This document shows positions 1 to 64,000 of a stretch of 64,000 bases of DNA, piece by piece. The stretch lies in the NCBI RefSeq assembly GCF_018977255.1, contig NW_024704743.1, positions 6,140,001-6,204,000 on the forward strand, in the 5' to 3' direction. The DNA is from Callorhinchus milii. Taxonomy: Eukaryota. The notes under the pieces were generated by a model, which did not search any database, was not told the DNA's origin, and was given only the letters and a program-made list of their open reading frames with translations. Numbering within the stretch: position 1 is the first letter of the stretch; each line of letters starts with the position of its first letter. A program made the translations under genes and the position numbers.

Positions 1-125
1 TTATATTTAGAAAATGGAAAACAAAAAAAATCTTAATTTTGTTGAAACTCTGCTATTGGAATAGTAATGTAATAATGGCTAACACTCTGTTTATAGTGCA
101 GTGCTGAATCTATTTGTTTCAACAG

Positions 126-269
126 GAGTCTTATGAACGAGCAAGGCAACTTTTGAAGACTCATGCAAAGGAGCACAAAACACTAGCAGAAGCTTTATTG
201 CAGTACGAGACATTGGATTTTAAAGAGATACAAATGGTTCTCGAGGGAAAGAGGCTTGAATTGAGATGA
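126..269 (+). CDS. YME1L1: Last coding exon of the ATP-dependent zinc metalloprotease YME1L1 (i-AAA protease, FtsH family)
   Basis: Follows acceptor tttcaacag and translates ESYERARQLLKTHAKEHKTLAEALLQYETLDFKEIQMVLEGKRLELR*, which matches the vertebrate YME1L1 C-terminus as I recall it (DSYERAKHILKTHAKEHKNLAEALLTYETLDAKEIQIVLEGKKLEVR*). Too short for the ORF track. Confidence 0.95.
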   Translation, partial: ESYERARQLLKTHAKEHKTLAEALLQYETLDFKEIQMVLEGKRLELR

Positions 270-476
270 CCTTCTCTGGGAATAGTGACTTGATCCATGA
301 CAATTAACCTGGCTGTATATAAGTGGAAGAACGGTAGCCCCCTGAACGAATGCTCTTAAGCGGATTTATTCTAAGGGCATTGTTAATATTGTCAGTTGAG
401 GTGAATTACGCAGTTGGAATGACCTAAAAGTTGTCCCCTGGAAATGTTTTTCACAGTAGCTTAACTGTGCCCATAG

Positions 477-482
477 AATAAA
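477..482 (+). promoter_or_regulatory. Candidate polyadenylation signal (AATAAA) for YME1L1; an alternative lies at 1140-1145
   Basis: AATAAA about 200 nt after the stop, followed by GT/T-rich sequence. Confidence 0.4.
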
Positions 483-1262
483 CAGATGAGTTTTTAAGTG
501 ATTGTACATTTATGAACATTTTACCCCACCCTCTTCACTCCCCACCCTGATTTGAATTTAGAAATGGCTGTTACAATGCACAATGAGTGCTGCGAGCATT
601 GGATCATTCTCTACTATTATTTTGATATATTTAAGTTTATTTGTGCACGCATAGCTGAGATACAATTTGGTGAGCAAGAGCAATTAATACCAGATATAAG
701 GAGATATCTCAGGGCTGCTTTCATTGTTGAATCATTCAGGTATATGTCGTGACTTGTATTTATCATTTGGATTGCCACTAGGCATTCGAGCCTTCCATTA
801 TCGTTTTCTCTATTCCAGATATTTCTGATGATAGTAACTAAAGGGGGAATTCATGCAGAAGATAGGGATGTGTAGAGGCTGTAGAATTTTTGTTTCGCTT
901 GAATTATTACTAGCTACAAGAACTCTCATTTTGCTTTGTCTTAAATGTAAGTGGGTACTGGGCCATATGTGTAAACGCAGGAGTTGACAAATAATCACTT
1001 CCCATCTACTGTGCTGTATTGTAAGCATTGGAAACAGTACAATGTATAGAAAGCTTAAATTCTTTATTGAAGTTGTACCTTTTATTTTGAATAAGCAGTA
1101 AGGAGTTTTGAATTCAAGATTTCTATTGGCTCCTGCTAAAATAAAGAGATCTCATCAGTTTCTGCTTCTTTACATTAAAATTTCTAAAATTGAATACTGA
1201 TAACACTGCCATTGCCCCAGGGGTGCTAAACATCTGCTTCAAATCAATTGCTTGAGCAATGC

Positions 1263-1385
1263 TGCTCAAATCGAATCACGTGTTTCATATGAACCGAAGT
1301 GGAGTTTTGAGGTGGAACGTTTTTCAGACATTTCAACTCAAAATCACACTTTAGTTCATGTGAAACACGTGATTTGATTTGAGCA
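1263..1385. repeat. Long imperfect inverted repeat (hairpin), about 58-bp arms and 7-nt loop
   Basis: The left arm tgctcaaatcgaatcacgtgtttcatatgaaccgaagt... matches the reverse complement of the right arm, tgctcaaatcaaatcacgtgtttcacatgaactaaagt... Confidence 0.9.
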
Positions 1386-1529
1386 CTTTGGGATGTCCTC
1401 CCGACGTGAAAGGCGCTCTATAAATGTCATTTTGTTGTCACAAAACAATCAATCCAGTCGTGTGGCAGAAAACAGCATTTTCCTAACCAGGAAAACAAGT
1501 GTTAAATAAACCTTAAAACAGTTCGTAGC

Positions 1530-1912
1530 TTCTGAGTCAGAATGTTGTGGGTTCAAGCCCTACCTTGGGATTTGGATCTCATAAAGGCAAAGCTGATACT
1601 CCAATCCACGACTGGGATTGTGCTGCCTTGTTGGAAGTGCTGTCCTTTGGATGAGATGTTAAACTGAGACCCTGTCCACATGGACTTTAAAGATGTGGCA
1701 CTATTTGAAAATCGTTTCTCCCAGTGTCCTGACCATAATCCCCCAAATAAAATTATTCACTCACTCCATGGCTGTTTGTGGGATATTACTGTACTCAAAT
1801 TGACTGCCACATTTGCCCACAAAACACAGTCACTGCACTTTACAGTATATCCTGTAAATCGCTTTGGGATGTCCTGATGTGAAAGATGCTATGCCAAATA
1901 CAAGTATAATTA
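1530..1912 (+). mobile_element. Deu-domain SINE (SacSINE1/AmnSINE-like) with L2-derived tail
   Basis: B-box-like gggttcaagccc, Deu core gtgctg...tttggatgagatgttaaactgag, tail gctttgggatgtcc...gtgaaag...taataata. Confidence 0.75.
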
Positions 1913-1974
1913 ATAAGCCTCTTGTAACAACTTGGATAAATGTACAACTGAGTGGTTGGTTCCCCAAGTGCGGC

Positions 1975-2430
1975 ATCGTGGTTTTACACCAGATCAACAG
2001 TCAATGAGTAGGGATATGTGGGCAGGGGAATGGTGGCAATTCTCTCACACATTTCATGCTGAAATGTGTTGCCCCCAAGTAGTTTTTGGTATTTCATGAG
2101 AGATGAAACTTGCACTTGTTGGATGTCAAATGACCAACCGATGAGTGTCCTCGGTGGTGGTGGGGGGGGGGAGAGGTTAAGGGGAGTATTCTTCGACTTG
2201 AACTGGCTCCAAGGTGACATTCTTGGCAACGGACTGTCAGAATTAAGTCAACTGTGGTTGACTTGGTATCTTGGTAGCTGAAGATGGACTCAGCTTGGCT
2301 TAGTGGTCAGATTTGGAAGGGCAGACCAGTCACTGCGGATAGGGATGCTTCCCTCTCAGCTCCTGTTAACCCTGAAAGCCTTAATGATGATGGTATTTGG
2401 TTTCTGCATGTGTCAATACTCCCAGCTGAT
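1975..2430 (+). mobile_element. 3' fragment of an unassigned non-LTR retroelement (family also at about 21745-21960, 26150-26440, 36560-37190 and four times in 51.7-58.9 kb)
   Basis: Shares a coding remnant LTHFML(K)C with about 36870-36900, and a 3' motif (gggcagaccagtcact...ccctctcagctcctgttaaccctg) with the other copies. Confidence 0.45.
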
Positions 2431-3063
2431 CATTAAAAATAATACAGTAATAACCCTTGCCTTTTGATATAGCGCCTCCATCGAGAGGTCTCAAACCACT
2501 TCGCGGGATACACTATAAAACGAAATGACTGTATTTTGTGGGTGAAATGTGGCAGCCAGTATACACACAGCAATGCCCCACAAACAGCCATGGAGTGAAT
2601 GATCAATTTTATTTGGGGGATTTGTGGTCCAGAGCACCAGCACTATTCGCAAAGAGTGTCCTAGTCAGCTGGGTGTCTTGACAGATGCAGAAACCCACAA
2701 CTATGCTAAACCAGCTTAAGAGATGGAACTTAGTGTCGGAAGCTGAGGTTGAAGCACAAAAGCATCAATGTATTTAAGAGGAGATTAGGTATGCATGAGG
2801 AGAAGGGAATAGAAACATATAGGAGAGGGGATTAGGATAAGTAAAATTAGGAAGCCACTCCTGCCCTTGCACAGTCACTTGTAATGATATACATTTACTT
2901 TGTGGCGTCCCTTTGGGCTCTATTCTTACACTTCTCCAGTTCCTCATCTACATTTCCCTTCAGGTTGACATCATCTGCAGGCATAGGGTCCACACCCACA
3001 TGTATGTGGATGACTCTCAGCTCTACCTTTCTGTCTCCACTCTTCACTCAAAGATCCCTGCTG

Positions 3064-3230
3064 TGGAGTCAGTGGTTAAAGCACTTGGCTCGCAAGCAAG
3101 AGACTTGGGTTCGATTCCCAGCAGGGCGAAATGTTGAGCAAGTTTTCTTGCTCCACACGCCTCTGTTTACCTAGCAGTAAGTAAGAATCTGATTGTTAGT
3201 CGATTGGCGGATCGCTTTTCGGGGGTAATA
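3064..3230 (+). mobile_element. tRNA-headed SINE, second subfamily (core tctgtttacctagcagtaa...gttagtcgattggcggatcg)
   Basis: A/B boxes cagtggttaaagc and gggttcgattccc. The same core occurs at 51460-51620, 57095-57190 and 58140-58300. Confidence 0.65.
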
Positions 3231-3254
3231 ATTGTTAGTATTTGTCACCATCAC

Positions 3255-4940
3255 TGTCAAAGCCATTTTGGATCACTACTTCATCTCCCATAACTCCTCC
3301 ATCCCACTCCCACCCCCTACCCACCCAACCAACCTGTATCTCCTACCACTCATGGAAAAAAAATCTTCCCTCACTCCGCTGCTCTGGAGTTATCTGAACT
3401 CCTGCCCCTCTGGCCCTCCTCTCACAACAACCTACCCTCTTCACTTGCTCTTCTCCACTCTTCCATCCTTGACTCCCTTACCCCACACACCTCACAAACC
3501 GCCTCCTACTCCATTAAATCCCCTGGTACACCAGCCTCCAATCTCTCAAAGCAAAGTCCGTAATGGCGAACACACCTGGATCAAATCACACCTAACAATC
3601 CATCAGCAGATCTGGCTAAACCATACCAAGGCCTACCACACTGCCCTCACCTCTGCCAAATCAACCTTCTACGCCAAGATAATCTTGGAGGCCAAGTTCA
3701 ACCCCAGGCTCCTCTATTCCCACCACTAACTGTTACTGTCCACCTTCCCACACCTCACCCATCCTCTCCAATTCCAACTGCGATGAGATGTTGGACTTCC
3801 TCAAGTCCAAAATTGAGGGGATTCTCTCAGCTACCTCTTCCCTGTCTACCACTACATCTTCCCCATCTCCCCCTCACACCCTGGCTACTTTCCACCCCTC
3901 CCAATACACCTTCGATCCCATCTCCCTTCTCTTCCCTCACCTCCATCATCTTAAAAAATGAAGCGTACCACTTGCTCCCTCAACCCCATCCCCACTCCTC
4001 ACCTCCCAGTTCCACCTTCTGGCCCCTCTTTTAACCAACATCATCAACCTCTCTGTATCAACTGGCATTGTTTCCACCCCTCTAAAAGCAACTGTCATCA
4101 ACCCCAGCTTCAAAAAAACTTCCCTGGGCCCATTACTATTCTTCAGCTACCGCCCCATCTCCAACCTCCCTTTCCTTTCCAAGGCCCTGGATTGAGTTGT
4201 CACGGCCCAGCTTCACTCTTTCCTCTCCCACCATTCCCTCTATGTACCTTCCAATTGGTTTTCCGTGCTGCCCACAGCATGGAAACACCCTTGTCAAATT
4301 AGTAATGATATTCTGTCCGTCTGCGATCAGGGTTCTCTCTGCCTCCTTGTCCTCTTCGACCTCTCTACTACCTTTGACACTGTTGACCATTCTATCCTCA
4401 TCCACCACCGCTTTTCTCAGCTCAACCTTCACAGACCTGCCCTTGCCTGGCTCAAATCCTACCTCTCACACTGTCTCCACTTTGACTCCACTAATGGCTT
4501 CTCCTCCAGTGCCCACACCGTCACGTGTGGTGTCCCTCAGGGCTCTGTCCTTGGCCCCCTGCTTTTCAACGTTTACATGCTCCCTCCTTTGTAACATCAT
4601 CCGTGGTCGTGGGGTCAACTTCCACATGTATGTGGATGACATCCAACTTTACCTCTCCACCTCTACCCTTGACTCCAGGAGGCTGCCCTCACAGATTGCC
4701 TGTTGGACATCAAGTGCTGGATGAGAGCAAACTTCCTCCAGTTGAATATTAACAAGATCGAGACCCTCCTGCTTGGCTCCCGTCAGCGCCTCCATACCTC
4801 GGGCGCTGACAGCATCACCCTTCATGGATGCACACTAAACCTCACGGAGCCAAATGGAACCTCAGCGTCCTGTTCGATCCTCAACCATCCTTTATGCCCC
4901 ACATCCGTGCCATGACCTGCTTCTCCTTTCCCCACCTCTG
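3255..4940 (+). mobile_element. Decayed L2-clade LINE ORF2 (RT) fragment
   Basis: Frameshifted motifs [48 protein letters not shown]. Confidence 0.9.
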
Positions 4941-5322
4941 AACGTTTTCCTGCAAAAAGTAATTTTGAGGTTAATATGTAAACACTTCTTTCAATAATCC
5001 AGACAATTGCAAACATCATTAAAACATTTGTTTCATTAAAGCAATCACAAAGACATGCAGTTTTATGACTCATTATTGCAGTATGTATCAATACATGCAG
5101 TATTCCCATACCAGATGTGCTGTTTGGAAGGTGCAGAGGTGGGTGCTTTTGATTAGTTTTAGAACCGATGTTGCAAAACAATTTTGAGGCAATGTGCCCA
5201 AAGATGTGAGGGTCTGGCTGCTGGACCAAGAGATGGAGACCTTTAGACAAATGTATAACTGTGAGAAAACTCTGGTTCTGTGCAGCAGACTGTGGGTGAG
5301 AGGACACAGTGTCCATAAAGAC

Positions 5323-5552
5323 CAGTGAGAGACAACCTGTGGTCCAGGGGCCGGAAGTGGCCCATGGGGCTGTCAAGAAGTGGCTCCCAGAATCTTCGTA
5401 CAAGTCTGCGTAAGTCCGTGTTTGATTGGCAGTGTGTTTTAATTTTTTTCTTGACTGAATATTTCTTGATTATGGCATAAATCAAGAAGTATTCAATCAA
5501 GAACATTTTTGTTGTTGATTGAATACCGACCATAAAGTATTGGTCACCACTG
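5323..5552. mobile_element. Degenerate hAT-type MITE
   Basis: Ends CAGTGAGAGACAACC...TGGTCACCACTG with a GGCC-rich subterminal motif; the putative target-site duplication (ccata(aa)gac / ccatagtc) is imperfect. Confidence 0.4.
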
Positions 5553-5569
5553 CCATAGTCTCTATGTCT

Positions 5570-6291
5570 CAACAACAACAACAACAACATTCGATTTATA
5601 GAGCGCCTTTCACGTCGGGAGGACGTCCCAAGGCGCTGTACAGTTGGGTCAGGACCTGAGCAGGGGGGAAATGGTCAGGGTGAGGGGAGGGAAGGGAGGG
5701 AGCGAGGAGGGGGTAGAAAGTCGAGAGGGGAGCTGAAGGCACGGTCAAAGAGAAAGGTCTTGAGACCGGCCTTGAAGGAGGAAAGGGAGGAGGCAAGGCG
5801 AAGGCACTGGGGGATAGAGTTCCAGAGCCTAGGGGCTGAGAGGCTGAAGGCCCGGCCACCGACGGTAGGGCGGTTGGGGTGGGCGATGTGGAGCAGACCA
5901 GAGCCAGAGGAACGGAGGGTACGGGCAGGTAGGGGGATAGTAGGTCGGAGAGGTAGGAGGGAGCGAGGCCGTGAATGGCCTTGTAGGTGAGGATGAGGAT
6001 CTTGAAATCGATCCTCTGGGGGATGGGGAGCCAGTGGAGGCGAGCGAGGGTGGGAGTGATGTGGTCCCGAAGCCTGGTGCGGGACAGTACACGAGCTGCA
6101 GCGTTCTGAATGACCTGCAGTGTGGAGGGAGGTGCCGGGAAGGCCGACGAGGAGAGAGTTCCCATAGTCCAGCCTTGAGGGGATAAAGGCGTGGACCTGA
6201 GTTTCAGCAGCGTGAGGGGTGAGGTAGTGCCGTAGTCTGGCGATATTCCGGAGGTGGTGGAAGGCGGTGCCAGTTGTGGCGCAGATATGAG
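5570..6291 (-). mobile_element. Young L2 LINE 3' end (5'-truncated) with (TTG)n tail
   Basis: Encodes [48 protein letters not shown]; near-identical to the copies at 46215-47800 and 59261-60929. Confidence 0.95.
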
Positions 6292-6348
6292 TTTCTATGT
6301 GGACACTCTCTTCACGGTCACTAGGTGGCGTTTTGATACATGATCAAA

Positions 6349-6954
6349 AAAGTGCCCCTCAACAGAGAAGATAAACTGATCAAATTTAGTGTTTTATCCT
6401 CTTCTGGCACTTATGCCACAGGGGAGGTTCTATAGGACACCGAGTAGGTAACTGATGAAAGTAATATCTCATTTGAGCAAATGGTCCTTACAATGTTGTG
6501 GATTTGCATGCCAAACCTCAAGAGAACAAAATGAGTGGTCCCACAAAACAAAGTGTACACATTGAATTGGATGCAATTTGCATGCATTCAGCGGATTACT
6601 TCCCAGTTAGTGTCTCTGATCTAAACTATGGGAAGACGTTGTACTGGAGCAAAAGTGTGATTGGTGGGCACAATCTCGTGGCTCTAGACTTCAGTGGTAC
6701 AGTCACTGCTGTTGGCAGTGATGTGAAGAGTTGTAAAGTGGGAGATCATATTGTTGCATGTTACCCGGTTCCTGCAGCTTCAAATGTCAGCCTTAACTAC
6801 AACTGCACTTATATAGCACCTCCCACACAGGGTAGGGTCCCAGAACGCTTTATTCTACAGCAAACTCATTTCTTACTTACCTTGTCCACTATAGGCGAAA
6901 CCATGGGCTTGTGGAGCAGTTGTAAATACACTCAGTTGTAAATAATGCATAAAT
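6349..6954 (+). pseudogene. Internally deleted relic of the PKS last exon (four collinear pieces)
   Basis: 6349-6482 matches 40753-40886 (with two in-frame TAG); 6481-6794 matches 42042-42356; 6851-6918 matches 43494-43561; 6930-6954 matches 44145-44169 (stop codon and start of 3'UTR). A short reversed LINE/SINE tail fills 6795-6850. Confidence 0.95.
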
Positions 6955-9329
6955 TAACATTGCTGCCCCTCCCTTTAGTTATAAGAAATTTACATTTATG
7001 CGTATTCTGGTGAATGATGTTTATTAAACACGTACCACTCAAATGACTGTTATCTGTGGCTTTTAGCTTTGGACTAATATGAAATTCATTTTGTTGCAAA
7101 GTCTAATAGAATAAATATTGTGCATTCAGTTACAGTGAATCATTTCAAAATCTTACATTACAATCGGGAAGCTGAAAAAATAATCAGATATCTAATCGGT
7201 TACCCTGTAAATCTGGACGTGTTGTTACTGTTGTAAGATTATATTTGTGATAATTACTGCTTTTAAGGCTTTTAATTAGTCTTTATATAATTTTTAGAAT
7301 GTAACCAAACACTTATAATCTTTTTAGTATAGTATTTCTTAGTTACTAGAGCTTGGACAAGGTTGTTTGTTTTAATGACTAGCTTAGGGCTCCTGAGGGG
7401 GTTCATGTGCTAATTAGTGTTAGCAAAGGTAAAGATATATTAGTTTGACTCTGGCTGAGGTCAGGCTCTGATAACATTCTCTCGTTTGGTTCCTGGTACA
7501 TGTCAACCTCCTATCTGAGATTGAGAAATCGGCTTATCTCAAGACTAAGAAACAGGGAGCTGGCAGACGCCTCCCAAAAGCTGTCAATCTTCTTCTGATT
7601 GCAAAACAGTCGCTGGCAGCTTGAGAAGTGGGGCTTTTCTCAGAGGAAAAACTAGAGAAAAAGGCGGAGAAAATGTAAATCTGTTACAAGGGGAAGCGGA
7701 GATAGAAACACTTAAAAGAGAAATGTAAGTTTGGAATAGTTATAATAAATAATAATATAGTTGAAGTCGTTGTAGAGGGTCGGCACTTCCCAGTGGAATC
7801 AACATTGATTTTACTGTATGTACGGTCTCAGTTTTAAGAATAAATTGAGCAATTTGTATTGCTTAATAAACTTTGGATTATTACACAACCATATCAGTCG
7901 TCTCCATCCGAATCTCAGCGGAGGTGCTTTATCTATTGTCTGTGCTTCCTTCACATTTTCTTTTTATAAATGGTCAATGTTTAAGTCAATGTACATTGTG
8001 GTATTGTTTTCATTTTGATTTTTTGCAAACGCACTGGTAATAACTGGTATTCCATTCAATAATTGCTCTGTATCAGATACATGTGTAACAGGCACAATAA
8101 AGGTGATCATCTGCTAAAAGCACAAAGCATGATCAAAGTATTTTATTTATACTTTTTAAATTACAAATTTAAATTAAATGACAATGTAAAATATGAAACC
8201 AACTAATCTACAATAAGCAAATCATTAACACAGTGCTAAAGATTGGAACAAAGTAGAAAAACACTTTATGTTAATAAAACTAAAGCCATCCTGCATGATG
8301 AATGATCAACCAGTGACTGTCCTGGTGGGGTGGGTGATCAGGGTCTCATTGGGCCTCATCTGTCTGCAAAATAATGTGGTAGGAAAATTGGAATTGAGTT
8401 TTTCCCTGTGTGACAGTCTTGGTAGTCTGGTTACTTAGCTAGGTGGGGTCAAGGTACTCTGTAGCACAGTTGATGACAGACTATCCAGTCTGGCTTGCCA
8501 GTAGGATGTGGAAAGTCAGACTAGTCACTGGGGGTAGGATTTCTTTCCACTCATCTGCAAGCCCAAACTCCAAAAAGTGGGATGGTTCTATGTGAACATA
8601 CAGGCGATATAGCGAGAAGTTTGACAATCAGTGTGCAATGATAAGCTGTGCAGTTTGACCAAGTTAACTTTCTAGAGTAACCTGGGATTCTGTGATCTTC
8701 TGGAAGCACTTTATGGGATCCCCAACAACAGCATTTATATATTAAAAANTTATATAATAAAAGCACCTTGCACATTGGGAGGACATCCTGAAACCTCTTG
8801 CCAACCTCCACTTGATATTTTACGGAATTTGGTATATAATAATAGTAATCCTTGCATTTGATGTATCACTTTTCATCTCTTCGAGACATAAGCAGGGTGT
8901 GTTCCATTTTAGACAAACAGAAATGTCTCTGGGTATGTGACATGTTTATGTGGAAGTCTATGTCTGGTTTGGATGATCTTAAGCATGGCAATGGGTTTAC
9001 ACGACTCGGGCATCTGACTGACCCCCCCAAAAAATGTGTAAAGGATCCTCTCCTTCCTGCTCAGTGTTCCTCTTTATAAAGCTCTTCAAGACATCATCCT
9101 GTATAGGTAGACCTGCTATTATAGGGCAGCCCTAATGTTGCATGCCTCATCATCGGGCAAGTCTGCTTCATTGATCTTCTGCACAACTCTGCCATTCTCA
9201 AGCTCTTACCTCCAGATCCAGAAATGCCTCTTAACCCTTCAAGTCTCCCTGGTATAGCGAGCACCTCGGTTCCCTCAGTCCAGCACTCATGTAGCGCTTT
9301 AAATCTGACCTGACAGTCCTTTGCTAGAT

Positions 9330-10375
9330 TTGGCTGGACCACACCAAAGTCTACTGCTGTGCCCTCGCCTCAACCAAATTGGTTTTCTACTCCAAGATCA
9401 TCCTGGAAGCCACCACCAACCACATCCTCCACTCACCCTCATGTGCTCCCTCCATCCTCCTCTCCAACTCCAAATGTGAGGAAGTGATGGACTTCATTGG
9501 TTAAAAGATTGAGTGGATTTGCTTGGCTGCGTCTGCAACTCCCTTCCTCCTAACCTTTGCTTCCACACGTTACACCTGGTCTCTCGCTCATCCTCTCCAT
9601 CCTTGTCCCTCTCCTTCCTCATCCTTCCCCTCATCATCTCTCACATGGAATCCACCACCTGCTCTCTTGATCCCATCTCACACCATCCTTGGTTACACAA
9701 CTTTCCCATCTCATGTCTTTGCTAGTTAACATCATCAATGTCTCCACTTGCACAGTGCACCTCCTTTCAAAACCACTGTCATCAATCCCCTTCTGAAGAA
9801 ATCCTCATTTGACCGTTCCATACTCTCCTGCTACTCACCCATTTCCAACCTACCCTTCCTGTCAAAGGTGTTGGAATGAGTCCTTGCTTCCCAATTTTGC
9901 TCTTTCCTTTTCTGACTATTCTCTCTTTGAATCCCTCCAAACAGGCTTTCACTCTACCCATAGCATTTGGACTGCCCTGGTTAAGGTCACCGATGATATT
10001 TGATCCACCTGTGAACAAGGCTCCCTTTGCTTCCTTGTTATTGACCTTACTGCCGCCTTTGATGTCATTGACCATTCCATTCTTCTCCACAGTGTCTCCT
10101 TCTTCCACGGATCTGTCCTTTCCTTATTTTACAATTTTGTATTCCAATGGCTTCTTCTCCAAACCCCTCACAGTTACATGCAACGTTTCTTCGGGCTCTA
10201 TCCTGGATCATCCCCTTTTCATCATTTACATACTCTCACTCAGTGAAACCATCTGTAGATTTGAAGTTCCACACGTGTGCAGGTGACACCCATCTCTAGC
10301 TTCTGCCTCTAACATTGATTCCAGAACTAATGCAGTCGATTGTCTGAAGACATTAAAACTTGAATGAGCTCCCTG
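9330..10375 (+). mobile_element. Old decayed L2 LINE fragment
   Basis: Remnants [36 protein letters not shown]. Confidence 0.8.
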
Positions 10376-10722
10376 ATTGTAAAGTCTATTTCCCAGGATT
10401 AAAAGTGGCATTTCAACTCTGCACATCACTAAAAGAAGTTGGTTTCCTGTATTTGTTTTAATCAATGATATGCCTCAAGCAACAACCGATAAGCAGAAAC
10501 AGCAACATAAGGAAAATGTTATGAAATGGCACAGATTTCACTCCTGCTGGGTAGAAAAAAATGACAATATTTAGAAAATATTGTGCGGGGGAATTTAGTG
10601 CTAATTCATGCACAAAATTATTTCTATGTCACATTGATTTTCTCAAGATTATGGTCTAAAAATGATAGTAGTATTATGTATTTCAAAAAATATAAAATAC
10701 TAAAAAAAAGTCAAAGTTATTA

Positions 10723-12422
10723 CTAGAAACAATCTGGATCAATCATACCAGCTGCCATGAGCTCTCGGATTTTAATCTGATATGGAGTAGCTACGGGAAA
10801 ATTATTTGGTATCTGAAGCTCATAGCTTCTCTGACTCACAATTATACAACTTGCCATTCCATTTGGTGATGGATTTATTTTGTCAACTTTTCGCTTGCTG
10901 CTCATTCCAAAAAATGTCAGAAACACCGGCATAAATACGAGGCCATGAATTGCACCAAACAATATGACAAGAAACATGATTTTGAAAAATGTCCGAAATA
11001 TGTAAATGTTTGCAGCAGCCAACACAACAACACCCAGAATAGTGGAGAGCGCCCCCTGGATAATGGGATAGCCAAGAGTGTACAATGCTTCGATGGTACG
11101 TTCATTGGCACTTGCTTTCTCATTTGAAACAAATGCATAGGAAATATGGGCTGTGAAGTCAACTGAAAACCCAATACAAATAACCAGATTAATCATAGAT
11201 ATGGAGTCCAGATTAACATCCCACAGAGCCATGAAACCAGCCACACCAGCTAAAATAGAGGCGACAGCTAATGTCACCCACACAGAACAAATTGGATTCG
11301 GAATTAACAACAAGGCAACAACCAGCATTGCACCTGCTGCCACAGCCACATTCTGTATTGTGTTGATCTGTATAACAAGATATTGATCAAAGTAAATGAA
11401 CGCTGAATGATACACTTGTAAAGGGATTGTACAGCTCTCGGCCAGATCTCTCAGTTCAGTCATCATGTTTTTTTCGGCAATTGAGTCATTGACATTTTTG
11501 GTCTGAATAAAAAACCGTGATGCTGTTATGCTTTTATTATCTTGTGAGAGTTCAATATCTTGTTGAAACAAAGGGACAATCTTAAACAATTTAGGTAAAT
11601 TTGTTATGAAGGAATCAGACGCCGTTATGTCAATAGACATCAGTTTAGAAATGTCAATGTATGTTCGAAGCCAAGACTCTGATAGCTCTCTATCTACATA
11701 AATGTTATTTTCAAATTTGCCCATACAGCGTTCAATTTCAGTCTGAACACTGGTGTTCCAATAGTCCACTGATTCTGAGACTGATACCATGACCCGAGGT
11801 CCATATTGTGAGAAAAACATATCTTCATGGTCATAGAATTTAATCACATATGAATTGTCAGTGGCCAGATTTCTAAGATCAAATCCTTCCTGTAACTGGA
11901 AACAGCCATAGATACCACCTGCCAAATACCCTGCATACAGCAGTACCACAAATACCTTGGTCCATATAATAGTGAGGAATGGGCCATAATATTTCTTAAA
12001 GAAGAGATAAATTGGATGCTCTGTTTCAGCACCGGACATCTCATCATACTCCCCACCAACACAGCACATTCCATAGAATTTCGATTCTCCTGGTTGATGG
12101 TGCATTTGAATCTTCCTGAAAGTCAGCCAATGCCTGTTACTGTTTTCTCTTCTCCCATTCAGTGCCAGAACCGCCCCAAAAAACGTAATGTTGTAAATGA
12201 AGCAGAACAAAACGGTAGTACCTGTATACAAGCAAAATGACTGCACAGATCGAAAAGGTGTCATGACACCAATGTAAAAGGCTATCACATCAGTCAGAGT
12301 CGTTATGGTAATGGAAGAAGCAGCTTCAGCATATGTGGCTGCCATGCGATCTTCGATTTTAGCATGAACCTTTGTCTTCTGCCAACTGGAGAGCATAATG
12401 AACATGTCATCAACACCAATAC
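10723..12422 (-). CDS. PTCHD3: PTCHD3-like exon 4 (last): end of sterol-sensing domain, second luminal loop and C-terminal transmembrane bundle
   Basis: Acceptor tctatag|GTATTGGT (phase 1), open to TAG at 10723. Contains GIGVDDMFIM, SITITTLTD, LDSISMINLVICIGFSVDFTAH and FRTFFKIMFLVILFGAIHGL, typical of Patched-related proteins. Confidence 0.93.
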
Positions 12423-13364
12423 CTATAGATAAGAATAACAAATAATCAGAGCCCCACTGAGTAGAGAGAGTGGGATTTGGAAATACAACATCAACAAGTT
12501 CCTTGAAATTCTACTAATTTAAAGCATGAAATTGTATCAGAGCCCACATTTCTTATTTCTTTTAATAAATAATACTAATAATCTTTGCATTTGATATAGC
12601 ATCTATAATATTTAAAGTCTCAAGGTACTTTATTGTTGAATGTATTATGTATTTCTAGGTAGCCATGGAAGCCATCTTATTCACTGCACTGTCTCGCAAG
12701 CAATTGATCTAGAGAATTGCTACCGGAATACTGGAAGACTCTCCTTTATCTTTTCAAATACAGTCATGGTTTACTTACTATCAGGCAGAATGGAGCAGAA
12801 GGGGCAAGCCTGAATATATAATAATTCTTGCAATTGATGTCATGCCTTATGATGTCATTGAGATCTTTTAAACAGCTTCACAAGATTTTACTGTAAAGTG
12901 TAGTGACTGTAATTGTAGGCAATATGGGTCAAGCTGGGGATCTGTGGCAACTTAGAATTGTAGAGGCCTCAGTCACGTTTCCCTTGCATAAATTCCCTGA
13001 CTCTGAGCGGGGGTGGGAGGGGAGAGGAAACTGTAAGTACAGTCGAATATGAAGCCTGCTTCACATCCCCCGCCTTGCTCACCCCACTATTGGCAGGCGG
13101 GCCTTCTGCCACTCTGTCCCCACCCTCTGGAACTCCGTCCCACAGTCCCTCCGTCTTGCTACCCCACCCCCCACCTCGCCACCTTGAAGACCCACCTCAA
13201 GACCCTCCTTCCTTTTCGACTGTGCTTTCGATCTCCCTGCTTCCCCCCCTGCCCTCCACCCTCCCCCACCCCCAGCTCGGGTCCATAACTCTGTCTGTCC
13301 AGCACCTTGGGATGTCTCCCGATGAGAAAGGCGATATACAAATGGCTATTTTGTTGTTGTTGAG

Positions 13365-14640
13365 TAATCCAGGCGGAGGTGACAAACGCATACACGAGGG
13401 TTTTGGCTGCATTTTGGGTAAGGTGCGATCGGGGATGGGCAATGTGGTGGAGGTGGAAGAAGGCGGTCCTGGTCAGCAACTGGTTCTGGGGAAGGAAGGA
13501 AAGCTGAGGGTCGAACCAGATGCCTAGATTGCGCACTGGTTCAGAGAGTCTGAGGGAGAGGCTGGGGAGGATCTGCAGGAGTGAAGATGGGAGCCAAAGA
13601 GTATGGCTTCCATCTTGTCCACACTCAGCTGCAGGAAGTTTGCACTCATCCAGGCCCTGATGTCTACCAGACAAGCTGATAGAACATCAGGGGACCTGGA
13701 GTCGCAGTTGGAGGAGGCAAACTAGATTTGTGTGTCATCCGCATACTGCGTGTCTGCAATGACATCACCAATAGAGAGCACGTAGATGACCCCGGATGCC
13801 CTGGGGTACCCTGCAGGTGACCAGGCAGGGGCAGGAGGAGAAACCATTTGTTGAGATGAAGTGGAGGGGGTTGGTTAAGTAGGACTCGAACCAAGCACTC
13901 TCACTAAGGTGGATGAGGGATGAGAGGTTGTGGAGGAGGATGGCATGGTCGACAACGTTGAATGCGACAGAGATCCAGGAGGATAAGGAGGCAGAGGGAG
14001 CCCTGGTCATAGATAGAGAGCACGTCATTTGTGACTTCGGCAAGCGCTATCCCTGTGCTGTGGGCAGTTAGGGTGAAAATCAGACTGCAAGGGCTCGAGG
14101 AGGGTGTGAGCAAAGTTGACCTGCAACAATGCATTCCAGGACTTTGGCAAGGAAGGGCAGGTTGGAAATGGGATGGTAGAGTGAGAGATTAAGAGGGATC
14201 GAGGGTGGGTTATTGAGGAGAGGTGTGATAACAGTGGTTTTAAGGGGGAGTGGAACAGAGCCTGAGGAAAGAGACTGGTTGACCGTGTCGGCCAGCAGGG
14301 GGGAGGAGAGGGGGAGCAGCTGGTTGGGGAAGCGGGCGAGGCAGCAGGTGGTGAACTTCAGGCGGGTAATGGTGGTTGAGAGGGAGGATGAAATGGGGGC
14401 AAATGTGTGTAAGGAGGGCAAAGTGGCAGGAGCCGTGGCGGAGGGAGAAGGCGGTGTGGATGGTCTGGTTGTGGTGGAAGGAGACATGGTGGGGATGACG
14501 ATCCAGCCAAGCAGATGTTTTCAAACTTTGAGGCAAAGAAGTCTAGGACCTCTTCGCACTTGGCGTTTGATGTGAGGATAGAGGGAGCTTGAGTGGGTGC
14601 ACGGAGGAGGTGATGCACGGTGGAGAACAGTGTCTTTGGG
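13365..14640 (-). mobile_element. Decayed L2 LINE in PTCHD3 intron 3 (an opposite-strand L2 tail lies at about 13060-13362)
   Basis: [52 protein letters not shown]. Confidence 0.85.
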
Positions 14641-14919
14641 TTGAATAGACTTGGTCATTTGAAAAAATTCTTTGCTCGTTTTATGTTTTCTTATGTTTTA
14701 ATTTAGACTGTACTGAACTGCACCTAAAATAAACAAGAATTTATAAAATAAACGAGTACATGCCCAGTTGGATTTTACGTTTGGTGTCAAATATTTGAAA
14801 ATATGGCATTTTCACAATGTCAAATCATATACACTCACCATAATCTTACAATGTATTTTTATACTCCTTTCTCTACAGTCCATCAATAGAAAACAAAACG
14901 AGACACAAATGTCAAACTA

Positions 14920-15108
<189 letters not shown>

Positions 15109-15178
15109 TTACCTTAATGTCACACAGTAAGTCAATGAAAATGAATTCCAACTTTACTTAATAGAGAAAGAACTTTAC

Positions 15179-15300
15179 CTCATACAAGACACAATGGAAA
15201 AGAATATTGAAAGGAAATAGGTGATTGAAAATAGTGGTACGATTTCTTTGCTGCTTCCTTCAAACTCTGTCTGTCTTGATACGGAAGTGTAATACGAAAC
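15179..15300 (-). CDS. PTCHD3: PTCHD3-like exon 2
   Basis: Acceptor attacag|GTTTCG and donor ATGAG|gtaaag; VSYYTSVSRQTEFEGSSKEIVPLFSITYFLSIFFSIVSCM(R); 122 nt, phases 0 and 2. Not in the ORF track. Confidence 0.92.
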
Positions 15301-15564
15301 CTGTAATTGAGGGGGGAAATTCTTTATAGCATCTTATTAAATGATCAGATTTCTGTTGAAAGTAAGAAACTTGACATAATATCCTGTTTGTATGACAGAC
15401 ATACTTTCATTAATTTAAAAGAACTATGAGATTGAATAACATAAGTGTGTGTTCATTAACAAATATGATGGAAGGCTCATGAACTGGGCCAATAGAAAAG
15501 TGCAGCCGCAATTTTTCCACGGAATAATAATAAATATTATCCCCCTTTGTTACAATCACCCTCC

Positions 15565-16580
15565 TTCGCTATAAACACCCCCCTCCACTACACTCCTACC
15601 TCCACTACAAACACCCTCCCATTACAAAACCCCCCTCCCCTGCAAACACCCCCTCCCCTACAACACCCACCTCCCTACAAACACCCCTCTCTGCTGCAAA
15701 CACCCCCCTCCGCTACAAAACCCCCTCCGCTACAAACACTCCCCACCACTACAAACACCGGCTCCGGCACAAACAAACTGTTCACTACAAACATCCCACT
15801 CTGCTAGAAACAGCCTCCGCCTACAAGCAACCCTCCGCTACAAACACCCCCCACTCCTCTACAAACACTCCCCCTCCCCTACAAACTACAAACATTCCCC
15901 TCCCCTATGAACACACCCTCCCCTACAAACACGGCCTTGGCACAAGCAAACTCTCTGCTAGAAACACCCCCCTCCGCTAGAAACTGCCTCCCCCTAACAA
16001 CCCTCCTCTCCCCTACAAACAACACACCGCTACAAACATCACCACCACCACCAACAACAACAACTTGGATTTATATAGCGCCCTCCACGCCGGATGGCGT
16101 CTCAGAGCGCTTCACAGTAACGGATCCCGGGGGAGGGGGGGGAAGGTGACCAAAGGCGCGGTCAAAGAGAAAGGTCTTCAGCCGAGACCTGAAAATAGGA
16201 AGAGAGGGAGCGAGGCGAAGGCAGTGAGGAAGGAAGTTCCAGAGCCTCAGGGCATAGTGTCTGAAGGCACGGCTGCCGAGGGTGGAGCAGAGGACTCGGG
16301 GGATGAGGAGGCCAGACCCGGAGGAACGAAGGCGACGGGCACTGTTTTGACAAGAGAGGAGGTCAGAGAGGTAGGGGGGGGTGCAGAGGAGTGGAGGGAT
16401 TTCAAGACAAGGGTGAGGATCTTGAAGTCGATCCTTTCTGGGACAGGCAGCCAGTGCAGTCTGACACCCACCCCGACACCCCCATCACTACAAACACCAC
16501 CACCCCCTACAAACACCGGCTCTGGCACAAACAAACCCTCCACTACAAACTTTCCCCTCCGCTAGAAACAGCCTCCGCTG
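15565..16580. repeat. Degenerate minisatellite (about 18-nt unit CTACAAACACCCCCTCC), interrupted by an L2 3' fragment at about 16053-16463 (-)
   Basis: More than 20 copies of ctacaaac/ctagaaac followed by C-runs; the L2 piece encodes RLHWLPVPERIDFKILTL. Confidence 0.85.
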
Positions 16581-17714
16581 GTCAGTGGCAAATGACGTTT
16601 TGTTAATCTGTGATGAAGGCCCCCTCTGTCTCCTCGTCCTCCTTGACCTCTCTGCTGCTTTTGACACCGTTGACCTCTTCTCACCACAACCTTCAGGGCT
16701 CTGTCCTTGACTGGTTCATATCCTACCGTTCACACCGCCTTGTCATGGTTACTCTATTTTTTGCAATACTCTATCCTGCATAAATTGTATCAAATGTTTT
16801 GCAAATATTAATATTAATAATCTATATGTTGGGGGTTGCTTGTCCCTTTAAGAGGGTTAAGTCTCCTTTTTTGCAAGCAACAGTGGAGACACTGGGCGCT
16901 TAGAGAGAGAAACAATTACTTGTACCAAGTTAAAAGCACGTGGTGTTTAATGCGGGAAAAAAACCACTCTACTTTGTTTAATGGGAGAAACCATTGCCTA
17001 TATAAGGAAGAGGCTGGCTCACTTGGCCCAACTTTTAATAGTATGTGCCTGACTTGAGGGGCACGACCTCCAAGTCAAGATTGGTCTTTATTATTATTAT
17101 TTTCACTAACATTATTATTTGCTCCCAATTTATCCCAATCAGTTGTTGAATCGTGTTGTATCTGTTTCATTGTTGTGTTTAACTGATTCGCTTTGACCTA
17201 GAAGTAAGATGGAAAGACAAACGCCTGTCTTTAGTTGATAAACATCTGTTGTACCTGCTCAGTATTGCCTTTGAGTCTGTTATATCCTCTGTTATATTCT
17301 CTTCAACCATGCCCTCAGCTCCCCTCTCGACTCTCTAGCCCCTCCTCGCTTCCTCCCTTCCCTCCCCTCACCCTGACCATTTCCCCCCTGCTCGGGTCCC
17401 GACCCAACTGTCCAGCGCCTTGGAACGTCCTCCCGACTTGAAAGGCGCTCTATAAATGCAATCTTGTTGTTGTTGTTAGGGATGGAGGGAGATAAAACAC
17501 ATTAAAGCAGGAATTGCCATACCTAGTAGCCTAATAGTTCAATAAGGCATTGGGTCAGTAAACCGAACGGTAATACCTGTCGTTGTGTGGCTCCGAAATA
17601 GTCAAATTAATAGTAAATTACTCAAGAGCAGGAATTTCCAATACAGAGGCCACACAGTACACTTTGTGTTACTGACATTTGCGGGGTACACGGAGGGGTG
17701 AGAACTGTCGCAAT

Positions 17715-19130
17715 CTCCACTGTCTCCACAAACGGCATCTTCTCTAGCCCCCGCACCATCTCATGCGATAATCCTCAGGGCTCTGCCCTTGTTCCTCTCC
17801 TCTTCAACATCTACATGCTCCCTCTTGGTAACATCAAGGGTTATTATCGTCCACAGGTGTGGGGTCAACTTCCACATGTATGCGGATGACACCAACTCTA
17901 TCTGTCTGCCTCCACCCTTGACTTCAGGACCACTGTCAAGCATCAAGTCCTGGATGAGAGCTAACTTTCTCCAGTTGAATGTCAACAAGACCGAGGCTCT
18001 CCTGATTGACTCCCATGGGGTTGGAGTGACAGTAAGCACGGTCTAACAAGAAGGTTTTCAGGTGGGACTTAAAAAAGGGGAGAGGGGGTAAGACAGAGGG
18101 ATTGAGGGAGAGTATTCCAGAGTTTTGGGGTGTAGTGGCTGAAAGCGGGACCTCCGATGGTGGGGCATAGAGTGTGAGGGATGAGCAGGAGGCTGATGCC
18201 AGTCGAGTGGAACAGCCGGGTGTTGGATTGGGGAGTGAGGAGGTTGGAGAGGTAGGGAGGTGCCTAGTGAAGGGATTTGAACACAAGTGTGCGGAACTTG
18301 AAGTTGATCCGTTTGGTGATGGGGAGCCAGCGGGTCATGGCCAAAACTGGTGAGATGTGGATATGTGTAAGTATGTGGGCGGCAGAGTTCTGAATGAGCT
18401 GGATCTTTTGAATAGTGGAGCTGGGGAGACCCGTGAGGAGTGCGTTTGAGTAATCCAGACGGGAGGTGACAAACACTTGCATGAGGGTTTGGGCTGCATT
18501 TGGGGTAAGGTACGGTCGGAGGTGGGCAATGTGGCAGAGGTGGAAGAAGGCGGTCCTTGTCAGGGACCGGATGTGGGAGAGGAATGACAGCTGTGGGTCG
18601 AACTGTATGCCTAAATTTCACACTTGTTGGGTGAGTGTGAGGAAGAGCCCAGGGAGGTTGAGGAGTTCAGATCGGCAGGAGTGAAGACGTTGATGGGAGC
18701 CAAGGAGTATGGCTTCCGTCTTGTCCACATTCAGCTGCAGGAAGTTTGCACTCATCCATGTCCTGGTGTCTGCCAGATAAGCTGATAGAACATTGGCGGA
18801 CCTCGATTTGTTACTGGAGGAGGCAAAGTAGATTTGTGTGTCATGCCCATACATGTGGAAGTTTACCCTGTGTCTGCGGAGGAAGCACATAGATAAGGAA
18901 AGGAAGAGGACCAAGGATGGAGCCCTGGGGTACCCTGCAGGGGACTGGGTGGGGGTGGGAGGAGAAACTATTTGCCGAGGTGAAATGGAGGTGGTTGGCT
19001 AAGAAGGACATGAACCATGCGCGTGTTGTCCCATTAGGGTAGATGAGGGAGGAGAGGTGGTGGAGGATGATGGCGTGGTCAACTGTGTGGAACGCAGAAG
19101 AGAGATCCAGGAGAACTAGGAGGCTGAGGA
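17715..19130. mobile_element. Two abutting L2 fragments (+ 17715-18010; - 18030-19130)
   Basis: HMYADDT and WMRANFLQLNVNKTE on +; [20 protein letters not shown] and WLPITKRINFK on -. Confidence 0.85.
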
Positions 19131-19419
19131 GCTCTGGTCACCCTCATCCTCACCCGGCTCCACTCGCTCCCCATTCCCCAGAGCAGGGTAGTCCAGCCTT
19201 TTGGCTGCCGATGGCCATATTCCTTATTTGAGAAAGGTCTATGGGCCACAAGCAATATTTTGTGTTTCCCTTCCAGAAACATAACAACATTGACACAGCA
19301 CCGTTTCCATGTTGGAAGGACATCTCAAAGCGCTCGACACTGCTGGCTGGTCGCCTGAGCTGGGTGTTGTAGCCGAGGGAGGTGGGACAGGGAGGGGAAA
19401 GATGACCCAAGAGTCAAAG

Positions 19420-19655
19420 AGTTCCCCTCTCCCCTCTCTCAATCCCCTTCTCTCAGTTCCCCTCTCCTCCCCCTCTCTCAGTCCCCCTCTCCTCCCCTTC
19501 TCTCAGTCCCCTCCCTCTCTCTCAATCCCCCTCTCCTGCCCCTCTCTCAATCCCTCTCTACTCCCACTCTCTTAATCCCCCTCCCCTACTCTCGCTCAGT
19601 CCCTCTCTCCTCCCCCTCTCCCCTCACTCTCTGTCCCCCTCTCCCCATCTCTCAA
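19420..19655. repeat. Polypyrimidine (CT-rich) low-complexity repeat
   Basis: Repeated ctctcagtcccctctcctcccc-like units. Confidence 0.85.
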
Positions 19656-20545
19656 TTATTCCTTCTTTCCCAATCGGCCGCACAGGTCACTACGTGCAGT
19701 GGCAGGAGCCACCGATTGCTAAGGACACAGAAGACAAGGAGACAAGCTTCCCTTCCCCTGGGCTCCACTCTCCGCGCTGTGTCCTCCCAACCGCCTCCTG
19801 CCGCTGCCCTGGGAGGACTTTCACCAGGTTCGGAGGGAGGGAGGGAGCGGAATTTGGAATGTTGGAAAGCGTCACGGACCAAATAAAATCACCCGCCGGG
19901 CCTTGATACCTCTGTGACCTCCTAAACCCCTATCAACTGTCCCCTCCCTCCGCTCAGCGGGCTCTGGCCTGCTTCATGTCCCCCGCCTTGTCCGCCCCAC
20001 CATTGACAGTCTGGCCTTCAGCCTCTCTGCCCCACCCTTTGGAACTTCATCCTACATTGCCTTTGCCTCACTCCCTCCCCTGGCTCCTTCAAAGCACGTC
20101 TCAAGACCCTCCTCTACGACTGCGTATTCGGTCACCCTCCTACCCTTACCCTCCTTCTCTTCACCCCCTGATCCCAATTCCCCCCAGCTCAAGTCCATAT
20201 CCCTGACAGTCCAGCGCCTTAGGATGATCTCCTAACATGAAAGGCGCTATACAAATGTAATTTGTTGTTGTGGTTTGAAGGTGCGGAGGGAGGGGGTGAG
20301 TCAGCGGTAGTTGGAATGAGTTGTTGTTATTGGTCATGGATACGTTCTGCATAAATCAGTAACACAAATAAAAATCTCTATTCACCAGCATTCACTTCAC
20401 ACCACTAACTAATGAGCGTTTATACTGCATGTAGATTTAAACACTTTTTGTTGAGGAAGACAAATACTATAGGTTACTGCAGATGCAGCCGTTCATTAAC
20501 AGTAAAATAACACACACACTGAGGTATTTTGCAGTTAAAACTTAC

Positions 20546-21259
20546 CTGAATATTTTTCAGCACTGTTGAGCGTTTCGGAATTTCATCAATAAACTTCGTC
20601 AGCCACCGCTCATTTTTTGGTGCGTTGTTATCTCGTAAATAATAATCAAGTCTAACGGCAGAAGCTGTTTTAATATAATTTCCCTCTAACTTCACTCCCC
20701 CCACAGACAAACCAATGAAACCACTACATTCTGTGCTATTCTGGACGGGATAAGTAAATTTAAAGCTCTCCACTTGACCAGCATCGTACTGTATACAGTC
20801 TAACATTACATTGGAGAAGCAGGAATCTCCTGCTTTGGCACAAAGACTGGAATAGTTATTCTTATCAACAACAAACCCTTTAACTTCCCCATCGAGCCGC
20901 AGAATCTCTTTAAATGCTGCCTCTGTGAGGACGCTGCCACCTTTAGCAACAGCGATGAAAGAAGCAAAGGTCCCCTCTGTGTAGAGCCTCGGCGCCGAGA
21001 AGGGCAGAGAATCATGAGTTGGAAAGTGTTTCATAATAAACTCTCTCTCAGACTTTGCCTGACCGTGAATAGGAGTGAACTGCTCCTCTATGTCATTCGT
21101 TTCATTTTGCTCAAAGAAATAAAACCCTGCGCCTAGAGCTGCAGAAATGATCAGAGGAATCACCAAAAACCACCATGGATATCGCCCAACGAGGGCTCCC
21201 AACTTCCCGAAAACTTTACAGAGAGGTTTCTCCAGACAGTCAGTGTGACACCGAGCCAT
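20546..21259 (-). CDS. PTCHD3: PTCHD3-like exon 1 (TM1 and first luminal domain)
   Basis: Kozak gaccATGG; MARCHTDCLEKPLCKVFGKLGALVGRYPWWFLVIPLIISAALGAGF...NDIEEQFTPIHGQAKSER; donor ATTCAG|gtaagt at 20546/20545; 714 nt, phase 0. The four exons total 2682 nt, or 893 aa plus stop. Confidence 0.93.
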
Positions 21260-21326
21260 GGTCTACACTGGGCAGTCAGCAGACTGAAGAAGGGAATGTT
21301 ACACGCAACGCTCGATTGCACCAGAG

Positions 21327-21362
21327 ATTGGTTTGAATAATAACATGCCACTCTGTGATTGG
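21327..21362 (-). promoter_or_regulatory. Two CCAAT boxes 31 bp apart, upstream of the PTCHD3 ATG (candidate promoter)
   Basis: ATTGG at 21327-21331 and 21358-21362; spacing is typical of tandem NF-Y sites. The transcription start is unknown. Confidence 0.3.
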
Positions 21363-22029
21363 ATTGAACAATGATCTGTGTCAGAAAGTATTGCACTTAA
21401 CGTACCATGTCTATTACAACGGTCTGGGTTTCTCCCTTCACACTTCATCCATAATAAACTCTACTTGGCCAGGTCTTTTATTAACTTATTGGAACATTGC
21501 AGTCATTCGTGCCTGCTTAAAGATTTCTTCAAGGTTACTTCAAATTGAATGTATAAATAATGTAGTAATAATCCTTGCACTTTATATAGTGTTTTATATG
21601 TTGGGAGGAGATCTCTGGAGTTATTGTAAATTGATTGTGTATTTTGCAGGTGAACCCAGCAGCCAGTTTGCACACAGTAATGTCCCACAAACAGTCAGGA
21701 AGTGAATAACCAATTTCATCAGAATCCCAGAGTTTGTGGTCAGGGTACTGCTGGAGTCTAACCAGCTAAATTCGCATTGCTTGCCATTGAGAGCACTGCC
21801 TAGCAAGCTTTCCTGCTGCTCGTTCAGCTAGGAGCACCCTACCCTTTAGGGCTTTGGCTTGCAGGAGCTGAGTGGTTGGATTCCCTGCTCCCAGTGACTA
21901 GTTTGCCCTTCCAGGTCCTGCCAATGAGCCTTGCTGGCTGTGCCGCAATCAGCAATGCCCTGGAGTTCTGCGGCCTAGTTTGGCTCCAAAGAGACCGCAC
22001 TTAGACTGCCCCAAAATGAGGATAGTCAA

Positions 22030-22852
22030 GTTTGACGGAAGCCATACTTTTTGGCCCTCGTCAACGTCTAAAATCTCACAGCTCTTACCTCCTCCACCTA
22101 CCCGACCTCCCCCTAAAACTCTCTGAACCCGTACGCAACCTAGGCATCAGGTTCGACTCCCAATTATCCTTCCTCCCCCACATTCGGTCCCTCACCAGCA
22201 CCGCCTTCTACCACCTCCGATGCATCGCCCGTCTCCGCCAATACCTCTCCCCAAAAGCCGCTGGAACCCTGGTCCATGCCTTTGTCACCTCTCAGCTGGA
22301 GTACTCCGAAGTCCTCCTCGCCGGTCTCCCATACACTACCATCCATAAAATCCAAATCATTCAAACTCTGCCGCCCGCATTCTCACCTGCACAAAACTGC
22401 GCTCCCCGACCACCCCAGTCCTTGCCAGACTGCACTGGCTGCCTATCCCAGAGAGGATCGATTTCAAGATCCTCACCCTTGTATTCAAGTCCCTGCACTC
22501 CTCTGCACTCCCTTACCTCTCTGACCTCCTCTCTCCTCAAAACAGTACCCATTGCCTTCTTTCCTCTGGTTCTGGACTCCTCCTTGTCCCCCGAGTCCTC
22601 TGCTCCATCCTCAGCAGCCGTGCCTTCAGCCACTATGCCCCGAAGCTCTGGAACTGCCTTCCTCACTCTCTTCGCCTCGCTCCCTTTCTTCCCATTTTCA
22701 GGTCTCTGCTGAAGACCTTTCTTTTTGACTGCGCCTTTGGTCACCTTCCTCCCCCTCCCCCCCCGGCGCGGCCCCGGGATCCATTACTGTAAAGTGCTCT
22801 GAGACGCCATCCGGTGTGGAGGGCGCTCTCTAAATTCAAGTTGTTGTTGTTG
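22030..22852 (+). mobile_element. L2 LINE 3' fragment with (GTT)n tail
   Basis: [26 protein letters not shown]; same subfamily as the 16053-16463 fragment. Confidence 0.9.
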
Positions 22853-23372
22853 TATGTCCTGAACAGAGGTAAAGCTGTGTTGTTTAGTGCAATTTTAATG
22901 AGGAAAATGTGAAATGTAAGGATTTGTTTTGAAATTCGATTAGCAGATTTACTGAACATGGAGATTTGACTGAGAAAGAAGGAGAAATGCCGACAAAGGC
23001 ATAACGCCATTATTGCATGCTATGAGAGGAAAGAAGGTCTGGAGATTTTAAGCACATCCACTTGCAACTCCTGGGAGGAGAAAGATAATAGGCAAGAACA
23101 CCAACCCTGTACAGGTGATGATGGCACACATCTACAAGAAGCTCCTTGACCTGCATTTCTTGGTCTTGGATGCTTTGGAATAGTTCTGTTAGCAGCAAGC
23201 ACATCAATCTCCACTTGAGCTGGATGAGTTTCAGGCAAATCATTGTTTGTAACTTCTTCAAGCTTTCTTTCTCAAGTAGGAATGTAGGATTTCGATGAAA
23301 ATAGCCAATTCCAACAATTGCACCAAATCCTTGTGCCACTTTCCACTGTTTTTTAATTGATTATTTTAACTT

Positions 23373-24730
23373 ACAACAACAACAAATTACATTTGTACAG
23401 TGCCTTTCACGTAAGGAGGTTGTCCCAAGGCGCTGGCCTATTAGGGATCCACACCCGAACTGGTGGTTGGGATCAGTAGTGGTGGAGGGCAGGGAGGGTG
23501 ACCGAAGGCATGGTTGAAGAGGAGGTTCTTGAGACAGGTATTGAGGGAGGCAAGGGAGGGGGCAAGGTGGAGGGACTGTAGGATGGAGTTCCAGAGCGTG
23601 GTGGCAGAGACGCTGAAGGCCCGTCCATCAATGGTGGGGTGGGCAAGGTGGGGGTCGTGAAGCAGGCCGAAGGCCGCTGAGTGGAGGGAGCGGACAGTTT
23701 GACAGGGGGTTAGGGGGTCACAGAGGTAGGGAGGAGGAAGGCTGCGGAGAGCTTTGATGGTGAAGACCAGGGTCTGTGAGTGATGGGGAGCCAGTGGAGC
23801 TGGGCGAGGATGGGGTTGATGGGGTCACGGAGCCTGGTCGGGAGTGGACATGGGCTGCAGAGTTCTGTATGATCTGCAGCCTGTGGAGGGCGGAGTTGGG
23901 GGGAGCTGACAAGCAGGGAGTTTGCATTGTGAGCCTGGATGTGATTACCTTGTGGATGAGGGACTCGGCAGCCTGCAGTGAGAGACAGTGGCAGAGCTGG
24001 GCCATGTTGCGGAGCTAGGGAAAGGCGGAGTGATTCATGGCACAAATGTGCGGGATGAAGGACAGTTGAGGGTCGAACAGGACGCCGAAGTTCTGTATTG
24101 GCTCCGTGAGGTGTCAAGTGCATCCATGAAGGGTGATGATGTCAGCCCTCGAGGTATGGAGGCGCTGATGGGAGCCAAGCAGGAGGGCCTTGGTCTTGTT
24201 GACATTCGACTGGAGAAAGTTAGCTCTCATCCAGGACTTGATGTCCGACAGGCAGTCTGTGAGGACAGTAGTGATCCTGGAGTCGAGGGTGGAGGCGGAG
24301 AAGTAGAGTTGGGTGTCATCTGCATACATGTGAATGACACCCAATGGATGATGTCACCAAGGGGGAGCATGTAGTTGATGAAAAGGAGGGGACCAAGGAC
24401 AGAGTCCTGAGGGACGCCACATGTGATGGTGTGGGGATTGGAGGAGCAGCCATAAGGGAACACAAAGTGGAGACAGTGTGAGAGGTAGAATTTGAACCAG
24501 GCAAGGGCAGGTCTGTGAAGGTTGAGCTGAGAGGAGAGGCGGTAGAGGAGGATAGAATGGTCGACAGTGTCGAAGGCAGGAGAAAAGTCGAGGAGGACAT
24601 GGAGGCAGGTCACAGATGGACAGAATGTCGTTAGTGACTTTGACCAGGGCTGTGGGCAGCACAGAAACCCGATTGAAAGGGTTCATAGAGGGTATGGCGG
24701 GAGAGAAAAGAGCGAAGCTGGGACACAAAG
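23373..24730 (-). mobile_element. L2 LINE ORF2 3' part with tail
   Basis: [46 protein letters not shown]. Confidence 0.9.
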
Positions 24731-26444
24731 ACTTGTTACAATGACACCCTAATTAAACCATTAAAGATGTTAATTTGGCCTCCCCCCAGCCCCATATCAA
24801 ATTGTCAACCTTCCTGTTCAAAACAATTGCAAGTCATGCAGGAACTTCCTTCTGACGTGGGTTTTTACCTTTGTGTAAAAGTATTCTGACTGTAAAAATA
24901 ATATCATGTAAACAATGTAACCCTATGCTTTCACCCAGCAAGGCTTCAGTGATCCAGAAAACTGGACATATTATTCTAACATTTAGTTTCCTTATACCAA
25001 CCTCAAAGGCATTAAATCATATGATGGCCATCACAAATAAACTTCCTGGAAACATTCCTGATATTGGCCTTCAGCCATCAAACTCGACCGTTGCAACTCC
25101 CTTCCTCTACCCTCTGACTCACCTCATCTTTATCTGTCTTTAGAAGCTGTCTAAAAGCCTACTATTCTGACTGTGCTTGCAGTGATTACCCTTCTCCCAC
25201 TTCCATTATTCTCTGTTCTCATTGCTGATGAATTGCGCTTCATAAATGCAAGTTGGTGTTATCTGTCAATTTGAATCAATTTGAATCAAACTAAAACGAA
25301 GGTCCCTTGGACGAATAGGGAAATTGAAATAAATGACGTAAAAGTGGGGAATCTTCACTAAATGTAAAGATAATAATACAAAAGGAAATCTGGCAGCGAA
25401 TATAAAATATAGAAAGGAGGGAGAAAAGGAGATTCAAAAGGCCGAGGGGGGATAGGAAGGAACATAAAGAAAAATAATAAAGCATTTTATAAACACATGT
25501 TGAAGGAAGTCAATGAGGAAATGGTAGATGCTTTGACTACAGTTTTTTGAACATCCTTGGATACGAAAGTTTTGTGAGGAGACTGGAGGCTAGCTAATGG
25601 AACACTGCTGTAGAGGTGATGTAAAGGTGATGATATTTCAGCTCTACGTTGATTGCTACCCTAAGAAAGGTCTGGCACCTCTCTTACTTTCCAGAGCAGA
25701 CTCCCCGCCTAAGCCATTTCCCTTACAGTCTGCTCACCTTGAAATGTCTTTCTGAAGTGAAAGGTGCTATACAAATGTAATTTGTTGCTGTTGTTGTTTT
25801 ACCACTCCGTGTTTTTTTACTTCCCATTGTTTTGAGAAATTTCCCTGGTTTTGAAAACTCTCCCTTCTCAGACTCCATCCTCTGACACTAAACAGAAATG
25901 TGAAAGACCCAATAAACACAGGATATCTGTAAGAATTATGAGTGTTGATTGCTGGAGCTTCATCCCTGAGGCCAGGAACACATTCAGTTTCAATCGGGGA
26001 CAACAATGGTGGTTTCTTTAGCCTTCCTCTGATCAGGTAGATTGATGACTCCTCTGTGAGGTTGCTCAGTCAGAGTTGTTAATTGATGTTTGTTGTGCCA
26101 TTAAAACCGGAGGTGGGGTCTCCTTGGAGCTGAATTGGTGACGTGCCTGGCAATGGAATATAGGAATCAAGCCAATCCACTGTGACGGTCTCTAGTCCGG
26201 TTCCTGAGACAGGTGGGCCCGCAGTATTCCAGGGGCTGATGACACGTAACCTGGCTCATCGGCAGGACCTGGAAAGGCAGACAAGTCACTGGGGGCAGGA
26301 AGTCATCCCACTCAGCTCCTGATAACCCTGCAAGCCAAATCCTTAACAGGTAGGGTAGTTCTTTCTACCTGGAAAGGCAACGGGGAAGCTTGCCAGACAG
26401 CAATATCAATAGCAAGCTATGCAGTTTTAGCTGGTTTTGGTATC

Positions 26445-27030
26445 TTGTTTGACCCTCAACTGTCCTGTTTACTCCACATCCGTAACATGACCCACTCTGC
26501 CTTTCCCCACCTCCGCAATATTGCCCGGCTCCGCCACTGTCTCACAGCTCAGGCCGCCAAGACCCTCATACGCACATTCATAACATGCAAACTCCCTGCT
26601 TGTCGGCCTCCCCAACTGTTCCCTCCATAGCCTACAGATCATCCAGAACTCTGCAGCCCATGTTTTCTCCCGCACCAGCCTCCATGACCCTATCACCCCT
26701 ATCCTCGCTTGATTCCACTGGCTTCCCATTACACAGAGAATACAGTTCAAGATCCTGTTCCTCACTTTCAAAGCCCTCTACGACCTTGCTTCCCCCTACC
26801 TCTACGACCTCCTAACCCCTTACCAACCTGCCCACTCCCTCCACTCAGCAGGCTCTGGCCTGGTTCACATCCCCTGCCTTGGCCACCCTACTATTGGCGC
26901 GTGGGCTTCAGCCACTCTGCCCCCACCCTCTGGAACTCCATCCCGCAGTCCCTCTACCTTGACCCTTCTTTGCCTCCTTCAAGATCCATCTCAAGACCCT
27001 TGTCTTCGACCATGCCTTTGGTCATCTTCC
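26445..27030 (+). mobile_element. L2 LINE 3' fragment
   Basis: [15 protein letters not shown] and HWLP-type remnants. Confidence 0.85.
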
Positions 27031-27139
27031 TGTACCGCGATTTCCCCGTTGAAACTATTAGCAATGCTCTATGACATCGCCATGCTCTCCTGCCTCTATT
27101 AAAAGAAAAATAACTTTTTCTATCCCATCAATTTAAGAT

Positions 27140-27700
27140 AGTTATCAAACGAGCAACTGGGGAGGTTAGGAGGAATTTTTCACACATTTAGGATATAGAA
27201 TGCCCTGCCTGGAGCAATCGGATTGTTCAGACAGAATCCATATTAGCTTTCAAAAAAGAATTAGATAAATACCTGAAAAGGAGTAACTACAGGGGTATGG
27301 GGAAAGGGCAGGTAAATTTCCCCATATCTCAATCCAATAAATCGGACTGAAATGATTGCTCTTAAAAGAGACAGCACAGTCATGATAGTCCAAATGATCT
27401 TCTTTTGTGCTTCAAATTTCTATGCTTGACACTAAACGAAAACCTCTGCTTTCGTTTGGTAAAGTTGTAAACTTATAGAAAGTCACTTTTTGGTTTAGTG
27501 GAAAGTGCTTGCTCTTTAGCATGAAATTAGAAAAAAAATACAGAAGTACAGTGAAGAATACCTGCACATGCATCGAAACATAGGAACAGGAGTAGGCCAT
27601 TCAGTCCCTTGAGCCTAGTTTGCCATTCTATCAGATCATGACTAATCTGTACCTCAACTCCATTTACCCACCTTTGCTCCAAATCCCTAGATACCTGCCC
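27140..27700. mobile_element. CR1 LINE 3'-end remnants (+ about 27140-27430; - about 27578-27700)
   Basis: gttaggaggaatttttcac...ttagataaatac; reversed tail cataggaacaggagtaggccattcagtccc. Confidence 0.6.
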
Positions 27701-28822
27701 ATTTATTGGGTTTATGTACATTTTTTTAGTAAATAAAAGTAATTTAGAGTCGCTTCTGTTTTCTTTCCTTGCTCTTTCGCCACCATCATTCCAGACAAAT
27801 TCCGTACATCTGTCGAATGCTCAGTAGTCTAGTTTGGATACTTCTTAGCACAGCGATAGGGTTGAGTGTGTGTAAGATACCCAGTTGTCCAAAAGCAATC
27901 CTCGATAATGCTTTCAGACTAGACACATTTGGCTCAAAATTCATCTGCCCTGAAAGAGTTAAAGGATTTTAAAATTTAAGAGTAAAAAATTTTTCATGGA
28001 AATGTTAACACCACTCAATTCCAGTGCGTGAATGATAGGCTGTAGAATGCAGTACAATACGATTTACATTTCTATATCACCTTTCACGTCGCAAGGACTT
28101 CCCAAAGCACATTCACAGTTGTGGGTGGGCACCTGAGCTGGGGTAGGTGCCAAGGGGAAAGATGATCGAGCATAGCCAGGAGAAAAGGATTCAGTGACGC
28201 TGGAACAATTTTAATAGTGGGGATGCTGAAACCTCCACGCTGTTAATAATAATAATAATAATCCTTGCATTTGATATTGTGCCTTATCACATCTTCAACA
28301 ATCCCGAGCCCTTTGTGGGTGCCAGTCTACCACTGCCTGGTTACCCCAAAAATCTAGGAATAAGTCGAAGAAAACAATAGTTGCTATGCAAGTGTTCATA
28401 GCTTTTCACCGACTTGTTTTTTTAAAAAAATTACTTAGCTTGAGGCTCTAAATCAGAAAAGGTGCTAATCGTACTGCATGACATGGTTAACCTTCCTCTT
28501 CAAATAAAATGTTTTTGAGACTCAGGTACACTTATAGGCACTTCAGTCTGCCCTCGGAATGGTTTTGCCACCTCAGTGAAAGTGTTACGACTGAAAAAAT
28601 TAATAGTGGTTACAATTAACTTTTCTGAACTTATTATGTAAATACTGTAATACTGTGCTTTCATGCTGCAAACTTTTCAATGATCTGGTCAATGGCAAAT
28701 CTAATTGTAACATTTGTTTCCTCATAGCAGTGCTTTCATCCTGCAAAGGTTTCTGTGATCTTTATGTCATATCAATCACACAGCCATGCAGTCTTATGAT
28801 TGAATGTTGCTTTGTTCTGGGA

Positions 28823-29433
28823 GGTGGGTGGAGAAGCACAAAAGCTGCACACACCTCCTGACCTATCTGTATTCCATGCTTGTATTTAAAGCATGAAGTG
28901 CCTGCGACCAAATAGCAGGAAAGGGAGCTGGAGGCATTGGACTGTTGCATGTTGACACGGTGACATGCTTGGTGGACAACAAAGACAGTCCCACAGAAAG
29001 TGAGGGAGTCCCAGCGCAAAGGTAAGACCAAACCATGAGAAGAAGACAGTGTGTTTGTACTGAATGTGAGGTCCAATACAATACATTTACACTTATATAA
29101 AACTAGCTGTACGTGTTAGATAGATATATTTCTTATTGCATAAGGGATATGGGGATAAGGCAGGGTTATGTTATTAGCTGGAGTTAGATTAGATTGAATG
29201 GTGGGGCAGGCGCGACGGGCCGAATGCCTACTCTTGCTCCTACATGTTATGTTTTGTTATGTTATGTTGCGGCTACGCTTACAACCAGTTTCATTTAATT
29301 GGTCTTCTCTCTTTCGTCTGCCATTTTTATTTGCCCTTGAAAGGCTGATCTTCGCACTTCATGCTTTAAATACAAGCGTGGAATTCAGGTAAGGTCAGGA
29401 GGTGCGTGCAGCCTTTGTGCTTCTCCACCCACC
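28823..29433. repeat. Inverted repeat pair, about 79-bp arms (28823-28901 and 29354-29433), about 90% identical
   Basis: ggtgggtggagaagcacaaaagctgcacacacctcctgacc...gcttgtatttaaagcatgaagtgc is the reverse complement of the second arm. Confidence 0.9.
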
Positions 29434-30309
29434 GGTCACAGCGAAATCTGGAAAACTGACATTCGGTTATCTCTTAAGAATAAGAAAATGTGCTGTTGAA
29501 CTCATTAGCATCCCTTGTTCACATATCCTTTTGGGAGGACTCCTGTGGGAGGACACCTAGTTGGGAGGACTCTTGACACATAGACAGACATTTTGTCTTT
29601 ATTAGTATAAGATGTATTTCTCTAATTCATTATTAATTATTATTAATTATAATTATTAATTATACAAATGTAATTTTGTTTTTGTTGTTCTCTAGAAGGG
29701 TGTGTGACCTCTGTTGTTACTTTGTTGCAGAATACCATATATACCTTTTTTGGGGCTTAATTAAAGCATTTTAAAAAATATCTTTTGATACAGCTCATCA
29801 ACGATAGGTGATCCCCAGAAAAAAAATATGCCTATGACGCTCCCCATACAAGACCTTTCCGATGGGGTAAAAGCCATGTCTCTACGTCAATTGGTTATTG
29901 CATTCTTGGCAGACAGACAGGCATTTCGTCTTCATTAGCAGAGAAGACTAATAATAATTCTGACATTTAATATAGTGCCATTCGAATCAGGAGGCAGTCT
30001 CAGAACGCTTCAAAGGAGGCAATATTAATCACCTGGTGCTGGACTGGTCAGTTGGTAGCATGTTTGTCTTTAAGTCTTTAAGTTCAAGCCTGACACTGGG
30101 ACTTTGAGCTCACAGGCTAAACTGAAATATTATATACTAATGATCTGAATTCCCATACCAGTGTAAGATAGTTACTTTTGCAGTTAATACCAAATTGGGG
30201 GGAACTGTGGAATTATAGGAGGCAACAAAGATGCTATAAAGAGAGCTTGATAAGGTATACACATAGGTTGATAACAGACAAATTATGTTTAATACAGATA
30301 AATGCAAAG

Positions 30310-30609
30310 TAATAATAATCCTTGCATTTCATACAGCGCTTTTCATGTCTTCTAGACGTCTCAAAGCGCTTCACAGGATAGGTTGTAAAGTGACTGTATA
30401 TTTGCGGGCGAAACGCGGCAGCCAATTGCGCACAGCAGTGTCCCACAAACAGCCGTGGATTGAATGACCAATTTATTATTGTTTTATTTTGAGGGATTAT
30501 TATCAGGCGTTTGGAGGAAGGAAACTTGCCCAAGGTTTCACTCTGCCGGGAATCGAACCCAGGTCTCGCTTGCAAAGCGAGTGCTCTAACCACTGAGCTA
30601 CAGGACTCC
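30310..30609 (-). mobile_element. tRNA-Ala(UGC)-headed SINE with L2-type tail, inserted in a CR1 remnant
   Basis: Reverse complement of GGAGTCCTGTAGCTCAGTGGTTAGAGCACTCGCTTTGCAAGCGAG...GGTTCGATTCC; (ATT)n tail. Confidence 0.9.
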
Positions 30610-31038
30610 ATAGGAAGTCAATGTACTTCCATGGTTGGATTTGAAAAAAACACTTTAGCAGCTGGTGAATCCCATTCCTTCACAGGATTCACTGTAGCGT
30701 GTAATGACTGTTTATAGTGTAGGTGAGTGCGGCAGCTAATTTGCGCACTATCTCACAAATAGCAATGTTTCATAAACAGCCACAAAGTGAGTGATAAATT
30801 TTATCTGGGGCGTTGTTGGCCAGGGCACCGAGAGAAACTGCCCTATCTTTTCAAATTGCGCCATAGGATCTTTGAGATTCACCTGAACAAGCAGATGGGA
30901 CCCTAGTTAAAGTCTCACGATGACACCTCTTACAATGCAGTGCACCTCCAGCACTGTACTGGAGCATCAGCCTAGACTATGTGAGTTTAAATGTAGAGTT
31001 ATTACATTAACCCTACATTAACCCTACATATTACATGT

Positions 31039-31365
31039 GGAGTCCTGTAGCTCAGTGGTTAGAGCACTCTCTTTGCAAGCAAGACACCTGGGTTCGATTC
31101 CCAGCGGGATGAAACCTTGGGCAAGTTTCCTTACTCCACACGCCTAATAATGATCCCTCAAAAAAAGACAATAATAAATTAGTCATTTCAATCCACGACT
31201 GTTTGTGGGACACTGCTGTGCGCAATTGGCTGCTGCATTTTGCCCACAAATATACAGTCAATTCTCTTTACAGTCTATTCTGTAAAGCGCTTTGAGACGT
31301 CTAGAAGACGTGATAAGACGCTATATCAAATGCATGGATTATTATTATTATTATTGTTATTATTA
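31039..31365 (+). mobile_element. tRNA-Ala-headed SINE, full length
   Basis: A box tagctcagtggttagagc, B box gggttcgattcc, core gctgtgcgcaattggctgc, (att)n tail. Confidence 0.9.
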
Positions 31366-31516
31366 GCTACATTATGTCACATTAATAAGAATAAATGTAG
31401 ACCCCAGTGGAATTTTAGCCCAAATAACAATTACTTTCCAACACCCATTGACTGCTGCAATATTCAATGCCATTCTTTTTGTTTCTTCAGTTTACGATAG
31501 GTATCAACAGCAAAAC

Positions 31517-31574
31517 ATGGATAAAAATAATGAAGAAATAGCTATTGTTGGAATTGGATGCAATTTTCCCGGAG
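31517..31574 (+). CDS. pks1: Type I iterative polyketide synthase, coding exon 1 (KS N-terminus)
   Basis: aacATGG Kozak; MDKNNEEIAIVGIGCNFPG(G), the canonical KS start; donor GGAG|gtagga, phase 1. Not in the ORF track. Confidence 0.92.
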
Positions 31575-31728
31575 GTAGGAATTTATGATGTATGAATTGT
31601 AAACAACAACTACTTACACTTATAAAGCGTCTTTCAGGGAATGGCCTTGATGCATTTGAGCATCAAAGAAATGTTTTTTCAGAAGACCTTTAAAAGATGG
31701 TCAGAGAATAGGTGAGGGGGTGAGAGAT

Positions 31729-32047
31729 GGAGTCCTGTAGCTCAGTGGTTAGAGCACTCGCTTTGCAAGTGAGAGACCTGAGTTCAATTCCAGGCAGAGG
31801 GCGAAACCTTGGGCAAGTTTCCTTACTCCACACGCCTAATAATAATCCCTCCAAAACCAAAACCATTAATAAATTGGTCATTTTCAATCTACGACTGTTT
31901 GTGGGACATTGCTGTGCGCAATTGGCTGCCGCGTTCGCCCACAAATATACAGTCAATTCACTTTACAGCGTGTTCTGTGAAGCGCTTTGGGATGTCCTCT
32001 CGACATGAAAAGCACTATATCAAATGCAAGGATTATTATTATTATTA
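31729..32047 (+). mobile_element. tRNA-Ala-headed SINE in PKS intron 1
   Basis: Same family as 31039-31365; flanked by atggagt on both sides. Confidence 0.9.
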
Positions 32048-32812
32048 TGGAGTGATTTGGGGAAACCATTCCAGTAAGTAGAGACATACTGGCTGAATGA
32101 TGACCTGCTAACTCTGGATCGGAGGCGGCTAGGGACACAAAGCAGGCCTGAGTTAACTGAGTGGAAGGGGAGGGCAAGAGAGTGAGGTTGGAGAAGGTCA
32201 TAGAAGTAAGGAGGGGTGAAAACATGTAAAAACTTGTAGGTGAGGACTTTGAAATTGATCTGTGGGAGACCGTGAGGCAGTGGATCCTGACAAGGTTGGG
32301 AGTAATGGACATGCAAAGGTTAGTGCCAGAAAGGCTGTAAACAATCAAATATTGGAAAAGCTGGAGCATGTAGATAGTACAGCTGGGAGACATTGGATAA
32401 ATCCAGTCTGGAGGTGACAAGGTGGTAGATAAGGGTTTCAGCAGCATTGGACATGAGGTAGCGATGAAGGTGATCAATATGATAAAGGAGCATTGTCTTG
32501 ATCAGGGACTAGATATAGAGAATGAAAAAGAGGAGAGTAGATTTCATCAGCATTGAGCTCTAAGAAGTGGAGTCTCCCTTAGGACTTGCTGTCTGTTAGA
32601 ATTTTAAGAAATAAAGGGCTAAAATTTGTGGAATTCCTGAAAGCATTTCTTGCGCTAATTAAGAAAAGGAATGCGTTCAGTAATAATCCAAAATTTGTTC
32701 CTTATCTCTTTAATTAATGCTTTAATAGGCTTGCTAACATTGTTGCATATAATACAGTGATATCTGAGAGTAGAGGAACTTCCAGTCTTAATTCTGTTCT
32801 TTTCTGTAACAG

Positions 32813-32966
32813 GAGAAGGCATTGAAAACTTCTGGAGAGTTCTTCTTGAGGGAAGAAACTGCGTTGTGGATATCCCACCAGATCGTTTTGATACACAATT
32901 CTGGTATGATCCCGATGACAACAAGCCTGGAAAAATGCGCACAAAGCGAGCGTCTCTCATTGAAGG
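32813..32966 (+). CDS. pks1: PKS exon 2 (KS)
   Basis: ctgtaacag|GA GAA GGC ... EGIENFWRVLLEGRNCVVDIPPDRFDTQFWYDPDDNKPGKMRTKRASLIE(G)|gtaatg; phases 1 and 2. Confidence 0.93.
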
Positions 32967-33200
32967 GTAATGATGTGTCTTTACAATTACATCTTTTATA
33001 TTGATTCAAAATACTAATATTTGTAGCTGCAAAACAAATACTTTTTGTGTGAGCTGGACACTAAACATTGGTAGCACGTAATTGCAAATCAGTGAAGAAT
33101 GATTAACCACTTTGATAGATTCATTCATTATCACAAAGCCTTTTAACTCTGAAACATGAAATAAAACCAATCCAATTTGTTTCTTCTCTGCAATTGATAG

Positions 33201-33361
33201 GTTCAATGACTTTGATTACAAGTTGTTTGGCATTAACAACACAGAAGCTAACTGCATGGATCCCCAGCACAAGCTTCTCTTGGAATGCACGTACAGAGCT
33301 CTCGAAAATGCAGGGATGCCCCAGGAGGATCTTAGTGGGAGTAAAACAGGGGTTTTTATTG
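33201..33361 (+). CDS. pks1: PKS exon 3 (KS)
   Basis: ttgatag|G TTC AAT ... FNDFDYKLFGINNTEANCMDPQHKLLLECTYRALENAGMPQEDLSGSKTGVFI(G)|gtgagt; MDPQ motif; phases 2 and 1. Confidence 0.95.
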
Positions 33362-33838
33362 GTGAGTAGATGCCTGTTGCCCAAAATAATAGCCTATTTG
33401 TTTTACCATCAGTGATTTTGTCAGTTTGATGAAATTTTTTTCATAATTCATAGAATTAAGTGTCTATTTTTATATTAAATGAATATCTTTATGTACAGAA
33501 ATATTACATAAAGCCTAACACTCAAGCAGACCATTAATAATTTTTACTGTCTTAAAACAGAGTTAGTAAGATAGAATTAGTAAGATATTTAGCGTTTCTC
33601 TCTGAAAAAGTAATGCAGTACTTTGCAGTAGAGCTCTGGTTATTCACATGCTAATTATTCACTGTTATCAGCATCGGGGCTTTGATGGGGGTTGAAATAT
33701 GAATGCAATTTAATCACTCTAAGAAATGTTTTTAAGCTATATAAATGTGTGCTATATAAATGAAAGTTGTTGTTGTAATAGCAACTTCATAACTTGCTTC
33801 AGTCTGGCTCAGTTGATAGCACTCTTGCCTTTCACCGT

Positions 33839-34150
33839 GGAGTCCTGTCGCTAAGTGGCTTGAGCACTCGCATTGCAAGCGAGAGACCTGAGTTCAATTC
33901 CAGGCAGGGCGAAACCTTATTCCACACCCCTAATAATAATCCCTCCAAAAAAACAAAACAATGATAAATTGGTCATTTTCAATCTACGTCCGTTTGTGGG
34001 ACACTGCTGTGCGCAATTGGCTGCCGCGGTCGCCCACAAATATACAGTCAGTTCACTTTACAGTATATTCTGTGAAGCGCTTTGGGACGTCTAGAAGACG
34101 TGAAAAGCGCTATATCAAATGCAAGGATTATTATTATATTATTATTATTA
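33839..34150 (+). mobile_element. tRNA-Ala-headed SINE nested in an older Deu-SINE (about 33800-34690)
   Basis: Head ggagtcctgtcgctaagtgg..., (att)n tail; the Deu-SINE head lies upstream and its body resumes downstream. Confidence 0.85.
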
Positions 34151-34195
34151 TTTCAATCAGAGGTTTCTGGGTTTAGGCTCTATGTCAGTTTAGGC

Positions 34196-34458
34196 CAGGG
34201 TGGTCCAACTAATGGCCCGCAGGCCTCATCTGGTCCGGGGATGATTTCATCCAGCCTGCAAACCATTCCCAACTTATTATTATTATTGGTTGACGAACAA
34301 ATACATGTGACGCACAGGGCCTGAGCCAATCAGGACATGGTCACCATGGGCTCAGGCTCTGCCCAGCAGAGGCACTGGACAATCGGGATAAAATATTATG
34401 TGGCTCCCAGATGTTTCCCAAATCCGGCCCTTAGCAGCCAAAAGGTTTGACATCCCTG
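34196..34458. mobile_element. hAT (Charlie-like) MITE with 8-bp target-site duplication
   Basis: Termini CAGGGTGGTCCAACT and AGGTTTGACATCCCTG; subterminal GGCCCGCAGGCC; flanks GTTTAGGC (34188-34195) and GTCTAGGC (34459-34466). Confidence 0.85.
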
Positions 34459-35022
34459 GTCTAGGCTGACACTGCAGTGCATTGCTGGAGGTAAATTGCA
34501 TCGCTGCAGGAACTAACCTTCAGGTAAAACTTTAATCTGTCTGTTCAGGTGAATGTTAAACATCCTATGGCATCATTAGAAAACAGGAGGCAGTTTCTCC
34601 TGGGGTCCTAGCAAAGAATCCCCCAAATAAAATTGGTCACTCACTTCATGGCTGTTTGTGGGACATTGCTGTGCACAAATTGGTTTGCACAGTATTGTAG
34701 TCTGCCGGTTACGTGCGATTATCAAAGCTCGTGCCTGCATCAAAGCCCCTTCTGAATCTGATTAAAGTCTGGAAAGAAAGCTGTCTCTTTCAAAAGGTGG
34801 AATACCTTTTGTTAATCTTGTAACAAAACAGTAATCAGTAGATGAATGGTATTTGTGTTTTTTGTTCTCATAAATTTTGCTTAATATTGCAAACGCCTGA
34901 ATCCGACTGAGTACTATATCATGTGATTTTATATAGCTGGGTAACTAGCATTCAGTTTTATTTTGTCTAAAAGTAGACTTGGTTATCACTCTGATATAAC
35001 AGTTCCATTGTCTTTTCTTTAG

Positions 35023-35226
35023 GGCTCATGAATAGAGACTTTGAAGCGATATTGAATAATTCAGCCAACAGAATCAGCCACTATAATGGCACTGGTACAG
35101 CAATGAGCATAGCTGCAAATAGGATTTCGTTCACCTTCAACTTTACTGGACCATCACTGGCTATAGACACAGCGTGCTCTTCATCTCTGGTCGCTCTACA
35201 CTACGCTTCTCAGGCCATCAAACAAG
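35023..35226 (+). CDS. pks1: PKS exon 4 (KS active-site Cys)
   Basis: ttctttag|GG CTC ATG ... AANRISFTFNFTGPSLAIDTACSSSLVALHYASQAIKQ(G)|gtacca; phases 1 and 1. Confidence 0.96.
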
Positions 35227-35904
35227 GTACCAAAAAACACTTCATTTTTATAAATACTGATTGTATGTACACTATTATCTGTTACAAATTAAAGATAAAT
35301 CAAAGGTTCAAGTTTAAATTCAATACCTTATAGCCAGCAGATACATAAATAAAGGGTTAAGGCATCGGCAAAGTAACAGCTTTCAGAAAGCCCATCGCAT
35401 GTGGTTCTGATGTCTCTCTGTCCTGCGGAGAAGTAGGTTTCATGTTCCAGTCCTGAACATGTTACTAACAGATGTCTCTTCTGTCCTGGAGGAGTGTTTG
35501 TTTACAGGTGCAATGGAACAATATGACAAGTGAGAGCAAGGGCCCCTGTGCTCATACCTGCAGATCTGACGGTGACAAGCTTGCTGTAGCTAGAGGATAT
35601 GGTGCAGCTGCAGGTCTCAAACAAAATGGATGTGTCAACTGATCAGTGATTTACTCCCTTGTCTCTTCCCTTTCCATTCTGTTCTAACTTAGATCTGTCT
35701 GCTCAGATCTCCTTTTGGGAAAAGTAAGAACCTGTAGAATTGTAATGCTACTTGTCCAGTATTGGTGCCTGCACAAAATCTATCTTATATCATAGATACC
35801 ATGCCTAGTTGAATGCTAGTCCATATTCACAATCTAAAGCACTATTATTTAGCCTGGATTTTTATTCATAGACAATGATTCAGAATCACATTTTGCTCTT
35901 TCAG

Positions 35905-36086
35905 GCGATTGTGAAATGGCTGTTTGTGGAGGAGTGAGCTGCATCATTGAACCGTGTGTCAATGTAGTGCTTAGTAAAGCAAAGATGATATCTCCAGATG
36001 GAATGTGCAAACCATTCTCTAAGAAAGCTGATGGGTATGGGAGAGGAGAAGGATGTGGAATTCTTCTGTTGAAACCATTGGCAAAG
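35905..36086 (+). CDS. pks1: PKS exon 5 (KS)
   Basis: tttcag|GC GAT TGT GAA ATG ... KPFSKKADGYGRGEGCGILLLKPLAK|gtaaac; phases 1 and 0. Confidence 0.95.
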
Positions 36087-38590
36087 GTAAACTATATTTA
36101 TAATAAGTTCTGTAGTATGTGTCCAAAAAGATTACACAGGACATCACACAAGTGCAGTAGAATATTGGTTATTGATATGCCAATTATCCCTCAGTTCTTC
36201 TATATGCATCAGACTCTGATGGAGACATGGACTTAGTGTTCTTGGCAAATAATTATTAAATGAGAAAGGATTTTCTCCCGGTGTGCTAGCCAACAATCCC
36301 TAAGATGTAACTTATGATTCACTTCATGGCTGTTTGTGGGACATTGCTGTGTGCAAATTGGACAAAATGGTTGATGTCCTTCCTCTTTGACTGTGCTTAT
36401 TGTTACCCCGGTGCTATATAAATGCAAGTTGTTTTTGTTGTTGCTGTGTTGCTCATAAAATACACAGTCCCTACACTTTACAGTAAAATCCTGTGAAACA
36501 CTTTGAGATGCCTCCTGACATGAAATGTGCCATATTAAATGTTAGGATTATTTAGCAGTTGGTGCTGTGTAAGTCTGGTAAGCGGCAATGAACCTCGAAC
36601 ATCAAGGTAGCTGGCATGTCACAAGCTGTCCTATAAAGGTCCTCCCACCATACTGAAAGCAGATGTCTACCAGATAGCTGATGAGGAAACTCTGAGGCTT
36701 GGAGTGACAGCTGCTGGAAGGTGTTACCTGGAGTCTAAGCTCATGAACACAAGTTCATACATTGAGCTCCAGGAATCCACCTTGATTGACTTGCAGAGAG
36801 GCAAGCAACTGCTGCTTAAGCTCCGCATCTCCAACTGGTGGAACCATCTCTCAATGGGAAGAAAGATGCTGGCAATGCTCTCACCCATTTCATGCTGTGT
36901 TGGCCACCAGGAAGATTACAGGGAGTTCTTGGTACTTATCCACCGAGTGAGGGCTCAAACCTGCACAGCCAGGCTGACTCAACGACAGGACTTGGAAGGG
37001 TAGAACAGTTACAGGGGGCCAGGGCAGTTACAGGGGGCCCAGTCATTCCTATTAACCCGGTAAGCCAAAGCCCCAATGGGTAGAGTGGTCTTAGCTGGAT
37101 AAGTAGTGGGAAAGCTTGCCAGACAGCGCTATCAATGGCAAGCAATACTGTTTTAACTGATTAAAATCCAGCAGTACCTCAACGCACACCCTGGGATCCC
37201 TAAGCCTTGGGTCTTGCCAACCTATACCTAATACTTTCTGGAATTATGTAAGCTGGGTGCGTCCCTCCGGCCAGAGAGTGCACATTCCATTCCAACAAGT
37301 TATCGCTTGAATTTCCATGTGTAGGTGGGATGCATGGAATTCTCAGTTTGGTTTGGATACTCAAGCATGGTGTTGGGTTTCTACATATGTTAGACACCGG
37401 GCTGACCCCCACCCCCACCAAAACATTTTTTTTGATGGATTTCTGATTGGCATTTGAAAAGGAACCACATATAAAGCATTTTGCAAAACTCATAATATGA
37501 TCTAAATGTAACCTTGATACTAAATTCAGGTGCATGGCAAACTGTAAGGTGGAGCGCAGAAGACTACAGTAGAACAGAGAGGTTAGTGGAGTGGGCAAAT
37601 AAGTGGAAAATGGAATTCAACAAAGTGAAATGAAAGGTAGTGAGAGAGAACAAAAATGGTGATATTGTCAATGGGGGAAGATGCAGAAAATATAAGGAGA
37701 ACAGATATACAGGGGGATCGTAAATAGGGAATGCATAAAAATAGCTACTGTAATTTTAGTTTTCTTTATCTTAAGGAACGGAATACAAGATTAAGCTAGA
37801 GTTTTGAATCCAGTTTTGACATCCCATTTGGGACAATGATTAGGTTACAATTAGAGTGCTGTATAATAAAGAAACTAGAGTGGAGGTATATTAGGATTGT
37901 ACTGTCATGGTTACCCAGTTTTTGCAAACCTTAGTAATGTGTACATAATATATATATATATAATATTATTTAAGGGAAATGGGGAGGCCTGTTCCTTTAA
38001 TACGGTGGCTGGAGCCACACGCCTATAAAAAGCAATGCTCGGTGTGTCTCATGGTCACTGTCTAACGGTTGTCATCCGGTACATACTGACCTATACAGGA
38101 TTACTGTGCCATCAGCTTGGTTGAAGTCTTATCACTAATGTAGTATTGTGCTGCTAGTTGTTACAGTCACGTGTGTTATTTATATTTGATCCCATTGTTC
38201 TTTATCTTACATTGTTGTATTTCTTATGTGCGAGGTCATTGTTATGCATTCAGTCAACAACAAAACAACTAGCATTATATGGAACCATTCACACGGGACT
38301 GGATCTATGAGCGCTTAAAGAATAAAATGGAGTACTCTGTCGGAGTGCCAAACAAAAGGACATATTTTGAAATATGTCAAAATAATACCAGAACAAAGGA
38401 AAACTTTTTGTTAAAATATTGAATATTTTATCCTAATGGGTGGATTATTTGAACAAAATAAGTTTTAAGTTTATAAGACTGAACAGGGCAAAGGGGATCA
38501 GAGTGCATAGGTCCAGAAGGGAACCCACATACAATGGCTTCCTTTTGTGCTGAAACATTCGGTAATTCGATTCTTTTATCCAATTAACAG

Positions 38591-40542
38591 GCACTGAAAG
38601 ACAATGATCACATCTGGGGTGTCCTAGTGCACAGTGCTATCAATCAAGATGGCAGATCAGTTACACCTATCACCAGACCCTCACAAACACAGCAGGAAGA
38701 ACTGTTGAAGTGGATTTACCACAGGTATGTTGATCCATCTCAGATACAGTACATGGAGGCTCATGGAACTGGAACTCCAGCTGGTGATCCTACAGAAGCC
38801 GGCAGCATATCACACATTGTTGGTCAGTCCAGGACATCAAACCCTGATCCGCTCATCATAGGCTCTGTCAAAGGGAATGTTGGTCACACAGAGTCAGCTG
38901 CAGGAGCCGCAGGTTTAATCAAAGTTCTCCTGATGATGCATCATGGCAAAATTGTACCATCTCTCCACTACTCTGAGGAGGATTCAAGCATCAATGCAAA
39001 GGCTTTGAATCTACATATTCCAACTAGTGTGGAAAACTGGGAAGAGCGTGGGGAGATGGGTAGGATGGCAGGAGTCAATTCATTTGGGTTTGGGGGAACA
39101 AATGCTCACGCAGTGGTGAGACAGTACAAGCAGCTTGCCCGGCTCAACTGTGCACAGAAACCACTGGAGATATTTGTCCTTTCAGCTGCCTCCCAGAAAT
39201 CAATTCAAGTGATGATAAAAGACACAAGTAAGCAAATAAGTCAAAGTGATGATACCGCTTTCCATAGTCTGGCATATACATCTGCTTGTAGAAGAAGCCA
39301 CGCAAGTTATAGATACAGAAAAGCCTTTGTAGTTTCTTCCCTCAATCACCTACAGCAGCAGCTTAAATCAGCCACAGTTACAGATGTTGCTCGGATAAAG
39401 ACAAGTCCAAAGATCGTATTTGTGTTCTGTGGCAACGGTGTTGCCTATAGAGGGATGTGTAAACTGCTGATACAAACAGAGCCAGTGTTCAGGACACAGA
39501 TTGAAGAGATAGAAAAAATTCTCCAACTACACACACCCATCAATCTAATAGATTTAATTGAAAATGACTATGATGACTTCACAAAACCCGAGATAGCACA
39601 GCCATTGCTCTTTGCTGTTCAGGTGGCAATGGTTTCTCTTTTGGGGTTTTGGGGAATCCAGGCTAACCTTATGATTGGACATTCTGTTGGCGAGGTTGCT
39701 GCAGCACATTGTGCTGGGACACTGTCCTTGCACGATGCTGTAAAGGTGATTTACTACAGAAGTGTATTGCAGTCAACAGTAACGGGAGGCAGAATGCTGG
39801 CTGTTAGCAATTTGCCTGTGTCAAATGTGTCAGACAGACTTGTTCCATATTCGGGGAGACTCTGTATTGCTGCATTCAACAGTCCCTCCTCTTGCACAGT
39901 GTCAGGTGATGCCGGTGCAGTGGACAAACTGTATACAGAGTTATCCACCGCATTTGGTGACAAAAATATATTCCTTCGCATTTTAGATGTTCCAGCAGCT
40001 TATCACAGTCACTTGATGGAGCCAATCATACAGCAGGTAGAAGAGAAAGTAGGTAACTTACATGAACAAGAAGCACGCTCAAAGATTATCTCCACAGTTA
40101 CAGGTCAGGTGGCTTCAGGAGATGACTTTCTCACAGGCAAATATTGGGCCCGGAACATTCGAGATCCTGTTGCCTTTGAAAAAGGGATAAGAGCTGCTGC
40201 TGCAGAGGCTGAAGACGCAGTATTTGTAGAAATAGGTCCAAGACGGGCCTTGCAAAGATACATCACAGAAATCCTAGGCAATCAAACTCGAGTTTTTCCT
40301 GCAGTTCAGCCAGACAGAGATTATGAAACTCATCTATTGGTTCTATCAAAACTCTTTGAGCTCGGGTACAATCCCAACTGGCAAAATGTCTATGTTGGTC
40401 GTGAAACTCTCCCCACTGTTTATCCTTCTTATGTGTTTGATCACACAAAGCAGGAATTAAACTTTGAAGAACTTAGGCAAGATAATGACAAGGTAGTTTC
40501 TTCCCATCACCCCCTACTCTCTAGTGTAAGCAAGGACGGCAA
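38591..40542 (+). CDS. pks1: PKS exon 6, part 1: KS C-half, KS-AT linker, AT domain, start of DH (to frameshift 1)
   Basis: ttaacag|GCA CTG AAA; EAHGTGTPAGDP and KGNVGHTESAAG (KS His residues), GVNSFGFGGTNAH, VFCGNG, GHSVG (AT Ser), YYRS, VPAAYHSH, VEIGP, HHPLL. Confidence 0.95.
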
Positions 40543-42008
40543 GAATATAACTTCACCTTGTCAACATTGACAGTACCTTATGTAGCTGAACACAAAAACA
40601 ATGGAGTGCCCATACTTCCCGGTGCCTTTTATGTAGAACTTGGTGTGGCTTCCGTCCTGGCAAGTATTGAACCAAAGGTACCACTCACTTTGTGCCGGAT
40701 CAGCGCAAAGTTTCTGAATCCTTGTATAATCCACCAGAACTCAGTTGAGCTCAAAGTGCACCTCAACAGAGAAGATAAACTGATCAAATTTAGTGTTTTA
40801 TCAACTTCTGGCATTTATGCCACAGGGGAGGTACTACAGGTCACTGAGTGTGTAACTGATGAAAGTAATATCTCGGTTGAGCAAATTTTCCAAAGATGCA
40901 AATCGAAAGCAAAGCCAGAGGACATCTATAAAGAACTCTCTTCTTTAGGCTTTCAGTATGGATCAGTTTTTAGGCAACTTGGGGATATCTTCTATGGAGA
41001 GAATTTGAAGGAAGCTATAACATGCATTAGAGTACCAGAAGAGCTCATGTCACAGATTCATCAATACTCCTTTCACCCAATCATTTTAGACTATTTTCTA
41101 CAAATGGCTGCTGTTGTAACAATGATGTCTGCAGTCTCCAGCATAGGGTTCCCCACATCTGTAGGGAGCTTGGTTATTCATCGCCCTTTACAACAAGAAA
41201 TGCTGATGTATCTGAGGATCAGTAAAATCACTCCAGATTATCTAGAGGTCTGTGGGGGCTTCACAGATACAAAGGGCATAATCATTGCCGAACTGAAAAA
41301 TATCAGAACCACATTTCTAACCGTGAACAATGGAGGAGGAATCAATGATTTGTTCTATGAAAGTATCTGGGTAGAAATTCCTCACCTTCAAGAGGGCAAA
41401 AATCTTGCTTCTGGCCCAAGATCACTCGTGTTTGGTGATAACTATGGAGTGGCTGAAAGCCTCAAGAAATTCCTGCACAGTCAGTCCACATATATTCCTT
41501 ACCAGGAATATGACAATTTCACTGGTACAGAAGTTGTGGATCTTCTGAGAAAGTACAATGTCCATGACCTGAATAGCTATGAGGAGGTGTTCTTCCTGTG
41601 GGGGACTGTAAACCTGACTGACCAGACCAGCACAGCAGTGGTGCAGGAGGTCAGTAGCTGCTGTGAGATTTATCGTCAGATCATTCAGTTAGTTCGAGGG
41701 AAAAATGGCACAAAATCTGTTAGAGTAATAACATACAGGACATCTGAAAAAACAGTGGATCAAATTACTCCAGGGTTTGCCCTGTGGGGTATGACCAGAT
41801 CATGCAGTGCAGAAATTCCAGAGGTTTTATTTCAGATCATTGATGTCAGCTCTATCAGTGATGCAGATATGGCAGCATTAGCTAATGTAATAGTCTTGTC
41901 TGATGGGGTGACCCACCCTGAGGTAATGATCAGCCAGGGAATGTTGCATGCTTCCACGATCACACGAACATCCCTTATAATCTCAGACAATACCAATGGT
42001 GGGACTTT
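40543..42008 (+). CDS. pks1: PKS exon 6, part 2: dehydratase and pseudo-methyltransferase/structural KR region (between frameshifts; right boundary approximate)
   Basis: EHKNNGVPILPGAFYVELG (DH HxxxGxxxxP), LGFQYGSVF, HPIILDYFLQ (DH Asp), GFALWGMTRS. Confidence 0.9.
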
Positions 42009-44156
42009 TATTCTGGTTTTGGAAATGTCCTTTTCCAGATCATGGATCCTTACAATGTTGTGGATTTGCATGCCAAACCTCAAGAGAACAAAATGAGTGC
42101 ACCCACAAAACAAAGTGTACACATTGAATTGGATGCAATTTGCATGCATTCAGCGGATTACTTCCCAGTTAGTGTCTCTGATCTAAACTATGGGAAGACG
42201 TTGTACTGGAGCAAAAGTGTGTTTGGTGGGCACAATCTCGTGGCTCTGGACTTTAGTGGTACAGTCACTGCTGTTGGCAGTGATGTGAAGAGTTGTAAAG
42301 TGGGAGATCATATTGTTGCATGTTACCCGGTTCCTGCAGCTTCAAATGTCAGCCTTCCTGCTGTTGTTTGTTTCAAAAGCAAGAAAGTACCATTGCTGAA
42401 GGAGATCCCTTGTGTGTCATACTTCACAATAGCATGGGAAATATTCCATAATCTCTTACCAAAACCCAAACATCAGAAACGCTTGGTAATTGTTTCCATG
42501 ATACCTGATTCGTGTTTGAGTAAAGTCTTGTCTCTGACAGCCAGGGAGTCTGGCTGGAGAGTTCAGGTTCACCCAGACTCCAATGACTTTGTACAGATTC
42601 CTGTTCACTTTGATGCTTTGGTTTTATTGCCACCTTTAGAGAAAACCTCTATTTCAAAATATGTCAATGGTTCTTCTGCTCGGGATATTGTTGTTCTGCT
42701 GGACAACAAGCAGATGCTTGATATTTCCCAAGACATTCTCCAAAATGAAAAGGACAATGTCTGTATTCATGTTCTGCAGTTAGCCAGTATATTTCAAAAG
42801 GGCTATCTCACGAAATCTGCAAATCGTATCTATAAATGGATGAGAAAAATGTATTTAGGGATGAATCGTTTTGATCTATCAAAAATGGTCTTCCAGCAAA
42901 GAATATCAGACATGGTTGAGTGCAGGAATGAGTCGTACTTTACATGCAGAGAAGTCTCCATTGCAGTTCTGAAGAGCACCACCAAGACTAGGATGTCAGA
43001 GATTCCAATGCACTGCAGACAAAAGCAGCTCTTTAAAAGTGATGCTGTGTATATAGTTGCTGGAGGACTTACCGGTCTTGGCTTTGAAACTGTGAAATTC
43101 ATTGCCAACCATGGCGGTGGCTATATTCTTGTTCTTTCAAGGAGCTCTCCATCGAAGGAGAAGCAGGAGGAATTTAGCAAACTACAGAATGAAATTGGGA
43201 CAAGGATCATTTGCGTGGCCTGTGACATCTCAGCTCTGTCAAATGTCGAGAAAGCAATCAGTAATTTTCTTCACTCCTTCCCAAAGGTTTCTGTTAAAGG
43301 AGTGTTTCACAGTGCTGTGGTCTTACATGATTCACTCTTTGAAGATCTAAATAAATCATTGTTTGATAAGGTTCTTGTTCCCAAAATTGCTGGGGTCTTG
43401 AATCTTCACTATGCAACACAAGGCCTCCAGCTGGAGTACTTTGTGTGCTTTTCCTCAATTGCTTCATTCTTTGGATCATCTCTACAGGCTAACTATTCTG
43501 CAGCAAACTCATTTCTTGATTACTTTGTCCACTTTAGGCGATACCATGGGCTTGTGGGGCAATCTGTGAACTGGGGAGCACTGAATCTCGGGCTGCTGCT
43601 CAATAAAGACAACGTTCAGAAATTTCTGGAGTTGAAAGGGATTTTGACAATAGAAATTTCTGAAATCATTGAAAGCTTTGAACGTTGTTTGACCCTGAAC
43701 AATCCACAACAAGTAATCTGTAAATTTGATTTCTCAAATATATATGTTAATGTCTCCCAAAACCCATCAAGCAGGAGACGTTTCCATTCAATTGTGCAGG
43801 AAGAGATCAGCAAAGGAAATGTTAAAGTGGTGGTCAGTGATTCATCAATATCTCCTGAACAGTATATAATAACCTTGTTGTCTGAAGTGAGTAACACAGA
43901 TCCTACAGACTTTACCAAAGAATCTACTCTCTCCAGTTTTGGCATTGATTCCATGATAGGAATGACCATACAGAATCGGATTCACCAGGAAAAGAATGTC
44001 AGTGTGCCACTAGTAACATTTCTTGATCCAAAATCAACAGTGTCCACTCTGGTATCACTGTTTGAAGAGGAAGGTTTCCAAGTTCATTCTGGGGAAACAT
44101 CTATGCCATTGAACAAATCTTTCGAGGAAGTTCCTGATGAGTTTACTCAGTTGTAA
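42009..44156 (+). CDS. pks1: PKS exon 6, part 3: ER-like domain (probably inactive), KR, ACP; stop at 44154-44156
   Basis: LDFSGTVTAVGSDV (ER fold, no GGVG loop), YIVAGGLTGLG, VFHSAVVLHD, FSSIAS...QANYSAAN (KR), FGIDSMIG (ACP Ser). No thioesterase after the ACP. Confidence 0.95.
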   Translation, partial: YSGFGNVLFQIMDPYNVVDLHAKPQENKMSAPTKQSVHIELDAICMHSADYFPVSVSDLNYGKTLYWSKSVFGGHNLVALDFSGTVTAVGSDVKSCKVGDHIVACYPVPAASNVSLPAVVCFKSKKVPLLKEIPCVSYFTIAWEIFHNLLPKPKHQKRLVIVSMIPDSCLSKVLSLTARESGWRVQVHPDSNDFVQIPVHFDALVLLPPLEKTSISKYVNGSSARDIVVLLDNKQMLDISQDILQNEKDNVCIHVLQLASIFQKGYLTKSANRIYKWMRKMYLGMNRFDLSKMVFQQRISDMVECRNESYFTCREVSIAVLKSTTKTRMSEIPMHCRQKQLFKSDAVYIVAGGLTGLGFETVKFIANHGGGYILVLSRSSPSKEKQEEFSKLQNEIGTRIICVACDISALSNVEKAISNFLHSFPKVSVKGVFHSAVVLHDSLFEDLNKSLFDKVLVPKIAGVLNLHYATQGLQLEYFVCFSSIASFFGSSLQANYSAANSFLDYFVHFRRYHGLVGQSVNWGALNLGLLLNKDNVQKFLELKGILTIEISEIIESFERCLTLNNPQQVICKFDFSNIYVNVSQNPSSRRRFHSIVQEEISKGNVKVVVSDSSISPEQYIITLLSEVSNTDPTDFTKESTLSSFGIDSMIGMTIQNRIHQEKNVSVPLVTFLDPKSTVSTLVSLFEEEGFQVHSGETSMPLNKSFEEVPDEFTQL

Positions 44157-45299
44157 ATAATGCATAAATAATACAGCATTGTACAGCGCTTCATCCAGTC
44201 AAATCAAGATTATATTCCCCATTTACTGGAGAATGATGATATTTGATAATCATGCCTCAGTCAGAATAGATAAACGTATCTGCAACTTTCATACAGATTT
44301 TAATTTTGTAGAGTTCAAAATCCTTGTCCTCGCTTTCAAAGCCCTCCATGGTCTTACTCCTCTCTACCTCTGTTACCTGGCGTTCCCTCCGCTCAGTGGA
44401 CTAAGAGCATAGGAACAGGAGTGTGCCATTCAGTAAGATTATGGCTCATGTGAATTTCAACTCCAATTACCTGCCCTTGCCTCTTGATTCCATTGCTAAT
44501 TAGCCTAGCTCTAATTTTAAGATTTTGCCCCCTTGTTCTGGACTCTGACCTGCTCTATGATCCTCGCCCTGCCCGCCCCATCATTGGTAGTCGAGCCTTC
44601 TCCCTTTCTGCTCCCACCCTTCAGCAACTTCATCCCACAGTGACCGTGACTTCTGTCACCCTCCATCTCCCACCTTCCTTATCCTCCACCTCTCATGATC
44701 CCAACCCCAGTTCCGGTGCAAACCTCTGACTGCTCAGCACTTTGGGACATCAGCACTGGGACTTTTCTCAGGATTTACTGTAAAGTATAGTGCTATTCTT
44801 TTGAAAAACATCTGTATTACTGTATGCATATTATCTTTTACTAAATATAACAAATATGAAAAATGTTGATGGTATTTTGATTTTAAAATAATTTTCAAAG
44901 CATTATTGGAACCTTTTAGTCATAATTTGTAAATAAAAATTGGAGCATGAAAAATATTAAAACAAGCACTGTAGATGAAATCCTTGATTGTAAAGATTGT
45001 GGAGTACTGTAGCTCAGTGGTTAGAGCACTCGTCTCACAAGCGAGAGAACTGGGTCCATTCCCGGCAGGGTGAAACCTTGGGCAAGTTTCCTTACTCCAC
45101 ACACCTGATAATAATCCCTCAAGAAAAATAAACAATAATAAATTGGTCACTTCAATCCATGACTGTTTATGTGACACTGCAAATGATTTACAGCGTTGCT
45201 AATGTGGCCACAGTTGGGAACATAAAATTATACAATATAGTGTAATATATTTCAACTTAATTTGCTAAATTGCCACCCAGTGGTTATAATTGATATATG

Positions 45300-46214
45300 T
45301 ACCGCAACCCAGCTCCTCTGCCCACCTTCCCAAGCCTTGATCTCTGTCCTCTCCTCCAACTCCAAATGTGAGGAGACAATGAACTTCCTTGAATCCAAAA
45401 TTGAGGGGACCCACTTTGCTGCCTCTGTCCTTGCTAATGCCACCCCCTTCTCATCTCCTCATCTGGTTTCAACCTATCCCTTCCTCCACACTTTTGATCC
45501 AATTTTCCTCTCTTCTCTCACCTCCATCATTTCCCAAATGAAGCGCATCACCTGCTCCCTTGACCCCATCCATACTCATCTCCTTACCTCTCAGCTACAC
45601 CTCCTTGCCTCTCTACTAACAGACATTGCCAACCTCGCTCTGTCCACTGGCACCATACCCACCCCCTTAAAAACACGTGTCATTACTCCCACCCTCAAAA
45701 AACCTTCCTTTGACCCATCTCTGTTTTCTAACTACTGTCGCATCATATTTTGTTTCCAAGGTCCTGAAATGAATTGTTGCTTCTCAGCTTTGCTCTTTCC
45801 TCTCTGGACACTCCCTCTAATCTGGTTTCCATACTGCTCACAGCACAGACTTAGTCAAACTTACAAATGATAGTCTATCCGTTTATGACTAATGATCTCT
45901 CTGTCTCCGAATGCTTCTTGTTCTCTCTGCTACTTCAATATTGTTGAACACTATTCTTCTCCATTGCCTGTCAGCTCCACCTTCACCGTTTTGCCCTTGC
46001 CTGATTTCAATCTTACCTTTCCTATCATCTCTACTTGGTATCCGCTAAAGGCTTCTCCTCCAATCCTTGCACCATCTATGCACCTCAGAGCTCTGTCGTT
46101 GGTCCTCTCCTCTTTAATATATAACTTCACATGCTTGTTGTTAACACCCAACTCTATCTCTCCATCCTCGACTCCAGGACCACTACTGTCCTGACAGATT
46201 GCCTGTCAGACATT
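45300..46214 (+). mobile_element. Decayed L2 fragment
   Basis: [32 protein letters not shown]. Confidence 0.85.
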
Positions 46215-47800
46215 AACAACAACAACAAGATTCCATTTATAGAGCGCCTTTCACGTTGGGAGGACGTCCCAAGGCGCTGCACAGTTGGGTCAGGATCCAA
46301 GCAGGGGGGAAATGGTCAGGGTGAGGGGAGGGAAGGGAGGGAGTGAGGAGGGGTTAGAGAGTCGAGAGGGGAGCTGAAGGCACGCTCAAAGAGAAAGGTC
46401 TTGAGACCGGCCTTGAAGGAGGAAAGGGAGGAAGCGGCGAAGGCACTGGGGGATAGAGTTCCAGAGCCTCGGGGCTGAGAGGCTGAAGGCCCGGCCACCA
46501 ATGGTAGGGCGGTTGGGGCGGGGGATGTGGAGCAGACCGGAGCCAGAGGAATGGAGGGTATGGGCAGGTAGGTAGGGGGATAGTAGGTCGGAGAGGTAGG
46601 AGGGAGCAAGGCCGTGAATGGCCTTGTAGGTGAGGATGAGGATCTTGAATTCGACCCTCTGGGGGATGGGGAGCCAGTCCGGGCGAGCGAGGGTGGGAGT
46701 GATGTGGTCCCGAAGCCTGGTGCGGGACAGTACACGAGCTGCAGAGTTCTGAATGACCTGCAGCTTGTGGAGGGAGGTGCCGGGAAGGCCGGCGAGGAGA
46801 GAGTTCCCATAGTCCAGCCTTGAGGTGATAAAGGCGTGGACCAGAGTTTCAGCAGCGTGAGGGGTGAGGTAGTGCCATAGTCTTGCGACATTCCGGAGGT
46901 GATGGAAGGCAGTGCCATTTGTGGAGCGGATATGAGGGAGAAAGGGCAGCTCAGGGTCGAACAGAACACCGAGGTTCCTTATTGGCTTTGAGAGGTGGAG
47001 AGTGCAGCCTTGGATGCTGATGGTGTCAGCGCCTGAGGTGCGGAGGCGCTGACGTGAGCCAATCAGGAGGGCCTCAGTTTTACGCACGTTGAGCTGAAGA
47101 AAGTTGTCTCTCGTCCAGGACTCGATGTCGGACAGGCAGCTGTCAGGATATCGGTGGTCGTGGAGTTGAGGGTAGAGGAGGAAAGGTAGAGTTGGGTGTC
47201 ATCCGCATACATGTGGAAGTTAACCCCATGTCTGCGGATGATGTCACCAAGGGGGAGCATGTAGAGGGTGAAGAGGAGGGGACCGAGGACAGAGCTTTGA
47301 GGGACACCGCACGAGAACAGAGCCAGAGGAGAGGGACAGGTTGACGATGTCTGTGATATGTGGGGCAAGAAGGTGGAGCTGGGAGATAAGGAGTGGGGAT
47401 GGGGTCAAGGGAGCAGGTGGTGGGTTTCAGGGATAGGATGAGTTTGGTGGCAGAGGGTGGGGAAACGGGTACGAAAGTGTGTAGGGGAGGATGGGTAGGA
47501 GTCGGAGTGTGCGAGGGAAGGGGTGGGGGGTGGGTGGATGTTGGAGGGGAAGTGACCGCGGAGCGAATTCCCTTGATTTGGGATTCAAGGAAATCCAGCA
47601 TCTCCTCGCAGTGAAGGTTGGAGGAGATGACCTGCGCAGGGTGGCGGGGGGTACGGAGGAGTCGGGATGTGGTAGAGAATAGTAGCCTGGGGTTGTCCTT
47701 CGCCTCCAGGATTATCCTGGAGTAGAAGGACGATTTGGCTGAGGCTAGAGTGGAGCGGTAGATATTGAGGAGGTCCAGCCTGGACCTCCTGGATGGGCAA
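46215..47800 (-). mobile_element. Young L2 LINE, 5'-truncated, with an internal deletion near 47315
   Basis: [29 protein letters not shown]; near-identical to 59261-60929. Confidence 0.95.
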
Positions 47801-49749
47801 GATTATAAATAAATTTCAGATAAGGATTAAGATTCTGAATTCAATACAGTAAGTAAGTATATGGAACCCAGCATGAAAGAGAATATTGGCAAGTTTTGGA
47901 TCAATTGGATTTATGGAAAGTGGAGCTTGAGCTATTGGTGCTTCAGTTGAGCTCAAATTTGTTGGGAGAGGCGTATGCATTCCCTATAAACTTCCAGGAA
48001 GTGGGAAGCAATGTAGCCAATCACAACTTGGCCTTGTGAGGTGCCCTGTCTCAATATTGAGATTAATGATCCTCCATTATGTAGCAACCACACAATAGGG
48101 AAGAGCTATTCAAGAGGTAGCGAGCAAACCAGTGGAATCTGGGCTGGTTTACCTTCAGAATCCCCGTTAGGCATCTTTGTCTCCCTTACCCTGCGTATTG
48201 CAGGGTACTGGCTCAGGAAACATGAAGTGTGTTCCCTGGGAAAAATAGGCACACGGAATCCTCATGTTGTTTGTCCATCAACAGCAACAACTTGCATTTA
48301 TATAGCGCCCTGTTAGATTATAGAAGTTGTAGTCTAATAATAATGAAACATTAATGAACAAATGTAGAATGGAGAAAATACTGATGGTCATGGGACAGGA
48401 CACATCTGGTTCTCTCTGGTTTTGAAGGAATAATAAGACAGCCTTGGAAAAGAGTAGGAGGTCACCACTTATCAGTAAATAACAACAAACCCACAATCCT
48501 ACACAGGTAACGGTCCAAAGTACCGGTCAACACAGAATCTCATCTTAGCAATAAGTCTCTAGATTCTGTCAGGGATTGCCAAGTAACAGAAGGCAACCGT
48601 CAAGAATAGCGAACTAATGAGCAAGTTGTTTAAACTGGATGACTTTGGTACCATCCCGGGATAGTCCCACATAACAGAATAAACAAACCCCAGATACAGA
48701 CCTAAACTGATGAATCTTCTATCCTAGACAGGACAAAGGGAAGACCTCATCGAGACTCAGTCAGGCTGGCACCAAGTCAAATGATTGATTAACCTGAGTA
48801 TGTGACAGTATTAGAAGTGGGTAGAGGGGCCCTAGGAAAAGGACACTTGGAAAAGTGTATAACTAGCCCACCTCTAGGTGAGAACAGTTAGAAGAACAGG
48901 ATGACGAGAGAGAGCGCGAGAGAGAGAGACCAGAGTGGAGAGGTCCCTTTAGGAAGAACAAGGAAGGTGTTCCATGACTGTCCACAAAGACTGGTAGTAT
49001 GATTTGTTAGACATTTATCATATACTTGTTTCTGCATGTTATGTTCACTCTGTTCATAATAAATATTGCTACACCATATTTTGGATTGTCGAGTCATATT
49101 TCGAACCATGGGATCGGACATCCCAACAGCCCTTCATGTGGGGTAGCATCCCAGAGCACTTCTACCATTATTATGGGTGGGTCATTATGGGTTCACGAGT
49201 CCAGCAGAGTGGCAAAGTAGGTGTATCGACTGATATGACTATGTACATAGTCCCCTCAGTTGTTTGGCTACTGAAATATTTTGATGACAATCAAATATTC
49301 CTTCAAGTGCTTCTCACAAGACCACCAGGAATATGATTTGTCAGGCTTTCTGCCAACATTACAGGCTTTGTGTTGAAACTAAATATCTGCTCTGCTGCTG
49401 GTCTTCTCTCAAAGCAGAAGCTGTTGTTTTCTCATACAGTATATCCCGTAAAACACTTTGGGATATCCTCCCAATGTTATCAATAAAAAAATTGCTTCTT
49501 TTGATAGTTGGAAGTAATATCAAAATAGAAAAATGATCACATTCTCATGGAATCACAATCTAAAGCCTAGGATTTCCCCCCACACATATACATACACACC
49601 ACTAGACATTCCAGTAAATACAACTGGTAGCATGTTTATGTCCACAAAATATACAGTCAATCCACTTTACACATATTCTTTGAAGTGATTTGAAATGTCT
49701 CCACATCGTGATAAGGCACTATATCAAATGCAAAGATTATTATTAAAAT

Positions 49750-50575
49750 TTAAGATGTAGAGAAATGCAAAGTGCTTCACATGGGGACAAAAAACTCCAG
49801 GAAGGGATTATTATTTAAATGTAAGAAAATCTTCTGTACGGAAAATCAAAAGGATCCAGGGATCCTGAGTGATAATAAAATGAAGCTATCCCAACAGTGC
49901 TCGGTAGCAGTGAATAAGGCAGACCAGATGCTCGGCTGTATTAACAGGGCAACATTGAACCAAAATATTGGGGCAATCCTGCCATTTTATCAATCACTGT
50001 TGCGACTGCACTTGGAATACTGTGTGTGGTTCTGGTCACGGCAATATAGGAAGGATATTGCAGTGATTGAGAGGATACAGAGGAGGGCAACCAAAACGAT
50101 TGAGGGGATGGAAGGACTGGACGACGAGGAGCGATTAAGATAACTGGACATGTTCACACCGGCGAAGAGAAGGTCGAGGGGCGATATGGTTACAGTCTTT
50201 AAGATTCTGAAAGGAATAAATAATGTAGACCATGACAAGCTGTTTTATCTTGTGCTGAACAGTAAAACCAGAGAGCCCAGCCTACGACTGAAGGAGAGTA
50301 AATTCAGAACAAATCTGCGGAAACACTGCTTCGGTGAGTGAGCTGTAAACTTATGGAACAGGCTCCCTAGGGAGACAGTGGAAGAAAAAAATGTCATTTG
50401 TTTTAAGAACAAATTGTTTCAAGAACAAATGAGATAGATTTCCACTAGAAAATAATATCTTGGGATACAGTGCATAGTTTACGGTGACGACGTGTCAAGT
50501 GACTGCCAGGATGGTGGACGACAAATTAGATGAAGCTTGCTTGTCTTTCGCCTTGCTAATTCTTATGTTCTTATT
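49750..50575 (+). mobile_element. CR1-clade LINE 3' end
   Basis: VNKADQMLGCI, LEYCVWFWS, IERIQRRATK, RRSRGDMVTVFKIL; tail ttcttatgttctta. Confidence 0.92.
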
Positions 50576-50959
50576 ATGTACTCCAAACAACCTACTGTCA
50601 AATATACGGAGTTGGTTAATCCTATAATAGACTATAGCTTGTCTACCCTATGGTGAATCAACCATAAATCAGCAATGGTCCTCATACATTCTAAAAGACA
50701 GAAATTATAAAACAATCTTTCGATGGGTTGAATACCACTGTTACTAAGATTATTGACCTGAAGTAGGCCATTTTATCACGCCTTAATTATAATCCAGTCA
50801 ATGAGAGTTCAACACTGCAATGTACTGCAATTGTGACTTAATCTTTAAAATAAAAAGAAGCAAGACAAGAGGGCATTAGTGTCATGGTTATGAAGGGAAA
50901 CTTAGTACATGAAGCCTTTATTTTTTACAGAGAATAACTAACAGCTGGAACAGGTTAAC

Positions 50960-51405
50960 AAAAACAACGACAAAATTACATTTAACAAGCACCTTTCACA
51001 TCAGAAGGAGACCTCAAGGCGAGGGACAGTCAGGGGTTTGTACCTGAGATGGGAGCTGGAATCAAGAGTGGCGGAGGGTGGGGGGATGGTGGCCGAAAGC
51101 ACGATCAAAGAGGAAAGTCTTGAGACGAGGATTGAAAAAGGCAGCGGCGAGGGTGAGGCAGAGGTATTCTAGATGGAGTTCCAAAGGGCGTAGACAGAAA
51201 ACCTGAAGGCCCAACCACCAATGGGTTATGGAGCAGGTTTGTGCTGGCCAAGCAGAGGGAATGGACAGGTTGGTGTGGTGTTGATAGGTCGCAGAGATGT
51301 GGAGGAGTTGGTCCATGGAGGGCTTTAAAAGTGAGGACCAGGTTTTTCAAATCGAATCTCTGAGGGATGGGGAGCCGGTAGAGCCGGGAGAGGATGAGAG
51401 TAATC
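50960..51405 (-). mobile_element. L2 3' fragment
   Basis: [34 protein letters not shown]. Confidence 0.8.
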
Positions 51406-52574
51406 AATTCACAGAGCTTGGTAAGGCACTATCTCTCATTGTATGTCAAGTCCAAGAGTGTTGTGGTTAGCGCTCTTGCCTCACAAACAAGAGAACCGGG
51501 TTTGATTCCCGTGCAGGGAGAAACATTAGGCAAGTTTCCTTACTCCACACGCGTCTGTTTACCCAGCAGTAAATAGGAACCCGGGTGTTAGTCGATTGGC
51601 GGATCGGTTTCCGGGAGCAAAAATTCCCACTTTTGCACTGTTGATGTCCAGGTATTGGTGCTGATGACATGTTCATTATGCGCTCATTTCTTGTTTGTGC
51701 TGATCCCATTTTGACCGCATTGTAAAAGCATGTACTTAGGGATTTGCGTGTGAGCATTGGGATACTGCTGGAGTCTAACCAGCTAAAACCACATAGCTAT
51801 CGATATCGCTGTCTGGCAAGCTTTCTCGCTGCTTTTCCAGCTGCTTTTCCAGCGAGGACCATCGTACCCATGAGGGCTTTCACTTGCAGGGTTAACATGA
51901 GCTCAGTGGGATGATTCCCTGCCCTAAGTGATGATCTGCCCTTCCAAGTCCTGCTGATGAACCAGGCTGGTTGTTCTGTCATCAGCTGCATCTGGGAATA
52001 CTACGGACCCGCCTGGCTCAGAAACCGGACCACTGAGACCAACGTAGAGGGCTGGCTCAATTCCAACATGACATTGCCAAATATGCCACCTTGGAGTCAC
52101 TTAACTACCGCCCCCCCCTCCCCCTGCCCCTCCGCCCCACCCACCAATCTCCTGGAGGATAACCAACCTAATCCCATTCTCCTGATTGTTTCCTATATTT
52201 CTTCGTATTCCTCCTCTTCAAGTATCTCTGTCAAAGCAATTTACGAAAGCAGCTTCAACTAAGGTTTTGTAACAGAGAAATCCACATCCCACACACTCTC
52301 TGTGTAACGATTATTTTTCTAAACATCCCTTTAATTTTTTTCTGATTATTTGAAATGTGTGCCTTTCCTTTACTGACTCGATGACTGATGCAAATAAGCT
52401 ATTATTCATTGATTACAGGTTTCTTCTTTGCGCTTATTTCTTCTTTGTGCTGACCAGGCTGGCTGTGCTGTTATCTGCTGTGTCCACCCGCCTGGCTCAG
52501 GATCTGGACTACCGAGACCAACGTAGAGGGCTGGCTCAATTCCCACATTCCGCCTAGCCCGACTTACATGGCAA

Positions 52575-52760
52575 ACAGTAAGTCAATAAAAATGAGTTAT
52601 GCTGCAGAGAAAGAACTTTGCACAAGACACAATGGAAAAGAATATTGGAAAGAAATAGGTGATTGAAAACAGTGGTATGATTTCTTTAAAGTTTCCGTCA
52701 AACAATACCTGACTTGATAGGGAAGTAAAATATGAAACCTGTAATATTTGCAGCATCTTA
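52575..52760 (-). pseudogene. Isolated relic of PTCHD3 exon 2 with intron flanks, copy 1
   Basis: Aligns with about 15124-15335. Acceptor attacag is kept (exon start 52738); translates VSYFTSLSSQVLFDGNFKEIIPLFSITYFFPIFFSIVSC; the GT donor is deleted. Confidence 0.9.
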
Positions 52761-55700
52761 GTAACTCACAGTGATAATAATTCTTGTATTTGATATAGTG
52801 TTGAAATATAGTGTTTTCCTGATTATCTGAAATTTGTGCCGTCCCTTTGCTGACTCGATGACTGATGCAAATAAGGTATTAATCATTGAGCTTATTTCTT
52901 CTTTGTGCTGACCCCATCTTGACCACACTTTTAAATACATGTGCTTTGACAAGGAAATTTGCATTCAATTTCCTTTAATTTATTACCAAAGGCCATCTTA
53001 ATACTGCTCCATTGTTCCACCTCTCACACAAGGCATGAATCATTTAGTGATATCACTTATCCTCATGAATGTATCAAACCAAGTAAGAATAATAATTATG
53101 CGTCAGATCAAATACTAGTTAATGTCACGTACTTATTAATGGAATCAAGTTGGCCCAAAATTTTTCCTAGTGATCTTATATTGAATGCCATTGATATGAA
53201 CTATCGAGTCAGCCTTGCAATGTTGGCAGTACACTTGTCTTTGAGTCAGAGGTTGTGTACTTACCTCCCACATCAGGTCTTGGAACTCATTTAGGCTAAG
53301 ATAATAATAATCCTTGCATTTGATATCGCGCTTTTCACATCTTCTCGACGTCTCAAAGCGCTTCACAGAATAGACAGTAAAGTGAATTGACCGTATATTT
53401 GTGGGCGATGACGCTCCAATGCATTGCTGGGGGGTGTGCTACATTGTTGGAAATGCCATCCTTCAGATCAAATGTTAAACTGAAGCCCCATCTGCCTTTT
53501 CTAGTGGACATTAAAGATTGCATTGCACTACAGTATTTGAAAAGAAAAGGGAGTCTTTCACAATGTCTTGGCCAACAATCCCAAAGTAAAACTGGTCATT
53601 CACTTGTGGCTGTTTGTGGAACAATGTTATATGCAAATTGACCACCATGTTCACCCAAAAAAGCAAACATTCACTACACTTTACAGTATATATCTTGTTT
53701 AGTGCTTTGGGTCGTCTTCCCAATGTGAAAGGCACTGTATGAAATGTAAGTATTATTGTTTTGTTATTATTATTATTACGAAACAAAGCTTTTGCTATGA
53801 CAATGTGCATTTGAGTCCTTAGATGTGCTGTACCCGAAACAATGTTCATGATATCATTCTCACATTGAATTCTTCAAAAAATGCATTTTTAAAATGATTA
53901 TTACTATTGTTCATTGATTACAGATTTCTTCTTTGTTCTTATTTTAGGATAGGCTCAGACACTTATTACCAAAAAGAAGAATTCTTTATTCAAATGTGTC
54001 CCAACCTAAACATGGAAATTCCAGAGATAGATTGTTGGAATGAAATGTGCACTCTCTCCCTGGAGGGACACATTTCGTTTCCAAATTCCGGCAATGATTA
54101 GGCACAAGTTGGAAAGAGCCAATGCTTAGGGACTCGAGTGTGTGCATTGGGATACCAGCTAAGACCACATAGCTTGCCATTGATATCGCTGTCTGGCAAG
54201 CTTTCTTGCTGCTTTTGCAGCTTGGACCATCTTACCCATCAGAGCTTTGGCTTGCAGGGTTAACATGAGCTCAGTGGGATGATTCCCTGCCCTAAGTGAT
54301 GGTCTGCCCTTCCAAGTCCTGCTGATGATCCAGGCTGTTTGTTCTGTGATCAGCTGCATCCGGGAATACTACGGACCCGCCTGGCTCAGAAACCGGACCA
54401 CTGAGGTCAACGTAGAGGGCTGGCTCAATTCCAACATGACATTGCCAAATATTCCACCTTGGAGTCACTTAACTACCATCCCCCCTCCCCCTGCCCCTCC
54501 GCTCCACCCACCAATCTCCTGGAGGATAACCAACCTAATCCCATTCTCCTGATTGTTTCCTATATTTCTTTGTATTCCTCCTCTTCAAGTATCTATGTCA
54601 AAGCAATTTACGAAAGCAGCTTCAACTAAGGTTTTGTAACAGAGAAATCCACATCCCACACACTCTCTGTGTAACAATTATTTTTCTAAACTTCCTTTAA
54701 TTATTTTCCTGATTATCTGAAATTTGTGCCGTCCCTTTGCTGACTCGATGACTGATGCAAATAAGGTATTAATCATTGAGCTTATTTCTTCTTTGTGCTG
54801 ACCCCATCTTGACCACACTTTTAAATACATGTGCTTTGACAAGGAAATTTACATTCAATTTCCTTTAATTTATTACCAAAGGCCATCTTAATACTGCTCC
54901 ATTGTTCCACCTCTCACACAAGGCATGAATCATTTAGTGATATCACTTATCCTCATGAATGTATCAAACCAAGTAAGAATAATAAATATGCGTCAGATCA
55001 AATACTAGTTAATGTCACGTACTTATTAATGGAATCAAGTTGGCCCAAAATTTTTCCTAGTGATCTTATATTGAATGCCATTGATATGAACTATCGAGTC
55101 AGCCTTGCACTGTTGGCAGTACACTTGTCTTTGAGTCAGAGGTTGTGTACTTACCTCCCACATCAGGTCTTGGAACTCATTTAGGCTAAGATAATAATAA
55201 TCCTTGCATTTGATATCGCGCTTTTCACATCTTCTCGACGTCTCAAAGCGCTTCACAGAATAGACAGTAAAAAGTGAATTGACTGTATATTTGTGGGCGA
55301 TGACGCTCCAATGCATTGCTGGGGGGTGTGCTACATTGTTGGAAATGCCATCTTTCAGATCAAATGTTAAACTGAAGCCCCATCTGCCTTTTCAGGTGGA
55401 CATTAAAGATTGCATTGCACTACAGTATTTGAAAAGAAAAGGGAGTCTTTCACAATGTCTTGGCCAACAATCCCAAAGTAAAACTGGTCATTCACTTGTG
55501 GCTGTTTGTGAAACAATGTTATATGCAAATTGACCACCATGTTCACCCAAAAAAGCAAACATTCACTACACTTTACAGTATATATCTTGTTTAGTGCTTT
55601 GGGTCGTATTCCCGATGTGAAAGGCACTGTATGAAATGTAAGTATTATTGTTTTGTTATTATTATTATTACAAAACAAAGTTTTTGCTATGACAATGTGC

Positions 55701-56823
55701 ATTTGAGTCCTTAGATGTGCTGTACCCGAAACAATGTTCATGATATCATTCTCACATTGAATTCTTCAAAAAATGTATTTTTAAAATGATTATTACTATT
55801 GTTCATTGATTACAGATTTCTTCTTTGTTCTTATTTTAGGATAGGCTCAGACACTTATTACCAAAAAGAAGAATTCTTTATTCAAATGTGTCCCAACCTA
55901 AACATGGAAATTCCAGAGATAGATTGTTGGAATGAAATGTGCACTCTCTCCCTGGAGGGACACATTTCGTTTCCAAATTCCGGCAATGATTAGGCACAAG
56001 TTGGAAAGAGCCAATGCTCAGGGACTCGAGTGTGTGCATTGGGATACCAGCTAAGACCACATAGCTTGCCATTGATATCGCTGTCTGGCAAGCTTTCTTG
56101 CTGCTTTTGCAGCTTGGACCATCTTACCCATCAGAGCTTTGGCTTGCAGGGTTAACATGAGCTCAGTGGGATGATTCCCTGCCCTAAGTGATGGTCTGCC
56201 CTTCCAAGTCCTGCTGATGATCCAGGCTGTTTGTTCTGTGATCAGCTGCATCCGGGAATACTACGGACCCGTCTGGCTCAGAAACCACTGAGGTCAACGT
56301 AGAGGGCTGGCTCAATTCCAACATGACATTGCCAAATATTCCACCTTGGAGTCGCTTAAGTGTTGCCCCCCCTCTCCCCGCCCCTCCACCCATCAATCCC
56401 CTGGAGGATAACCAACCTAATCCCATTCTCCTGATTGTTTCCTATATTCCTTCATGTTCCTCCTCTTCAAGTATCTCTTTAAAAATAATTTACAAAAGCA
56501 GCTTTAACTAAGGTTTTGTAACAGAGAAATCCACATCCCACACACTCTCTGTGTAACGATTATTTTTCTAAACATCCCTTTAATTTTTTTCTGATTATTT
56601 GAAATGTGTGCCTTTCCTTTACTGACTCGATGACTGATGCAAATAAGCTATTATTCATTGATTACAGGTTTCTTCTTTGCGCTTATTTCTTCTTTGTGCT
56701 GACCAGGCTGGCTGTGCTGTTATCTGCTGTGTCCTCCCGCCTGGCTCAGGATCTGGACTACCGAGACCAACGTAGAGGGCTGGCTCAATTCCCACATTCC
56801 GCCTAGCCCGACTTACATGGCAA

Positions 56824-57009
56824 ACAGTAAGTCAATAAAAATGAGTTATGCTGCAGAGAAAGAACTTTGCACAAGACACAATGGAAAAGAATATTGGAAA
56901 GAAATAGGTGATTGAAAACAGTGGTATGATTTCTTTAAAGTTTCCGTCAAACAATACCTGACTTGATAGGGAAGTGAAATATGAAACCTGTAATGTTTGC
57001 AGCATCTTA
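56824..57009 (-). pseudogene. Isolated relic of PTCHD3 exon 2, copy 2
   Basis: Nearly identical to copy 1 (offset 4249), exon start 56987, same donor loss. Confidence 0.9.
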
Positions 57010-59260
57010 GTAACTCACAGTGATAATAATCCTTGTATTTGATATAGTGTTGAAATATTTCAAAGAAATGCTTCACAGATTCCTGGCAGAGTGAAACCTT
57101 AGGCAAGTTTCCTTACGTCACACACCTGTTTATCTAACGGGAAGTTGGAACCCAGTTATCAGTCGATTGGCATATCAGTTTCCAGTGTTAATAAACCCTT
57201 AAAAAAATGTACAAATTTGCTTACTGTTGTGGGACACTGCTGTGGACAATTGGCTGCTGGATTTTGCCCACAAAATACACAGTCAATCCACTTTACAATA
57301 TATTCTGTGAAGCGCTTTGAGACGTCTTTGAGAGTGGGAGGTCTCAGTGGGAGAACTCCTTTGGGAGGACAACAACAACAACAACAACAACAAAATTACA
57401 CACCCAGACATTCATTAGGTCTTTATTAGTATAGATAGAAGAAGATTGAAGTGTAATACCCGAGTTTGGTCACTCTGGATTGATATGGACTGAATGATGC
57501 AGTGTTACAGTGTAAAGCCTGATTGTTGCATGTGGTGACTGAAAATTTTTATGCAGTATTGTAATGTCCAGTTTATCTTCAGAATATCTCTCTGTGAAAC
57601 GATTATTTTTTCTAAACTTCCCTTTAATTCTTTTTCTGATTAACTGAAATGTGTGCCTTCTCTTCACTAACCATAAGACCATAAGATGTAGGAGCAGGAG
57701 TAGGCCATTTGGCCCCTCATGCTTGATCTTCTAACCTAATTCCTTTTACGCGCCCTATCCCCATATCTCTTAATCCCTCTATCCTTTAGAAATTTATCAA
57801 CCTCAGTCTTGAATACGTTCAAGGACTGAGGTTCCCGTGTATTTAGGTCAACAGTGAGGCAACATTATGGTACAATTTATGGTGTTGAATAGTTTATAAT
57901 GACATGAAGATAAGCCAACAGGTGGTACCACCAAAGCACTCTCCAGATAATTGATTTGTTTCTGTCCAGGTCCATCCATTTTATTTGAACCTGAGTGTTT
58001 TGTAGTACGAATGTGTCTCTTGGCATATTAGTTTTACGCTAAACCCTTGCATATTGCAGGAACCAAGCAACACTGGTCTTAATTATCAAACATTGTAAAT
58101 ATGACCACTATCTCTCATTGCATGTCAAGTCCAAGAGTGTTGTGGTTAGCACTCTTGCCTCACAAACAAGAGAACCGGGTTTTATTCCCGTGCAGGGAGA
58201 AACATTAGGCAAGTTTCCTTACTCCACACGCGTCTGTTTACCCAGCAGTAAATAGGAACCCGGGTGTTAGTCGATTGGCAGATCGGTTTCCGAGGGCAAA
58301 AATTCCCACTTTTGCACTGTTGATGTCCAGGTATTGGTGCTATGAAATGTTCATTATGCGCTCATTTCTTGTTTGTGCTGAACCCATTTTGACCGCATTG
58401 TAAAAGCATGTACTTAGGGATTCGCGTGTGAGCATTGGGATACTGCTGGAGTCTAACCAGCTAAAACCACATAGCTATTGATATCGCTGTCTGGCAAGCT
58501 TTCTCGCTGCTTTTCCAGCTGCTTTTCCAGCGACGACCATCTTACCCATGAGGGCTTTCACTTGCAGGGTTAACATGAACTCAGTGGGATGATTCCCTGC
58601 CCTAAGTGATGGTCTGCCCTTCCAAGTCCTGCTGATGAACCAGGCTGGTTGTTCTGTCATCAGCTGCATCTGGGAATACTACGGACCCGCCTGGCTCAGA
58701 AACCGGACCACTGAGGTCAACGTAGAGGGCTGGCTCAATTCTAACATTACATTGCCAAATATGCCACCTTGGAGTCACTTAGCTACTGGCCCTCCCTCCC
58801 CCCACCCACCAACCCCATGGAGGATAACCAGCCTAATCCCATTCTCCTGAATCTTTCCGATATTCCTTCATATTCCTCCTCTTCAAGCATCTCTGTCAAA
58901 GCAATTTACGAAAGCAGCTTCAACTAAGGTTTTGTAACAGAGAAATCCACATCCCACACACTCTCTGTGTAACAATTATTTTTCTCAACTTCCCTTTAAT
59001 TCTTTTTCTGATTGTCTGAAGTGTGTGCATTCCCTTTACTGAATCGATGACTAATCAAATAAGCTATTATTCATTGATTGCAGATTTCTTCTTTGCGCTT
59101 ATTTCTTCTTTGTGATGACCCCATCTTGACCGCACTTTTAAATACATGTAATTTGATAAGGAAATTTGCGTTCAGTTTCCTTCAATTTATTTCTCAAAGG
59201 CCATCTTAATGCTGCTCTTTGTTCCACCTCTCACACAATTCATCAACCATTTGGTGATAT

Positions 59261-60929
59261 CTCCTTATCTCCCAGCTCCACTTTCTTGCCCCACATATAA
59301 CCGACATCATCAACCTGTCCCTCTCCTCTGGCTCTGTCCCCATTCCCTTAAAAACTGCCACCATCACGCCCACCCTGAAAAAACCCTCCCTTGATGCGTC
59401 GCAGCTATCAAGCTACCGGCCCATCTCCAACCTCCCCTTTCTCTCCAAGGTCCTGGAAAGAGTTGTCGCCTCCCAACTGCGCTCTTTCCTTTCCACCCAT
59501 TCTCTTTTCGAACCCCTTCAGTCAGGTTTCCGTGCTGCCCATAGCACAGAAACTGCCCTGGTCAAGGTCACCAATGATATCCTGACCATCTGTGACCAGG
59601 GCTCCCTCTGCCTCCTCGTCCTCCTCGACCTATCGGCAGCATTCGATACGGTCGACCACGCTATCCTACTCCACCGCTTGTCCTCCCACCTCAACCTTCA
59701 AGGCACTGTCCTTGAATGGTTTAGGTCGTACCTTTCTCATCGTCTTCACTTTGTCTCGACGAATGGCTTCTCCTCCACCCCCCGTACTGTCTCATGTGGA
59801 GTCCCTCAGGGCTCTGTCCTTGGTCCCCTCCTCTTCACCCTCTATATGCTCCCCCTTGGTGACATCATCCGCAGACATGGAGTTAACTTCCACATGTATG
59901 CGGATGACACCCAACTCTACCTTTCCTCCTCTACTCTCAACTCCACGACCACCGATGTCCTGACAGCCTGCCTGTCCGACATCGAGTCCTGGACGAGAGA
60001 CAACTTTCTTCAGCTCAACGTGCGAAGAACCGAGGCCCTCCTGATTGGTTTGCGTCAGCGCCTCCGCACCTCAGGCGCCGTCACCATCAGCATCCAAGGC
60101 TGCACTCTCCACCTCTCAAAGCCAGTCAGGAACCTCGGCGTTTTGTTCAACCCTGAGCTGTCCTTTCTCCCTCACATCCGCACCACAACTGGCACCGCCT
60201 TCCATCACCTCCGGAACATCGCCAGACTACGGCACTACCTCACCCCTCACGCTGCTGAAACCCTGGTTCACGCCTTTGTCACCTCAAGGCTGGACTATGG
60301 GAACTCTCTCCTCGCCGGCCTTCCCGGCACCTCCCTCCACAAGCTGCAGGTCATTCAGAACTCTGCAGCTCGTGTACTGTCCCGCACCAGGCTTCGGGAC
60401 CACATCACTCCCACCCTCGCTCGCCTCCACTGGCTCCCCATCCCCCAGAGGATTGATTTCAAGATCCTCATCCTCACCTACAAGGCTATTCACGGCCTTG
60501 CTCCCTCCTACCTCTCCAACCTACTATCCCCCTACTTACCTGCCCCTACCCTCCGTTCCTCTGGCTCCGGTCTGCTCCACGTCCCCCGCCCTAATCGCCC
60601 TACCATCGGTGGTCGGGCCTTCAGCCTCTCAGCCCCGAGGCTCTGGAACTCTATCCCCCAGTGCCTTCGCCGCCTCCTCCCTTTCCTCCTTCAAGGCCGG
60701 TCTCAAAACCTTTCTCTTTGACCGAGCCTTCAGCTCCCCTCTCGACTCTCTTCCCCCTTCTCGCTCCCTCCCATCCCACCCCTCACCCTGACCATTTCCC
60801 CCCTCCTCGCTCCCTCCCCTCACCCTGACCATTTCCCCCCTGCTCGGGTCATGACCCAACTGTGCAGCGCCTTGGGACGTCCTCCTGACGTGAAAGGCGC
60901 TTTATAAATGGAATCTTGTTGTTGTTGTT
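59261..60929 (+). mobile_element. Young 5'-truncated L2 LINE with a long open RT frame and (GTT)n tail
   Basis: 347-aa ORF 59678-60721 with [10 protein letters not shown] and YADD; upstream [15 protein letters not shown] and [13 protein letters not shown]. Confidence 0.96.
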
Positions 60930-61419
60930 TTCCTTATGAATGTATCAAACCAAGTAAGAATAATAAATATCCATCAGATATCCACCAGATAATGTCACCT
61001 AATTATTGGTAGAATGCACTTTGCCCCAATCTTTTCCAAGTTAGCTGATATGTTACTGATAAGAATTATTGTGTCAATCTGATACAGTTCGAAGTTCTCT
61101 TTGAAGTCAGGACTTGGAACTCATTTAGTCTAAGCTGAGACTGCAATGCATTGCTGGGGGTGTGGTTCTTTGTTGGAAGTTCTATGCTTCAGATCAGATG
61201 TTAGACTGAGGACCCATCTGCCTGTTCAGATGAAACCATTAGATTCCATTGCACTCCAGTATTCAAAAGAGAAGGGAGTCTTTCTCCGTGTCTTGGCCAA
61301 CAATCCCAAAGTAAAATTGGTGATTCACGTCATGGCTGTTTGTCGGACATTGCTTTATACAAATTGACTCGCATGTTCACCCACAAAAGCACACGTTCAC
61401 AACACTTTACAGTATGTTA

Positions 61420-64000
61420 AACCTCGGTCATTCCAGGTGATATCATTCTCCTGACAGAGGCCACACCACTCGGTTACACCTTCCATCGTACCCCATGACC
61501 TAACCAGTGGCGGTGTGGCTCTCATCTCCCAGTCCCCACTCGGCCTATCCTCTTACTCCTCCAGAACCTTCCCTTTTTATAGCACGGAACCCTTTATCAC
61601 CGCTCCAAACTTTCCCTCAAAATTCTCATTACCTATTGCCCCTCCAAGCCGTCGCCTTCTCCGAATACCTCCTCGTCCTAGGTGACTTGAACCTTCATTT
61701 CACCCCCTCCTGCTCTATCTCTGCTGACTTCTCCTCCCTTGTCCCCTCCTTCAACCTCTCCCTCCACATCCACTCCACCACTCATATCCGTGATCACCCC
61801 CTCGACCTGGTGATCACTCAGGGCCTCACCATTTTGGAACTGAAAAAGCCATCACGGACCATCACTTCATCTCCCTTAACTCCTCAATCCCCCCACCCCT
61901 CCAACCCACTTCCATCTCCTACTACCGCTGGAAAAAAAACTCCCCACCTCCCCCCCTCTCTCCGCTGCCTTGGAGTCATCTGAATTCCCTCTGGGCTTCC
62001 TCTTGCAATGACCTATCCTCCTCAGTCGATCTCCTCCACAACTCCATCTCCTCCACTCTCGATTCCCTTGCACCCCTCTCTTCCCGAACAGTCTGCTATC
62101 TACGCACTTTAGCATTGTACACCAGCCACCTCTGCTCCCTTAAAGCACAGATAGGTGCTGCTGAACACCCCTGGCTCGAATCCAACTTAACAGTCCATTG
62201 GCAGATCTGGCTGGACATTACCAAATCCTACTGCTCCAACCTTGTCTCCGCTAAATCGTTGTTCTACTTCAAAACAATCTTGGAGGCCAAGGACAACCCC
62301 AGGCTCGTCTTCTCCATCACAGAATGGCTCCTCCGACCACCCTCTCATGCCTTGCCCATCTGCTCCTCCAACTCCAGCTATGAGGCGGTGCTGAAATTAC
62401 TCAAAACCAAAGTTGAGGGTTTCCGCTCAGCTGTCTCTGACCTTCCATCTACTACCCCCTCCCCATCTACATCTTACACCCCAGCTCCCACCCATCCCTC
62501 CCTCCACACCTTCGAACATGTCTCCCATTCCTCTTTCACCACCACTATAACCCACATGAAACCGACCACCTGCTCCCTCGACCCCATCCATAACCCTTTT
62601 CTCACTTCCCAGCTCTACCATGCACCCCTACTCACGGACATCATAAACCTCTCCCTGTCCACTGGCACTGTTCCAACCCCTTTAAAAAAGGCCGTCATCA
62701 GTCCTACCCTTAAAAAACCCTCCTTGGACCCATCCCTGCTCTCAAACTACCGCTGCATCTTTTCTTTCCAAGGTCCAGGAACGAGTCGTTGCTTCCCAGC
62801 TTCACTCCTTCTTCTCCTGCCACTCCCTTCATCAATTCCTCCAATCAGCATAGAAACAGCTTTGGTCCAAGTGACAAATAATAATAATAATAATAATAAT
62901 CCTTGCATTTGATGTAGCGCTTTTCACGTCGGGAGAATGTCCCAAAGTGCTTCACAGAACACACTGTAAAGTGAATTGACTGTATATTTGTGGGAGAACG
63001 CGGCAGCCAATTGCGCACAGCAATGTCCCACAAACAGTCGTAGATTGAAAATGACCAATTTATTATTGTTTTTGGTTTTTTGGAGGGATTATTATTAGGC
63101 TCTGTGTGGAGTAAAGAAACTTGCCCAAGGTTTCGCCCTCTGCCTGAAATTTAACTCAGGTCTCTCACTTGCAAAGTGAGTGCTCTAACCATTGAGCTAC
63201 AGGACTCCACAAATGACATTTTGTCCATCTGCGACCAGGGCTCCTGGTCGCACATGGACAAAATCCAGGGCCCTCCTCATCCTCCTTGACTCTCTGCTGC
63301 CTTTGATCCCATTGACCAGTCTATCCTCCTCCACCACCTCTCCTCTCACTTCAACCTTCATGGTTCTGTCCTTGAATGGTTCAGAACCTACCTCTCACAC
63401 CGTCTCCACTTCATCTCCACAGAGAGTTTCTCCTCTCGCCCCCACATTGTACAGCGTTCCTCAGGGCTCTGTCCTTGGTCCCGTCCACTTCAATATCTAT
63501 ATGCTCCCTCTTGGTGACATCATCCGCAGACATGGGGTCAATTTCCACATGTAAGCAGATGAAACCCAACTCTATCTCCCTGCCTCCGCCCTTGACTCCA
63601 GGACCACTGCTGTCTTGACGGAATGTTTGTTAGACATCAAATCCTGGATGAAAGCTAACTTTCTTCAGTTCAGCGTCAAGATGACCGAGGCTCTCCTGAT
63701 TGGCTACTGTCAGAGTCTCCACAACTCGGATGCTGACAGCATCACCATCCAAGTTTGCACACTCCACCTTTCTAAGCTAGTCCGGATCCTTGACCATCTT
63801 ATTTGACCCTCATCTATCTCTTCTACCCAACATCCATGCCATCATGTGCTCTGCCTTCTCCCACCTCCGCAACAATGCACGGCTACGCGACTATCTCACA
63901 CCACAGGACACTGAAACCCTCATACACACATTCATAACATCCAGGCTTGACTATGCAAATTCCCTGCTTGTCGGACTCCCCAACTCTTCCCTCCATAGGC
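61420..64000 (+). mobile_element. Older L2 LINE (endonuclease remnant to RT), running off the window end
   Basis: LVLGDLNLH and DHPLDLVIT (APE domain), [19 protein letters not shown]. Confidence 0.9.
62880..63208 (-). mobile_element. tRNA-Ala-headed SINE inserted in the L2, with target-site duplication ACAAAT
   Basis: acaaat at 62874-62879 and 63209-63214; the L2 VQVTNDILS motif is split by the insert. Confidence 0.92.

Follow-up and report, generated by a model that had tools for sequence, protein, structure and literature searches.

Dead fragments of PKS and PTCHD3 in Callorhinchus milii as probable debris of an interleaved tandem array

Results

The 64,000-nucleotide stretch of Callorhinchus milii DNA that we analyzed (the window) is probably a slice of an interleaved tandem array of PKS and PTCHD3 genes that is subject to birth and death. 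It carries a live PTCHD3, a live PKS, and relics of both genes, which are now non-coding debris and look like the remains of a cluster that repeatedly gained and lost copies rather than the trace of a single duplication. Sequence matches confirmed the order given by an initial annotation of this DNA: a PKS relic (plus strand), PTCHD3 (minus), PKS (plus), and PTCHD3 exon-2 relics (minus).

The live PTCHD3 (10723-21259, minus strand) is intact: its four exons (21259-20546, 15300-15179, 15067-14922, and 12422-10723) encode 893 amino acids in a frame open over all 893 codons, and the product is identical at 893/893 positions to a C. milii RefSeq protein (P0122). It is a Patched/sterol-sensing domain protein with Pfam matches to Patched, Sterol-sensing, and MMPL, and is closest to vertebrate PTCHD3. 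The live PKS, located by tblastn of P0252, is a vertebrate iterative PKS of six coding exons on the plus strand (31517-44156); all domains of the KS-AT-DH-KR-ACP layout were detected with Pfam, and what we take to be the active-site motifs are present. The initial annotation called this gene intact, but its frame is not open as written: one-base changes near 40542 and 42007 shift it twice in the last exon. The frame is open in P0252 and is mended in contigs from other runs, with the restoring extra base present in 4/4 and 3/4 of them, and the two frameshifts are probably assembly errors. Such indels affect both annotated C. milii PKS copies in the current record, which serves as a warning.

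The PKS relic reported on the plus strand at 6.3-7.0 kb is real. It spans 6349-6954 and consists of four pieces of the last PKS exon, each matched to that of the live gene and joined across deletions. The first piece (6349-6482), from the dehydratase region, matches 40753-40886 at 122/134 positions (9% diverged) and contains two stop codons. The second (6481-6794) is 1.6% diverged from 42042-42356 (309 matches, 5 mismatches, and 1 gap) and was probably overwritten by gene conversion. At the second deletion lies a 56-nt filler (6795-6850, minus strand) that matches a repeat end at 16056-16112 (75% over 57 columns, E 7.5e-7) and resembles the 3' terminus of what is presumably an L2-type element. 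The third piece (6851-6918), from the ketoreductase region, matches 43494-43561 at 61/68 positions (10% diverged) and retains two ancestral residues, with polarity taken from sharks and rays. The relic ends (6919-6954) in an 11-nt insertion, itself a copy of adjacent sequence, followed by the PKS stop codon and the start of the 3' UTR, where 6930-6954 matches 44145-44169 of the live gene at 25/25 positions; PKS homology stops at 6954. The relic is a mosaic of pieces that differ in divergence (heterogeneity p=2e-4).

We compared the contigs of four other sequencing runs over the relic junctions and the last PKS exon. Junction 42356>43494 of the relic was also present in 2/4 runs, and junction 43561>44145, together with its insertion, in 3/4 (X1, X2, and X4). 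The contigs also revealed three other joints across deletions in this exon, 41905>42302 and 43266>43846 in 3/4 runs and 40173>40315 in 1/4. Certain joints occur in only part of the four runs, a pattern relevant to whether copy number varies between individuals, although absence cannot be read from contigs. Further deleted PKS copies exist in the species.

The PTCHD3 exon-2 relics described on the minus strand at 52.6 and 56.9 kb likewise proved genuine. Each includes part of intron 2 and aligns to 15113-15307 of the live gene, copy 1 (52563-52745) with 156 matches, 26 mismatches, and 14 gap columns and copy 2 (56812-56994) with 157 matches, 25 mismatches, and 14 gap columns; the donor site has been destroyed by a 5-nt deletion. 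The two are identical to each other at 455/459 positions, within local repeats of 93-97%, and are one relic from one event that was doubled locally. Overlooked in the first reading were pieces of the start of exon 4, one with its acceptor AG at about 51650-51685 (34/36 positions; 58 bits, where 100 shuffles reached at most 32.8) and a second copy at 58329-58363 (32 matches, 3 mismatches, and 1 gap). Both are on the plus strand, opposite to the live PTCHD3 and the exon-2 relics, so that the statement that relics keep the strand of their intact paralog stands for the PKS relic and the exon-2 relics but fails for the exon-4 pieces. All of these remains lie in a scrambled local repeat array (51427-59269) defined by internal repeat alignments: 52814-54799 with 54704-56683 (96.6%), 51778-52809 with 56046-57058 (93.4%), and 51427-52455 with 58106-59120 (94.1%). 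The exon-2 relic retains the ancestral residues F4, N16, and I21, whereas the derived state is found in all five C. milii proteins. No living, more distant C. milii PTCHD3 to which the relic could belong was present among the 120 best of 1368 matches. Its genomic intron sequence and ancestral residues point to a once separate gene.

Different ages for the two relics, which the initial annotation had set against a joint duplication, were seen when the PKS relic was taken whole: its divergence is 4.7%, against 13.7% for the PTCHD3 exon-2 relic (p=1.3e-4), and a likelihood test gave p=0.044. The older PKS pieces alone (9.4%, 19/202) did not differ significantly in divergence from the PTCHD3 relic (25/182, p=0.20) and were compatible with a common attachment (p=0.21). 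Across all dead pieces, divergence falls at 1.6%, 9-10%, and 14-15%; synonymous divergence (3/26.7 sites for PTCHD3 and 4/45.2 for the older PKS pieces) is too noisy for dating. Attachment of the exon-2 relic within the C. milii crown scored 3.5 log-likelihood units below attachment to the stem, with crown placement not rejected by the AU test on 39 residues (p about 0.15); when these 39 residues were tried on 47 branches, the majority of positions were not rejected.

Additional copies of both genes are present in C. milii. Four full-length PTCHD3 loci, represented by five RefSeq proteins of which two are isoforms, are on one 125.6-Mb contig, as is a second PKS (XP_042188442), giving at least two PKS loci; a common scaffold does not prove adjacency. 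These counts contradict the proposal that one of each gene was retained. Reciprocal loss linked to dosage, as suggested, found no support. The copies of PTCHD3 in C. milii are 93-95% identical to that of the window and, in a FastTree phylogeny of 60 proteins, form a single clade (support 1.0) separate from three shark and ray paralog clades.

In sharks and rays, gene order was inferred from RefSeq accession numbers, which do not give strand. In Scyliorhinus canicula, consecutive numbers interleave PTCHD3 (4123, 4127, and 4130) with PKS (4124, 4126, 4128, and 4129), and the numbers are interleaved likewise in Hypanus and Pristis. PKS:PTCHD3 copy ratios are not 1:1; as lower bounds in the clusters consulted, they are 1:3 in Heterodontus, 1:3 in Pristis, 1:2 in Heptranchias, and 6:3 in S. 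canicula.

Discussion

Birth-and-death evolution of multigene families leaves live copies that are young, pseudogenes that differ in age, and clades specific to lineages. The same features are found here, with the difference that two unrelated genes are interleaved within one array. In such an array, unequal crossing-over among the abundant interspersed repeats would generate new copies, and surplus copies would decay through internal deletions followed by end joining, with short microhomology, retroelement filler, and templated insertion at the joints. Parts of dead copies may then be overwritten by live ones via gene conversion. The PTCHD3 relic may represent an old paralog of the chimaera lineage that split off before the present C. 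milii copies and afterwards underwent partial inversion and doubling. The PKS relic, a mosaic, is probably the younger of the two. Alternation of the two genes would be expected of any interleaved array, making a single block event or dosage balance unnecessary.

The initial annotation instead explained the layout by tandem duplication of a two-gene block followed by reciprocal loss. With a single, old duplication, later conversion of the middle of the PKS relic, and a young expansion afterwards, this history agrees with how the PKS relic, PTCHD3, PKS, and the exon-2 relic are ordered and oriented. Both the PTCHD3 relic and the older PKS pieces appear to fall outside the living crowns, and a shared split at about 0.3 of the stem length of C. 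milii is compatible with both (p=0.21). We nevertheless consider it unlikely. No unique spacer homology was found between the supposed halves (3088 unmasked bases on the left and 5022 on the right), and the non-coding DNA they share is limited to the intron flank of exon 2 and 13 bases past the PKS stop. The old L2 copies that follow the two PKS ends match each other at 69.5%, no more closely than they match other copies (68-72%), and a shared-insertion test on them was negative. Spacer homology could have vanished through the deletions that shredded the relics. Also against a single block are the exon-4 pieces on the reverse strand, the best attachment points of the relics (0.6-0.7 versus 0.2, from a likelihood profile in which the PTCHD3 rate scale lay at the grid's lower bound, 0.5), the presence of many copies instead of one of each, and PKS:PTCHD3 ratios that vary among clusters from 1:3 to 6:3 (lower bounds). 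What stands of the proposed joint duplication is that both genes were duplicated within one interleaved cluster, not that a single block with a shared spacer was copied. The accompanying conversion of a tail-to-tail into a head-to-head pair found no support, as a tail-to-tail and a head-to-head unit give an identical alternating series and the window provides no basis for deducing a switch between them.

It is also conceivable that the relics were never whole genes and are fragments of nearby copies moved by DNA repair or mobile elements. A young L2 copy lies 58 bases from the start of the PKS relic, two of whose junctions contain filler, and the PTCHD3 pieces lie amid repeats on both strands. 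Fragments of this origin would not readily account for four PKS pieces in gene order, on one strand, and running up to the stop codon, nor for the similar internal deletions in other PKS copies or the intron sequence and ancestral residues of the exon-2 relic, and we judge this very improbable. Least credible of all is that the relics or their placement are assembly artifacts. The probable indel errors in PKS show that the record has faults, and a single N at 8749, between the PKS relic and PTCHD3, means that an assembly join is possible there. However, two junctions of the PKS relic recur in other runs, divergence of 9-15% with stop codons does not reflect consensus errors, and the repeats at 51-59 kb are 3-7% apart. 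Turnover within an interleaved array best accommodates these observations and, as local history, amounts to ordinary turnover of gene families.

On a tentative note, PKS and PTCHD3 might form an animal biosynthetic pair of a lipid-polyketide synthase and a sterol-sensing, RND-like exporter. Selection could have kept their linkage from clams to vertebrates, and the repeated, independent expansions in chimaera, catshark, ray, and lizard, with relics such as these as their fossils, could record birth and loss of the paired module. Mycobacteria, with their PKS-MmpL pairs, provide an analogy for a synthase and its transporter. This reading draws on the published linkage (PMC9894158), the Pfam MMPL match on PTCHD3, and the interleaved copies, whose ratios are not 1:1. 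PTCHD3 is non-essential in mice (PMC7285965); if the two proteins are functional partners, PTCHD3 would acquire a role, and the arrays would constitute a natural experiment.

The same PKS-PTCHD3 neighborhood is known across animals: nearly all homologs of the clam PKS have PTCHD3 as a neighbor, according to the text on Fig. 4D in PMC9894158, which cites the linkage solely as proof of animal origin and states neither orientation nor a function for the pair. A literature search for expansion of this neighborhood found a description for lizards only, and the expanded form now extends to chimaeras and, by accession order, to sharks and rays. Wall lizards have five full-length Pks, five Ptchd3, and a pseudogene between Rab18 and Acbd5 (PMC10990284). 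Rab18 and Acbd5 are absent from the window, so its correspondence to this interval is assumed from gene content. Like the chimaera array, that of Podarcis muralis (PMC10990284) contains several copies each of the same two genes, old and recent tandem duplications, and a pseudogene, and is difficult to assemble; unlike it, the chimaera array has living PTCHD3 copies that are all young and dead copies that are reduced to exon scraps. The KS-AT-DH-KR-ACP layout of the window's PKS is shared with medaka OlPKS (PMC4604110) and with bird PKS, which is mostly single-copy, with two copies in chicken and quail (PMC6334511).

Remains of both genes surround a head-to-head pair

PTCHD3 and PKS form a head-to-head pair separated by some 10 kb, in a window where self-matches of interspersed repeats cover ~35% of the sequence three times or more. 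PTCHD3 has four exons on the minus strand and an open frame of 893 aa, identical at 893/893 residues to P0122, a Callorhinchus milii RefSeq protein. PKS (31517-44156, plus strand) encodes a vertebrate KS-AT-DH-KR-ACP synthase in six coding exons and is 98.6% identical to the PKS protein P0131 (29 differences in 2045 columns). Its last exon carries two frame shifts in the window sequence; contigs from the sequencing runs we compared have an extra base at 40542 in 4/4 runs and at 42007 in 3/4, and P0252, an older annotation of PKS, reads through 2107 aa without a break. The frame shifts are likely assembly errors, although run contigs of a multi-copy gene may derive from other copies. The second annotated C. 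milii PKS record is tagged 'low quality protein'.

The PKS relic (6349-6954, plus strand) consists of four last-exon pieces in gene order: 122/134 identical (6349-6482), 309 matches with 5 mismatches and 1 gap (6481-6794), 61/68 (6851-6918) and 25/25 (6930-6954), with homology ending 13 bases past the stop codon. The intervening deletions span about 1155, 1137 and 583 bases, and the junctions show, in turn, microhomology of two bases, a 56-base filler resembling a retroelement 3' end, and an 11-base insertion copied from adjoining sequence. Junctions with microhomology, filler or templated insertions are typical of end-joining repair. When contigs of the four runs were compared with 38500-44900, the first junction was not among the 15 joints listed of 16; the second recurred in 2/4 runs and the third, including its insertion, in 3/4, so the relic is real DNA. 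Three further deletion joints in the PKS exon (40173-43846; runs X1, X2 and X4), skipping 141, 396 and 579 bases, suggest that further PKS copies, likewise broken, lie elsewhere than in the window.

Exon 2 of PTCHD3, with ~60 bases of intron 2 and its donor site lost, occurs at 52563-52745 and 56812-56994. These two relics are 455/459 identical and lie within local repeats of 93-97%, and were therefore counted once. Exons 1 and 3 were not detectable among the remains by tblastn, blastn or nhmmer. The exon-4 start occurs in two copies on the plus strand, at ~51650 (34/36 match; 58 bits against 32.8 for the best of 100 shuffles) and at 58329, so the dead PTCHD3 copy is partly inverted and its original strand is unreadable from the window. 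The initial annotation, which had each relic in the orientation of its intact paralogue, is partly confirmed: both relics are real, the exon-2 relics count as one, and the exon-4 pieces run opposite to the live gene.

A single LINE family has young copies at 5574-6291, 46215-47316 and 59258-60929 that are 89-94% alike; one stops 58 bases upstream of the PKS relic, and the last has a frame of 487 codons that includes a reverse transcriptase domain. An imperfect palindrome of 123 bases, 80% self-complementary, occupies 1263-1385, and a single N at 8749, between the PKS relic and PTCHD3, may mark an assembly join.

The two relics probably differ in age

Taken whole, the PKS relic has diverged at 24/516 sites, against 25/182 for the PTCHD3 relic (p=1.3e-4). 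The PKS pieces are heterogeneous (12/134, 5/314 and 7/68; p=2e-4), however, and pieces 1 and 3 by themselves (19/202) show no difference from the PTCHD3 relic (p=0.20). Where outgroups and living C. milii carry different residues, the ancestral one was kept at 3/5 sites in the exon-2 relic (hand-counted from the table) and at 1/11, 0/20 and 2/3 in PKS pieces 1, 2 and 3. Likelihood profiles along the C. milii stem placed attachment of the PTCHD3 relic at 0.6-0.7 of the way down (interval 0.2-1.0), of PKS pieces 1 and 3 at 0.2 (0.1-0.5), and of piece 2 at the crown (0-0.1). An attachment in common with the PTCHD3 relic was rejected for the whole PKS relic (p=0.044) and piece 2 (p=0.008) but not for pieces 1 and 3 (p=0.21). 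By hand we estimated roughly 290 (120-420) Myr for the PTCHD3 relic and 105 (65-220) Myr for PKS pieces 1 and 3, using an assumed clock and the shark split of 420 Myr that PMC3964593 gives along with a slow rate. The PTCHD3 relic is probably the older, in keeping with the impression by eye in the initial annotation.

The locus is probably part of a PKS/PTCHD3 copy array

The PTCHD3 protein cluster has 11 members, among them five RefSeq proteins from four loci on one 125.6-Mb contig. Besides the window gene itself, these loci are 93-95% identical to it. The PKS cluster has seven, including XP_042188442, which is on the same contig and is 96.8% identical to P0252. With four PTCHD3 and at least two PKS loci on one contig, the proposal that one copy of each was kept does not hold. 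A tree of 60 proteins groups the C. milii PTCHD3 copies in a single young clade and gives three older paralogue clades for sharks and rays. Informative sites among the four C. milii loci, counted by eye, divide 5 to 10 between two groupings, a conflict that fits exchange between copies but might also stem from chimaeric gene models.

RefSeq numbers, which we take to follow chromosome order, do not give strand. In Scyliorhinus canicula, seven of the eight consecutive numbers XP_038654123 to 130 are three PTCHD3 and four PKS, interleaved; the two are likewise interleaved in Hypanus sabinus, and the order in Pristis pectinata is PTCHD3, PKS, gap, PTCHD3. The catshark cluster of the PKS protein P0135 holds six near-identical accessions, of which four are interspersed by number among three for PTCHD3. 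The catshark set is an independent expansion. In the clusters looked up, PKS:PTCHD3 counts, all lower bounds, were 1:3 in Heterodontus and Pristis, 1:2 in Heptranchias, 6:3 in S. canicula and 2:4 in C. milii; these do not suggest a fixed dosage and contradict the idea of dosage-linked partners. Published studies describe five full-length Pks copies and five Ptchd3 plus a pseudogene in wall lizards, with old and recent tandem duplications (PMC10990284), and PTCHD3 as neighbour of almost all homologues (PMC9894158, whose Fig. 4D shows the orientations that matter for the layout). They also describe PKS as mostly single copy in birds (PMC6334511) and required for medaka otoliths (PMC4604110), and a mouse PTCHD3 knockout as normal (PMC7285965). 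Our literature search, with subscription papers mostly outside it, found no study of the locus in cartilaginous fishes and no functional test of the pair. The C. milii locus probably belongs to a known kind of system, the PKS/PTCHD3 copy array.

Probable copy turnover and its alternatives

We consider it fairly probable that the locus was shaped by repeat-mediated unequal crossing-over, deletion of surplus copies and partial refreshing of dead copies by gene conversion. Crossing-over between repeats would have supplied the copies observed; the deletions observed would have killed surplus ones, perhaps through end joining; and the mosaic divergence observed may reflect recombination that refreshed dead copies in part.

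The initial annotation instead proposed tandem duplication of a [PKS> <PTCHD3] block followed by reciprocal loss. Such a block should have non-coding DNA in common, yet the only matches between masked 1-21259 and 31001-64000 were the exon pieces plus six segments that were scattered or resembled repeats, and old L2 copies behind both PKS ends match each other at 69.5%, no better than their 68-72% match to other copies. Because deletions could have erased spacer DNA, this weakens the block model and does not exclude it. The order PKS> <PTCHD3 PKS> <PTCHD3 would be seen inside any interleaved array, and fits tail-to-tail units or head-to-head units with decayed neighbours equally. The block model as proposed is not established, and a version in which an old duplication of the block and reciprocal loss underlie a later expansion is unlikely, even with PKS pieces 1 and 3 compatible with the age of the PTCHD3 relic. 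That the relics are fragments put in by repair or mobile elements, with the retroelement-like filler on one side and the kept gene order of the PKS pieces on the other, seems quite improbable. Least credible is an artefact, the second and third PKS junctions recurring in the run contigs.

Minor features of the gene pair

Outside residues 211-236 (20546-20630), where 15-16/26 positions set the window PTCHD3 apart from the other C. milii loci, and the tail (10723-10760), which makes it longer (893 aa vs 861-866 aa), the gene is nearly identical to those loci; the two divergent stretches may mark either a conversion boundary or local selection. In the spacer, an old direct repeat (24902-24999 and 28632-28729; 74 matches, 21 mismatches) occurs as this pair only. 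An inverted 80-base pair (28823-28901 and 29354-29433; 74 matches), without further copy in the window, lies 2.1-2.7 kb upstream of the PKS start, with a TATA-like word in both arms; a sequence near 29023 may be a splice donor. The pair might represent the core promoter of PKS together with an inverted copy directed towards PTCHD3, or else the termini of a small DNA transposon.

What the first reader, a model, noticed from the sequence alone, without database searches (positions are those of the whole stretch)
10723..44156. Head-to-head polyketide synthase and RND-family (PTCHD3) transporter: candidate vertebrate biosynthesis-and-export gene unit
Seen: a PTCHD3-like gene (-) and an iterative type I PKS (+) are divergently arranged, with ATGs about 10.3 kb apart (21259 and 31517) and no other gene I can recognise between them. 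Established: Patched-family proteins belong to the RND superfamily, and in mycobacteria RND MmpL transporters encoded beside pks genes export the lipid product (ppsA-E/mmpL7, pks2/mmpL8). Vertebrate PKSs of this type make psittacofulvin polyenes in budgerigar and are needed for otolith formation in medaka and zebrafish; I know of no identified exporter for their products and no known substrate for PTCHD3. Inference: PTCHD3 may export or present the PKS product, making this a two-gene biosynthetic cluster. From memory, PTCHD3 is dispensable in humans, where the neighbouring PKS is only a remnant, which would fit. The synteny itself may already have been noted; the functional pairing is the hypothesis.
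Basis: partly seen in the sequence, partly recalled or inferred. Interest (0 to 1): 0.88.

Follow-up and report, generated by a model that had tools for sequence, protein, structure and literature searches.

The report
Animal polyketide synthase with its transporter
In the elephant shark a polyketide-making enzyme gene and an orphan Patched-family membrane transporter gene sit head-to-head and were copied together six times, and another eukaryote carries the two kinds of protein fused in one gene, so the transporter likely exports the enzyme's still unidentified lipid product.

Summary
Observation confirmed. An intact 893-aa PTCHD3 (ATG 21259) and an iterative KS-AT-DH-KR-ACP synthase (ATG 31517) diverge, with only repeats found between them. 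The synthase's two frame breaks are probably assembly errors. The window holds one of six head-to-head units between ACBD5-like and RAB18-like genes; the other five have start codons 2.0-4.5 kb apart. New evidence: metagenome locus L103 has one stop-free 1990-codon frame joining a full Patched module to KS-AT-DH, with GT-AG introns downstream. A 2026 preprint reports this architecture in most cnidarian PKSs. Papers place the pair together in a seastar and beside most animal PKS homologues, raise both together in mussel mantle, and put zebrafish ptchd3a in the otic progenitor field. Adjacency and fusion are thus in print as passing remarks; I found no paper proposing export coupling. Against: losses within the array are not paired, PTCHD3-like genes persist without PKS, the fused module is not shown to be PTCHD3's orthologue, and no transport is shown. 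Best reading: an animal synthesis-export module working like mycobacterial Pks-MmpL (0.6), broader than vertebrates. The scan's notes held no earlier finding of it.

The parts
20546..21259 (-). PTCHD3 exon 1 (start codon, first membrane helix, first extracellular domain)
15179..15300 (-). PTCHD3 exon 2
   Evidence: GT-AG borders
14922..15067 (-). PTCHD3 exon 3 (sterol-sensing domain)
10723..12422 (-). PTCHD3 exon 4 (rest of TM4 motif GxGxDD, second extracellular domain, TM10 motif GFSVDF, stop)
21260..31516 (.). Divergent intergenic region, 10,257 bases, mostly LINE fragments and tRNA-headed repeats; 2.0-4.5 kb in the five sister units
31517..31574 (+). PKS exon 1 (start codon)
32813..32966 (+). 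PKS exon 2 (KS)
33201..33361 (+). PKS exon 3 (KS)
35023..35226 (+). PKS exon 4 (KS catalytic cysteine motif DTACSSS)
35905..36086 (+). PKS exon 5 (KS)
38591..44156 (+). PKS exon 6: KS end, AT, DH, degenerate ER-like region, KR, ACP, stop; no thioesterase
40542..40543 (+). One-base frame break in the assembled PKS, likely an assembly error
   Evidence: filled in contigs of runs X1 (depth 48.3 of 57.8) and X4; open in P0252; also present in unit 3
42005..42008 (+). Second one-base frame break in the assembled PKS, likely an assembly error
   Evidence: filled in contigs of X1 and X4; absent from units 2-4 and from P0252

Best explanation
The window holds one of six head-to-head copies of a polyketide synthase gene and a Patched-family (RND-type) transporter gene, and the transporter likely moves the synthase's lipid product out of, or onto the surface of, the cell that makes it. 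Step 1 (shown): the synthase has intact KS, AT, DH, KR and ACP motifs and no thioesterase. Step 2 (inferred from domain content and the parrot enzyme): it iteratively builds an unsaturated, amphipathic acyl chain from malonyl-CoA. Step 3 (predicted): PTCHD3 folds as a 12-helix NPC1/Patched-type transporter and keeps both acidic membrane motifs. Step 4 (inferred): the two are expressed together from the shared upstream region and act together at the membrane. In the fused form (L103; cnidarian PKSs in the preprint) the synthase would hang on the transporter's cytoplasmic tail. Step 5 (inferred, untested): PTCHD3 carries the product to the outer leaflet or lumen, where in fish it triggers otolith mineralisation. 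Where PKS was lost (placental mammals) PTCHD3 became dispensable.
For: Fusion: L103:748-6717 is one stop-free frame with Patched/sterol-sensing, KS, AT and DH hits, followed by intron-split DH, KR and ACP. Its Patched part aligns along the whole of the window protein (27% over 847 columns, E 6e-87) with both acidic motifs. The preprint 10.64898/2026.04.08.717340 states that most cnidarian PKSs contain a patched domain (section 12 read). PMC4604110 lists three Acropora PKSs as 'other-KS-AT-DH-KR-...' (passage). Co-duplication: 6 of 6 PKS copies in the array face a PTCHD3 copy head-to-head. Ascaphus has consecutive locus tags (FKM82_007116/7117) and a 721-kb Cetorhinus contig holds both. Wall lizard has five Pks and five Ptchd3 copies (passages). 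PTCHD3 neighbours 'almost all' animal homologues of a clam PKS (section read). Seastar PKS1 and PTCHD3 lie in one 56-kb interval (table passage). Expression in print (passages): mussel pks15 and patched3-like rise together in coloured mantle; zebrafish ptchd3a is widespread in the otic progenitor domain and lost in otolith-less dlx3b/4b mutants; pks1 is expressed in the otic vesicle. Medaka PKS sits at the apical face and its product is lipophilic and acts non-autonomously (section read). Fold: model pLDDT 85, TM-score 0.75-0.79 to NCR1, NPC1L1, NPC1 and PTCH1. TM10 motif in 104 of 104 aligned vertebrate proteins. No PKS in placental mammals (passage); PTCHD3 nulls are normal in human and mouse (abstracts).
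Against: No transport or co-expression was measured for this locus. Losses within the array are not paired: units 5 and 6 keep intact PTCHD3 frames beside broken PKS copies, and unit 3 has a nearly whole PKS beside a PTCHD3 fragment. Several sharks and rays show two or three PTCHD3-like clusters against one PKS cluster (clustering at 90% hides close copies). PTCHD3-like genes exist where PKS is reported absent: mouse sperm and a sponge (P0418; no sponge PKS). In a quick tree the fused Patched module joins mollusc and hemichordate PTCHD3-like proteins (SH-aLRT 98), not the vertebrate clade, so strict orthology is not shown. The fusion's KS lies on the vertebrate side of 31 bacterial KS only at SH-aLRT 89, with a long-branch warning and no fungal or FAS outgroup. 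Only 1 of 78 metagenome loci held any PKS, though only 18 were 8 kb or longer. My search for long Patched proteins found no fusion. Medaka PKS made an active product in a fungus without PTCHD3. Overexpressed human PTCHD3 sat in the ER (abstract). Same contig is not adjacency, and co-duplication is expected for any genes 2-5 kb apart.
Confidence: 0.6

Rival explanations
1. Linkage without shared chemistry: the two genes were ancestral neighbours, share enhancers or a short divergent promoter region, and are copied together because they are close; the fusion is a lineage-specific accident.
For: The array lies in a conserved ACBD5-RAB18 block. Unpaired losses in units 3, 5 and 6. PTCHD3 retained without PKS. 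The window's intergenic region shares only 30 bases next to the PTCHD3 ATG, plus repeats, with the sister units, so no conserved shared promoter was found.
Against: An in-frame fusion reported for most cnidarian PKSs and seen in L103, plus linkage in an echinoderm and across animal homologues, is more than ordinary vertebrate synteny usually gives.
Confidence: 0.22
2. PTCHD3 is a functional partner but not the exporter: it anchors the synthase at the membrane, supplies or flips a lipid acceptor onto which the chain is offloaded (the synthase has no thioesterase), or senses the product as a receptor.
For: No thioesterase domain. Medaka PKS is held at the apical face by unknown means. Fusion and co-expression support partnership, not direction. 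The closest folds include importers and a receptor (NPC1L1, PTCH1).
Against: The product must reach the lumen. Both acidic motifs are conserved. The bacterial precedent couples an RND protein to export (abstract of PMC1238737). The cnidarian fusions carry their own TE, so offloading does not explain them.
Confidence: 0.15
3. The elephant-shark array is decaying: all six PKS copies are pseudogenes and the pairing here is a relic.
For: Every assembled PKS copy has at least one frame break; units 5 and 6 have large deletions and stops, and unit 2 a 229-base repeat insertion. In X1 part of the depth at 40542 (9.5 of 57.8) does not show the extra base.
Against: An intact 2107-aa protein with the window's N-terminal exons is on record (P0252). 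X1 and X4 contigs fill both breaks. All ten catalytic and carrier motifs searched are present.
Confidence: 0.03

Closest known systems
Mycobacterial Pks-MmpL coupling (PpsE-MmpL7; PMC1238737, abstract read)
   Same: Type I PKS plus an RND-superfamily membrane protein; proposed coupling of synthesis and export of a hydrophobic polyketide. MmpL chains appear among the fold matches (TM-score 0.54-0.61).
   Different: The transporter here is of the NPC1/Patched branch (TM-score 0.75-0.79), about 11-12% identical to MmpL chains. The genes are divergent and intron-containing, not an operon. Interaction and export are not shown.
Vertebrate iterative PKS (medaka OlPKS, zebrafish pks1, budgerigar PKS)
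   Same: KS-AT-DH-KR-ACP order, about 2100 aa, no thioesterase; 47-68% identical to 77 other vertebrate PKSs; ACBD5-RAB18 neighbourhood as in wall lizard.
   Different: Six copies here; the product and tissue in a chimaera are unknown. No direct comparison with the named medaka, zebrafish or budgerigar sequences was run.
PTCHD3 / Patched-related (PTR) proteins; NPC1, NPC1L1, NCR1, PTCH1
   Same: 12 long helices in a 1+5, 1+5 pattern, two extracellular domains, sterol-sensing domain, GxGxDD and GFSVDF motifs.
   Different: No substrate is known to me for PTCHD3, and my searches found none (listing only). No solved PTCHD3 structure. Proposed cargo is a polyketide, not cholesterol.
Cnidarian Patched-PKS fusion proteins (bioRxiv 10.64898/2026.04.08.717340; Acropora 'other-KS-AT-DH-KR-TE' in PMC4604110)
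   Same: The same two kinds of protein, in one chain; L103 shows this architecture directly in DNA.
   Different: Separate, divergently transcribed genes in the window. The reported fusions carry a TE. The passages I read give the Patched module no function. L103's host animal was not determined.

Membership tests
PTCHD3 (Patched/RND sterol-sensing transporters) | Groups with vertebrate PTCHD3 by sequence | tested here: met
   56-69% identical to 102 non-chimaera vertebrate proteins, nearly all annotated PTCHD3-like; vertebrate clade SH-aLRT 100
PTCHD3 (Patched/RND sterol-sensing transporters) | 12-helix RND fold with sterol-sensing domain and two extracellular domains | tested here: met
   AlphaFold model pLDDT 85; Foldseek TM-score 0.75-0.79 to NPC1-family and PTCH1; Pfam Patched and Sterol-sensing. 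Predicted, not solved.
PTCHD3 (Patched/RND sterol-sensing transporters) | Acidic residues in TM4 and TM10 | tested here: met
   GIGVDD at 328-333 and GFSVDF at 745-750; TM10 motif in 104 of 104 rows; TM4 ends in DD in 96 and DN in 7 of the 103 rows printed
PTCHD3 (Patched/RND sterol-sensing transporters) | Transports a lipid | not testable with these tools
   needs an assay
MmpL family | Closest sequence and fold relatives are MmpL proteins | tested here: not met
   Pfam MMPL hit is weak (32 bits) against Patched 153 bits; MmpL chains rank 39 and lower. It may work like MmpL but is not one.
Vertebrate iterative type I PKS | KS-AT-DH-KR-ACP with catalytic motifs, no TE | tested here: met
   Pfam; 10 of 10 motifs found in P0252 (motif wording recalled)
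Vertebrate iterative type I PKS | Open reading frame | tested here: inconclusive
   Two one-base breaks in the assembly; filled in X1 and X4 contigs and in P0252; raw reads not seen
Synthesis-and-export gene cluster (Pks-MmpL type) | Conserved physical linkage or fusion of synthase and transporter | tested here: met
   6 of 6 units head-to-head; 31 of 33 species on one contig; fusion in L103
Synthesis-and-export gene cluster (Pks-MmpL type) | Correlated loss of both genes | tested here: inconclusive
   Not paired within the array. One placental protein (hedgehog P0268) lacks the TM10 aspartate and has a long branch, 0.88 against 0.16-0.28 in other tetrapods; it is a single, divergence-biased example.
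Synthesis-and-export gene cluster (Pks-MmpL type) | Co-expression in the producing cells | not tested
   No data for this locus; same-tissue reports in zebrafish and mussel come from papers
Synthesis-and-export gene cluster (Pks-MmpL type) | Transporter required for export of the product | not testable with these tools
   needs knockout or co-expression

The most novel reading that the evidence does not exclude
Animals have carried since the cnidarian-bilaterian ancestor a dedicated polyketide synthesis-and-export module: fused in one chain in cnidarians, a divergent gene pair in bilaterians. PTCHD3 is the exporter of the otolith-nucleating and pigment polyketides and may serve carbonate biomineralisation from corals to fish. 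Human PTCHD3 is the orphaned half left after placental mammals lost the synthase.
Probability: 0.4. Interest if true: 0.9.

Novelty: new variant of a known kind. Interest (0 to 1): 0.76.

Why it matters
It would give an orphan human-family membrane protein a substrate class, explain why PTCHD3 nulls are healthy, and supply the missing export step for the polyketide that starts ear-stone mineralisation. It would be a rare biosynthesis-plus-transport gene unit in animals, parallel to mycobacterial Pks-MmpL. It is directly testable: a zebrafish ptchd3 knockout has a scorable phenotype at one to two days, and the fused protein offers one construct in which to trap the unknown product.

Tried and rejected
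1. Complex prediction of PTCHD3 (6-838) with the PKS carrier domain (1998-2085): no answer, score 0.00, alignments not used; no evidence either way. 2. Expression at this locus: no RNA holder listed among 24 runs. X4, guessed to be RNA, covered exons 2 and 5 at one depth with little cover of unique introns, but no splice joint was listed, so I do not count it. PTCHD3 cover in runs was not obtained; co-expression here stays open. 3. Search for long Patched proteins with the vertebrate profile: 1 hit among 5720 candidates, a Neospora protein without PKS domains. None of these 151 proteins (150 representatives plus that hit) held PKS sequence, and none of 120 PKS hits held Patched sequence. These searches are word- or rank-limited. 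4. ESM Atlas with the fusion frame: only generic PKS clusters under 0.9. 5. The 79 bacterial loci near the fusion's KS showed no Patched-like neighbour, but the queries are too distant to see MmpL. 6. The careful KS tree did not finish; only the quick tree is cited; the opossum row dropped out at the BLAST step and only 28 of 74 bacterial locus KS were used. 7. pN/pS among five PTCHD3 copies was 0.35-0.69 on 5-22 synonymous changes, too few to tell whether copies beside dead PKS genes are relaxed. 8. No CpG-island-type bidirectional promoter at either ATG. 9. The Ras family search listed no match at the locus (150 of 374 candidates scored); a RAB18-like exon was found by motif instead. 10. The gene tables of PMC10261724 are not among held supplements, so I could not check whether pks1 falls with ptchd3a. 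The supplements of the bioRxiv preprint (Fig. S15 architectures) are closed, and the figures of PMC9894158 (Fig. 4D) are not held; all bear on the claims. 11. The budgerigar paper was not held. 12. The scan's earlier notes held nothing on this pair.
Full report
1. Observation. The window is G000:C2:6140001-6204000. Protein names point to the elephant shark, Callorhinchus milii. The minus-strand gene has four GT-AG exons giving 893 aa, identical to P0242 (XP_007899353.2). The plus-strand gene has six exons from 31517 to 44156 with KS, AT, DH, KR and ACP and no thioesterase. Between the ATGs, 1 of 26 frames hit Pfam, a reverse-transcriptase fragment, and the Rfam hits are tRNA-like heads of a high-copy repeat.

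2. Is the synthase alive? The assembled last exon has two one-base breaks. Contigs of two runs from different studies fill both: at 40542 X1 (depth 48.3 of 57.8) and X4, near 42006 X1 and X4. P0252 (XP_007899352.1, 2107 aa, accession next to the window's PTCHD3) has the window's N-terminal exons and an open frame. Contigs can come from sister copies, which are 98.6-99.3% alike in this exon, so a broken allele is not excluded, but assembly error is more likely. All ten motifs searched (KS, AT, DH, KR, ACP; wording recalled) are present. The ER-like region gave only a weak ADH_N hit; I infer it is inactive, which would favour a polyene-type product as reported for the bird enzyme (passage).

3. 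The window is one unit of six. Mapping 464 kb shows six PKS copies, each facing a PTCHD3 copy head-to-head: three units in one orientation and three inverted. ATG spacings are 10.3, 3.8, 4.5, 2.3, 2.0 and 2.0 kb. An ACBP-domain exon lies at 6.047 Mb and a RAB18-like exon (motif recalled) at 6.442 Mb, as in the wall-lizard Rab18-Acbd5 interval with five Pks and five Ptchd3 copies (PMC10990284, passages). Five PTCHD3 copies have open frames of 861-893 aa; unit 3's is an exon-1 fragment. Units 5 and 6 have clearly dead PKS genes, and unit 2 has a 229-base repeat insertion. Losses are therefore not paired unit by unit. Products acting in trans would allow this, but it is not support. The window's unit shares its big PKS exon at 98% with unit 2, while small exons are 85-92% alike and introns and intergenic DNA mostly do not align. 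I infer an older duplication with later gene conversion.

4. Linkage elsewhere. Of 33 vertebrate species present with a contig length in both top-120 hit lists, 31 have the two proteins on a contig of the same length; the two exceptions are sturgeons. This shows same scaffold, not adjacency. Ascaphus has consecutive locus tags and a 721-kb Cetorhinus contig holds both. [quoted passage not shown] Seastar PKS1 and PTCHD3 share a 56-kb interval (PMC12330192, table passage).

5. A natural fusion. A preprint notes in one sentence that most cnidarian PKSs contain a patched domain (section 12 read), and Hojo et al. list Acropora PKSs with an unnamed N-terminal domain (passage). My protein searches did not retrieve such proteins. 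A metagenome scan with a PTCHD3 alignment gave 78 loci, of which 1, L103, held PKS sequence. L103:748-6717 is one stop-free frame: Patched and sterol-sensing domains, then KS from residue 912, AT and DH. DH, KR and ACP continue across GT-AG introns, so the gene is eukaryotic, and the junction lies inside one frame rather than being made by a gene model. The Patched part aligns over all twelve helices with both acidic motifs. By the established topology of this family its C-terminus is cytoplasmic, which would hang the synthase under the transporter (inferred). Limits: one contig; host not determined; the module groups with mollusc and hemichordate PTCHD3-like proteins rather than the vertebrate clade (quick tree, 40 rows); the KS placement beside vertebrates is weak.

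6. The transporter. The model (pLDDT 85, pTM 0.82) has twelve long helices in two repeats and two extracellular domains. It matches NCR1, NPC1L1, NPC1 and PTCH1 best and MmpL proteins more distantly. The TM10 motif is kept in 104 of 104 vertebrate rows. The one placental protein I obtained (hedgehog) has lost that aspartate and sits on a long branch, a single and biased example. Placental mammals have no PKS (PMC10764717, passage), and human and mouse nulls are normal (abstracts).

7. Expression and physiology from papers. Medaka PKS lies at the apical face of the otic epithelium; a few wild-type cells rescue the vesicle; an ethyl-acetate extract of fungal mycelia expressing it rescues mutants (section 18 read). 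So a lipophilic product reaches the lumen, and synthesis does not need PTCHD3. Zebrafish ptchd3a is widespread in the otic progenitor domain at about 12 h and depends on Dlx3b/4b, whose mutants lack otoliths (passages); pks1 is in the otic vesicle (passages). The stages differ, and I did not check which zebrafish ptchd3 copy neighbours pks1. In a pearl mussel pks15 and patched3-like rise together (passage).

8. Mechanism and rivals. Most likely (0.6): coupled synthesis and export, working like PpsE-MmpL7 (abstract) but built from the Patched branch. Rivals: linkage without shared chemistry (0.22), partner in anchoring, offloading or sensing (0.15), decaying array (0.03). Shown: gene structures, array, fusion frame, motifs. 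Predicted: fold. Inferred: product class, co-expression here, direction and fact of transport.

9. Novelty. Adjacency, co-duplication and fusion each appear in print as side remarks. In the held library, searches pairing PTCHD3 or patched with PKS terms listed 1 to 35 papers each. I read passages or sections of the five most relevant, and none proposes PTCHD3 as the exporter. Most subscription journals are not held, so this is not proof of absence. I rate it a new variant of a known kind, interest 0.76.

Noticed in passing
window 6349-6794 (+): Two joined fragments of the PKS big exon (134 bases at 91% and 314 bases at 98% identity) lie on the far side of PTCHD3, flanked by LINE sequence; a remnant or a small rearranged copy.
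   Followed up: partly
window 52502-52753 and 56751-57002 (-): Decayed copies of PTCHD3 exons 2-3 inside a local tandem duplication of about 1.9 kb units (51.4-59 kb) that recurs at C2:6.323-6.324 Mb.
   Followed up: partly
window 20546-20700 (PTCHD3 residues 195-236): 17 of the 31 listed residue differences between unit 1 and unit 2 fall in this stretch of the first extracellular domain; pN/pS there is about 1.6 on only about 4 synonymous changes. It could be cargo-related divergence or an unconverted old tract.
   Followed up: partly
window 10723-10890: The window's PTCHD3 has a private C-terminal tail of about 55 residues unlike the sister copies' shorter tails, predicted disordered.
   Followed up: no
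G000:C2 units 1-4 PKS big exon: One-base deletions are shared between copies (units 1 and 3 at the site matching 40542; units 2, 3 and 4 at the site matching 42682), in short base runs; systematic assembly error or spread by gene conversion.
   Followed up: partly
window 30310-30610 and 31035-31355: An inverted pair of tRNA-headed repeats (88% alike) sits just upstream of the PKS start codon.
   Followed up: no
window 59258-60721 (+): A 487-aa open frame of a LINE-type reverse transcriptase by inspection, suggesting a young element.
   Followed up: no
L113:60-3431 and L115:947-3751: Stand-alone, intronless Patched proteins that group with the fused module of L103 (SH-aLRT 100) but end without PKS domains: fused and free forms coexist in that clade.
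   Followed up: partly
L120 (G000:C3:29019968-29021544): Another Patched-family gene of this genome also shows a frame break in its last exon, in line with frequent small errors in the assembly.
   Followed up: no
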